This document shows positions 1 to 64,000 of a DNA stretch of 64,000 nucleotides, in pieces. The stretch comes from Octopus vulgaris. Lineage: Eukaryota. The translations under genes and the position numbers were made by a program. The notes under the pieces are model-generated. The model saw nothing but the letters and a program-made list of their open reading frames with translations, searched no databases and had not been told where the DNA came from. Location of the stretch: positions 98,084,001-98,148,000 of the forward strand of contig OX597816.1 of assembly GCA_951406725.2 (NCBI GenBank). The letters are read 5' to 3'. Numbering within the stretch: the stretch's first letter is position 1; each line of letters opens with the position of its first letter.

Positions 1-392
1 TTACGAAATTGTTATCAAAGAAATGCGATTCTCAGCACATGAGTTCCAATTATAATTTCCTGCAGGGAGTAGGGATATTTTTTAGCGAATATGATAGTGG
101 GCGCTGGTTCATTTTTGAGATGCTGTCTACTGGGAACTATTATCAACAAAAAGAAAATGCATTCATAACAAATTCCACCAAAAAACCACTATTCATTTGA
201 TATATGGAATGTAATAAATAACAACAACAACAACAGTTATCCAATTTCATTTTCTAATTCATAGTTTAATGCATTTATTTATCAATCTAGATTTCTTTTA
301 CTGACATTTGTTATTTTTCTGAATATTATCCCAATATTCAGTAAGTTTTTTCCCTCGTTTTCGTTTTAATCTACCATCTAAACTCTCTCTCC

Positions 393-394
<2 letters not shown>

Positions 395-467
<73 letters not shown>
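395..467. repeat. (CT)n microsatellite
   Basis: Direct CT dinucleotide run with a short CA interruption. Confidence 0.95.
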
Positions 468-469
<2 letters not shown>

Positions 470-713
470 AACACTTAATGCTTTAAAGAAATATAATAAT
501 ACATTTCTCTTAAATTTGTTATATTCCCCAGTTACATTGAAAAAGATCTAAAATCTCTTTGGTGACTAGCTATACGCTCATACACATATACACTTAAGCC
601 TCACATTCAACTACCTGCTCTATTTCTAATTAAAATTTATCTTGTATAGTTGTTCGTTATTTCTCACTACATCTCAAACACAAACGGAATAACTCATGCA
701 CCACAAAAATACT

Positions 714-913
714 GGTACTTGGACGGTTACTACGAAGAATGTTGCACTTGATTTGATCAACGAAGCAGACTGCAAGTATTTGAGCACTCCACAGATATGT
801 GTACACTTAACATAGTTGTCAGAGAGGTTCAGCTTGACAATGTGATAAGGCAGGCCGTTTGAATAACAGATACAACTCATTTTTGCCAGTTGAGTGAACT
901 GGTGCAACGTGAA
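714..913 (-). mobile_element. SINE fragment (3' part), same tail family as 21373-21714
   Basis: The reverse complement aligns with the 3' part of the SINE at 21545-21714 (…gttgatc…tcgtcgtaaccga…gagtgcc). Confidence 0.7.
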
Positions 914-1600
914 CTAAACCGCGCATGCGATAGTATGCAGAATAACCTAACAGTGAAGCCACTCGCATTCACACACACATAGTAATGAAAATCTAAAGAA
1001 AGGTGAAATACTGCCGTATATGACACCACACAGCACCGATGTTTAAGTGTCATAATTGTATCTTAGCCAATGAGTAAAACCGTTGAAATGAGGCTCCCAG
1101 TTGCTACGACCTTGTAATATTACCTAAATGTAAGGCGTCGAGCTGTCTACCAGTAACTACAAATAGAACAGGTTGAATTGTTTCTTTTCAAGATAGCGCT
1201 CTCAGCGGCCACTGGTAGTAGTAAACACATTTGACCTCAGCTGACCCAAAGGGTGAGAAGATTCTTTTATCTCTATGGCTGACACCTCCACCATCTGCCA
1301 AAGCTATTTATAGACCTGTAGAATATGATTTGTTCACCAAACTGCTACCCAACTATTTCCACCAACAAAGGTAGTGGTGGTGATGGTGATAAGGATAAAA
1401 ATTTTAAAAAATATGCTGCAGCTGCTGATACTAAATACTACTAATACTACAATAATACTACAACTACTACTATTATGATAGCATAGGAATCTGAGGCCTA
1501 AGTACCACGCTTACTACTACCAGCACCCCTGCAACTGTTGGTGTTGCTGCAAACACTGCTGCTACTACACATGAAAACAATATTATCAATAATATCATTG

Positions 1601-1697
<97 letters not shown>

Positions 1698-1708
1698 TAA
1701 TAATAATA

Positions 1709-1790
<82 letters not shown>
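1601..1790. repeat. (AAT)n microsatellite
   Basis: Long trinucleotide run; the source of the poly-I and poly-L ORFs. Confidence 0.97.
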
Positions 1791-1793
<3 letters not shown>

Positions 1794-2061
1794 TGATGAA
1801 AGGAAACAGTTGGAGCCTCCTCAAGTGCTGATTATTGATACATCTAGTAATGGTGTCACAATAAAAACATTGGCAATTGCTCAATCTCATATGAGTGAAA
1901 ATGAAAAAACAAATTATTGTGAATAATAGTGGCAATGAAACTGAAACCAGTGATGTTGACAGTGTTACACCCGGTAGGCTCAGTGATTCTGGTCCAGCTC
2001 CAGCCTATCGAAATCTAGAAAGGGCCCCCCCACACGTGGCATAGATGGGGCAAGCAAATTA

Positions 2062-2172
2062 AGGCTCTGGTCAGAATATTTGCTGTAGCCCATCTTTTTA
2101 TACCAAGACAAAACATGTACATGATGACACTTCCAATTGGTTAAAATCAGAAGCCATGAGACACACTGCTTG
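2062..2172. repeat. Interspersed repeat fragment, second copy at about 2800-2923
   Basis: cagaatatttgctgtagc(c/t)catcttt…agacaaaaca…tgtaca…cttccaat…aagccatgag occurs at both places. Confidence 0.7.
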
Positions 2173-2923
2173 ATTTTTTATCATCATCATCGTCGTCCGT
2201 CGTCGTCGTCGTCATCATCACTATCCTCATAATTATCATCAATCATCATCATCATTATTATTATTATTGTATAATAGTTTAATATTTGTTAGATTGAGGC
2301 AAGTTTCTACTGCCTCACATGCTAAACCTCCATGTTGCTGGGGTATGTGCCGCATTTTGTGTTAATTTTTGCTTTTGGGAGTGTGCTAACACGTCTCGAT
2401 ACTGTATTGTGGAGGTGTATTTTGTTGTGTTACTGTCTGTATTGTGTGTTGAGTGTGTAGTGCTTTGGTATTCCAGTTTGAGAGAGAAGTGCATGCTATC
2501 AAATTGAAACTGGGGTATAAATGTACAATATGCGCGCGACATGGTGATCTCATATCAGAACAATAGCACATGAAATTTGCAGGTGGGGCCCAGTTACACT
2601 TTCCTTCAGGTCGAGTGGACCATCCCGCTCAAATGGTCCCTGAATAAGGAATGTTTGAAGATATTCAAACCCCCAAATTCCGCTCAACACATTACTATAA
2701 TACTCCCCCCACTACATCTGCTTGTGATCATAGATCACATAACGTCAGCCAATAAGGGACATACTCAACTGGGTAACGTCAAACAAATGACAAGAAAATC
2801 CATAGTACTGAGCAGAATATTTGCTGTAGCTCATCTTTAATATGAAGACAAAACAATGTACATTATAACTTCCAATAAGTTAAGCTCAAAAGCCATGAGA
2901 ACCACTACCTTGTACCGCATCAC

Positions 2924-2997
<74 letters not shown>

Positions 2998-3120
2998 TCC
3001 ACAGCTTCTAAAGCTGGAGATGTACTACGGTGTCAGCTGTTCACGACCAGTGAACTAAGGTAACACCTCTTATTTTTCGAGCTCTTCCGGAGTATTCGAG
3101 CGGGTCCAAGCAGTGCTGTT
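2924..3120 (-). mobile_element. 3' end of an RLE-type non-LTR retrotransposon (Dong/R4-like) with (TAA)n tail or target
   Basis: The minus strand reads TALLGPARILRK…EK-stop, like the C-terminal TALLGTARILRKVL of R4/Dong proteins. A short UTR and (TAA)n (2924-2997) follow. Dong elements are known to associate with TAA repeats. Confidence 0.6.
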
Positions 3121-3483
3121 AGCTGTTGGCGAAGGGCTTGGAATTTTTCAGCATTAGACTGCATATTATTTTCCTCAGCCCATCTATAAATTGAGTCCAA
3201 TTCCTGCTGCAGGGTTTCTGTATTTTCTGCTAGAATGATTCACTCTTATTCTCCGTGTTTTGAGACGTAATCGCTTTAGTCCCAAAAAGCTACATGTTGA
3301 CACTCACGGGGCCTCATTGTATTATCTTGTAATTCATGACATTTGATTGAGCCGTTTGAGAATGCATTGAGAACTGACAGAGAGACAAAGGTTTTAAAAT
3401 ATATATAAGTATATTCTATATATCATAAGTTCATACATTTGCAAAAGCGGCTTATTAATGAACACTGCTATTTATAATCTCCT

Positions 3484-3565
3484 CCCTGATGAGATTGATG
3501 CATTATTCCACCTTATTGTTCTGCCTGGATGAATTTTAATGTATCCATCGAAACAAATATGTCGG
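3484..3565 (+). ncRNA. Type I hammerhead ribozyme motif with long stem II
   Basis: CTGATGA at 3486-3492; stem II GATTGATGCATTA/TAATGTATCCATC; GAAAC at 3550-3554; loop AAATAT; GTC at 3561-3563; short stem I CC/GG. Confidence 0.7.
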
Positions 3566-3618
3566 TGATGTAAATGATTTAAATAACATCTTGTGCATTT
3601 ATCTTCAGTTTTCATTAT

Positions 3619-3620
<2 letters not shown>

Positions 3621-3669
<49 letters not shown>

Positions 3670-3792
3670 AGAGAGAGAGAGAGTGAGAGAGAGAGAGATA
3701 CACGAACGTATATATGTGTGTGTAGATATAAAGACACATATGCAGATTAGACAGACAGACAGACTGACAGATAGATAGTCAGAGAGACAGAC

Positions 3793-3861
<69 letters not shown>
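3621..3861. repeat. Compound (TA)n/(GA)n/(GACA)n/(GATA)n microsatellite
   Basis: Direct runs. Confidence 0.95.
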
Positions 3862-3862
<1 letters not shown>

Positions 3863-4495
3863 TGAGAGAGATAGATATGGTGATATTAGTTTTGCTTCCA
3901 TAGTTAAACTTCTCTTTCAGTGGGGAATTCTATATTGTACGGAAGCATTTTCTGTTAATTTTCCAATGAAAATTTATTTTACGTTGTATTTTATGGTGTG
4001 TTGCAATAGCTTCTGCTTACGTATAATATATTAACTGCTATGTTACATACCGTATATAGAATGTAGATTTACATAAAATGAATTTAAAAATATATATATT
4101 TATAAACTATATATCTCGATGAAGTTTAAACATTTATCAGTCTATGTTAAATATTCTCATATTTTCATATTTTGCGAAATTCTGCACAAATATATAATTT
4201 CATGTAGAGCCACTTGAATACATATGCATACACACGTAAACTCATACCCAAAACGACACAAACATATGTACATATATACACATTCTAGTAGACAGAAGAA
4301 AAGATATATAATCAATGAACATTACTCAGTAATTCAAAATATTCTGGCAAATTTAAAACTATATGAAATGTAATGCATATACTGTCAAAAGCTTGAACTG
4401 TGTATAATGATTTTAACCATATTTCCAAAGGCTCCACCGACGTTATATACCTGAATGCACACGTACAGACACGCATACCATTGAAACAATGTTAT

Positions 4496-4551
4496 GTGAC
4501 GAGCGGGCAGAATCGTTAGCACGCCAGGCGAAATGCTTAGCAGTATTTCGT
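4496..4551 (+). mobile_element. tRNA-derived SINE, 5' half (split by the LINE)
   Basis: gagcgggcagaatcgttagcacgccaggcgaaatgcttagcagtatttcgt matches the head of the uninterrupted copy at 35698-35910 and contains an A-box-like segment. Confidence 0.85.
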
Positions 4552-4724
4552 ACGTCTGTTATTGAAAATTTATTATTGGATTGTGTTCGCAAGTTTCTGT
4601 TAATTGACATATCTCTTGTTGTGCCTATTGTTAGACTTATTGTGGAAAAAAATTGTAGCATAGTTTTCTTTCGAAAGCTACTTGTGGTTTTCTCAGGTGG
4701 GGGAAAACATTAGTAGCCAGCAAG

Positions 4725-5990
4725 ATGCCGAAAAGTGTGTCTTTGTCGGGTGATGAATCATCGACTGAACGGGAAGCAAGGAAAATAGAAAGTTTAATTT
4801 TTGATAACGTTTCTGATGTGTCGGAAAGCGAATTCCCGGCATTACTAAAAGTTACGAACACCAAAAGAAATATAGAAGAAAGGACCATCGAAAATGAAGA
4901 AAGGAAAAGGTTTGCGTCAGCAGCCGGTAGTGGAACGCGACAGCTGTCAACTGACAAAGAAGAATCACTAAAATACAAAGATATAATAACAGAACGAGAT
5001 GGAGTAGTAAAAGTGGAAATACGAGAAGAATTAACGGAGGAAAAAAAGAAAATTATTATTTTCAAGACATTCTGCTTAAAAGCTCGTAAAATTGATAAGA
5101 TATGTGAGCCAAACATTGAAAAAAAGGCTAAAACCCATCTGGCAGGATATTACATATCTAACCAAAGGGAAGAAGTTTGGAACCATCGTGGTGAGGTTCA
5201 AGAACGCACAAACGGCACAAAAAACATTCTGTAAAATCTTTGGAGTCGGAAGACACTATGTTAATCCCAATGTACACGGGAATGAGAACATCAAAGGTGA
5301 GAATACCAAGAATTCCACTCAGAGTTAATCCTTGATGGCGGCACACCTGGCAAACAGGGAAGATAATATTAACCTCCTGCAGGCTACCGTCGCTGAGAAT
5401 AATATTGGACTGATCAAACGTTTAACCTCATAGTGTTGACTGACTAAAAAAATTTAGAACAGCTTCCAGAAATCGTGGAAATAGGGGAGAAAGTTCTAAA
5501 TATTTTTGTTGAGGTGTGTATGCTCCAATATTTCCAGTGTGGCCAACTGGGTCACATTAAAAAATATTGTAAAGAAGGTGCAGAAGAATCAGACGGTGAG
5601 GAGGAAGACAGAGAGAGCGAAAGAAACTGAAGGAAAAATAAACAACGAAAGGAAAATAAAAGGCTCGAACCAGCAAAAGCAGAGCGAACCAAGAAAAAAA
5701 AACAGTCAAGAGAGAGAGAGACCGAGGATGGCGGAGGGGATGACGAACAGAGGAATAGCTGCACTACACAGCAAAAACGAAGACTTAATACGTGAGATAA
5801 AAACAAAAAATCAGCAACTAGACTAATTGAATTTTATGAATTGGACAAAAAAACGTATAACATCTTGTTTAACACATATAGAAAATCGGTCTCAACATTG
5901 AGATTTGATTTTCACCAATCTATGTTTGAAAGCTTGCCATCTCCGACCCTAAGTCAAGAAAAGGTGGAGAGTCTCTCTCCACAGGACGCC
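4725..5990 (+). pseudogene. LINE ORF1 (gag-like), frameshifted
   Basis: Consecutive + strand ORF pieces. About 5529-5570 translates YFQCGQLGHIKKYC, a CCHC knuckle with the first Cys mutated. Confidence 0.7.
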
Positions 5991-6019
5991 TCGATCTAAA
6001 AGCTCAGTCACGCCTATCC

Positions 6020-8450
6020 ACATTGATTGTATAAATGTTCGTGACCTGATGTCGAGTTGGATGCAAGGGCGCTTCCTAAATGACATCAGATCCATAAATT
6101 TGGATGTAATTGTTGCAACGGAAAACCGGGTGAAGGGGGCAAGAGATCTGCTCCCCCTCCTGAACAGCTACGAGAAATATGTTTCTCCGAGTCGGGAGGA
6201 AGGTGGGGTGGGGTGTTGGTCCTACTAAAAAGAAACCGGGTAGCCGAGAAAAAGTTTTTTCCTGACCCAGAAGGCAGGTTGGTCGTTCTTGACCTGACAT
6301 TCAGTTGTGGCAAGATAATTAGACTAGTTGCTATTTATGCACCCAACATGGGCCCGCAAAGGGATTATTTTCGTGTCCTGGGCAAGTTCCTAGCCACGTC
6401 GCATTCGCTAGTATTTTTAGGAGACTTTAACACAATATGTGAAGCACACATATTGTGTTGGTTCGAACATGAACAGAAAATGTAACCCAGGCTTACGGGA
6501 TCTGCTAAGTCAATTTCAGCTAGCAGATCCATATAGGTTGGAACACCCGAACACTCATCAGTGGACGTGGTCAAATAATGACGGGTCTTCCAGAACATAT
6601 CTAGTTAGGATTTTAATTAGAGAAACAGATAAGTTCATAGCCGAGTGTCCACAGTTTTTTTCTAGTCAGCTACAGTGACAACAAGATGGTTACCTGTAAG
6701 CTGACGGTAGATAAGTTGCATAGTCAGGGATCTGGCTACTGGTAACTCAATACGTTCCTTTGGCGATTGAGGAGTACAGAAAGCGGATCAAGATGTTAAT
6801 ACAGAGGGCATTAACAGGTGCCATGGTTAATAATAAATGGTGGTACGCCCTAAAAGAACCATCAAATATGAGTCTATTAGGTTTAGCATAAGTTTAGCTA
6901 AGATGGTCTAGTTAAGGAACTAAAGGAAGCCTGGAGGACTGGTAATGCGGACAAAGCGAGGGTGAAAAGACTGGAGTTAAACCAGCATCTTGAAGGCCAA
7001 CGCATGAGAAGTATTGCCAGAGTTAAGTTACGTGCGATAGGAAGTGAAGGAATCAAGGCTGCTGGATGGGCCCGAGTGGAGGAAGCTTGGCAAAGAAATA
7101 GTTCCACTAGTCGGTCTTTGACAAATCAAAACGGTGTCTTGGTAAACGAATGTTAGAAAATGTGAAGCCTTTTGGAAATACTTCGCCCAGCTGTTCGGGG
7201 GTAACGGCGGTCTTGGTGGTGGAAGAACCCTCGAGGAATTTCTAGCCGGGTTACTGTGCCTTTCAGGGTCGGATGCAGATTCTTGCGAAAGGCCAATCAC
7301 GCCTGGGGAGGTGATGGAGGCTTTGGACGACTGTAAAGCGGGTAAGTCGCCAGTACGTGATGGTCTTCCGTACGAGCTGTGTAAATGTATGCCAGACTTG
7401 TTCGGGCATCTACTGGCTGACGTGTACGCGAACTGGCAACTTCAGACAGCGTTGTTGGGCGCTGGACGGAGGGACCCGTTAAGTTGCTGGACGTTTGGTG
7501 TGGACCAGGCCTCCAGACAGAGAAGAACTGGACGGAGGTATTGAGCAGGGTGGCTGCAGTAGCCAAGACCTGGTTTTGGCGGTAGTTAACTCTGAAAATG
7601 AGGTTGGAGGTGGCCAATGTGTTTATCGTATCGGTCATTACCTACCGCCTGACCGTGAGAAACTTCTGGATTCTCCTGAATAGTGAACGGGTGTGGTCTC
7701 CGCTGGCCAGACAAATGTTCTCCGAGTTCAAAAGTTTTTGAGAACAGGGAACCTGGTTTTCTCGTAGACCGAGGTCGAGTGAGTGGCATAAAGAGTTCCG
7801 TAAGGCCCGCTTGCTATTCCGGCGCTCGGGCAACGTCAGCGGTGGGGTTTCCACACGGATTTTATATTGTGGGTTGGTAGAGTCTGAATGCGACGATGGC
7901 CTGGGGGCGACTCTAGGTGTCGGGTTTATTCAACTGGACAGCCTGTTTCACCGTACATCCGGGTTGAGAACGTTGGACAACTTCCAAAAGTCCTTAACCT
8001 GGAAATGCTACAGAGGTGCCTTGCCCGTTTGCGATAAGCTCGCAAGACACGGTAATCGTCAGTCGCCGACCTGTCCAAGATGCTGGGGGGGGGGCAGGGA
8101 AAACGTCCCTCACGCTATTGTTCGGAGTCCGGAGATAACTGAAATGTGGGCTTATGCTGTACACCTGTTGTCCGGCGAAGGACTGACTCAGTTATAAAAA
8201 TTGACCCACCGGGAGTTTTAACGAACGAAGGGAAGAATTGTTTTCTTACGGTTGTAGCAATAGCGAAAGCGACAGTATGGAAGACTAGGGTAAAAGGAAT
8301 TAAGACAGGCAACTTTAACTTTGGCCACAATTTACGATCATTTTTTTCTTTTCATTTTGAAAAGGAAATTCTGGATGGAGAAAAGATGTCTGTTGGAGTG
8401 TACGTTCCAAAAAAGATGGAAGCATATTGCACGAGTATTGTGCATGCAGG
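6020..8450 (+). pseudogene. LINE ORF2: APE endonuclease, RT start and C-terminal zinc finger, disrupted
   Basis: Motifs INVRDL, DVIVATE, GRLVVLD, IYAPN, FLGDFN, WTWSN, GYW*LN; KSPVRDGLPYE (RT start, about 7344); WKCYRGALPV…CPRC…ENVPHAI (zf-RVT-like). Multiple stops and frameshifts. Confidence 0.88.
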
Positions 8451-8702
8451 GAACCGTATGAACAGACGAAAAAAAAGAACAAAAAAAGGTACCAGCGGTA
8501 GATCGAGGCTCGTGGGGTCGGAGCGTGGCCTGATCATCGCTTCATTTGTATTGTCTTTGTATTGTTAATTCCATTCGATTTTTTTCTATTGTACTTAGAT
8601 TTTTAAAGTCACATTATATGTAAAATCATATCGCTTTACTGATCCCATCAGTTGTTCTGTCCATTTCTATGTTTGGCCCCCGGTGGGCAATAAAGAAATT
8701 GA

Positions 8703-8831
8703 TATTTCGTCTGCCGTTACGTTCTGGGTTAAAATTCCGCCGAGGTCGACTTTGCCATTCATTCATTCGCACTGGGGTTGATGTAATCGACTTTATCTTT
8801 TGTTTGAGACCCGTGGGAAATAAAGAAATAA
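8703..8831 (+). mobile_element. tRNA-derived SINE, 3' half
   Basis: tatttcgtctgccgttacgttctgggttaaaattccgccgaggtcgactttgcc…ctggggttgatgtaatcgactt continues the SINE (B-box-like segment). It ends gtgggaaataaagaaataa. Confidence 0.85.
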
Positions 8832-10329
8832 ATGTTATGCACTTTCCAAAGCTACCGCACTTCAGCCCACATAAGCGCTAAATTCTAAAAAAAAATACAT
8901 ATATTTAGCTCAAATACAAGGGAATATAAGTATAGTTTCGGAATCCGAAAGAAGTCCATAGCTGCTTGATGCTCTACACTTTTTCCATTATTACATCTAT
9001 GTACTGCTATTTAGGTTCGTGGTATGTTCAAAAGAAATACACACTGCGCTTCCTTTACTTAACAGACCATTGGTTCCAGATCTTTGTTTAAATATTCACT
9101 TTCTTTTAATAACCTATCACCATATTTTTCAGACTTTCACATTTTTCTCTGAAACAATAAACCACATTATTCCTCAGCAATTGAAAACTTTAGACATTTA
9201 TTGCTAACTTCTTTTCTTTTTTTTATTTTTTTACTAAAAATGCAGCTTTCTATTTTACAAAATATATTACAAAAGAAATTTATCGCAACTAATTAAATTA
9301 TCACTTCGCTGAATCTTGAATTTCTAGAAAAACTCATTTTATACAATACACACACACGACCAGCAAACACACAGAAAAGTACACACGCACACACAGACAA
9401 GCACACACACACGTACACATACACCACACACACAATAATTTATCAATAATTCCAAACAAAAAATAATGCCGCAGTGCTTCAAATATAAGCTGAAATCAGT
9501 GTCTGTGTGTGATGTCAGTTATAAATGCCGAAACTTATGTAATGATTACTAAGAAATGTAAAAGAAATGCCAACATTAAACAGGTACTGATTGAGGTCAA
9601 ATCTGCGAAATTGTATTCAAAGGTAACCTGTAATTTAAATTCAAATTCACAGATTATATATTTTCAACAATTAGGTGGGATCATATAATCGAGTATTAAG
9701 AAAGTGATTTAGCCTGCTAAAATCCCATAATAACTATGCAACTCATATGTATTATATATATTTTTTATCACGTTTATGTATTGCGCTCCCATCTCTAGAG
9801 ATCCCCTTTAGTATTTCATGATACTAAGCAGTCAGTAACAATGAGTAACGAAAACATATATGCAAGTCGCATGAACGTTATTAAATTTCCATTCTGTAGA
9901 ACGGATTAAACCCATTTATTTTAAAGAAGTGATACTAGTAGAAGCAGTAAGTCTTTAGTAGTGATATATGAATATCGCATTTACCGAACAGGTTTTGTGC
10001 GTATTGTGTTCTCGTATAAATTCAGTTTTTTTTCTATTTACTGTAATCCTATTGTTTTTCATCGATTCTCATAAACCAATCTGTAAAATATTCTCCTCTA
10101 TTCAAATCTTGCCATGGTTCTATTAGGTTTCCAATGCCTTGAACGTAGAAATTAGCGGAACTCGACTCATAGAATTGATGAAGGGAACATCTCGCCGACT
10201 GATGGAGAGAGATCGGAAAAATGATTATCTGACACCACTATATCAGGAAAATACGGTGGATTTGATGAAACCTCTCAACCAAATACCTCATGGGAATTCC
10301 AACCATATTTCGTGGATCTCTACCTCAAC

Positions 10330-13300
10330 AGCTCCTTTATAGGTCCAGTGGCTAAAGACATCATCAGGGGGAATTATATCCGGTTTCGGACCCTACTCTT
10401 CAACTATTTCCGACATGGCGGGCCCTCCCTTTGGGAGGTGTCTTCAGCTCTGGTGTTGATTGCGTTTCTTCTTTTTCCTTTTTTCTTTTGTTCTTTGGTT
10501 TCTTCGATGCAGCGTCATCGAATGTCAGCTGGCGAATGACCATCCTGCAAAATTACCCTTTAAATACTCGCTGGTAAGCTCCAGCATCCAGCACCAGCCA
10601 ACTGTCACGTGACACTGTCTAAGCTTCAGATAACCAATGGAGGGAAGGGCGCGTAGTTTTAGCCTGCACCCTCTCTAAATTTGCATTCGAACTGTGTTGT
10701 GTTAGTTTCAGTTCCAGCAGCCTGAGATCCACCACCTGTTTGGTGGTACTAGCCTACGAACCAGGAGGGAGGCGCGCTATGAACGAGATCGCTACCTTGG
10801 CCCACCCGTCAATCAGCGTTGCTGCTTAAGTGTCAGCCAGCCTCACCTAATAAACCCTTTTCGCAGTCGGCTTGTTATGGCTTTCACGCCATTTTTGGTC
10901 TTCTCGCTTCAGTCATATATAGAAGCTGGCTTTTTCGACTGCCTCCTGTAACCTCCTTATTACTTCTCTCAGCTCTGAGCGGGAAAATGTAAACCTTCTT
11001 TTAAATAATGTCGTCATTTTCCTTTCAATGAAACCCCTAGTCCCCACTGCTAGAGGTGATAATACTCGACAGTCTATCCTTGTTCTCTGCTCCATTCGAT
11101 TAATCTCTCATACCTCTTTTCCTTCCAATGCTCTGCATTAGCGATGTTCTCTTCCCATGGGACTGGCAGCTCTAGCAAAATTCCAATTTCCGTTCTGGAT
11201 TCCATAGGATTAAGTCCGTATTTTTTGTTGTTGTTATGAGTGGAATTATTAACAGTCTTTCCAAATCCACGGCCAGCTCCCAGTATCACTTCCATCTTTC
11301 GTCTGTCTCGTTTATTTTATTGGAAGGCCTGGCGTTATGTCCTTTTGCCTCCTTCTGGAAATTTTTCCGCGTTTTTCCACTTTTCGGTATTCTCTCCTAC
11401 TATATCCCTCGATCTTCTTGTGTTCTGCGCTTATGACACTGAGGACTTGATTTTGACGTCATGTATATCTGTCTAGTGCTAGCCTGCTGTTTGACAGAAC
11501 ATGTATCAGCGTCGCTTTCTCTCCGTATCTACATTCATCAGTTGTTTGTATGTTCCACCGGATTAAATTCGTCGGTGAAGGTAAAACGTCGAAGGTAAAC
11601 TTGATCAGGAAGGATGTTCTTGCTTGTTCCGAAGCCCAAATTTCCCTCCATGAGATTCTGCGACTGACAACATATTCCTCCCATCTCAGACACTGTCCTT
11701 GTTGACTACATTGCACCAAATGTACATTTCGCCTTTCTTCGTCCTCATTTCTCACTTCGCGTACCACTGCCTCTTACATCTCTTTTACACTGCTCTTGCA
11801 AAATGACTTGAAATTGTGCAACCCTAGACCGGCTCTTTCTTCTTGCGTTGTTCCGACTATATCGGCATGCCGTAGCTTTTCGAGCGCTCTGTTTACTGCC
11901 TCTTCTGCTTTCCATTTCCTCCCTGTTCTTACCTTTGGAATGGTTTCTCGGATGTTCCAAACTTTCGAATGCCTTAGCATCATTAATGTCCTTGCCTTTC
12001 TTGCATTATATTCTTCGGCGATTGATGTTATAGGTAGTTGCAGCATGGGATTTTCATATAGTGCAGTTGTATTGAGTAGTTTTGGAAGGCCAAGCCATTT
12101 TCTGATAAATATACTGCATCTTTGTTCTATCCTTTCTACTCTACTCGAGGTTATTTCGTACATTTGCAATGGCCACATTTTCCTTGGGTATAGTCTAAAT
12201 TGCAGTATCCAACATTTGAATTTCCCCGGTAACGTTGTTCCGTCAACGGCCTTTAGTTCTTGTTCCACTAAATCGTGTGTTTCTTTGCTTTGCTTCTTAT
12301 CATTTTGTAAATCTCCGTACCACCTGCCGAGACTCTTTACTGGTTGTTCTTTCACCGTTGGTATATCTTCACCTCCTATCCTGAATTTCACTCAATTTTT
12401 TGACTTTTTTCCAAAAGCTACGCTTCGAGAGTTTTGGGCTTTGAATTTCAATCTCGCCCATCCTATTACTTCGTCCAACCACGCAAACGTTCCATCTGAT
12501 GCTTCTATACTTTCTTATAATACTGTAACTTTGTCCATAACAGCCCTTAACGTGTCTATGTAAAAGATTTCTCACAGTTTACTGATATTAGTAGCATTTG
12601 CATGACTAGTACAACTAACATGACTGGTATCGTGCATCCAACTGCAATATCTAATTCAAGTCGTTGCCACGCCGTTGTGAACTTTCCTGCAGTAAATCTC
12701 ATCTTCAATTTATCGTAGTAACACATGAGTATTCGTTGAACATCTTCTGGAACCCAAAAGAAGTCCATAGCTGCTTGAATTAGTGCGTGTGGAACAGATC
12801 CATATGCATTGGCAAGATCTAACCAAACAATGTATAGGCTTTTTCTTCAGTTGTTTTGCACAGTTGATAACTTCCCAGATGGCAAATGCATGTTCTATGC
12901 ACCCAGGGATTCCAGTGATCCCTGCCTTTTGGATTGCTGCATTCCGTTATGCTCTACGAATTTTATGATTCGCCTTGCAATGATTTCAAACATGATTTTC
13001 CCATCGGTATTTAATAGTGAAATGAGTCTGAAATGAGTCTGAATTGCCCTAGTGGTTTTGCTTCCTTCTCTTTAGGTAAATAGATACGTTCAGCTATACA
13101 ACATCGCTCTGCTACGTCTTTCTTCTGCCACATTCCCTTTATCAGTGCAAACAGTTGTAAACGCAATTTCGGGCAATACTTATAAACCTTGTAGCTAAAT
13201 CCGTCGTTCACTGGTGAACTTCTTGCTCTTGCTTTTCTAATGAACTCATCCATTTCTTTCCGTCTGATGTCACTCGAATCGAAAGGTACCCTTGGTTCAG

Positions 13301-14200
13301 GTGGTTTCTTCAGCCCGAGCATTTCTGAGAGTACTTAATTTCTATCAGCGTCGCTGTATGTCACTTTAAGATGGTGTTTGAGCTCTTCTATAATGCAGTC
13401 TAACCTTCCAATCTTACTTTCAGTGAACAAATGTTTATCATATAGATATGGATTGTTTACAAAACTACGACAGTTATTTTCTCTCCCCTTTCTTCTGCTC
13501 TTCCTTCTTTCTTTCTTAGTTGTTTTTGATGCCGCTTTTTCATCTCTTCATAAATCTATGTTAACCCTTCTCTTTCCTCCTTCTTTGCATCCCTTCTTAT
13601 GGTTCTTAGTTTTTCCCTATCATGTATCTTTGCGATCCGTCTTTCTCTACTCGATGGTCTGCCTTAGCTGATGATTCTTCATTCTTAATGTAATTAGTAA
13701 TGTGGGGTCGAGCATTATCGCATTGAAGATCACGCCGTTTCACTGGCTGGGCCATTTCACCTGAATAACCTCGTTATGTCGAAGCATTGTTGATCATCTG
13801 TATTGGCTTCGTAGTTTTTTTCTTTTTTTTAAGTATTATCCCATTGTTTAGTCCTTCCCAATCGTAGATCACGATTTTACGTGGATAGAGTTGCTTCAGG
13901 TGTAATGTGTTTGTTGGGATTCAGCCATTCTCTCCTCTGCATCATATGGACATATACGCGTTATTTTGCACTTTCAATGATAGTGTAGTAAAGAAATCCC
14001 TGTGTCCACGAGTAGCTTGGTATAAAGTAAGCAAACTGGTGGCAGTCGAAGGACTTTGGTATTTATCACTTTTGTTCAGAATGTGTAACACATGTGTACA
14101 AACTTCAAGGCCTTCCCTATCGAATGTAGGCGACGAGTGAAGGAATCGTGTAAGTATTCTATCCGCTGGATTTCCTGTCATGAGAATTAGCGTGGATCCC
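10330..14200 (-). mobile_element. Hero-like non-LTR retrotransposon (RT plus restriction-like endonuclease), decayed; ends approximate
   Basis: Minus-strand pieces: SSPVNDGFSYKVYKYCP…IYLPKEK…QFRLIS (RT); FTTAWQRLELDIAVGCTI; VKSLGRWY…LPGKFKCW…WPLQMYEI…RKWLGLP; TGRKW; TFDVLPSPTNL; a degenerate CCHC; LELPVPWEE…KEKRYERL; VGTRGF (RLE). Stop at 10913. Confidence 0.88.
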
Positions 14201-14398
14201 CATAAATGAACGTGTTCAATCGATCCTCTTTAGGCTAAACATGTCAACCGGAAGGCACTTAGTGTGTGTGTTCGAATTTATGCAACTTTAAACGTGAAAG
14301 CATTTACGTAAAGTTCTTCTCGGAATGGTCCCTTCACCATCTAGAGCACAAATGTCTTAAGTAGCTTTGACACCATTCGAACTTTGATTAAAAGCGTA

Positions 14399-14527
14399 GA
14401 GAAGCGGGTATCACTTTTTAAACTTTGCCCTCAGTTGTTATATAATTTCTTTTTTTTAAATTTCGAAAACGATGAACAAGTTTTAGTAGAACTGAGAGCG
14501 AAGATTAAAAAGTGATATCCACTTCTC
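14399..14527. mobile_element. MITE with TIRs of about 38 bp and TA target duplication
   Basis: gagaagcgggtatcactttttaaactttgccctcagtt is a near reverse complement of aactgagagcgaagattaaaaagtgatatccacttctc. TA at 14397-14398 and 14528-14529. Confidence 0.7.
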
Positions 14528-14530
14528 TAT

Positions 14531-14690
14531 AAGTGTTGTATTACTCTTGAATACTCTCGTGATGTCATATAGGCCGCCTACCTTTTGTATCTTTTCGGAA
14601 AGGCCTTTCATATAGGGTAGGCAGACTCCTATCGAGTGCTTGCCGGCACAGATTGATAAGATATGGTGAGTAAAAGGTTAGCATCTTGTA
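14531..14690 (-). mobile_element. Penelope-like element fragment (RT-endonuclease linker)
   Basis: 14632->14531 translates IGVCLPYMKGLSEKIQKVGGLYDITRVFKSNTTL, a typical Penelope/Poseidon LPY..GLSE.I motif. Confidence 0.65.
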
Positions 14691-15494
14691 CCAATATCCA
14701 ACAACCAAATCTCTTCCAGGTGCTTTTCTATCCTGGAGTTTCTTGATGACAGTTGCAAGAGTTTCACCACTAATGTTGTATGTCTTGGGTGTAACTCAGT
14801 AGCAATAAAATCTTCGAAATTCTTTAAATCACAGAGTATCTTGGTTGAACTCCTTTTCCTTTTCACTCCAGATTTTCCTCCAGAAGGAGTCTATGTCTTC
14901 TCGTGAAGGAGCTTCTGTGATGGTCATTGTTCCTCCTCTTATGTCTCTGTATACTGCTGCGTAGTTCCGGTTAATTTGTTTTGTTTATTGTTCTTCTCTC
15001 GGTTATTCTAGCTCCTGCTTGAGAATTATCAGTTTGCAAGTGAGTGTCCTGATTTTGCTGTCTGCAAACATTATTTATATCTCCTCCTTTACCTTCTTGC
15101 TGGTAGGACGTATAGTGGTTTGCTTATTTGCACGCAAGTTGCATCATTACATGACCGATGGTCTTCCGTAAATTAATTATCATTTTCCCAGTTTTCAAAA
15201 CCTATGGTGGTACTTTTTTTGTTGTTCCGGTTTTGTTTACTTTTTGGGTGTCATTCATGTACTACTTTGCAGTAGTAGCCTGATCATATAGACAGGCGTT
15301 AATCTGCCAGAATATGGGTTTATCACACTGCTGTAGAAACTCATCACCAATTTCGTTCACGGCTTCTTATATCGCATCTGATGGTTTTTCACATACATTG
15401 GATAAAGAATAATCTCTCCTTGAGAGAGTACTTCAAAGCCAAAGTTATGCATGTTTGTATGTATGTATGTATGTATCTTTGCATCTCTCTCTCC

Positions 15495-15535
<41 letters not shown>

Positions 15536-15550
15536 GAATGTATATATATA

Positions 15551-15975
15551 TTGGTTCATCCCATAAATAATGTTGTTTTTTTTAATTGCATGAATTATAA
15601 GTCGGGTGGAGGACGGGATAAACTACCAGTAACAACTTGCTATAAAAGCATGTATTATTTTCTTAATGCAAAGTTTTGAAGGGCGCATTTCGACTTCAAC
15701 CAAATTTTTTTTTCAAAGCTATAATGGAAGTGACCAAGGGGCATATTCGGCGTGTTTTGCTTTATGAGTTCAATAAAGGTAACAACGCAACAGAAAGTGC
15801 GAGGAATGTTAATGAAGTATGTGGAGATAGGACAATAAGCCTAAGCCAGTGTCAACGATGGTTCCAGAAAGTCCGAATCGGAAACTACTGTCTAGACGAC
15901 GAGTCCCGTTCTGGAAGATCTGTAGAGCTCGACGAAGTCATCCTGCAAACTATGGTGAAACAAAATCCCATTTAG
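15551..15975 (+). mobile_element. Mariner element, 5' fragment (transposase HTH)
   Basis: 15724-15975 reads MEVTKGHIRRVLLYEFNKGNNATESARNVNEVCGD…QRWFQK…LDDESRSGRS and is truncated after the DNA-binding domain. Confidence 0.85.
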
Positions 15976-16474
15976 TTTTGAAAATGTACCCGAATTTGAA
16001 AAACGTGTAGCTATTTTTAAATAAAATTCTTTATATACATACAAAACTAGTTTCGACAAATGTTTATTTATCAATGGCACAAATATACATAAAACAACTG
16101 GATTTTAACAGAATTTAAAATTACGAAGTAGAAAACATGTTTAAATGATTAAAAGCTCACAAAATTCCATGACAGGGGTCCTCAAGAGAAAAAATCGAAG
16201 GGAATGGTTAATGACTACTCCATACATGGAAGTCACCAAGCAAGGATGCCAAAATTGACCAAAGCAAAAAACGAGACTTTTTATTAAAATAAAGTGACGT
16301 CACGAATCCTACTACCAATCAAAACCTGTTCTTATGTACAAAGAACCAACCAACAAACCAACCAATCAAAACACTAATGCCAAATCTATTTTCTGACCAA
16401 AAATGCCCACCAGAAAGAATAAGACGTCATCAGAATTATAACGAATCAAAAATTAGGTCCCTTCACGTAAAAGC

Positions 16475-16521
<47 letters not shown>

Positions 16522-16884
16522 AGATATTCTCTGATTCCAAAACACTCCGTTAAAAGGGAAAGTCTCTGTACACGACGAAAGAATGAACTACAGGCAAGAC
16601 GGCAGAAACTGTAAAAAAAAAACTGTTTTTACTCTCTTCTTTTCTTCTTTCTCTCTCTTGTCTACGTATTCTATAACAACTAAATATGACAGAACTGTTA
16701 ATAATGTAAACATGTTTTTCTACTTCGTCATTTTAAATTCTATTAAAATCCCGTTGTTTTATGTATATTTGTACCATTGATAAACAAAAAAAAAAAAATG
16801 TTGAAACTAGCTTGGTATGTATGTAAATAAATCTATTTAAAAACAACTGCAATTTTTCAATTTCAGGTGCATTTTCAAAACAAA
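15971..16884. repeat. Long imperfect inverted repeat (arms about 15971-16159 and 16692-16884)
   Basis: The arms are reverse complements throughout, e.g. gttttgaaaatgtacc/ggtgcattttcaaaac and acgaagtagaaaacatgttta/taaacatgtttttctacttcgt. Confidence 0.85.
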
Positions 16885-18522
16885 CACGCCTATATTTTTT
16901 TCCTACGTGGAAATACACCCCTTCTTTCCATTTCCTCTATTGCTCTGCTTTCGTCTAACTTTTTCTCCTTGTGTTTTCTGTTAAATCCTTGATATATATC
17001 GAGGAAATAGTTGAAAACTTAACGGACGGGGAATATAGACAGACACGATACACGGAAGAGTGGGAGCGTGGTTTCGTGACATTATCATTGAGACCAGCCA
17101 ATCTTGGATGCATCAGTGCTGTCATTAAGCTCCATTTTTACCCTTTCTCTCCTTTCCACATTTGGTTGCATTCCTTGAAGCTTTCTCTTCTCTCTCCTTC
17201 ATCCTGTTTCTTCATTCCATCTCTCTCTCTCTCTGTATCACATCCTTCCCCGCTCTCTATACTTCCTCTTCCCTACCATGTGACTAGTGTCCGGTGAAGG
17301 CGGTGATGAGCTTTTATACCCTGCCTTTTTCCAGACTTGTCATGCTGATCTGGGCTCCTGCAACATCCATTAGGACTTACTCCAGTTCACCTTGCGCAAA
17401 CCCACAAAGTTAGTTCGATAGCTGCAAAGCATTTTCTTTTGTATTTGTGATATTTGTTTAATTACTTTTATGTGTTTCTTCCATTGTACATAGCCGAAAG
17501 ACTTCGTGGTGTTATATATGCATAATTCTTCGTCTGTGGTATTTATGTAATATCTGTTTGTTTCTGTCTCTGTTTGTTACAGTCACTAGAATTTTTCCAG
17601 TAGCTTAATAACAGCACGAGTGTCTCCAAGGCTGAGTGGTCTTAATGATAATGGCGCGAAACTACGATGTTATTTTGGGTCATTGACTGACGAAAGAAAC
17701 TGAGTTACGAATATTCCAAGCATCGTCTCTTTGTCAATATTCCCCGCCCGTTAAGTTTCCGTCTATTTTCCCATTTGCTCTGTTTTCGTCTAACTTTTGT
17801 CCTTGTTGTGGTTCTGCCTATTCAATGCTTGATACATCCATGTTACGCAACGCACACCCTGTTTGTTTACTACATTCATGGATGTATCAAAAGTTGAATA
17901 TATATATATGTGTGTGTGTGTATGTGTATGTGTATTTACATGAGAGATAGTGCTATAAATATTTTTTGCGTAATAAATGTAGTCAAATGTTTCAAAACTA
18001 GCAGGCATTAACTCAAGATGGTTACAATAAATTTCTTCATAAAAATGCCAGAAACGTCCGGGTTTTGTTAGTGGTGGCTTCTGAAACAGCTCTTTCAAAT
18101 ATATGTAATGGACAAAGATGTGCAAGGAAAGCAGAAACTTAATGGACAGTGATATTTAAGAAGACGATGCAATTCGTAAAAGTAAAATTGCGTTAAGGAG
18201 ATTTTGTCACAATTGAATCTACAGGCCGAAAATGAAATGGGTTAATCCCAAATTTGTGATAGTATTATCTACCAATATGAGGTGAGGAAGGATAATTTCT
18301 GCTTAAAATGCATGCAATAATTGTAATAAGATATATTAGTCAATGTTATAGTCGAGAACAGGTTATATATTTCTAAAATCTAAAGCGACCTGTCCTCTAT
18401 TTTTCAGTAATCGTTAAGTTGAAATGGAAAACATGATTATAATTACTACTTTTATTCCATAATAGAATTTTAATATTACAATAATAATGATAAAATTAAA
18501 GATAATCACAACGACCAAAATA

Positions 18523-18540
18523 TTCTTCTTCTTCTTCTTC

Positions 18541-18572
<32 letters not shown>

Positions 18573-18622
18573 CTTCTTCTTCTTCTACTTCTTCTTCTTC
18601 TTCTTCTTCTTCCTCCTCCTCC

Positions 18623-18680
<58 letters not shown>

Positions 18681-18687
18681 CATCATC

Positions 18688-18759
<72 letters not shown>

Positions 18760-18760
18760 T
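18523..18760. repeat. (TTC)n/(ATT)n compound microsatellite
   Basis: Direct runs. Confidence 0.95.
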
Positions 18761-19054
18761 ATCATCGTCGTCGTCGTTATCTTTATCGTCATCATCATGT
18801 AGAGCTTCAATTTAATATTTGTCAATATTAGTATTATTAAAAAAAATTTAATTGTTATTTATTAGTTCTTAAATGCACTAAATATTTCCATTTTCGTAAA
18901 TTATTTCAAACTTTCGTATGCAAGATGAAGTAGAAATATATTACCGGTTTAACATCGATTTAGAGTTAGAGATTTAATTGCAGTACGTTGAATATTCAAA
19001 TATTTGTTTTTAAAATCCAACTAAGATACAAATGCTGCAAAATAATTTACCAAA

Positions 19055-19058
<4 letters not shown>

Positions 19059-19113
<55 letters not shown>

Positions 19114-19148
19114 CATTCATACATACATACATAATAAATACATACATA

Positions 19149-19223
<75 letters not shown>

Positions 19224-19429
19224 CGGAGATGTGCTTGCATAGCAAGTGTGTGCTGAGAGAGAAAGCGATTGCTGCGTGGAAGATGTTTGTAACCCATTTA
19301 AGGAAGTAACGGTTATATATACAACTTGAACAGACATACATATACACATAAGCATACATACATGCATATATGCACACATGCATGCTTACGTACATACATA
19401 CGTGCGTACATACATACATACATACATAC

Positions 19430-19460
<31 letters not shown>

Positions 19461-19474
19461 CATACATACATAGA

Positions 19475-19503
<29 letters not shown>
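19059..19503. repeat. (TA)n and (TACA)n microsatellites
   Basis: Direct runs. Confidence 0.9.
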
Positions 19504-19508
<5 letters not shown>

Positions 19509-19530
19509 AACACTTATTTCCTTATCGTAT

Positions 19531-19592
19531 TTATCGCTGATGACGAGAAAATTCTAAATGAATTAACTCAGAAATTGAGACCGATCCGATAA
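19531..19592 (+). ncRNA. Type I hammerhead ribozyme motif
   Basis: Stem I TTATCG/CGATAA; CTGATGA at 19537-19543; stem II GAG..AATTC/GAATT..CTC; GAAA at 19571-19574; stem III ATTG/CGAT with loop AGAC; cleavage triplet ATC at 19584-19586. Confidence 0.75.
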
Positions 19593-19985
19593 TAACGAAA
19601 TATTTTAGAAATTTCTATCGGCTTGCTTTCGAGAAGCGTGCTTGTAGTGATAGATTATATAGTTATTGGCGAATAAGTCTGTATTTTTGCATGTTTGGCA
19701 TTAGAATTTTTTCTTTTGCCCTTGTTTATAAGTTGTTTACGCAATTTAACCTTTAAAGGTATTTTTTTGATATGCAAGCCTCTGATAAAATTTTTTCGAA
19801 AATTTTATCCTATATTAGATATGTAAACACTTATATATATATATCATAAACTAGCTGTTACTTTCTCAGATGCAGCGCGATGTTTTGTCATTGAACAGGT
19901 CGCGATTTCAAAGCGACGAAAATATTTTGACAAAAATTAAATTTAAATGTTGAAGTGAAACTAAGGGTTTGTGTTGTGTTTTTAA

Positions 19986-20020
<35 letters not shown>

Positions 20021-20452
20021 AAGATAGAGAGAGGGAGAGAGAAAGTAAAGTATATTTGCCAACATAAATTGGCAGTCCTGATTAGGACGGTGTTACTACT
20101 TTTTTTTAGGACCAAATAAACATCTTTTCCAGCTGGCTATCGAGGCACAACTGCATCGTTATACCTCAACAAGGTCTTAGACCTTAGATGTCGTTACTCG
20201 GTGAAGAAATGTAAACTTACTTCACTTTACTGAAAAAATTGCAGCTGAATGTACAATCGGGAAAGAATCACATCACCAACATATTTACAAGATAGATATT
20301 GTTAGATAGTAAAAATTTGTAAGAGATAGACTTATGGATTTTATAGGGGAGTGCAAGGCAAATACTACGTTTTATGTTTAGCAAAACAAATTAGAATAAT
20401 GGAAAAGATTTTAAAAGTTACCATTAATTTGTAACAGAAGCATTGTATAGGC

Positions 20453-20656
20453 CAGTGATTTCCAACACTTTTATTTAAGTGAATTTTCCCACGGACCCCT
20501 TTGAATATGCTTATCCTTATATGTGTACATATATATGTATGTGTGTGTGTGTTTGTGTGTGAGTGTGTGTGTGAAATCTTGAATTTAGTTCACAGAACCC
20601 AAGTACGAACTTTGCAGACCACTAGGGTTCCACGGACACCAGGTTGGGAACCAATG
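20453..20656. mobile_element. hAT-Charlie-like MITE
   Basis: TIRs cagtgatttccaac and gttgggaaccaatg; imperfect 8-bp TSD gtataggc/gtgtaggt. Confidence 0.65.
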
Positions 20657-21008
20657 GTGTAGGTGTTTATATTATGTTTTTGCAAAATATATATCAGATA
20701 TTCTAGAAAATAAAGAAGTAGAAATGACTGAGCAAATGAGTGAGCTACAACCGGTGCTTCATTGGAAAAGTATACACAGCTGTGTGTACGTGTAAATATA
20801 CATATATAGATACAAGATGCAAACGACACACACATACGCATACGAGTGAAGGAACAAGGGAAACTAATTGGCACTTATCTCATCTGGTGTGAACTTGATT
20901 CAGCTTCATGCAATTCAAGATTTCGTAGGCTCGTAGAGTTGTTGCAGAGAAGCATAGAATCCTTAATGTAAGCATTCTATTATTGGGAAATATTATTTAT
21001 ATAGTTAT

Positions 21009-21107
<99 letters not shown>

Positions 21108-21190
21108 GCGTTTCTCTTGGTTATAGTTTGAATGGTTACCTCCCTTGGGTTCGCCACGGATGGTAAATTTGTTTGCATTATCTTATATTA

Positions 21191-21350
21191 TCCTTGTCAC
21201 ACTCTGTGTCACGCTGATCTCCATGAGAACTACGTTCGGGGTACACGTTTCTGTGGATTGTTCAGTCACTTGCACATTAACATCACGAGCAAGCTGTTCC
21301 GTTGATCGTATCAGCTGGGATCCTCGTCGTCGTAACCGATGGAGTGCTCC
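21191..21350 (+). mobile_element. SINE 3' fragment
   Basis: Diverged match to the 3' part of the adjacent SINE at 21373-21714. Confidence 0.75.
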
Positions 21351-21372
21351 TAATTTTATATTATATATTATG

Positions 21373-21714
21373 AGGGCAGTGGACTCGCGATCGTAGGATC
21401 GCAGTTTCGATTCCCAGACCGGGCATTGAGTTTTTATTTAGCGAAAACACCTAAAACTCCACGACGCCCCGACAGGAGTGGTGGCGAACTCTGCTGTACT
21501 CTTTCACCACAACTTTCTCTCACTCTATCTTCTTGTTTCTGTTGCACCTGTATTGCAAAGGGCCAGCCCTGTCACGCTGAGTCTCCCCGGGAACTACCTT
21601 GAGGGTACACATATCTGATGAACGTTGAGCCACTTGCACGTTAATTTCATGAACAGGCTGTTTCCTTGATCATATCAACTGGAGCCCTCATCGTCGTATC
21701 CGATGGAGTGCCAC
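21373..21714 (+). mobile_element. tRNA-derived SINE (octopus-type), near full length
   Basis: tRNA-like head with a B-box-like gtttcgattccc; the body and tail recur at 714-913 and 21191-21350. Confidence 0.8.
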
Positions 21715-21990
21715 GATTAGGAGGGTATTTGATATTACTATGCTGATGTAGTTCGTCGTGGGGCATATTTATTGTGTGAAATCCGTGTGTCATGTATATT
21801 CAAATTTCACATTCAAGAACTGAGCTATTCTGTTGGGATTAGCTGAAGAACTAAATATATACCGTACACAGATAACATCCTAAAAGTTAAGATGAAGTCG
21901 TCTCTCTCCGCATACACAAGCAACATTTCAAACTTAAACATTTTAAATAGGAACGAACACTTGCGACGCTAATCCCATTAGGATAGCACC

Positions 21991-22033
<43 letters not shown>

Positions 22034-22229
22034 ATTCACACACACACATATATATATAAAAATATCTCTCTCTATATATATATACAACACACACACATAC
22101 ACACATATGTGTTAATATAAAGGTAACGGGAAAACGCCCACTTCTGTCATGAATGACCATGAGATTGCACTTAGAATGTTTCCTTCCAAGGTGCAATTCC
22201 GGACAATGTTGATTGCCCATGCATATAAT

Positions 22230-22403
22230 CCTTCCCTTTCCACACTAGCGATATTATCCAGTGTCTATGCAGATTGACATCAATGACGTCGCAACTCATT
22301 TCTACAGCTGAGTGGAATAAATTGCCTTACTCAAGAACACAACACACAGTTCGGCCCGGAAATCGAACTCACTCTCATGATTGTGAGCCGGATCCTCTAA
22401 CCA
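22230..22403 (-). mobile_element. SINE fragment with tRNA-like head
   Basis: The minus strand reads tggttagagg…gagttcgatttcc…gtgttgtgttcttgagtaaggc…ccactcagctg. Confidence 0.6.
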
Positions 22404-23150
22404 TATACATTTCGAAATATACACACGCTTATATACTTTTAATCTTGTAATTGTTTCAGTCATGGTTTAATTACATTTAAATGGGCATTACATCAAAATC
22501 CGAGGTACGGGAAAACCGATCAATTCACTAATGGTAGCGTATTTTGAATAAGTTATGTATAATCAATGTGATAAAAAGGATTGGACGGAACTTAATTCAA
22601 AATTTTCTATATTAATTCTATTTAAAATCACTATAGTATACAAGTGTAAATTTTGGATTATTTGTGTCTTATGATAATGCTCAAATTGCTTTGTTTGTAG
22701 ATTTTGCCTTTTTATGAAAATGAAAGCAGAAAACTCCCCTACGAATTAAAATCATATAACAAAAAGTAACAGTTAAAAAAACGAATACTAATTTGTGAAA
22801 ATCCCACTTTTTCAACAAATGTTTTGTATCTTGGAAACTACACATTTTCAAAGTATAAAAAATCAGCTTCCAAAAACTATTATGCATAGTTCTAAAATAT
22901 TTTGATATATCTTGAATATTTTGAAAATATATTTAAAGCGCATCCACACAAATGACAGCCCTTGTATAGTAAACAAACCCAGAATGGGTTAAAATGACAT
23001 TCCAGTTTTCATTAAAAAATATTTGGACGTTTTGAAAAGCAGCCAAGTAATATATTTATTCTTCTTTTCTGTTAAAAATATCTCTTATGAACGAAGCAGG
23101 TAAAATGTAGTATTCATATACATACATAGGTATACATATATATAGAGATA

Positions 23151-23191
<41 letters not shown>

Positions 23192-23282
23192 GTATATATA
23201 TAAGTATATATACACACATATATATGTATATATATGTATATATATTTATATATATATATGTATATGCATATTTATAGCGATA

Positions 23283-23347
<65 letters not shown>

Positions 23348-23351
23348 TTAC

Positions 23352-23387
<36 letters not shown>

Positions 23388-23393
23388 TAATAG

Positions 23394-23448
<55 letters not shown>

Positions 23449-25263
23449 TATACATATATATATACAGATATAGACATATTAGATACCATATAAACAGCTT
23501 TACACACAAAATCCCATACATACTGGAACCTAAGATATTTATACGTATTGCTGGAGAATTCTTTTCCAATATTTCCACTTTTCCCAATCAATAGAGATTT
23601 ATTGATGGTTGCATTGTATTATATTATAATATTTACTATTTATGGCGTTTTGTACAGAAAATTGCAATGCAAAAAAGGAAGCAGTCTCACATGCAATGTT
23701 TTGTGTGTGAGTATATTTCAGAAATGCTTTGAAGATGATAATTAGAAAGAAACTGTCTAATAAATTCATAAGATTTATTAAATAGCAATTCTTTTCATAA
23801 AAGTAAAGTAAACTGCAAATGTTTCTTTGATTGTTAACAAAAATTAAAAAATATAAAAAAAACTGTATTAATTTTAGATATGTTACGAGCAAACGTATGA
23901 AAAGAAACATTCAATTTGTATAGTTACGTGTATTCGTTAGTGACAATGCAACATTTGCGATATATTTAATACATTGGTATAAATTCTCATTTATATAACC
24001 GGTTTCAAAAGAACATTGATGAATAACTATTATTTTGTTTATAACAGTCAGCTTCATGAAAAAAAAAAGAAAAAACGTTGAAAACTTGATATACAAAGAG
24101 AAAAAAATGTAGATAGAATGAAATGTACTGTGAAGTTGTATTTGCTGACTAAACAGCAAACATGAAAGTTTGTGAAATTAACTAAACTGCAATAAATGGT
24201 GGCGCAGAGCCATAAAATTGGCAAATTCTCTTAACTATGTTAGAACATCATGGCTGCAGTCAGACAAAATGCAAATAACCAAATATTGAGAATAACACGA
24301 AAGAAGAGATTTAAAGCTTCAGTAATTATTGTCAATAAAATTACGGATATTTGTATTTCCTTTATTTAAATGAATCAGATCTCTGAGAGTACTCAAGATT
24401 TAAAAGAGTGTGGCTAATTCAGGTAAATTTGATAAATGTTTCTGAATTGTTTTTCTCTTTTCTTTTAATTCTGATGTTGTTTATGTAATAGAATATAATT
24501 CTGTTATACACAAGTGTTGCTTCAACAGGTGTGTGGTGGGGAGATATTCAAGCACAACTAGGATGATTCTGTTTAGTGAGCATGTTCGTTGTAATGAAGT
24601 AAAGTAAAAAAAAAAAAAGCTTTGTTGGCAACAGGTTTGGCAGTTTAAAACTGGAATAAAGTATTTGTTTCACACATACAAACGCCAACTAAGATAGATT
24701 AGATTGAAATGAAGGAGGAAATACAGAGAAGCTGGTGAATCAGAACTGATTGGCGATAACAATCACAACCAAAGAAAAGAAAATACTTCAAGCAAAAGAA
24801 GAATGTGTCATGCTTTTGTCTCTTTTATTCCTGCGATTTTAAGTTATGATTTTGGTCTTAGTATATTCAGTAACCGTTACAAATACGTCGCTCTACGCTC
24901 GGGATAATTTTAACATAACAGTAGTTAATATGTTAACTTTGATAGGCAGGTTCCTATAGACGTGTAAACTAATGCTAGCACATAGAAAGTGTTTATTTCG
25001 CCATATCAAGAGGACTGAATGGTATATACACTGTACTAATAAACTAATTATTTTAATCTTCACAACTGTAGTTGTCGAAGAACCGTGTTACGGAATTATA
25101 ATACAAAAATACCAGTTTTAACTTTATTATTCGAATTTGATATTCTCTTAGGAATGGTATTTGTTTCGCCAACCTGAATAATTGAACAATAACCTAAAAC
25201 TTAATGAATGAATTACTTGGCATAACACGACAGTTTAAACTCATTGTATATATATTACATATA

Positions 25264-26525
25264 TTGCGTTGGCAACTAAGTTCACGCCTTCTTTTTAAAA
25301 TTTAATTTTTAAAAGGTTTAATAAAAAATAACAATTATTAATCAATTATGTATTCACCCTTGTTGTTTACAACTTCTTTCCAATGTTCAACAAGATTTTT
25401 AATACCTCGTTGGTAGAAATCACCCGATTTCGACTCGAATAATTTATCCAACCAAGCTCTCAATTCTGCATCAGTATTGAACGAAACTCAGCGCATACCA
25501 TTTGAAAGAGGTCAAAACAGGTGAAAATCAGTTGGTGCCAAATCAGGAGAACACGGCGGGTGTGGCAGCACTTCCCAGTCATACTTTGGAATGTCTTCCT
25601 TGGTCATATTGGCGATATGAGGGCGGGCGTTGTCATACAGCTGAAGAACACTATGCTGACGACTAGGACTTTTCTCTTGAATATCCGTGTTGAGTCGTTC
25701 CATCAGTTGAACATAGAATTCCGCGTTGACCGTTTGGTTCTGTTCAAGCAATTCGTAATGGATAATCCCTTCCTAGTCCCACCATACGCACAACATCATT
25801 TTACGCGGATGAAGATCTTGTTTCACGCGCGGTGTCGCTTGTTTACCGGGGCTAAGCCATTCCTTACACTGCTTCATATTGATGTACAGGCATCATTTTT
25901 CGTCGCCAGTAATGATGCGGTAAAGTAATCGTTTCTTGTGTCAATAAGTTGAGCGTTGACGAGCAAGCAAACCAGCGGAGATTGTGGCTCGCAGATTTTT
26001 GTTGTTATCACTTAAAGCATACGGAACTCATTCTCCATACTTCTGAACCTTTTCCATCAAGTGAAGGTGCTTCTCTATAGCAGTGTGGGAGCATTCCATT
26101 TTCTCTGCCAGTTTCCTTGTCGTTTGACGAGAATTTTCCTGTAAAAGTTGGTTTAATCGCTCTTTATCGCACTCAACTGGACGGCCAGAACGAGGTGTAC
26201 CTTTGAGGTCAAAATTTCCATACCAATCACGAGCGGTTCTTTCAGCTATGGCACCCTCTCCATACACAGCACAAATATCGGGAGCAGCTTTTGCCGCCTA
26301 AGAACCTTGATTAAAAGCAAAAAGAAGGTGTCGAAAATGTTCGTTTTTTACATTCCATTTTAATGATCTGAAAATAAACAAAAATTAACTAAAATTAACT
26401 AGAAAAAAAAATAGAGTCCAAAATGATTCAAAAAGAGAATTCTCGAAAAAAATTGATTCCAGAATTTAAAAACGCAATAAATTCCAAAATTTAAAAAAAT
26501 GCCGGGAACTTAGTTGCCAACCAAA
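25264..26525 (-). mobile_element. Full-length mariner (DD34D) DNA transposon, inactive
   Basis: TIRs ttgcgttggcaactaagttc and gaacttagttgccaaccaaa; TA duplication at 25262-25263 and 26526-26527; 1262 bp. Confidence 0.95.
25338..26358 (-). pseudogene. Mariner transposase pseudogene
   Basis: EHFRHLLFAFNQG, PRSGRP, IITGDEK*, YDNARPH and HPPCSPDLAPTDFHLF (34 residues between the 2nd and 3rd D); ends GEYIID*. Contains stops and frameshifts. Confidence 0.93.
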
Positions 26526-27434
26526 TAATATACACTAATGACTAATATAGCGCAGTGCGGTAACTATATCTTCAAAACATCAGCTTAATCCGTGTTGTTT
26601 TCTTTTCCATCAGCCCGTTCTACTATAATTTCCGATTTGAATATTCACGATGCATAAAACATGTTGGTGTTGATATTCAATTAGATATTTTGAAAGGATG
26701 ACATGATCACAGTTCTTTCACATCTGGCTGACTTCGTTGATGTAATGTCGCATATGAAACTGGAGATGAATGCTGCGAGACTAAATTATTATGAGGACAC
26801 AGAGATTTTCACTAGCACTTGTCTCTATTCTGGCATGTGTATGTAATCCACAAAAATGCATTTCCATCTTCATTCCTTTTATTTCAACTATGATTTTCAG
26901 ATTCCTGGGACAAGTAGAATCAATTGTAATCAAGTACTGGTGTCTATAGTATCAATTTAGTATTTTTCCTTAAGTGACCTAGCGCATAAATTATAAACCA
27001 TTTATTTAATTTCTTGATGAAGCTCATTCTACCTTTTTACTTTATCACAGTTTGCTAAAATATGCTATTCTTGCCAAAATACATGCATACAAAGATATAT
27101 ACATACACACGTTTCCTTATAACTAGTGTTATTAACTGTATTTGCACAACACATAGATCTATATGGAGCACACACCAGTTACATTTTATCACGTAAGGTA
27201 TATTCATTTATATTTGAAAAGACTATACACACGAAATGCCTAAACGCACACACACATGCATACATATATAAGCAACAGGATTTCAAGTAGTATTGCACTA
27301 CAAACGTTTCAAGGGGCTCCATTTAATTGAAAACTGATGCACTTACATCTATTTAAATACAGCGCTACCTTTAGATATATATATATATAGATAGATAGAT
27401 AGATAGATATACATATAGATATGTACATACACAC

Positions 27435-27509
<75 letters not shown>

Positions 27510-27511
<2 letters not shown>

Positions 27512-27707
27512 GGAGTAAACACATAAATGTGAAACAAGGTGGAAAAAAGAGTACTCAAATACCAGAGGTAGAGTAATATGCTTTATTTAAAAGCAGCAGA
27601 AATACAACAAAACCTGTTACTCGGAGTTTTAACAAAACTGTCCGACGAACGGGAACGTGAAACTCCGAGTAACAGGTTTTGTTGAATCTCCACTGATTTT
27701 AAATAAA

Positions 27708-27708
<1 letters not shown>
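27510..27708. mobile_element. PLE-type terminal repeat with internal inversion, embedded in (TA)n
   Basis: 27510-27629 is nearly identical to 34899-35018. 27581-27629 is inverted at 27660-27708. Confidence 0.75.
27638..27675 (+). ncRNA. Minimal hammerhead ribozyme motif (U4C core variant)
   Basis: CTGT-CCGACGA-ACG ggaa CGT-GAAAC-tccga-GTA-ACAG. Confidence 0.7.
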
Positions 27709-27750
<42 letters not shown>

Positions 27751-27974
27751 TATATATATACACATATAGTTGTATATATGCATAATTCTTAATATTAACA
27801 CTTAGCAGAAGCAACAGAGTGACAGAGAGCCGTTTGCACTTATCAATACACGAAACATTTGATCCTTGATTCTCTCATTTGCTTCTATTAAATGTTAATG
27901 AAAATATACACATACTCAAGTTTTGAATTCTATTTTTCCCTCTTTCCATCCACCATAATTATATATATTTGTCA

Positions 27975-28006
<32 letters not shown>

Positions 28007-28194
28007 ATATATTTATATATATATATTATGCACACGCACACACATACACACACACACACACACACACGCACACACACACACAAACATATAAAGTTGTTTC
28101 CGTGTTTCACCCATTTGTTCGACGTTTTCCGTAGATTAAAAAGTCTTTAGATTTTCAATTTCATATGACACCTCTCTGTTTTCACTCCTCATTT

Positions 28195-28230
28195 CTTTCT
28201 GTAGAAGAGCGTAGGCTCGGTGCGTCAAAG
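28195..28230 (+). ncRNA. Degenerate copy of the atypical hammerhead-like motif
   Basis: CTTT-CTGTAGAA-GAGC gtag GCTC-(GGTGC in place of GAAAC)-GTC-AAAG; homologous to 34685-34722. Confidence 0.4.
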
Positions 28231-29440
28231 TCTCTTCCATTATATCCTGAGCGTCAAATCAATACACGTTGTCTGTTGTTCCATCACCTTTTTTTCTTTG
28301 TGCAATTTTCAACCATATGCATGCACGTATGTATGTATGTGTATGCATGCATATGTGTACGTATGTATACACATGTCTCCAATCGACGCTAACATAGTTA
28401 TAGCCAGCACGTAATCTCATAATTCCTGTACCTATTCATTTCGCGGGTAAATGAGAATGATAGCTAATTATTTTTACGCACCCAATTTCACATATGACCC
28501 GTAAAATACCTTAAACTTACAATTCAACAACAAACTATAGTACCAATCATATACTTAAACTAATCTCATATAAATATATGGAAGTTTCAAGATTACAATG
28601 TCATATTAAATAGAAACGCTGAAGATTACTAATCTAGGCAAACGGCGAACTAATGGGTGAAATATGGAAACAATAAAGAAGACACGACATCATTTATCTA
28701 TTAACCAAAAATGCTTCGACATCAACCAATCGAGTGGGATTCAAGTTAAAGATATTCAAAATCTCTTTAGTAACTATTAGACCTAAAAACCCAAAATGCA
28801 AATAGATTATTGTCATAAATAAGAAATCGCAGAACAGATAACTTAATGCAACTTGTTGAAAAACAACTGCAATAAAAGCATATGCGTCTGTATACATGCA
28901 TACCTACACACACACGCACGCTCGCACAAACACATGCACTCACACATACACACACACACATATGAATTTACTCGAAACAGAAACCAAAATGGTTAACACT
29001 TAATGCTACTGTAAATATAGAAAGTATAAAGTTAATCGTAAAAAAGCATGTATTAAGCTAGTGTTTATTTAAGTAATCTATTAATGACTATTAAAAGGAA
29101 TGAAAGAAAACGAAAAGCAGTCTATCGCTCAAAGAAAGGTAAAATTAACGAAAACTTTTCGCTGATGTAATTAAGCATCCAGGTAATTAAAATTGTAATG
29201 AACGTAAAGAAAATCTGTCTACCACAAATTACATCGGACTATTAACATACAATTCAATCCAACAGTGACAGCAAGTCCCAGTATAAACTTTAAAACTGAT
29301 TTGTGATATTAAAAACATAGACAAGAATTTCCGAACATTTACATTCCATTCGAAAGCAACAACTACAAATAATTAAGCGCAAATAACAAAGCTGGAAGAC
29401 ACACATATCAGTACATAAATTTCAATACGGTATATACACA

Positions 29441-29483
<43 letters not shown>

Positions 29484-31289
29484 TTGTATATAATGCAATT
29501 TTCTGCGATAGAAAATTCAACAAATAAGGTAGTCTGTCTGTTGAGAGATACATTTTAGTTTTCCAAACGAAACAATACATGGAATATGTGCTACTATTAG
29601 TTTCATATGTTGAGAAATATCTCAATCCTATTTATCAAGTACAAACCACATATCATAACGAACTAAAAAAAAACATCGTATAAGGGAATAAACGCGAAAA
29701 AACTGAAAAGGCTGCATATAGAAAACACGGAAGTTTAAAATAATACGGACAGCGAAAAACGAAAATACAAAAACTATATATTGGGGCAAATATACATGAG
29801 TTTTGTGGGTGACTGCGATACGTCCAATCCATAGTGGGAGTTTGAGAGAATTTCAAGATGAATTCCAGGTATTTGCTCTCCAATGCTTAGCGCAGGTCAC
29901 GTGGTGGTATTGCCATAAAAACGACACCAGGTATTTTATGCTCACGTCTTCGCACTGGATGATGCCTGGGACCTTGCGCACATTTGGCAGTATGTTGCCC
30001 TTTGAGTATTCATTGATATTAGCTCCTTGAAGTGGACACCACAAATGATATGTTGGAATATTTATGCCGCCCAGCAAAGCTAAGTTGTCAACTAGTGTGT
30101 GAACACATTAGCGGTACCACATGTGCTGCATACTTTGGTAGACAACATCACCTCGATGTCAGAATTATTATGAAGATTGTGCCTATTAAAGATTGTAACC
30201 TAAGACTGTTGGGCGAATTTACTTTCGCCCAACTTGATGCCGAAAAAAGTCACAGCACGTGAATGGCACCCAATAATTCTCAGTAACTATTCTCAGCACA
30301 TACAAACATACAATACTTTAAGTGCTGGAAAAGGACAAATTCTACCTCCTCGTTTTCCTTCCTCTGAAGATTCCGTGGCTTTAGAAATGACTCCTCCAAC
30401 ATCAAATGGTGTCTCATTAACTTGACCTCTCCCTTACACATCTAGGACTTGCAGTTCCCAGCTCAATCAATCACAGAATCTACACTAACTCCAACAAAAA
30501 AGAAATGTATGAACTTCAAACCACTATCAGCACACAGACCATACAAAGCCTATACTCACCCATGCACAGGGCAAGATATCTAGTCGTTTCCACCTACATA
30601 GCTCACCCTTTTTGTTTTTGAAGCCTCAGTTATAACAAATACTGTAAAGAATGTTGTCGCTAGTATGCTCGTACTCCATTGAACAATCCATGGATCACGT
30701 AACACTTCTATTATGTGCGATACCCAGTGCAAAGAACTGTTGTCGCTAAAAATGATATGCTGTAGCGTGCCGCCAAATTGGCTCAAGCAACCTATCGATG
30801 AAATTAAAATTGTATTTGTAACATGATGTGAAATAGTGCGGGGCCCAGTTGAAAACAGAAGGTTGATACAATTACTTAGAAGAAATATTAATTATACAGA
30901 TTTATACACAATTTTGCAGACTGTTACATATGTCTATACAATATTTTTTTTCAATTTAGAACAGGTGAGAAGTTAGAACTGAAATATCTTCTACCTACAG
31001 CTGCATTCGATTACGCAATGCAATAAAGTTCAGGAGCTTGTTGATCCGGTTATGCGTGTGTGTATCACGAAGTAGTACACACAAGCATTTGTATACACAC
31101 ACGCATACACACATCTGATAGCTTGACACCCCCATATATAAATACACGCACATAGACACAAGCATTTGCTGAGACACTTCACCAAGGTTACAGTTGTCTC
31201 CCATCCGTTTAAGCACTTTATTGCAATCAATTCTACATGTGCAACCGTAAATCCAAACAGGTTTTACTTTTCCATTTTCTTTCCTCATA

Positions 31290-31327
31290 TCTTTCTGTCG
31301 AAGAGTGGAAGCTTGAAATGTCAAAGA
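31290..31327 (+). ncRNA. Atypical hammerhead-like motif
   Basis: TCTTT-CTGTCGAA-GAGT ggaa GCTT-GAAAT-GTC-AAAGA. Confidence 0.45.
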
Positions 31328-31483
31328 CTTCTCCATTTCACCTTAGACTCAAATTAATTCACCTCGTTTGTTGTAGTCTCACATGTCTCTGTATTCTGTA
31401 TTTTGCTTTTTGTACTTGTGAGACCCAAATATATAGATGTATGTATGTATGTATGTATGTATGTATGTATGTATGTATTTATG

Positions 31484-31517
<34 letters not shown>

Positions 31518-31896
31518 TGTATGTATGTATGTATGTATGTATGTATGTATGTATGTATGTGTGCGTGTGTATCGTGAGTGAGGGAGCAGGATTATTATAT
31601 GAACTTGGTTATTTTCAACATTATATTAATTTGGAAAAATTGATATAGAGATGAAAAATTTATAATTTGTCATGATGTGTGGAGCAATATTTCCCCAAAT
31701 GGCATTAAATGAAAGAAAATTTATGTAATTTGACACTGAGGAGCAACGGTTGCATTGCGTCATAATATAAGCTTAATAACATTTGGGAGATGAACAGGAA
31801 TAAAATGTAGTGTAAAATACCACAGAGGACATTTACATTAATATTGGTTAAGTAACACAACGCTGAACAAACTGAAATTATATCACATATATACCC

Positions 31897-31976
<80 letters not shown>

Positions 31977-32247
31977 ACATAAACGTGTCTCTGTTTGTGC
32001 GTCTGTGCATATGTATATGTTTGCGTATGTGTTTCTGTGTCTGCGCGTGCACATATATATCAGTGTATGTATGCCGGTATGGATATAACAAAGAAACAAT
32101 TACATATTAACCTCTTCAGGTGCGCGTGATGCAAGATCAGACCAAATGAAAAAAAGCTCATAATGTTAGCAAATTTTATTAATTACCATAACAGTAAATT
32201 AGTTGATGTGTCATATTCTATCATTTCTACGAACTTAGCTGTATGTA

Positions 32248-32330
<83 letters not shown>

Positions 32331-32344
32331 AAATGTAAACAGAT

Positions 32345-32378
<34 letters not shown>

Positions 32379-33327
32379 CAGACAGGCAGGCAAATAGATA
32401 GAGAAATAGGTATACATGTATGCTTCATGTCTGACGGAGGTGTTTTCACTAATGCATAATATATGAAGAAAATTAAGTCACACAAGTTGGAGCGGTAATA
32501 TTGTCTTAAATATGAAGTAATCTCATACGCTATTATGCATGTTATATCACTAATATACCTAATATAGACATGGACTCAATATTGACTAATTCATTGTGGC
32601 ATCTGTTTTGACCTTATATTCATTATACTATCATAGCTATATATTAGCATACCCGCATCGTCAAAAATGCTAACAATTCTATTAAATATAGAAAATGGCC
32701 TATCAAGTCAATGGGAGGAATCATTGATAAATGCCAGCTGTCAAATTATGCACCTACACACAATTGAAGCACTTGAACTATCAGAGAGAGTTTTAAATTT
32801 GACGAAGTTATCACCAAGTAAAAATGTGTCGACAACTATGATTGACAGTAGCTGGTGACAAACGGATGTGTAATTCCGAAGATGTGACGATTTACGTCAT
32901 CAGATCAACCGCGGAAAGGACAGGACCCGAGGTGTAGAGCGATACCACATATGCTGCGGAGCCACTTCACAAGCGACTATCCAAAATAACTGCATCTACA
33001 CAAATACACATTTCTTCGACTGTATCCGTCTGAAGATAGGCCTCTTCACCCGAAATAAGGAAGGTATATTATACTTTCATGTCTGCATACATGAAAGCAT
33101 TCTTCATTTATAGTTTCATTGATTGTTCTACTTCTGTATTATAAGGATACGTGTGAAGTACCACATACTTCAGGTATTATAGCAGACAGTTCACATATAA
33201 TGGAGTTTAATGAAATATATCACACTGCACAACCTACTGAAAGCAAATGCGGTAAAGAGAAATATATCTACAGTTTTTCGAATGGTGACGTTATTTGTGC
33301 GTGTTCTGTGTGCGTATACACACACAG

Positions 33328-33359
<32 letters not shown>

Positions 33360-33530
33360 ACACACACACGCACACACACACATATATATATATAGAGAGA
33401 GAGATTGAGATAAATATGGTACTTAAGCTAAGGCACCAGAATTTAGTCCGATATTGTCCATAAAATTTCAAAAAACGTGATTAAATTCAAAATAAGCAAT
33501 AAGAATATCCAGAGGTAATACAGAGGTAAT

Positions 33531-34388
33531 ACAGAAGCTACTAAGGTATTAAGAAGATATACATTGTTAAATACTCGGCCTGTCACTGATGTATTTTGTT
33601 TCTTATAGGGTCTGTTTTAATTTATAGTCTAGGTTATCAAATCCTTGTATATCTAAGGCTGAGAGAACAAAGGGGCAGTATCTTTTGGGCGTAGGGCTGA
33701 GAGAGCAGATAGAAATCATAGCTGTTATTGTCACAAAAATCAAGATTTATTAGAAGCAATATCATGAGGTTTGGTAAAGGAAAACTTAAAACAAGATGTT
33801 AACTGACAATTAAGGGGGTTGCCCACTAGCAGACCATTGATAATGAAACGGGGGAAGTCTTATCATGTAGTACTATAGTTAAATAGTTTAAGCAATGTTA
33901 CTATATTGTATACAGTTAAAGTTTAGGGTTATTCAGAGGATTATTAAAAACAATATTTTAACAAAAGAATAGAAATTTATGAATACTTTTGAGTATATAC
34001 CTAACTTTTACCATAATAGAGGGAGGAAAAGGAATTATCCAGAATTAGTTTAATATCTATACATATTTTACAATCAGATGATATCTGTGAATATTGATTA
34101 ATTGGTATATACTGGTATTAATAAAGGAGTATTGAGGTAAAAGAACATGCTAATTATATTAATATATAATTAATGATATATATGCTAATATATATACATA
34201 TATGATTTCTTTCTGCTTCCTCAGCCCTACCCCTAACAGATACTGCTCCTTTGTTCTCTCAGCGTTAGATATACAAGGATTTGAGAAACTAGTCTATAAA
34301 TTTAAGCTGACCCCATAAAAAACAAAAAATTAGTGACAGGCAGAGTCTGTAACAATGTATATATTCTTGATACCTTAGTAGCTTCTGT
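33531..34388. repeat. Long imperfect inverted repeat (arms 33531-33720 and 34201-34388)
   Basis: acagaagctactaaggtat…caaatccttgtatatctaaggctgagagaacaaagg…gaaatcata is mirrored by tatgatttc…cctttgttctctcagcgttagatatacaaggatttg…ataccttagtagcttctgt. Confidence 0.88.
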
Positions 34389-34684
34389 GCTTCTCTTCTC
34401 TCTTCATCACATCACAATACACCACCCACACATACATACATACACACGTCCAGACCACCAGCCCTCTTTCACACGCACATACATACTCTCTTATATACAC
34501 ACGCACCATCGTGTGGGGGCCACCTTCGTTTTGGAAGTCACTTGACCCTGTTATCTCCCCTACTATCCCTCTAGCGTCTAAAGTCTGACCTCTGACCTCT
34601 GATCACTGCCTGAAGTCAGAACGCCATGATAGATCGTTAGCTCCTACACGTATTTTTTTTCTCTCCTTGTTTCTTTTCTGTGTA

Positions 34685-34722
34685 TCTTTCTGTCGAAGAG
34701 CTTAGGCTCGAAACGTAAAAGA
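34685..34722 (+). ncRNA. Atypical minimal hammerhead-like motif
   Basis: TCTTT-CTGTCGAA-GAGC ttag GCTC-GAAAC-GTA-AAAGA; stems I and II are perfect and stem III is a loopless palindromic ACGT. Confidence 0.55.
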
Positions 34723-34827
34723 CTTGTTCTATTTCTATTCCTGAGCGTCATACAAATACATTTGTTTGTTTGTTACTCCACCTGCCTTCGTCTTTTGTTT
34801 ATTTTCGTAAACCTTCCCGTTATATAT

Positions 34828-34898
<71 letters not shown>

Positions 34899-34899
<1 letters not shown>

Positions 34900-35050
34900 C
34901 GGAGTAAACACATAAATGTGAAACAAGGTGGAAAAAAGAGTACTCAAATACCAGTGGTAGAGTAATATGCTTTATTTTAAGCAGCAGAAAATTCAACAAA
35001 ATCTGTTACTCTGAGTTTCTCGTTGCCGTTCATCAGACAGTTTTTGCTAG
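34899..35050 (-). mobile_element. PLE-type terminal repeat in (TA)n
   Basis: Same family as 27510-27708; carries a hammerhead and is flanked by TA runs. Confidence 0.75.
35003..35040 (-). ncRNA. Minimal hammerhead ribozyme motif
   Basis: Minus strand: CTGT-CTGATGA-ACG gcaa CGA-GAAAC-tcaga-GTA-ACAG. Confidence 0.78.
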
Positions 35051-35371
35051 AATATATATATATATACCATATGTTATATATTATATCATACCTTAACACA
35101 GTGTGGACTACGATCCCTGTTGACAGACCGCTGGTTTTTATAGAGTGTTAAACACTTACGGTATGCAAATTAGGTACTTGGTCATAGACTAGCAGCACAT
35201 TTGTTGAGTGTATAAATAATGTAGCTGCTTGCTTCTCTGGAGACTCTCAGAATGGTGTAGACGCTTCTGATTAAAACTCAATAAGGTTCGAAAATCGATT
35301 TAATGATATTCAGCCTTTCTTACAGTCTGCGGAGGAAAGTCTAAAATTTGCCCTGTTTAAAATTATACTAT

Positions 35372-35433
<62 letters not shown>

Positions 35434-35526
35434 CACACAGACACATATTTATATATGTATATATACATATGCGTGTGAGCGTATGTGTGTGTGTGCGCGT
35501 GTGTGTGTGTGTGCGTGTGTGTGTGC

Positions 35527-35575
<49 letters not shown>

Positions 35576-35697
35576 TGCGTGTGTGTGTGTATAATGAAAG
35601 GTTCAAGATGCGGAAGAGTTAAAAGATAATATCTAAACTTAGAAGGATGTGAACATATATCTTATAAAAGAGAATATCTGAACATACTTTGGTCGCT

Positions 35698-35910
35698 AAG
35701 GCTGCGAGCTGGCAGAATCATTAGCACACCGGGCAAAGTACATAGCGGCATTTCTTCCGTCTTTGCATCTTGAATTCAAATTCTGCTGTAATTGAGTTTG
35801 CCTTCCATGATTTCGGGATCCATAAAATATCTACTAGGGGACTGGGGTCGATGTAATTGACTTAGCCCCTAGCCCTAAATTCCTGGCTCCGTGTCAAGAT
35901 TTGAAACCAA
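35698..35910 (+). mobile_element. tRNA-derived SINE, uninterrupted
   Basis: Same head and body as 4496-4551 plus 8703-8792, but a different tail (…gtgtcaagatttgaaaccaa). Confidence 0.8.
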
Positions 35911-36069
35911 CATTCTTCAGCTTCAGTCAGAGGAGAATAGGGAGTTTATATAAATTTTCGGTAGGCTTTCCGTAGTTGTTGAAGGAAAGGAAGAATATAG
36001 CCAGAGTTCATTGTATTACACGCTACATCGAAGTATCCTACATCTGGAATACTTGCAGATTGTATTGTT

Positions 36070-37090
36070 AGTAGAGTGAAGTATCATATCTACTACTCGT
36101 AGTATCATAAAAATGAAAATGTTTAGAAGTAATAGCATCTATAAGAACATAAATTATTGCAGGTTAAATGTAATTTAATCTTATGTGGCAGGAGACTGTG
36201 ACTAGAGAGATGAAATAAGTGAATTTGGCGACGGTGCGTTTAATATCATCTAAAGCAAAGTCTTAAACAAATGGTGGAGATTAATATGATTTAAGTAAGA
36301 TAGAATGTAATTTTAACTAAAGTATCATAACATTAGTGAGGTATGACGTTCCATCCATTAATTTAACATACCATTCAAAAGGTTAACATGTAATATCTTA
36401 TTAACAAAACACTGCCTGCCATGATGTGTAATATCCTGTAAAGCAAATATAATAACACTGAATAATATGGTGTAGGATATCATCTAAGGAAATATATCTA
36501 TGAATAGAGAGATCTGTAATAAAATCTAAATATCATAACAATGAAGAGTTGGTATGTAAATTGACATGACAAAGCGTTGGGGACGCAATATCATCTCTAT
36601 ATCTTTGAAACTGATGTAAATCTTTCAGTGTATTATTTAAATTAAATGCTTTCAAAAGTGCCTGACATTAATATAATTTAGGTCTGACGTAGCATTAGCG
36701 AAGTTGAGATCTAATATCTGTTAAAATATCGTGGCATTTTATACTAAGATGTAATAACATTGACAACATAATATTGAAGAATGTGAAATATAATATCAAA
36801 TAAAATGATATGACATTGACGTTTGTGTGGTATGATATATATATATACAGTGTTATTATTCAATGAAGCTGCGATGAAATATGTTTAATCAACATAACAC
36901 TGAGAAAAGAATATAATATTACCGTGAGTGTTACGCATTAAATTATCGAGTAGTTCTTAAAGTAGAGTGAAATGTATCCTTATTTAAAACAACAAAGAAG
37001 GTAAGTACATTGAAATACATTATCTACATAAAACTAGAAAATGGGTAATGATTTAATAACATAACTAGTGACGTTCTAAATATAAATTCT
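36070..37090 (+). repeat. Degenerate tandem array, unit about 41 nt (core GAGATGTAATATCAT)
   Basis: Recurrent variants such as aatgtaattttaactaaagtatcataac, catgtaatatctt, gtttaatatcatctaaagc, gagatctaatatct and aagatgtaataacat at roughly 40-nt spacing. Confidence 0.7.
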
Positions 37091-37295
37091 TGGGATTAAG
37101 TTTTAGTATAATCTAAATTAACGTATTCTATGCCAACAAAATTTCGATATTGTATAAATTGTGGTGTGGTGATAAAAAATCTACCAACCATCGTTTCCCC
37201 AGTTTGAGGATAGGGGAATGGCCTGTAGGTGAGCTGTGAATACTCAGGAATTAGACCAGACAAAATCATGGGTAGCCCTTTGGCAAGGCATAGCA

Positions 37296-37680
37296 CCTGT
37301 TAGGACCACTTGCAGTGAAGAAATTGTGTCGCAATGTTCTTATGTGATGTGATCTCGACTTTTGTAGAGGAGGTATTGCACAGGGACCAAGTGTTCGGTG
37401 AATAGTAAACATAATGCTAATATCCTTTGGATAATATTGGTGGTATATTTTCCACATTGTGCAAATAATGTATCGCTCAGGGCGGCGTTGCAGAGAATAG
37501 AGCTTCAGCTGCTTGAGTCGACCCCAATAATCAAGTCACATCATACCATTTATTATTTTTTGTGTGTTTGATTGATCCTTGTGACGCTTCAATCCTCATT
37601 ATGTCTTTTTTTTTTTGTAGGGGGACCACAATGAGCAGCAGTATTCGAGGTGGGGCTTAGCGAATGTGGAGAAGAGAAGG
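37296..37680 (-). mobile_element. CR1-like LINE, 3' ORF2 fragment
   Basis: Minus strand reads LFSTFAKPHLEYCCSLWSP…DYWGRLKQLKLYSLQRRPERYII…WKIYHQ. Confidence 0.8.
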
Positions 37681-37880
37681 ATGTTAATGATATGATTTTT
37701 TTTAAATCTACCTCATTAACTGGTTGTTATATTATTATTGTTATTTCTCTTCAGAACAGGTTTGAACATTTTAACAAATCACTTTTCTTTTATATTTCTT
37801 CCAACATCACTTGTGTCATGTAGCTTGTGGAAAATATTTCTGACCACATGCTTCTATATGTTTGCTCAATTTGGCGAACA

Positions 37881-38510
37881 TTACTGTTCCGGATTAGTTG
37901 TTTGTGAACTTGTGAGCGTTCCGGTAATGCATTCCCTGTCTCGACAATATATAGCTCCTCGCAATTCGGGCATACGATTATTTCGAATTATGTTGATGAT
38001 GATGAAAATGTCTTGATAATGCGGATTGTGTGTTACTAGAAATGGTATTGTGTTCCGTTGATGGGTTCTTGTCTCTTGTCTTGCCCTAAGTTGTTCTATA
38101 GGTATCCCTTTTGCTCGTTGTATGCTATTTTCTATAATTAGGCGATGATAATTTTGCATGAGCAGAAATCCTTTGAGTTCCGTAAGTCGTATGTTCCTGG
38201 TATTTGGATCATGTAATATAGTACACATTTTCCTAGTCAGGCAGTACGGTATATTGCATTTTGTGTGTGCTGGGTGAATTTGAAATTTAGGTACTGGTAT
38301 GTATAAATAAGTTTTGAAATAAATATTGGTTGTGATTGTGGATCTAGTTTTAGTTATGTCAAAAAATGGTAATTGTGTGTTTTTCATTTCTCTTGTGAAT
38401 TTGAGACTAGGGTGTAGATTGTTGAGGAGCGTGCTGAATTCTTCCTGATAAAGAAATTGAGAACTACGGCATGAACTTTGGAAAATATATAGAATTAACA
38501 TGGAAAACAT
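37881..38510 (-). mobile_element. Penelope-like element RT thumb fragment
   Basis: LNNLHPSLKFTREMKNTQLPFFDI…HPAHTKCNIPYCLTRKMCTI…IPFLVTHNP. Confidence 0.88.
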
Positions 38511-38511
38511 A

Positions 38512-39280
38512 ATTCGATGATTGTTTCCTAATTTGAACCAAATCCCTATAAAATCTGGGAAATTTCACCACTCAACTACCATTTCTTGACTTAATCGTAA
38601 GAATCAACAATGCCACAATCAAATCTGATACATATTACAAAAGCACAGATAAACAGCAGTAACTAAATTTCAAATCGTTCCACCCATCACACAAAACACA
38701 GCATCCCGTACTGTCTAGCCAGGAAAAATTGCACTATAATAGATTATCTAAATACCAGGAACATACGACTTAGGGAACTCAAAGAATTTCTGCTCAAGTA
38801 AAACTACTCTCACCTACTTATTGAAAACAGCATACAACGAACAAAAGAGATACCCATAGAACAACTTAGGGCAACACGAGAAACACGAACCCATCTACGG
38901 AACACAATATCATTCCAAGTTTCACATAATCAGCATCACCAAAACATTATGAACATCATCAAAATAAATTTGCCAAACATGAAACAAAGTGAAAAATTAG
39001 AAAACATAAGAACTAATCAAATACTTATCTTAAGCAAAAGGCAAGCACATAACATAAACAAACTATTAACAACGGCAAAATTCAACAGGAGCAAACATGA
39101 TAAAACATTCGCAGTATAAAAGTGTAACGATAATAGATGTGGAACGTGTCAATACATGCATACTTGTAGATGCATTAGAACAAAAATAGGCAGATATTCG
39201 CAAATATATGAAGTGCAAATGTAGAAATTTTATCTACTGAATTAAATACGAACTTTGAGGAACTATATATTGACGAGTCT
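38512..39280 (+). mobile_element. Penelope-like element fragment (Neptune-like), head-to-head with the previous copy
   Basis: FDDCFLI, QLPFLDL, YYKSTD, HPSH, SIPYCLAR and KEIPIEQLRA, then a linker zinc finger KCNDNRCGTCQYM. Confidence 0.85.
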
Positions 39281-39289
39281 ACAGACAGC

Positions 39290-39741
39290 AATGGTGGTTC
39301 TGAGATGATCGAATGTGTTGGAACCATAAACTCTGAAAAATACATCAAAATACTGAAGCAAAGATGACATAGTGAAAGCTGAGTTTTTATTCATGGCAGA
39401 TAGGAATCAACAATGGCTGACTGAAAATGGGATCAAAAAGCTTCCTTTGCCGAGCCAATGTCCTGATACAAACCCAATTGAAAAGCTTAAACCTAAATCT
39501 GAAGATGAATTGTTTCGATTGTTGCGTGAAAAGTGGGCAGAAATTCCACAAAAGACAATCACAAAGCTCATCTTTTCTATGCCGAAATGAGTTTCAGAAT
39601 TAAAATCTGCGAAGTGAATGTCTACTAAATACTAAAGTATGTAGTCATACCTATCGATTGCATTTGAATTGTTCGCTTTGCGTATTAAATAAAAGATTTT
39701 GAAAATTAACGGTGTCTATTTACTTCCTGCATATCTGTGTA
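39290..39741 (+). mobile_element. Tc1-like transposon, 3' fragment
   Basis: GTINSEKYIKIL; LPSQCPDTNPIEKL (compare WPSQSPDLNPIE); ends STKY*; probable TIR ending …ctgtg-TA. Confidence 0.8.
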
Positions 39742-39844
39742 TATACATATATGTATTCATGTATGTATGCATAAAGTGAAAGAGAGAGAGAGAAAGATTA
39801 AGAGAGAGAAGGATTGAGAGAGAGAGAAATATATATAATAATTC

Positions 39845-42800
39845 AACATGTAATGTGTAACGTAATAGAATATATAATGTCGCATAACTTAATTTGGCCT
39901 GTTATGTAATATTACAAAAATAGTTAACAGAGCGGCATATAAAATATAAAATGTAATTTCGTACAAATTAGAGGAGTAATCTAGGAAGTTAAGATAAAAT
40001 ATCTGGAAGTTGCAATTTATAACCACTGAAGCTCACATGAAAGTGAAGATTCCGTTATAATATGCAATATTCTATCATGTTATGAAACATACTTTGTAGA
40101 GAGTTTGATATAACAATCAGACACAACATTGAAATATCGCCTAATTTAATTTGGTCATATATAGAGTTGCACAGATACACAAGCACGCGCACGCAAACAC
40201 ACAAATACACGCACAACGCACACACACGCGCGCAACACGCACACAAATGTATATGTATAAGATATATTTATATCAGGTAACATTAAATAAACATTTTAGA
40301 TGTGATATCATTTTAAATCCCATAAATTTGAAGTTGTCAGTTATTATTAGGCAAAATAAGGGGAAAATGAATTGAGTGGGAATTATCGTAAACTTCAGAA
40401 ATATATACGTTCGTGAAATTTGTATAGAACAACATAACATTATTATATGAAGTAATAAAAAATCAAAGTTTAGGAGTAAAAGAAACAGAAATTATGCTTA
40501 CGCTGAGGTGTCTATGATGAAAGACATGCAAATATGAATAATTGTAGTCGTAAACTTGTTACATGCAATATTATCTAAAAGTGGACTGTTATGTTTTTTA
40601 AAGTAACATATCAGTGCGGGTGTCAATTGCAGAAGGTGTTGATTCAAAGGAGATTATTATAACGTCAATAGAAGATGCATAAGTATTGTGTGAAAAATTA
40701 ATAAAACATTCTGGGATGTGTCATATATAATATGAGCATTTAGAGAAAATTGAAACAACGACACAAAATAACATTTTTATGAAGCAGCATTATTTTAGGT
40801 AAGAACATTATGACTAACATAAAACTTGAAGATTATTAGTTCTAACATCATCTACAATGTATAACGAATATGATATAAATTAGCGTCACAATACTCGGAA
40901 GCGCTTAGTATATACATTATAATAACAGTGTAACAAAGAGTGTAAAATATACAATCATATATACAATATAGTATTGATAAGGGTGATGGCTGTTCGTCAT
41001 CTAAAGTAATACATTACTGGTGTGAGAATTGCGAGTAAGTGAATTAAAATTAAAGCAAAAAGTTACGGCAGTTGTATTTTAATTTTAGAGAGTATGAGAC
41101 GGAGGCAGAACGGCTATATAAAATAGGTATATATTACTAACTTGTGGACGAAAATGCTTAATATTATTTATGATTTATTCTGTCAGTGGATTTTGAGGTT
41201 GGTAACGTTGAATGTATTCCAACCTGTGAGATGAAGTTACATCAAGTTACACATGCGATGATTTTGTCCAAATTAGAAAACAACGTTTGGAGATGATGCG
41301 AGAGAGTAATATATGTTTGGTCATAACGTGTAGGAGGTTAAATAAAATGATGTTTGTTAATTTTATATTAAATAACGGGGCAGAGAATTTCTTGTTGAGT
41401 AATGTCGTAAAAGTATATAAAAAAAAATAAGTCTAAGACTTTAGGAACTTACACCATACTATTACATCAGGAAAGTTACATTACATTTAATATAATATAA
41501 ATGTAAAGAAAGTTAGATGTAATATCGTCTACGAGAATACACTGTTTCCTAAAACGTAGAACATAAAATCGTCTACAGTAATACGAGCGTAAGGTGTAAC
41601 ATATTATCTCATATAAATTTACTATGAAACTAAAGAATTAATCGCGTACAACTATATACCGAAGCATTGAAACCGGTTTGCAAAATAATATTTGAGTAAT
41701 TGATTTTGCGTAGAAAGGCTATATTTTCTACAATGAATTATATTAAACGCTATCAAAATTAACACTAGAAGCATAATACCAGGCAGAGTATGTAGTAATC
41801 GCTTATAGGGTGGATAAAAATAATGAAACTGATTCATATATATCATACAATGATATACAGGGTGATATTTACTCTCACCCAATGTCACTTAATATTAAAG
41901 ACGGAGTGATAAAACAAATCTAATGAAACATAGATTTCAATGATGTAGGATGAAATAGCTTCTAAATAGCATCACACAAAGAGTGTTAGTTGAATATTAT
42001 ATCAGAAACAACTTGTATGACATGGCAATGTGCAATCAGCAAACATTATATACTGGGTGAGGCACATAATCATTTCATGTAATATAAAATAGTGTTAGAT
42101 GTAATATGATCAAACCACCAAGCGCATAAAGAAGGTGAAATGCAATGTCATTAAATAATCTACGATCAGCTGTAATGTGAACGAATGTAACGTAATATTG
42201 TTAACGCACAGCTATAACATGGAGTAGAGAAATATATCACTGAGTGAAATGTATTATCATGAAATTTAACACAATGTTGAAGAGATTTATATCATTTAAA
42301 GTAACATTAAACAGAGAGGTCACATGTAATGCAGTGTTAGAGAACATGACACTTAGGTGAAAGAGATGTCATACAATCTACATTTATACACTTTAGAAGA
42401 GAAATTGTAATATTATCTATAGGCATAATCTCTCAGAGGGTTTTGAGATTAATATCATTTAGGAAATATTATTATTGAAGATCATGAGATGTAATATTGC
42501 ATAAAGTATGTTAGAACTAGCAAATGGAATGTGATATCTAAAGTATCACACGTATGGGTAGGGTGTGATCTATTGTCACTTAATGTACTATAATATTGTG
42601 TAGACCAAGATGAAATAACATCCGTAATAACTTAAAGGTCAGGTATAATATTTGGTAAAGGAACATAAAAGTGAAAATGTTAGAGTATCACACAAAGAAA
42701 TTCAGCTGTTATGGACTTCGGATAAATATATCAATAAAAGCAATACAGCATACACTATACAATTCATCATCTAAAATCTTGGACAACGTATAATAAAATA

Positions 42801-44443
42801 ACAGTCGCTATAAATGCTAGGATTTTGAATTCAGGATAAGGTCTTTTGGTTATCTCACATGCATACTAGATTAACGAAGTGTAAGATTCCTGCCAAGAAA
42901 ATACATTAAAAGGGAATCCTCAGTACTAATTGTCTTCTTCGAAGTCAGAAAAATATTTCAAGTTAAATTACGGTGGTGTTTCTACACAGATGAATATAGA
43001 CTTGTCTTACAATGGAGTACAGATTTCGCATGAACACGATAATTCTGTTACACGCTTACGCAGCTTGACTTCACCCAAAAGAGTGATATAGATACATCGA
43101 ATATACACTACGGCACGTTCTGGTTCAACGATATGTTGCGTTAGCTCTTTGACTATTCTTATCTCTATAAACACATCGTCCGCAATTCGGTATATCCGAC
43201 AAACACAGCTGACATCCCTCTCTGACAGATACATATCTCTAAGGATTCTATCTCAGAAACAAAAATAAGCCTGTTTCCATGTGTATCATTTATTTGAAGT
43301 ATCGGGCCCGGATCAAATTTTTGGCCTTTAAAATGTCAATTTAAGGGATTTTCAAGTTAAGAATTGGCTCTATCTAATTACCTGCTCTCATAGGCTTGGT
43401 GAAGAAACATATCATAAGAGATATGCAATCACGTAATGCATTAATGTAAAACAAGATCGCGTGAAATGAATAGCATAACATTGTGGAGAATAGACCTAGA
43501 ACCATCTAAATTAATACAGTACTGTAAGTAAGGTGATATGTAATCAGCTACTGTATGAAAATATGAAGGAATATCAGGTGTTATACTATGTAATAGATGG
43601 ATAAGTGAGGATAGTGAGCGGAAGTAAGATATAAAATGGTAGCAAGTTGTAACAGTGAGCCGTAGGAAACGTGATATCATTACGTCTATTATTTTGTGGG
43701 AGGGTGATACATTGAAACAATCGTTAAATTGGCTGCAAAACCGTCTTTTGGTATTACGGTCTGTTTTCAAATATAACTTATGTCATCTCCCCGCGCTCAT
43801 CGGTCTAGGGTTAATAAAAGAAGGTACTAGAGTCGGTGATATCAACGATCTTCGAAGACTCTTGAGTGTCCATGATTAAATGACACTCACCCAATGTATC
43901 AATAAATGACACGCATTACGGTGACTCTATTCTGCTTGAGAATACTTGGCAAATTTTGTAAGCCTTTGTCTTGCTCGAGCATTTAGAATAGCTATCATCG
44001 AAACTAACAGAGATTTATCTTGCTATATGAAGAGGAATTAAATGGGATGCACTTTTAAGTCATATTATATGAAAGTGAAGAATGATGGATTAAACTGAAG
44101 CGAATAGCTATATCTGTGAAGATGTAATATCAGGAAACTGAAGAAGTACGGCAGCATGTAATATAACCAAGGTGAGCATAAATGAGCGAAGTTGAATAAA
44201 AAATTAGATAAAGCTTCACAGATTATGCGAATCAGCGCAAATGCTTAAACAAAACGGAGTAACATGGTGTCAATATCATGTAAATTATTATAGCAAAAAA
44301 ATGGAAATATGAGACGTAATATCATAGATAAGTTCACACAAATTTACGGATTTACTTGTAATATAAGTGGAGAAGGGTGAAGTATAATACTATTCAATAG
44401 GTGACGCAACTTTAACAAGGCATGGAGAAAGGAGAGGTAAGTG

Positions 44444-44514
<71 letters not shown>

Positions 44515-44900
44515 TACTTATATAATGTTGGGTAGAGTCAAATAGGATATAATTTTAAAGAGTTCATACATAAGTAACGTGAAGAACACTGAGATTAATA
44601 TCAATCAAAACAGCATAAAGTTATGGAAAGTCCGATGTGTTAGCTAATACTGTGTATTACTGGGTAGCTGAAATATATAGTAATTTTATATAGTACTGAA
44701 TTAGGTATTGTGTTATATCATAGAAATTTACACAGGTATGTGTATGTACGATGCGTGATATGATGTCACTTGGGGTATCAATATAAAGCACAAAATTAAT
44801 ATATATATACGTGGATCGAAATCGTGGTGAGATACAAAATTACCTAATCTAACTAGATAATGTTCCAACGATAAATGAAAATAATCTAGTGACATAAAAT
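39845..44900 (+). repeat. Degenerate tandem array, unit about 41 nt, main block (locally interrupted)
   Basis: Unit starts are readable at about 42246, 42282, 42321, 42363, 42402, 42445, 42486, 42526, 42566 and 42607. Confidence 0.75.
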
Positions 44901-44950
44901 TGATGCTTTTAATATCTCTTTCTTTCTGTTTCTCTGTTTGTCTGCCTGTC

Positions 44951-45001
<51 letters not shown>

Positions 45002-45097
45002 ATGTATCTATCTAATTATCTATCTAGCTATCTACCCATCCGTCTATCTTCATAAAAAAATGTTTCTTCATATACACACGTGGTTGTTACATACGTA

Positions 45098-45132
<35 letters not shown>

Positions 45133-45142
45133 GCTTCAAAAT

Positions 45143-45510
45143 TCATACAAGGTTGGGTAAATGGGCCATACGTCCTCTAGTTAATTCAGGATCACAACAC
45201 ATAAATGCACTGCAATACAATTTCTTTTCCTCAACAGACCCTGTCCTGTTTAATATTGTCCCGAAACAGATCAAAGAGGAAATGGATCCCATTACCTTTA
45301 AACTGAGTCTGGACAAATTTCTTCAAGGAATACCAGATAAGACACGTATACCTGGATACAACTCACTCAAGAAAAACACCCTACTGGAATGGACCATGAT
45401 ACCACAAAACCTGACTTATAACGGATTTAGTAAATCCTATAAGATTGTGCTATTAAGATAAACATGGCTTGGACCAATGTTTAGTGGAAACATATCTAAG
45501 ATACCTAACA
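45143..45510 (+). mobile_element. CR1-like LINE 3' end
   Basis: FKIHTRLG…NFFSSTDPVLFNIVPKQIK…FKLSLDKFLQGIPD; homologous to the fragment at 37296-37457. Confidence 0.8.
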
Positions 45511-46512
45511 AATATATACATATGCGTATATATATATATATATACATATGTATAGTAAAATTAGGTAAAAGAATATCATGTAGAAATGCAGTACGACCGT
45601 TTCAAGCGACTCTATTTAATTGAATGATTCAATCATTACGCCGCTATTATAGCTAAGAATAGACCACAACTTCTAAGAATCGCATGGAGCATAGTGGGGC
45701 CATAGGGTTTTAAGTGTTGTAATACATTTCTAATTCCTTTATCACTTTATCAGATACTAAATCTAAGAATAGAAGACTGTTTATTTAGAATAAATGACAA
45801 GAGTGAGTTGATAGCTCATGGCTAGGTAGGGTCATAGATATTGTCATATGTATCTCTTTACCTCGGGAAGGAATTAAATACATTAGTAGTCAGATGGATA
45901 TAAGTAACTGTCTACAAAATGAGGCAGGGCAGGGGTAGACTTTAAATCAAGATGTTAGTTACCTGTTAAAGGGGCAAGACGCTAAAAACCTAAGATGTTA
46001 ATACGGATAAAATTTTATTTAGGGGCACTATGGGGGAATGTTTATAAACAATATTGTTATGTTGTATAAAAATAATATATATATACATACGCATACAAGT
46101 GCATATACATATACAAACACGCATATAGATACATATACATACATACATTCATACATATTCACACACGCACACACACATATACTGAGACAAGGCAGAGATA
46201 GAGACATGGAGTAAAAGACAGGGTAATATATAAAATTGACGTTTGTGAAATTTAATAACATCTCACACAAACATTGATGTCTGTGATATGCAAAATATAT
46301 ATTGTATATGTATATGAGTATGTGCGTGACTACATAGATATTCCTAGACACACTAACACACTCACAGAAAAACACACAGACACATGCACACGCTTGTACA
46401 TATAAACACACACGCACGCGCGTGCATACATACACATACATATATATATGTTTATACGTATATACATACGTACATATGCACATATATAAACATACCCCCT
46501 ACACACACACAC

Positions 46513-46574
<62 letters not shown>

Positions 46575-49102
46575 TACATTGTAACCTATAAGTGATACTT
46601 GGAAGAGGTAACATATGAAGTAACTTGACTCTAATGTTATTCGTTTGATTCTGACTAATCCAACACCTTTATTTGCAAGAGTTAATATCATATATCTGCA
46701 ACATTCTGTTGTATCACAGATTCATTAAATCGGCAATGGGAAACCTCTCCATTTCTTCCTTCTCTCTTTCTTTCTCGCTCTCTCACTTCTCTCTCCTCCT
46801 TTACTCTCAGCGAAGTGTGGTTGCAAAATACCCCATGCCCTTTAGAGTTATTAGTTGTTATAAATTCTTTCTAGGTTACGGATCAAGGTGGTTTATTTTT
46901 CGCTTTCATACTCCACAATATATCGTCTCATGGAGATGAACTCATCCTCCATTTGACCCTGGCCTACCACACCGTAGCGCAAACCTCGAACAACCTAGAA
47001 AGCAAATATTGTAGCTGATATCATGACCTAATTCCAGGACAATATACCCAAATGGGATTATGGGAAATTAGTCTCCTTCGACTGCATATGTTTATAGTCT
47101 GTACGCATATCACGAAATGTATTTTTATGTTCATAACTCAAAAACATGAATACACTGTTGAAACATTCAGCTAACAACAATTATTACGCCTTATCATAAA
47201 CTGAGGATCACTCTTGGAGAGTGTACATTTTGAACACGAAAACCGTCTTTCTTTGCAGTCAGAAGTTTCAGTCCTCATCAAGTATTAATTTCTGAAAGCA
47301 GACTGAATAACCACAACGATACTCTCTCCATGGCCGAGTCAGAGCAACAAGAACTCTCACGAGCATCCTAGAACGTAGCCAAAGAAAGGATACATGAGTA
47401 GCATAAACTCGCTCATTGGCTCACTCAAACCACTGCCTCCGGATTTGACGTTTACAAGAGCTGTTTTTTCCTGGTGCTGCAACAAAAGTTTCTGTCTATT
47501 GAATAGTATCATGCCATATTCAATCAGGTATTACTGACTCGTGAATATTCAATTGTCCCACATATTCTGTCCTACTCTAATCAAGTTAATATTATTGCAG
47601 TTTCCTCAACAAAGACCATTCAGTGACAAGATTTGTTTCCTTGTACATGATTTCCCCAAGCTGTAGAATTACAATTTTTCTTAACAGTATCAATCTCAGC
47701 AGTGTAATATATATAGTTGGACTATTAGGTAGCTACAAAGACAATATAAAACTGATGCTTATAAAAGTAACATCCATCTAGAATAACATAACGGAACATT
47801 AATAACATGTATATAAACTATACCGTCACAAATAGGTTTACGTCTCAAGAAAATAAAAGGCTCTTGCTTTCCTATATGAGTCCACTTTGTCTAAAAAGGG
47901 TAGCAAGAAGTTACTTGCGGTATCTATCTTTCATATGGCTGCTGTTCAGTTCTATAAACATCTAATGATTTACTTACTGGATATTTACAAACGATCCCCT
48001 CTCATAAATTGGGAATTTACAGAAGAATGCGATACTGGTAACGGAATATACAAGCGAATATAAGTTCTATAGATCTACAATGACTTAATGAAATCACACA
48101 AAGCAATAAATTTACGAATAATGGGACCTACAATTTCTGCATTTTCTGAAACAGCACGCCAAACCTGAACATTTACATCTGTAAATGAGAAATTATTGCA
48201 ATTATATGAAATTTTCAATCATCCATCCAGAGTGTTCTGAATCTTAATCCATAAAAATCAATAGGCTAACAGTGGAATTGTCTACAGATGAGGGCACGCT
48301 CAGATCTGCTGCAGAGTAATACAACAAAAGTATAAACCAAACATAGCTTCTTCAAATTAATATAATACGTCCCAAACATTAATAATTCAAAGATAAAATA
48401 CGACAACAAAGAACAGTGTTATAATATTGTGTTTTATCCAGCGGAAAATATCAGGCTAGTCATTTTTTCAATTCACTACAAGTACCTTGCAATGTCTTAT
48501 TGCACTGCCAGGTGTACGGAATACATTTTGATCCGATATACATTACACACAAATTTCCGTTTTTATTTCCACTAGATTAAATACACTGTGACGAACTACA
48601 GCCAACTATATTATATATTGTAAATTCTATTGAGATAAAAAAAGATAACAGAAAAACAAACAACTTACCTCAATTCCGATTGATCCGAGAATCCATTCAA
48701 GTAACACGTTGTCGCTATATTCCGTATTGTTTACAATACCAATGCTACATTAGAGTCAAATCCCATTAGTATATTGTAATCCACTTCGCTACCTATTAGG
48801 CCACTTTTATTCATTTTAATCCGTTTTGCTTTATTTTATCTTCACCTTTGTGAACCAATCTCAGTTATAATTCAATATTTTTAGACTACTATTTTACAAG
48901 ATTTTAAGTGAATTTATACTTTTATAACGTTGTTTCATATATATTTATAAGAATGTGTGTGTATGTATGTATGTATACATATATATGTATGTATATATAT
49001 TTGTATAAATATACACATATATTTGTATATATATATACAAATATACATATATATACATGCATACGTGTATATATGTTTGTATATATACATACATACATAC
49101 AT

Positions 49103-49201
<99 letters not shown>

Positions 49202-50020
49202 TATTTACATATATATATTTACAAAAACATACAAACACATATATCAGTTTATGAAATTATAAATTTCCAATACATTATTATATTTTTAAACATATTTTTA
49301 TTTCAGGCATCGCATATTTTACATAATATATTTTACATACATTTTATCACGTACAGTTTTTATATTCCCTTTGATGTATCACCTATACAGATTTTTTATG
49401 ACCAATATCACGTTTATTTTATTTCTACGCATGACCCATAAACCTTAGTTCATTACTCTATCAACCTAACGTAAGATATATCCCTCTTCCTACTTTTCTA
49501 CTTTTCTCTCTCCATCTTTTATCTAATTCTTAACTTTGAGGTGCTTTTACTTGTTAATTGAACATGTGAAGCCTGTCAGATGCGTGGATAGAGGAGCGTG
49601 TGCGTGTGTATGTGCGTCAATCTGTGATTAGTTTGTGTTTAGAAAAGAGACATGGAAAATGAACATAAAGAAGTAGACGAAGAAGTTTGGCATAATTTTA
49701 TGAATTCAAATTTTATATAGTCCATAAACGATGTTTCTTGATCTGATAAAAAAAAAGCATGCAAATATGCGATGCCGTTAAAAAATTCTATGTTTTTATA
49801 TTAATGTGTCTTTTCACGACCAACTATGCAAACTTAGTTTTTATCCAAATGATTATATTTGAAATAAAGTAATATGACTGGCCTCCCCTCTGTCCAGTCG
49901 TATATATGCATGTTTTGGTCAAGTATTTGCCGGAAAGCGAAGGTTACAAACATACAATTCGGAGTAATATCTCGTGAAATTGTCCACTTTTAATAAATAG
50001 GATAAAACACTACAATATAT

Positions 50021-50208
50021 ATTGATTTCAAATTTTGGCACAAAGCCTGCAATTTCGGGGAGGCGAATAGTCGAATTCACCGACACCAGTGTTCAACAAG
50101 TACTTTTTTTATAGACTTCGGGGAATTTCAACTCGGAACGTAAATATGGATGAAATGCTACTAAGTTTATTGCTCGGTGTGATAACAATTCTGACAGCTC
50201 ACCGCCTT
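50021..50208 (-). mobile_element. tRNA-derived SINE
   Basis: Reverse complement of the family at 35698-35910 (aaggcggtgagctgtcagaattgtt…tgtgccaaaatttgaaatcaat). Confidence 0.78.
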
Positions 50209-52533
50209 AAAATATTACAATATATATTAAGCGTTAGTGTCTCTACTTGCTCGTGCAATATATATATCATGCATATGAAATACACACACACATACACATC
50301 GGCAAACACACACACGCATACACTCACACACATTCAGACCAACACACACACACGCACACACATACACATTCTAACTTAGCAATCACGCTTCAAGACCGTA
50401 GTATGCAGTAATATAACCTAGAAGTAATATCCACTTGATGTAATATCCATATAAAGTCCGTGAATACCGATATTTATGATGCTTAATATTATCTAAATAA
50501 ATAACCTATGAATCTTGCGTGCCAGACACTTTTATCTTCAGTAAATTAACCTTGGTATTGATGAGATTTAATATCATATAAACTAACACAGCACCACTGT
50601 TTATCACATATTCAATATACTTTAGCTTTTCTTCAAAGTAAACATGATTCGGTATAAAATTTTTAACTGACATAAGTCATTCAAACTTTCCAAGTTCGTA
50701 GAACTTCTCGTCTTCCCTGGTACTTCTTCATTTAATCTTTATTGCAGGCAAATTATGGGTTCCAGGCAGATACAAAAGACTGTAATTAAGTTCTTAACGT
50801 ATGGGGTGGGATCAAGTTGTTGTACATCTAGAGAGCACGACAAGGTGTTTGCAACAATGGCACTTTTAACAAGAGCAGTGTGCCTAGATAGAGGATAAAA
50901 TTTAGAAAGGGGAAACTAGCATTAAAGTTAAACTATGCAGTGAGGAACTATCCACCTCGGCTACTGACAAGTCGCGAGCCACGTGTTCCAAGCACAGCTA
51001 GACTACAGCAGCAATCTAATGTCTAATGCAGAAGATGGCAGAAGCATTTAGGTATCGGAAAATGTGTGCAAAGAGATATCTCAGTAATAAACATCTAATG
51101 TGAAGGGGAGAATGTTAAAAATTTACTTTACTCTGCTGGAAGCCTTGAAAGCCAATGTAGAAACGTTTTTCATACATGTGTATGGATAAAACGTGCACAT
51201 ATCTTTATTAACTGAAAACGAATTTACAATGCATGGATTTGCGTCACGTCACTTCTCCAAGGTCTAAGAAGTTCGGTAGTTTGTGATGTGTACAAAAAGG
51301 CATTATGACTAGGGTTTTTTACGACTAGGTTATCATTCTCCTTGATTTTCAGGAATAAACAGAGATTGGTATGTTCAGACACCGCAAAAATCTGACAGAG
51401 GTGATTAGGAGGAAGAAACCGAAAAGCTGGTAAATTGGATTGCTTAGTGGTTCTCATCCACTGTTGATCTTAGATTTGGTACTCTTTTGCTTCTGCCTCT
51501 CCTATCCAATAAATCATAGTCTTCGACACAATGTGAGATAGAAATTAAGAAATCGGTTGTGAAACAGTGGGAACAAATGGTGCACACCTGAATCGAAAAG
51601 GGTTTGAGCGTAGGGTTCACTTAGTTTGGAAATATATCGCATATTTTGGAAGCTGTATTGTGAAGTAACTTTGTAGGGAAGTGTTACTCTACATGTGCAA
51701 TTTCAACGATGTCAGTTAACAAAAAATTATGTCTCCTCCCACTTTTGTATTTAGTTCGGGACATCACTTGAATAAAATATCCCAAAACAGGCGTGTGGTT
51801 GTTGCAAAATCATCGATAGCAACCTTATATCTACGTCTGTAAGATGTAAATTAATTAAGCTAATGTAACACCGATTGTGCTGTTTCAAAAACTAGGACTC
51901 ACATACTTTTAGTGTGTATACAGCTTCCTAACAGCTGATTTATACGTCGTACACTGGTAATGATAGTGTCTGGTCAGGAAACGCTGCGCACAAACGTGGT
52001 TACATAGCGTTTCCCTTGTAAGAAAATATATAAAAACACAACTCCGTATGATATCGTATTCAAAGTAAACATTTTGATGTAAACAAGACAAGAATTTCAA
52101 AAGGAACTTTGCACCAAAATATTTTATTACTCAGTTCGTGTGTAGCAGGAAAATACAAATGCACTAAAAGCTGATTGTCTACTATCCGGGCAAGGAGGAA
52201 ACAGTAACAAATCAAGCTTCACAAGCAAGTCTAGAAATATAAGCACTACAAGTTATAAAACGTCAAATGTAAAAAGATGCCGGAACTTACCCTAATCGAA
52301 AACGTACATTTTCTCTTTAAAATTGTGTGAAATATATTTCGTAAAACGTCAACTAAGTCTTCCTGGTTATTAATATCATTCTGTTTAATATAGAAAAATT
52401 GAAAGACATTTGACATTTATGATAGCTAACTGAGACACACACACACACACATGCACATATGTGTGTGTGTGTGTATCTATCTATCTATATATATGCGTAT
52501 ATATGTTTATATGAATATATATATTATATAAAT

Positions 52534-52619
<86 letters not shown>

Positions 52620-53064
52620 TGTTATTGTTGCTGTTAGCAATAAGTTTGTAAGAAGATAGTAAACTCTCCGTTAATATTGTTTTCGACCATATTTATTACA
52701 TTGTAATATTTTTAACATAGTGTGGCATTTTCTGATCTTTAAATGAAGAAATAAATATATTTCATATTATGTATCGGAATTGGAGCCATTCTCTACATTG
52801 TACCAACAAAATATACATCTCAACGCATACGCACTTTAAACTTCCAATAACTATGTGGAGTGTGTAATGTAATACATGTAATATTATCTAACACTGATTT
52901 TTCTGACATGTAATATCATATAAGGAAATATCTTATTATTATGAGTCATATAATGTGGTGTTTGTGATATATACTTCACTCACACACGTAGACAAACAGT
53001 CACACACACATGCATGCACATGATGTATGTATGCATATATATATATATATATATATACGTTATA

Positions 53065-53340
53065 TAATTAGGGCTCAGTAAAATAATTTACTTTACCACA
53101 CACTGAAACTTATAGAAATAGCAGCCAAAAATTTTTCTTAGCCATTTCTTCTACTATAAGAAAAATCTCCCATACAGTGTTTACTCAAAAATAATTCACG
53201 TAGATATGGAGGGTAAAATAACAAAATATCACATGTACAAAGATCATTTCAGAACGTTACGTTTCTGGATTAGTTGAATTTGAAACTCAACATTTCCTTC
53301 GTCAGCTCAACATTTCTTAATAGGTGTCTTTCGACTGAGA
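53065..53340 (-). mobile_element. Hammerhead-bearing repeat (PLE-terminus-like); related segment at about 60644-60780
   Basis: aattagggct(c/t)agtaaaata…tagaaatagcagccaa is shared with about 60644-60710, and both copies follow TA-rich runs. Confidence 0.6.
53249..53309 (-). ncRNA. Type I hammerhead ribozyme motif
   Basis: Minus strand: TGAG-CTGACGA-aGGA aat GTTGAG…TTCAAC taa TCCa-GAAACG taa CGTT-CTGA. Stem I is weak. Confidence 0.6.
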
Positions 53341-54492
53341 ACGAATCAAGTTGAGCTGACATGTATGAAGTGAAAGCCTAAGGGCTGGAACACGGGAGAT
53401 GGACATAAGAGGTGTTCGCAGTCGGCAGTCAGGCCAAGTAAGAAAGATCATAGCTGGCCGGACACCGGTCACGTGGAAGGAAGAGACAGGTTTGCGCCGC
53501 GGGATTCAAGGATTAAAAATAACAGAGATAAAGGGAAAGTTACAGGGGAGATAAATGATAAATATATTTCCAAACCCATTCTTTCGGTCCTTTGTACATG
53601 CAGTTAAGTAGATTTCATTAAACTGTCAAGCCATTCTTGTATCCTACATCGTCGGTTCAGAGATCTCAGTTGGTCATAAATCTCTTAGTCTGTAAACCGC
53701 ATACATATATCACCATAAACTTATATACACGCAGATATGCACATTCACATACACACACAGATGCATATACATACACACACACACACATATACACATGCAC
53801 ACGTACTAGCAGATTCGCCAAATCCCACGATATGCATATACTTTTGTCCTAAATACATGTATTCAGAGATTTATGAATACTTGTCAATATATCTATACAA
53901 ATACATACATTTATTCATATCGTTTTATTTTGGGATGATCAATTTTTTTTGTTTTTGCCAAATAAACACAGTCACTATACATTTGTTCTTCACTCGTTTA
54001 TTAAAGTCCTTATTTTTTCTTTTCTTTTTTTATTCTAACTCATGTCAATTGTCCGGAAATCTTTCGTCACACATCTGTGACCACTTCAGCGACACTTTTC
54101 GTTTTCGTGTGTGCTCTTGCTCCAATTACTCCATTCTGTTCTTCTTCTAAGATGTGTATCATTAAGTGCGCATGCGTTTGCGTCTTTGTTTATGTGTGTG
54201 TGTGTGTGGATGTATGTGTATGTGTTTGTGTATGATTGTGTGTATATCACTGTTCTTAGCGGCGATATGAACTTCCACTCAGCTCCATCCTGTCGCCACA
54301 TTGTGCTACTGCTGTCCTGTGATCCAAAAATTTGGTACAGTTCCTATATCTCTCTGTTGTTGTGTGTTCGTCCACGGTATTGCCATATATATTGTTGTGG
54401 CTGTGAGTCCTTGTGGCTCATACTTCTAGCAATACTGATGCTGAATAACGTTCTCATTTGCTTTAATGACGTTTGTATACACATACATACAA

Positions 54493-54579
<87 letters not shown>

Positions 54580-55649
54580 CCCACACATAGATACAGATGC
54601 CCACATATAGTACACATACACATATATTAACCAAACACATGCATTAACATATACCCGAGTATACACAAATATAGAAAGGTACATATAGGTACATACACCC
54701 AAATATATATACAGGTTTATGTGTATGTACTCATCCATGCTTCTATCAGGTTTTATTCGAACATAGCTATACGTTCCGATGAGGTTATTCCACAGGGCGC
54801 CTTAGGACGAACTAGGCAATTTGATGAAACAATAAAACAGTGAAACAACACCACAAGCAGCAATATTAATACCGTATTAAATTCATGTACTTAGTGTACG
54901 TGCTAATCAACAGGTTCGTTCATGAATATTGATTCTAAGAGCAGTCCATAGTTATATGTTTGTTTGTAGATCGTTAATAGTTTTATTACTGGTATTGCTT
55001 GTCTACAGGGGCTGATAGAATAAATGTTTTATCGTGAAACATAAAATGCATGAAAAGCCTCGTGACTAATATAGCGGTATCCTTTATTGTTCAGCGTAGG
55101 TGGTGGTTTTGTGTTCATCACTTCACGTGGTATATGCAAGGACAGACAAAAGTTTACATATGACCGTGAACGAACAGCTATCATACGATGTAATATCTTC
55201 GTGAAGTATCTCAGTGGGCTTATACGTAACGTGTTTCTCGGGGGTAAGATATGATTCGTTATCAAGAAATCTAGACAATGTGTAAATGGTAATTAGGTGT
55301 GAGATGATACTACATTGTGATTATTATAATGGGCAAATATGCATTTTCTGGCGTGCAAACATTTTACTATGCTTTCTGAGAGTTGATTAATGATCCGGTC
55401 TCTTTTCAACACAGTGTAGGGTAATTCCTCTGAGCACAGTCCGCACTTCCAAGAAACGGCATTGTATGGTAGTGCGTGCTTCGTGGTGGACCAACACAGG
55501 CCATATTGTATCTTATTGGATTTGAATTACTACCGAAAGTCCGTCAATGATGTTATGTGTCTCTTGTTGAATGTTTTGAAGCTAGAAATGTGGTTGCGGT
55601 ATCGATTTTTGAATGAATCAGCCGTTGCGCCAACGTACACGTACATGCC

Positions 55650-56160
55650 TCCTCTTGTGTGCACAATACCTTTATATACAATCTTACAGCTCACGCAGAA
55701 TTTATTCAAGTGACATCGTGTTTTAACTCTGCATGAGCACTTTTTCTAGCTGTTGTCCTCGGTTCTCATCACAGTTCCTGTTGCGTTTACATCACAGTTC
55801 CATATACTATTACGAAGTGGCCTTATCGAGTTATTTACGATTTGGTTGCCAGTATTTGTGGTGTTGTAACTACTATGTCCTATGTATTGTCCTACACCAG
55901 AGCTGATCGAACAAGCACTGGATATTCTTTCTTTGGTTAATGGTTCACTGGCGGGGATGGCTAAAACGCAGTTGAATTTTGTATTGTTAATCTGGTGTAT
56001 ATGTTGCTTTAAATTACAAACATTGGGATATAGCCCCTTTACAGCGTCTGTTAAATATCGTGTAGCACCTATTTGATTTGGGGAATCATCTATCTAAATC
56101 TACGGAAAACTCGTTGGCGATTCTTGATGAAACGTGTGTCCCAGGGATCGGATTATAGCA
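55650..56160 (-). mobile_element. Highly decayed Naiad-like Penelope fragment
   Basis: Minus-strand remnants FPKSNRCYTIFNR, YIG, SIW, LNK and CAHKR occur in the same order as in the element at 59288-60257. Confidence 0.45.
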
Positions 56161-57019
56161 GATGACGGTGTATTATTTATATTTCTTGTTTGGTTTATTG
56201 GTTCTAGTCGAGGTATTGCTGTTATGTATTGCGTAGTGTGTTGTACTTAAATTACGGTTGAATTACATCACGTGACTAGACGTTTCTGCACCTGACAGAT
56301 TCACCACGACTAGCTGCATAAATTCCTACCGACAGGACGTGTCGAAAGGATAGATGTGAGCAATAAGCTTTCCCATGTATTCCATCTTTAATCTCCTCTC
56401 TCTCAACACATCAAATATAAAATTCTTCCCTGAAGACGGAGGTCATTATTATCCGAGGATACTCTTGCATATATATTTATATCAATATATGTACCATATA
56501 TATCTGCGTGCGTGTATGTCTGTGTTTGTGCATTTGCAATAATATACCGAAGAAAGACGCTTGAGATCCAGAATATATGAATTACAAGCTTATTCTTAGT
56601 GCTTCGGAAATGTGCATTTATCACAAACTGACAATGTCATTTGAAAATGCAATATCTATATTAATTTATCAGTAATATATGTTCGAAATATTACTTTCTA
56701 AACTAATCTTAATAGTTAAACTAATCTTAACAATAATCTTAACGTGAAATTAATTGTAACAATATATCAGTGATGTTACCTTACCAATGCTGTGTTACCG
56801 AAAGAAAAAAAAAAGATTTTTATGACATCTGATACCCTTATACTTGAAATTAATGCTAATGGATGTGGATGCAACATTAATGATGACTGTGCGCTGCAAT
56901 ACATACAAAAATAAATGATTGTGATATATGCGAAACGTAATATTCTCTAGTTAATGCAAAGTTTTCCTTTGTGATAGAAAATCTCTAAACTTAAGCAGCT
57001 CTTTTATTTTTGAATCGTA

Positions 57020-57858
57020 ATATATATATATATATGACTCAACTTGTGTGTCTGTGTGTGTATCTGTGTGTGTGCCTGTGTGTTTAACTTGCCGGTGCAC
57101 CTCATCCTAGCCAACAAAACGTAGAACCACAAAAAATGGGTCACTTAAAGTTTAGGCGAATGAAAATTGAACTGCGCTATTTCTGTTCCGAAATTCATCT
57201 TGCAAGTGCGAAAATCGATAATGTGTTTGTTTAGGCCTTATCCCATGAATTGAATAGTGAACTTTACTCATCCAGCTGTTTGACGTGAACTGTGTTCACC
57301 ACGCTTGCAAGCATGCGTAAATTGCATGAAAAATAAAATATCAAGATATAAAAACGAATCGCCGTAAACACTGTAGAAATTTGGCAAAGAAATGTATTTT
57401 CGGGATGTAGCCTGGAGGGTTTTTTTCGTATTAATCGTTTGGACTTTGTGAACAAATACCAATTGTTTTCATAACATTTTTAACGCTTTGAATTAAATGT
57501 GACCATTTTGTGTTGAGTCTGCAGTTTGAATCACTTTCACCAAATTTTAGCTGACCGGATTTTTGATCATCACGATACATCGCCAGCGACGCCCTGAAAC
57601 TCTCCCCTGAAATCCCCGTTCAGAAATACTGATCTAAAAGAATAATTCAACAATGCAATTATTTGATCAACAAAAATTTATTAAACGCTTCTACGAACTT
57701 CCTATTGAGGAGATGGAACACATAAGCGCAAAAATAGAGGGTATTAAATGCTTGATTTTAAAACCAAAATAATTGAATTTTGACTGAACTTCATCTAAGT
57801 TTACGTGAATTTGCGCGTGCATAAAATGCACGAGCGCACGAGCCGGGCAATACTGCTA

Positions 57859-57859
<1 letters not shown>
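57020..57859 (+). mobile_element. Non-autonomous Helitron-like element (5' end approximate)
   Basis: Ends …gccgggcaatactgCTAG|t like the neighbour at 58639-59161; the 5' region is TATATA followed by a (GTCT/GT)-rich tract. Confidence 0.55.
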
Positions 57860-57927
<68 letters not shown>

Positions 57928-58126
57928 TATATGTATATACATGTATATATACTTGTATAATGTATATGCATAGATGTATTTCTATAGATATACACGTATG
58001 TCTAGATGTACATGTAATATGTACACAAATATATATATACATATATACATGCATACATATATACATCCTTTATACGCATACACACACACCGCCCCCCCCC
58101 CCCAAAAAAAAAAACACACACATAGA

Positions 58127-58422
58127 TGCAGGTGTGGCAACAAACTTGGTTCCAAAACACATGGTCTTCTGTTCAGTCCCACTGTGTGGTAACTTGGCAT
58201 GTGTCTTCTGCTATAGTCTGAGACTTACCAAAGCCTTGTCAGTGTAATTTGTAGACAGAAACTGAAAGATATCAATTGTATGTATATGTATGAATATATG
58301 TAAGTCTATGTGTGTGTCTATGTGTTTCTCCCTCATCACTGATTCACAACTGGTGTTCGTTTATTTACATCCCCATAACTTAATGGTTTTACAATAAAAA
58401 ACTGATAGAATAAGTATCGGGC
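58127..58422 (+). mobile_element. tRNA-derived SINE (third family), decayed
   Basis: Head with B-box-like gttcagtccc, then cttggcatgtgtcttctgctatag…ccaaagccttgt. Confidence 0.6.
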
Positions 58423-58525
58423 CAATCAAAATATAAAAAAGCACTACGCAGTGTCTCATATTTTTCTTTGCCCACTTAGTTGTATCTATCAATTTATCTT
58501 TGTGTGTGTGTGTGTGTTTGTATAG

Positions 58526-59161
<636 letters not shown>

Positions 59162-59197
59162 TATATATATATATATATATATTTATTATATAGAAGG

Positions 59198-59248
59198 AGC
59201 TTCTACAGGACTAGTACTGTTTCATTCAAGAGAAATCTTCAGGAAGCT
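59198..59248 (-). ncRNA. Type I hammerhead ribozyme (inverted pLTR copy)
   Basis: Exact reverse complement of 63932-63982. Confidence 0.8.
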
Positions 59249-59287
59249 ATTTAACAAGAATTGTATTAGCATTTATACATTTAGGCT

Positions 59288-60257
59288 AACTTCCTCGATG
59301 TCACCCTCGACTTAAAAACCTCACTTTATTACCCGTACCACAAACCAAATGAATCCCTTAGATATATAGATATCAATTCCAACCACCCCAAAAATATATT
59401 AGATAACCTAGTAAAAAGTGTCTCAATTAGAATCTCTAGCCTGTCCGCCACGGAAGATATCTTTAAGGCCGCAGCCCCCTATTACAACGAGGCCCTGGCC
59501 CGCAGTGGTTTTAAAGATAAGATTACCTACACTAGTATAGCCCCACGCCAACCCAGGAAAAATAGACGAAGACACATTAGCTGGTACAACCCCCCTTCAA
59601 CCGTGAGGTCGCTACACCTGTAGCTAAGATCTTTTTCACTCTCCTACAGAAACACTTCCCCACCCAACATAAGTACTACACTATCCTAAATAAGAACACT
59701 ATTAGACTCTCCTACTCTACCACGCCCAATCTAGCCAGGAACCTAGCCAACAACAATGTGAAAAAACTTAACATATCTACTTTCTCCGGGGCCCATCCAA
59801 CGTCCGATAGCAGTTGCAACTGCCATGATAAAACCACCTGCCCCCCAACAACAACTGCCTACAGAGGGACCTAGTATATAAATGCGAGGTAAGATCAGGC
59901 CTTGACGATAAAAGTAAATCCTACATTGGAATGACGTCAAACAGCTTTAAGACCCGCTGGTACGCACACACACACTCGTTCCGGCGACAGGATAAATCCA
60001 ACCAAACTACCCTCGCCGCCCACATCTGGTACCTTAAAAGGAACTCAATCCCCTTCAAGACCAAGTGGAAACTACTACAGAAGGCGCGCTCGTACACAGG
60101 AGGACATACCTGCTGTGACCTATGCATATCAGAGAGCCTAGAGATCTTGTTCGCCAAAGGCCCTCTCCTTAACAAATTTTCAGAACACTCCCCAAATTGC
60201 ATGCATAAGAAGTATGCGAACTACAAGAACTATAGACCTACCCGGCAACCTGATTGA
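59288..60257 (+). pseudogene. PLE RT C-terminus/thumb plus GIY-YIG endonuclease, 5'-truncated
   Basis: NFLDVTLDL…YHKPN…SNHP…WYNPP/…KHFP…LSYSTTPN…CNCHDKTTCP/…C…LVYKCEV…YIGMTSNSFKTRWYAH…HIWYLK…CDLCISE…LNK…CMH. Two 1-nt frameshifts, both in C runs (about 59590 and 59840). Confidence 0.92.
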
Positions 60258-60339
60258 TGACAACCCCCCCTACAACCCCCCCCCCAACCCCACTGTTCCC
60301 CTAGCACCCCCGATTACCTTTTCTCCTAAGACCTTTCAC

Positions 60340-61156
60340 ATATTGTATGTGCACGCTTGTATATGTGTATCGTATGTATGTATATTTGTATAGAAATGCA
60401 TGGGTACAGTAGGAATATACGCATGTATTATGTGTGTGTGTGTGTATGTATGCATGTAAATATATATATATGTATATATATTTGCATATATGTATATATA
60501 TATATATATATGTATGTGCTTGTATGTGTGTGTGTGTGTATATATGTATATGTGTTTGTATGTATATGTGTATATACGTATATGCATATGTATGTGTAAA
60601 TGTATGTGTTTATGTATGTGTATGTATGTATAAAATATTATATAATTAGGGCTTAGTAAAATAAAATAAATTACTTTGCCACATACTAAACTTTCTAGAA
60701 ATAGCAGCCAATAAAGTTTTTTAGCCTCTTCCACTACTTAGAGAATTTTTTCCCTCTAACATTGTCTACTCAAAATAATAATGGTCCCTTTACCTACTGA
60801 ATACTTGGTGAAATTGATTAATAACTAATTAACTTTACCCTCCCTTGTTGATATATATATATATATGTATATGTGTACATGTATGTATATATGTGTGTGT
60901 GTGTATGTGTGTATGTATGTATTTGTATATGTGTGTGTGTATATGTATGTGTGCGCGTGTGTGTGTATGTATGTGTATGTATATTTGTATATGTATATGC
61001 ATGTATATATATGTGTGTGTATATGTGTATTATGTATGTATTTATATAGATATGTAATTTATATATATATGTATGTATATGCATCTGTCTGTGTGTGTGT
61101 ATGTGTATATATGTGTATCATTATTGCGTATGTATACATGTATATGTGTATATGTA

Positions 61157-61188
<32 letters not shown>

Positions 61189-61190
61189 GG

Positions 61191-61225
<35 letters not shown>

Positions 61226-61308
61226 ATGTACATGTATATATATATGTGTGTATATATATATATGTTTATATGTGAGTATGTAGAGATATAAGTATATGCA
61301 TGTGTATA

Positions 61309-61341
<33 letters not shown>

Positions 61342-61516
61342 GTATGGGTATGTGTATCAGTGTATATGTATATATGTATGTGTGTGTGTATGTATATGTA
61401 TGTATATGTGTATATATGTATGTGTATATGTGTATATATGTGTATATATATATATGTATGTATGTGTATGTGTATGTATGTGTATATGTGTATGTATATG
61501 TATGTGTATATATGTA

Positions 61517-61566
<50 letters not shown>

Positions 61567-62055
61567 TGAGCGTGTGTGTATGTATGCATATATATGTATG
61601 TATGCATGTATATGTGTATGTATATATGTGTGTAAGTGTGTGCATATATGTATATGTAAGTATGTGTGCGTGTATGAGTATGTATGTATGCTTGCACACG
61701 TGTATATATGTGTGTGTGTGTATATATATATGGATGCGCGTGCGTGTGTGCACGTGTATGGGTACGCATGTATATGTGTATGTGCGTGTATGTGTATGTA
61801 TGCATATATGTATGTATGCATGTATATGTGTATGTATATATGTGTGTAAGTGTGTGCATATATGTATATGTAAGTATGTGTGCGTGTATGAGTATGTATG
61901 TATGCTTGCACACGTGTATATATGTGTGTGTGTGTATATATATGGATGCACGTGCGTGTGTGCACGTGTATGGGTACGCATGTATATGTGTATGTGCGTG
62001 TATGTGTATGTGTATGTATGTATGTGTGTGCGTATATTTGTATATGTATGTGTGA

Positions 62056-62096
<41 letters not shown>

Positions 62097-62315
62097 TGGG
62101 GGTGTGTGTATGCGTATAAATGCATGTAAGTATGGATGTATGGATGTATGTATGTATGTATACGTATGTATGTGTTTGTGTGTATATGTATGTATGTGTG
62201 TGTATGTGTGTATATATATATATATGTGTGTGTATATATGTTTGTGTATGTATATATATGTGTATGTATGTGTATGTGTGTGTATATATATGTGTGTATG
62301 TGTATGTATGCAATA

Positions 62316-62365
<50 letters not shown>

Positions 62366-62761
62366 TATGTATCTGTATGTAGGAGTATATGTGTGTGTGT
62401 GTATGTATATGTGTATATATATATATATGTATATTTATTGGTGTATATGTATAGACTAGCCTCCTAAAGTGTAGACACGAATCTGTAGGTACGAGTACGT
62501 ATGTGTATATACGTGAACGTATGTAGATGTTTGTATGTATGAATATAACGCGTGCGTACGTGTATGTGTATGAGTGTACGAATGGGCGAATGTACGTGCT
62601 AATGAGTGTGCGTGCGGGAATGAGTACTTGCTCTTCTAGTAGACAGACAAATGGACATGCTGCCATAGCCAGGATCCTTAGCTCTAGCGATCAAAGATAA
62701 CAAAAGTAATAAATGAAGATAATGGGCGAAAAATTAAAATTAGGGAATGGGCCTGTATTGG

Positions 62762-62826
<65 letters not shown>

Positions 62827-63182
62827 GTGTATGTGTAGGTATGTATAGGTACACATGTGTATGTGTATGTGTATGTATATGTGTATATGTATGTATGTGC
62901 ACGCATGTATATATATATGTATGCGTGTATATGTATATATGTATGTATATATATGTATATATATATATATATATATAAAATGAGATAGGGGTTGAAAATT
63001 CAACCCACCATGGGATAATATATATCCAATATACTGCTAGATAGGTACCCAACAAAATTAATACATAGATGTTAAAAATTGTCAAACAATCAGTTCATCT
63101 ATTGTATTATATGGGTAAAGGTAATAATATTACCGTAAATTAATACTACAAAATTAGAGAATGGAGATTCTCTAATTTTGTA

Positions 63183-63221
<39 letters not shown>

Positions 63222-63518
63222 TATGTGTATGTGGGTGTATGTATATATAGGTGTAAATATGTGTATATAGGGAACTAGGTGTGTTGTGTGTGCATGAGTG
63301 TATGTGCGTATGAATATATATTTTTCTGTGTATATATGTATGTGTGGTCGTGGGTATATATATACATGTGTGTATGCGTGCATGCATGGGAGTGAGTGTA
63401 TGCATATATACGTGTGTGTATGTGTAGACAGGTATATGCATGTGCATGTGTATAAATTTGTATATGTGGGCGGGTGTATGTATGTGTGTATGTAGATATG
63501 TATGTATATGTGTGTGTA

Positions 63519-63561
<43 letters not shown>

Positions 63562-63600
63562 ATATATATGTGTGTAGATACGTATACATATGTGTATAGG
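60340..63600. repeat. Long compound (TA)/(TG)/(TATG) purine-pyrimidine alternating tract with embedded unique islands
   Basis: Direct reading; the source of the long His/Thr/Tyr/Ile ORFs. Confidence 0.95.
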
Positions 63601-63931
63601 TATAAGTGAGAATCTCCTTATTTACCTATAACTCTATCCCCCCTTTTTTATATATATATATTTTTTATATATATATTTTTTATATATATATTTTTATATA
63701 TATTTTTTTATATTTTTTATTTTTTATATTTTTATTTTTTTTATTTTTTTATTTTTTTATTTTTTTATTTATTTTTTTATTTATCTATTCTTTCATCTAA
63801 CTTACCACTGACTCCTTGACCACTCCCCCAAGTATGATATTTTGCGCTATGCCTACCCCCAAAAAAGTCCCCCACCACCACTCCTTTAAACCTGCCTAAA
63901 TGTATAAATGCTAATACAATTCTTGTTAAAT

Positions 63932-63982
63932 AGCTTCCTGAAGATTTCTCTTGAATGAAACAGTACTAGTCCTGTAGAAGCT
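63932..63982 (+). ncRNA. Type I hammerhead ribozyme in the PLE 3' pLTR
   Basis: Stem I AGCTTC/GAAGCT; CTGAAGA at 63938-63944; stem II tTTC tctt GAAt; GAAA; stem III ACAG/CTGT with loop TACTAGTC (palindrome ACTAGT); GTA triplet, predicted cut after 63976. Confidence 0.82.
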
Positions 63983-64000
63983 CCTTCTATATAATAAATT

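What the first reader, a model, noticed from the sequence alone, without database searches (positions are those of the whole stretch)
30800..57000. Cryptic, strand-uniform tandem array (unit about 41 nt) forming the background of about 25 kb
Seen: stretches that look unique between the transposons are periodic. Consecutive units start at about 42246, 42282, 42321, 42363, 42402, 42445, 42486, 42526, 42566 and 42607 (spacing 36-43 nt). The eyeballed consensus is about GAGATGTAATATCATCTAAAGTAACATAACACTGAAGAGGTT, best conserved in the first 15 nt. The same core recurs in the same orientation at 36070-37090, 39845-44900, 46680, 50400-50600, 52860-52940, 55185 and 56640-56950, and more weakly near 31700-32560. 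Inference: a very old array predating all the insertions. It could be a fossil satellite, a periodic protein- or RNA-binding scaffold such as a repeat lncRNA or small-RNA precursor, or a relic of a repeat-coding exon. One minus-strand frame of my consensus is open (LQCYVTLDDITS..).
Basis: partly seen in the sequence, partly recalled or inferred. Interest (0 to 1): 0.75.

Follow-up and report, generated by a model that had tools for sequence, protein, structure and literature searches.

The report
Fossil 42-base minisatellite in octopus DNA
About 135 worn, head-to-tail copies of a 42-letter DNA unit lie on one strand, scattered over 43 kb by later insertions; this is likely a very old, decaying repeat, although one half of each unit changes more slowly than the other, which hints at weak, untested selection.

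Summary
The array is real but smaller than claimed. A cyclic HMM trained on 39.8-44.4 kb scores the held-out 36.05-37.1 kb block at +156 bits, against -7±2 for shuffles. The unit is 42 nt, about 65% identical to consensus, and lies on the + strand only. It covers about 5.0 kb (19%) of 30.8-57 kb and continues to 74.3 kb, beyond the window. No other copy was found in this genome.

Units form a star phylogeny and decay strand-symmetrically with AT bias (about 0.49 substitutions per site). There is no codon signal, stem covariation, RNA fold or Rfam match. The best reading is a fossil minisatellite that predates its insertions (0.65).

The first half of the unit is better conserved, mostly because six tail positions carry two alleles. 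Against a relative, however, it also changed less (6/214 versus 18/251, p≈0.04), so weak selection on a bZIP-like core remains possible (0.2).

An unbiased scan of 1.26 Mb found a second cryptic array, so such fossils recur here. The scan earlier reported younger TF-site satellites on other DNA of this genome (e1-8662736, e1-8669500).

The parts
31721..31890 (+). Leftmost array remnant, about 4 units
   Evidence: Posterior segment 18.5 bits; tile above all 1710 null tiles
32177..32247 (+). Weak array remnant
   Evidence: 5.0 bits; tile 4.5 bits versus null max 2.5
36068..37047 (+). Continuous array block of about 23 units; single-copy ortholog in relative 'organism E'
   Evidence: Held-out +156 bits; one E contig covers 36009-37304 with 99 substitutions; 29 in 36300-36840
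37128..39800 (.). Stack of high-copy repeat fragments interrupting the array (Penelope-like and Tc1-like by recalled motifs, not by a database hit)
   Evidence: Contig depth of hundreds to thousands versus about 15 in the array; best matches to other copies 67-71%
39818..41658 (+). Patchy array blocks (39818-40132, 40241-40449, 40479-40625, 40696-41029, 41453-41658); register resumes at unit position 11 to 12 across a 152-nt CA-rich insertion
   Evidence: 1 of 14 gaps keeps phase exactly
41835..42752 (+).
   Evidence: 234 bits; units aligned
43418..44909 (+). Array blocks 43418-43709, 44036-44417 and 44505-44909, split by a (TA)33 run and other inserts
   Evidence: 49, 36 and 51 bits
46227..46319 (+). 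Array remnant, about 2 units
47739..47792 (+). Weak array remnant
   Evidence: 6.8 bits; tile 4.4 bits
50437..50594 (+). Array remnant
   Evidence: 18.9 bits
51790..51871 (+).
   Evidence: 10.0 bits
52847..52952 (+). Array remnant
   Evidence: 26.5 bits
56871..56988 (+). Last remnant inside the window; about 14 more units lie beyond the window end at L012:8734-9151 and L013:108-302 (+ strand)
   Evidence: 7.3 bits; beyond the window 28, 8, 9 and 40 bits

Best explanation
This is a single-locus array of about 135 degenerate 42-nt units on one strand, likely a fossil minisatellite with no present function. Inferred history: (1) a TAAYA-like pentamer run gave rise to a 42-nt higher-order unit; (2) slippage or unequal crossing-over amplified it to at least 5.5 kb, with a few two-allele sites in the purine-rich tail; (3) homogenisation stopped and each unit then decayed independently by AT-biased point mutation and small deletions; (4) transposons and microsatellites inserted and spread the remnants over 43 kb. 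The uniform strand follows simply from one head-to-tail origin. Shown: unit, extent, star-like divergence, decay spectrum, interruption by less diverged repeats. Inferred: origin, amplification mechanism, lack of function.
For: Star phylogeny: pairwise identity SD 0.0777 versus 0.0778 after column permutation, and no neighbour effect at lags 1-7. Substitution matrix is strand-symmetric and AT-biased, with equilibrium GC 0.29 and about 0.49 substitutions per site. G/C bases in the core are no better kept than in the tail (0.465 versus 0.449). No subset of units is protected: core-identity SD 0.105 versus 0.107 permuted, and all 49 gap-free cores differ, best 15/16. Six A/T tail or boundary positions have a second allele above 0.23; on top-two-allele share the core-tail contrast is not significant (0.873 versus 0.834, p=0.18), and without them it is 0.752 versus 0.699 (p=0.095). 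Relative E carries 4 nt after 36401 and 7 nt after 36215 that restore unit register, so this lineage likely lost core-overlapping bases. The consensus has a pentamer sub-period (p=0.003). A second cryptic, strand-uniform, interrupted array was found by an unbiased scan at C1:50.067-50.071 Mb.
Against: Against relative E the core changed less than the tail: 6/214 versus 18/251 (Fisher p=0.037); p=0.035-0.04 with context-specific rates; recent changes fall at positions that are also variable in the long term (p=0.017). The block 36300-36840 is less diverged (29/541, 5.4%) than the rest of the same contig (70/755, 9.3%; p=0.011), though not than 39843-40210 (23/368; p=0.56). Neutral simulation from one consensus with trinucleotide rates gives an A/T core-tail contrast of -0.02±0.02 versus +0.124 observed, reproducible in 4 of 4 disjoint sets. 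These tests rest on 24 placed substitutions (5 of 29 were not listed) and no genome-wide neutral baseline was available.
Confidence: 0.65

Rival explanations
1. The array would be a homotypic cluster of low-affinity protein-binding sites (bZIP-like AYGTAAY half-site, or an AT-rich binder) in a gene-poor region. Weak selection spread over many units would slow change in the core without fixing any single copy.
For: Core 2.8% versus tail 7.2% against E; long-term contrast exceeds the neutral simulation. AYGTAAY occurs 27 times forward versus 6 reverse in the array segments (expected from the consensus itself). Two other arrays in this genome have GATGT(A/C)A-type cores that are better kept than their tails. 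The bZIP Xrp1/Irbp18 reporter site in PMC8933008 (passages) contains ATGATGTAAT.
Against: The core is not an ideal site: TGATGYAAY 0 and TTAYGTAAY 2 forward matches (motif definitions recalled). The central G6 (0.53) and C13 (0.50) decay like any G/C. Deletions hit the core. Core similarity to the C1 array is marginal (p=0.04-0.47 over 5 models), and the C4 array was found by a core-derived pattern at chance frequency (4 hits versus 4 controls). No cellular exon was recognised within ±300 kb (partial scan).
Confidence: 0.2
2. The array would be transcribed from one strand as a repeat lncRNA or small-RNA (tapiR-like) precursor, with the core as the functional RNA motif.
For: Single locus, head-to-tail, one strand, core more conserved than the remainder, as in the Aedes tapiR locus (bioRxiv 10.1101/2020.01.15.907428, passages). 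The core is an imperfect palindrome (positions 2-6 against 13-17).
Against: No covariation in the palindrome: 158 paired cells versus 169 expected, 11 compensatory versus 16.6. Fold z-scores -0.14 and +0.26. No Rfam match at gathering score; the 51 weak hits lie on microsatellites. No two cores are identical, so no common guide sequence. Fragmented over 43 kb.
Confidence: 0.07
3. The array would be the internal or subterminal tandem tract of an extinct Helitron/MITE or foldback-type element that later expanded, as is common in molluscs.
For: Bivalve satellite arrays often sit inside Helitrons (PMC8268682, passages). The unrelated C4 14-nt array has nested inverted arms.
Against: No dispersed copies: DNA search finds only self; 0 matches for two consensus patterns; dimer pattern at control level; no tile above 6.4 bits outside the array in 664 kb of local DNA or above 4.5 bits in 600 kb of random DNA. 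No convincing inverted arm. Element ends were not identified.
Confidence: 0.05
4. The array would be a pseudogenised exon that encoded a 14-residue repeat on the minus strand.
For: 42 nt equals 14 codons, and 1 of 6 frames of the consensus ring is open.
Against: No codon-phase difference (p=0.73 and 0.88); 50 of 71 units are frame-shifting and 5 of 12 ungapped units have stops. One open frame of six in a 14-codon AT-rich ring is unremarkable (inference). No match of the 22-nt consensus pattern in viral, metagenome or prokaryote collections.
Confidence: 0.03

Closest known systems
Degenerate (ancient) minisatellites and euchromatic satellite arrays; 'ancient and almost imperceptible' tandem repeats (PMC12418385, passages)
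   Same: Head-to-tail units of 10-60 nt, microsatellite-derived substructure, variant sites in part of the unit, missed by TRF and autocorrelation
   Different: At the limit of detectability (51% pairwise), no ongoing homogenisation, dispersed over 43 kb by insertions
Aedes aegypti tapiR1/2 satellite locus (bioRxiv 10.1101/2020.01.15.907428, passages)
   Same: Single locus, very old, monomers diverged, with one part more conserved
   Different: tapiR locus is a compact 3.5-kb array of 20 units whose piRNA parts are far more conserved and expressed; here the core is only 74% versus 61% conserved, no two cores match, and expression is untested
Homotypic TF-site arrays carried by repeats: Helitron heat-shock elements in Caenorhabditis (PMC6927752, abstract and outline); octopus TF-site satellites noted by this scan (e1-8662736, e1-8669500, unchecked AI notes)
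   Same: Tandem units with a TF-like core better kept than the rest
   Different: Those are described as dispersed, with near-ideal sites; this is single-locus, heavily decayed and not an ideal site
Helitron-associated satellite arrays of bivalves (PMC8268682, passages)
   Same: Mollusc, short euchromatic array
   Different: No flanking boxes identified and no dispersed copies found

Membership tests
Minisatellite / tandem array | Head-to-tail units of 10-60 nt above chance | tested here: met
   42-nt unit, held-out +156 bits versus -7±2; about 22 consecutive units at 41835-42752
Minisatellite / tandem array | Non-coding | tested here: met
   No codon phase, frequent frameshifts and stops
Active satellite DNA family | Concerted evolution (similar neighbours, subfamilies) | tested here: not met
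   Star phylogeny, no lag effect
Active satellite DNA family | High copy number or multiple loci | tested here: not met
   equally old arrays elsewhere could be missed because no genome-wide profile search was done
tapiR-like satellite piRNA locus | Near-invariant 25-30 nt part of the monomer | tested here: not met
   49 of 49 cores distinct; modal identity 11-13 of 16
tapiR-like satellite piRNA locus | Abundant small RNA from one strand | not testable with these tools
   No small-RNA data could be laid
Structured repeat lncRNA (Xist/roX-like; recalled) | Conserved stem with covariation or stable fold | tested here: not met
Homotypic TF-site array | Core under purifying selection | tested here: inconclusive
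   6/214 versus 18/251, p≈0.04; G/C anchors not protected; biallelic tail explains most of the long-term contrast
Homotypic TF-site array | Units match a known site closely | tested here: not met
   TGATGYAAY 0 and TTAYGTAAY 2 forward (motifs recalled)
Homotypic TF-site array | Protein occupancy or enhancer activity | not testable with these tools
   Needs ATAC, ChIP or a reporter assay
Helitron/MITE internal array | Conserved terminal boxes and dispersed copies | tested here: inconclusive
   No dispersed copies; termini not searched with a Helitron library

The most novel reading that the evidence does not exclude
Octopus intergenic DNA hides a layer of very old, cryptic tandem arrays of bZIP-like sites. 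In this one, perhaps ten times older than the split from relative E, the core is still under weak selection spread over more than 100 non-identical units: a repeat that turned into a degenerate regulatory or chromatin-binding platform invisible to repeat finders and to alignment-based conservation scores.
Probability: 0.2. Interest if true: 0.7.

Novelty: new member of a known kind. Interest (0 to 1): 0.33.

Why it matters
As a fossil, it shows that part of the 'unique' DNA in this genome is unrecognised ancient tandem repeat (a second case turned up in 1.26 Mb). About 135 independently decayed copies also give a built-in record of the long-term mutation spectrum. If the core constraint holds up, it would make a standing question testable: whether old satellites are domesticated as low-affinity protein-binding platforms under distributed selection.

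Tried and rejected
Plain autocorrelation and TRF miss the array. A k-mer harmonic detector also missed it. A direct-versus-inverted 8-mer detector ranked array tiles 2, 6 and 13 of 464; the follow-up on the top 24 tiles recovered the array in only 1 of its 3 tiles, so the frequency of cryptic arrays is a lower bound.

MAFFT alignment of overlapping trimers was unusable. Model R1 was built but a genome-wide profile search of G000 remains undone; only DNA stretches and short patterns were searched.

RNA: no RNA holder listed among 24 runs. Two guessed-RNA contig sets showed no depth on the main array blocks, X23 having depth only at 37.1-40.5 kb, where high-copy repeats lie. This is no evidence either way. 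Organism E contigs barely cover 40.5-44.4 kb; with no joint across it shown and an index share of 0.10 that fits presence at about 7% divergence, this hole was not used.

A link to the C4 14-nt array (42=3x14) was rejected: it was selected by the pattern, hits were at control level, and its model does not score the window's array. The C1 array does not cross-score either.

Neighbouring genes: Pfam on 139 of 283 ORFs of 90 aa or more within ±100 kb (part of the list was cut from view) and 113 ORFs, mostly from the top of 4029 ranked unique-region ORFs within ±300 kb, gave transposon domains, one isolated C2H2 finger, one DUF7083 hit and sub-threshold hits. A 505-aa ORF at -221 kb ends in a CCHC knuckle and looks like a LINE ORF1 (recalled motif, no Pfam hit). 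Short exons may be missed.

Literature: searches listed no paper describing this array; only listings were seen for most, and no supplements were read.
Full report
SETTING. The window is G000:C3:98,084,001-98,148,000 of a 2.8-Gb, 227-contig genome. Earlier notes of this scan call it an octopus genome; I did not test that further. No cellular exon was recognised within ±300 kb in partial Pfam scans (139 of 283 long ORFs; 113 further ORFs), so the region is likely a gene desert or a large intron.

IS IT REAL? Plain autocorrelation and TRF do not show it (150 of 222 TRF rows shown). I then trained a cyclic profile HMM. A 41-state model needed an insertion in 78% of units at one place, so the unit is 42 nt. 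Trained on 39840-44440 only, it scores the held-out block 36050-37110 at +155.9 bits; 100 dinucleotide shuffles give -7.0±2.4, and three models trained on shuffled DNA give -6.3 to -0.6.

EXTENT. Array sequence is 5017 of 26201 nt in 30800-57000, plus about 575 nt at 72.7-74.3 kb, beyond the window: roughly 135 unit equivalents over 43 kb. The 67 near-full units average 65% identity to consensus. Among 4425 tiles over 664 kb, strong signal is confined to 31.7-74.3 kb on the + strand; the best reverse tile is 6.4 bits. Six random 100-kb blocks reach at most 4.5 bits. In the whole genome, the 601-nt core block matches only itself, two consensus patterns have 0 matches, and a dimer pattern gives 4 hits versus 4 controls. 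The 22-nt pattern has 0 matches in viral, metagenome and prokaryote collections. An equally old array elsewhere could escape these searches.

HOW IT EVOLVED. Pairwise identity between 71 units averages 51%; its spread and maximum match column-permuted data, and neighbours are no more alike. The consensus-to-unit matrix is strand-symmetric and AT-biased (A 0.70, T 0.75, C 0.47, G 0.51 retained), giving about 0.49 substitutions per site and equilibrium GC 0.29. The consensus has a 5-nt sub-period (p=0.003), which suggests a microsatellite origin (inference). Interrupting repeats match other copies at 60-100%, median 85%, consistent with later insertion. A single-copy ortholog in coded organism E differs at 99 of about 1296 sites, about 4% per lineage, so the array is up to about 12 times older than that split. 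This is an upper bound because ancestral variant sites inflate the distance. For scale, PMC9795677 (passages) dates two octopod genera at 44 Ma and octopus-squid at 220 Ma, so an age above 100 My is plausible but inferred.

CODING AND RNA. The core palindrome shows no covariation, the two best blocks fold like shuffles, and the 51 Rfam hits lie on microsatellites below gathering score. Expression could not be tested.

CORE VERSUS TAIL. A/T positions 1-19 are retained at 0.75 versus 0.63 for positions 20-42 (p=0.003), while G/C positions do not differ (0.465 versus 0.449). The contrast appears in 4 of 4 disjoint unit sets. It exceeds 25 simulations of uniform decay with trinucleotide rates taken from 32 repeat segments (-0.02±0.02, best-window maximum 0.069). 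Most of it comes from six positions with a common second allele (20, 31, 32, 35, 36, 39); on top-two-allele share p=0.18, and without those positions p=0.095. Ancestral variant units would explain this without selection.

THE INDEPENDENT TEST. In 36300-36840, two E samples each show 29 substitutions, of which the same 24 are listed. The block is less diverged than the rest of the contig (5.4% versus 9.3%, p=0.011) but not than 39843-40210 (6.2%, p=0.56). Against selection: E retains bases that restore register at two places overlapping the core, no unit subset is protected, all 49 gap-free cores differ, and ideal bZIP sites are nearly absent. I rate this as a hint, not a finding: small n, one block, no neutral baseline, and higher-order context or slippage in the purine tail not modelled.

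IS IT UNUSUAL? An unbiased, insensitive scan of 464 tiles from 1.26 Mb found a second cryptic, strand-uniform, interrupted array at C1:50.067-50.071 Mb, with held-out scores of 51-135 bits forward and mostly near 0 reverse over 18 periods tried, and a CRE-like core. It does not cross-score with this one, and core similarity is marginal (p=0.04-0.47). Ancient tandem repeats that evade standard tools are a recognised class (PMC12418385, passages). The scan's earlier notes describe octopus satellites that spell TF sites (e1-8662736, e1-8669500); they prompted my motif test, which this array does not pass as an ideal site.

VERDICT. A real and well-spotted but smaller array; most likely a fossil minisatellite (0.65), with weak distributed selection on the core as the live alternative (0.2). 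New member of a known kind; interest 0.33. Papers seen: passages of 10.1101/2020.01.15.907428, PMC8268682, PMC8933008, PMC9795677 and PMC12418385; abstract and outline of PMC6927752; search listings only for the rest. No supplements were read.

Noticed in passing
L080-L081; G000:C1:50,067,200-50,070,950: Second cryptic, strand-uniform degenerate array (sub-period about 21-23, higher order about 65) with a CRE-like TGAYGTCA core, interrupted by a probable mariner-type insertion and a local duplication.
   Followed up: partly
L022:1220-3051 and L031; G000:C4:129,577,176-129,579,282: Single-locus 14-nt array with a TGATGTAAC core and variable tail, folded into nested inverted duplications with arms of up to 344 nt at 90-96% complementarity.
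   Followed up: partly
L025; G000:C26:21,674,273: Young array of a fixed 10-nt spacer (matching the start of this array's core) alternating with variable-length CA microsatellite.
   Followed up: no
L085-L086; C2:100,016,788-100,020,651: Possible decayed pentamer array (TGTAC-like), held-out 15-19 bits.
   Followed up: no
window 37304 and 38948: In organism E a single-copy contig joins 37304 to 38948 on the opposite strand, suggesting an inversion or different repeat arrangement inside the insertion stack.
   Followed up: no
L041:9022 to L042:536 (221 kb left of the window start, minus strand): Intact 505-aa ORF with a Thr/Asn-rich N-terminus and a C-terminal CCHC knuckle, likely a LINE ORF1; no Pfam hit.
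   Followed up: partly
window 60000-64000: Long dinucleotide-periodic simple-repeat tract with extreme GC skew of 0.6-0.7 at 61-63 kb.
   Followed up: no
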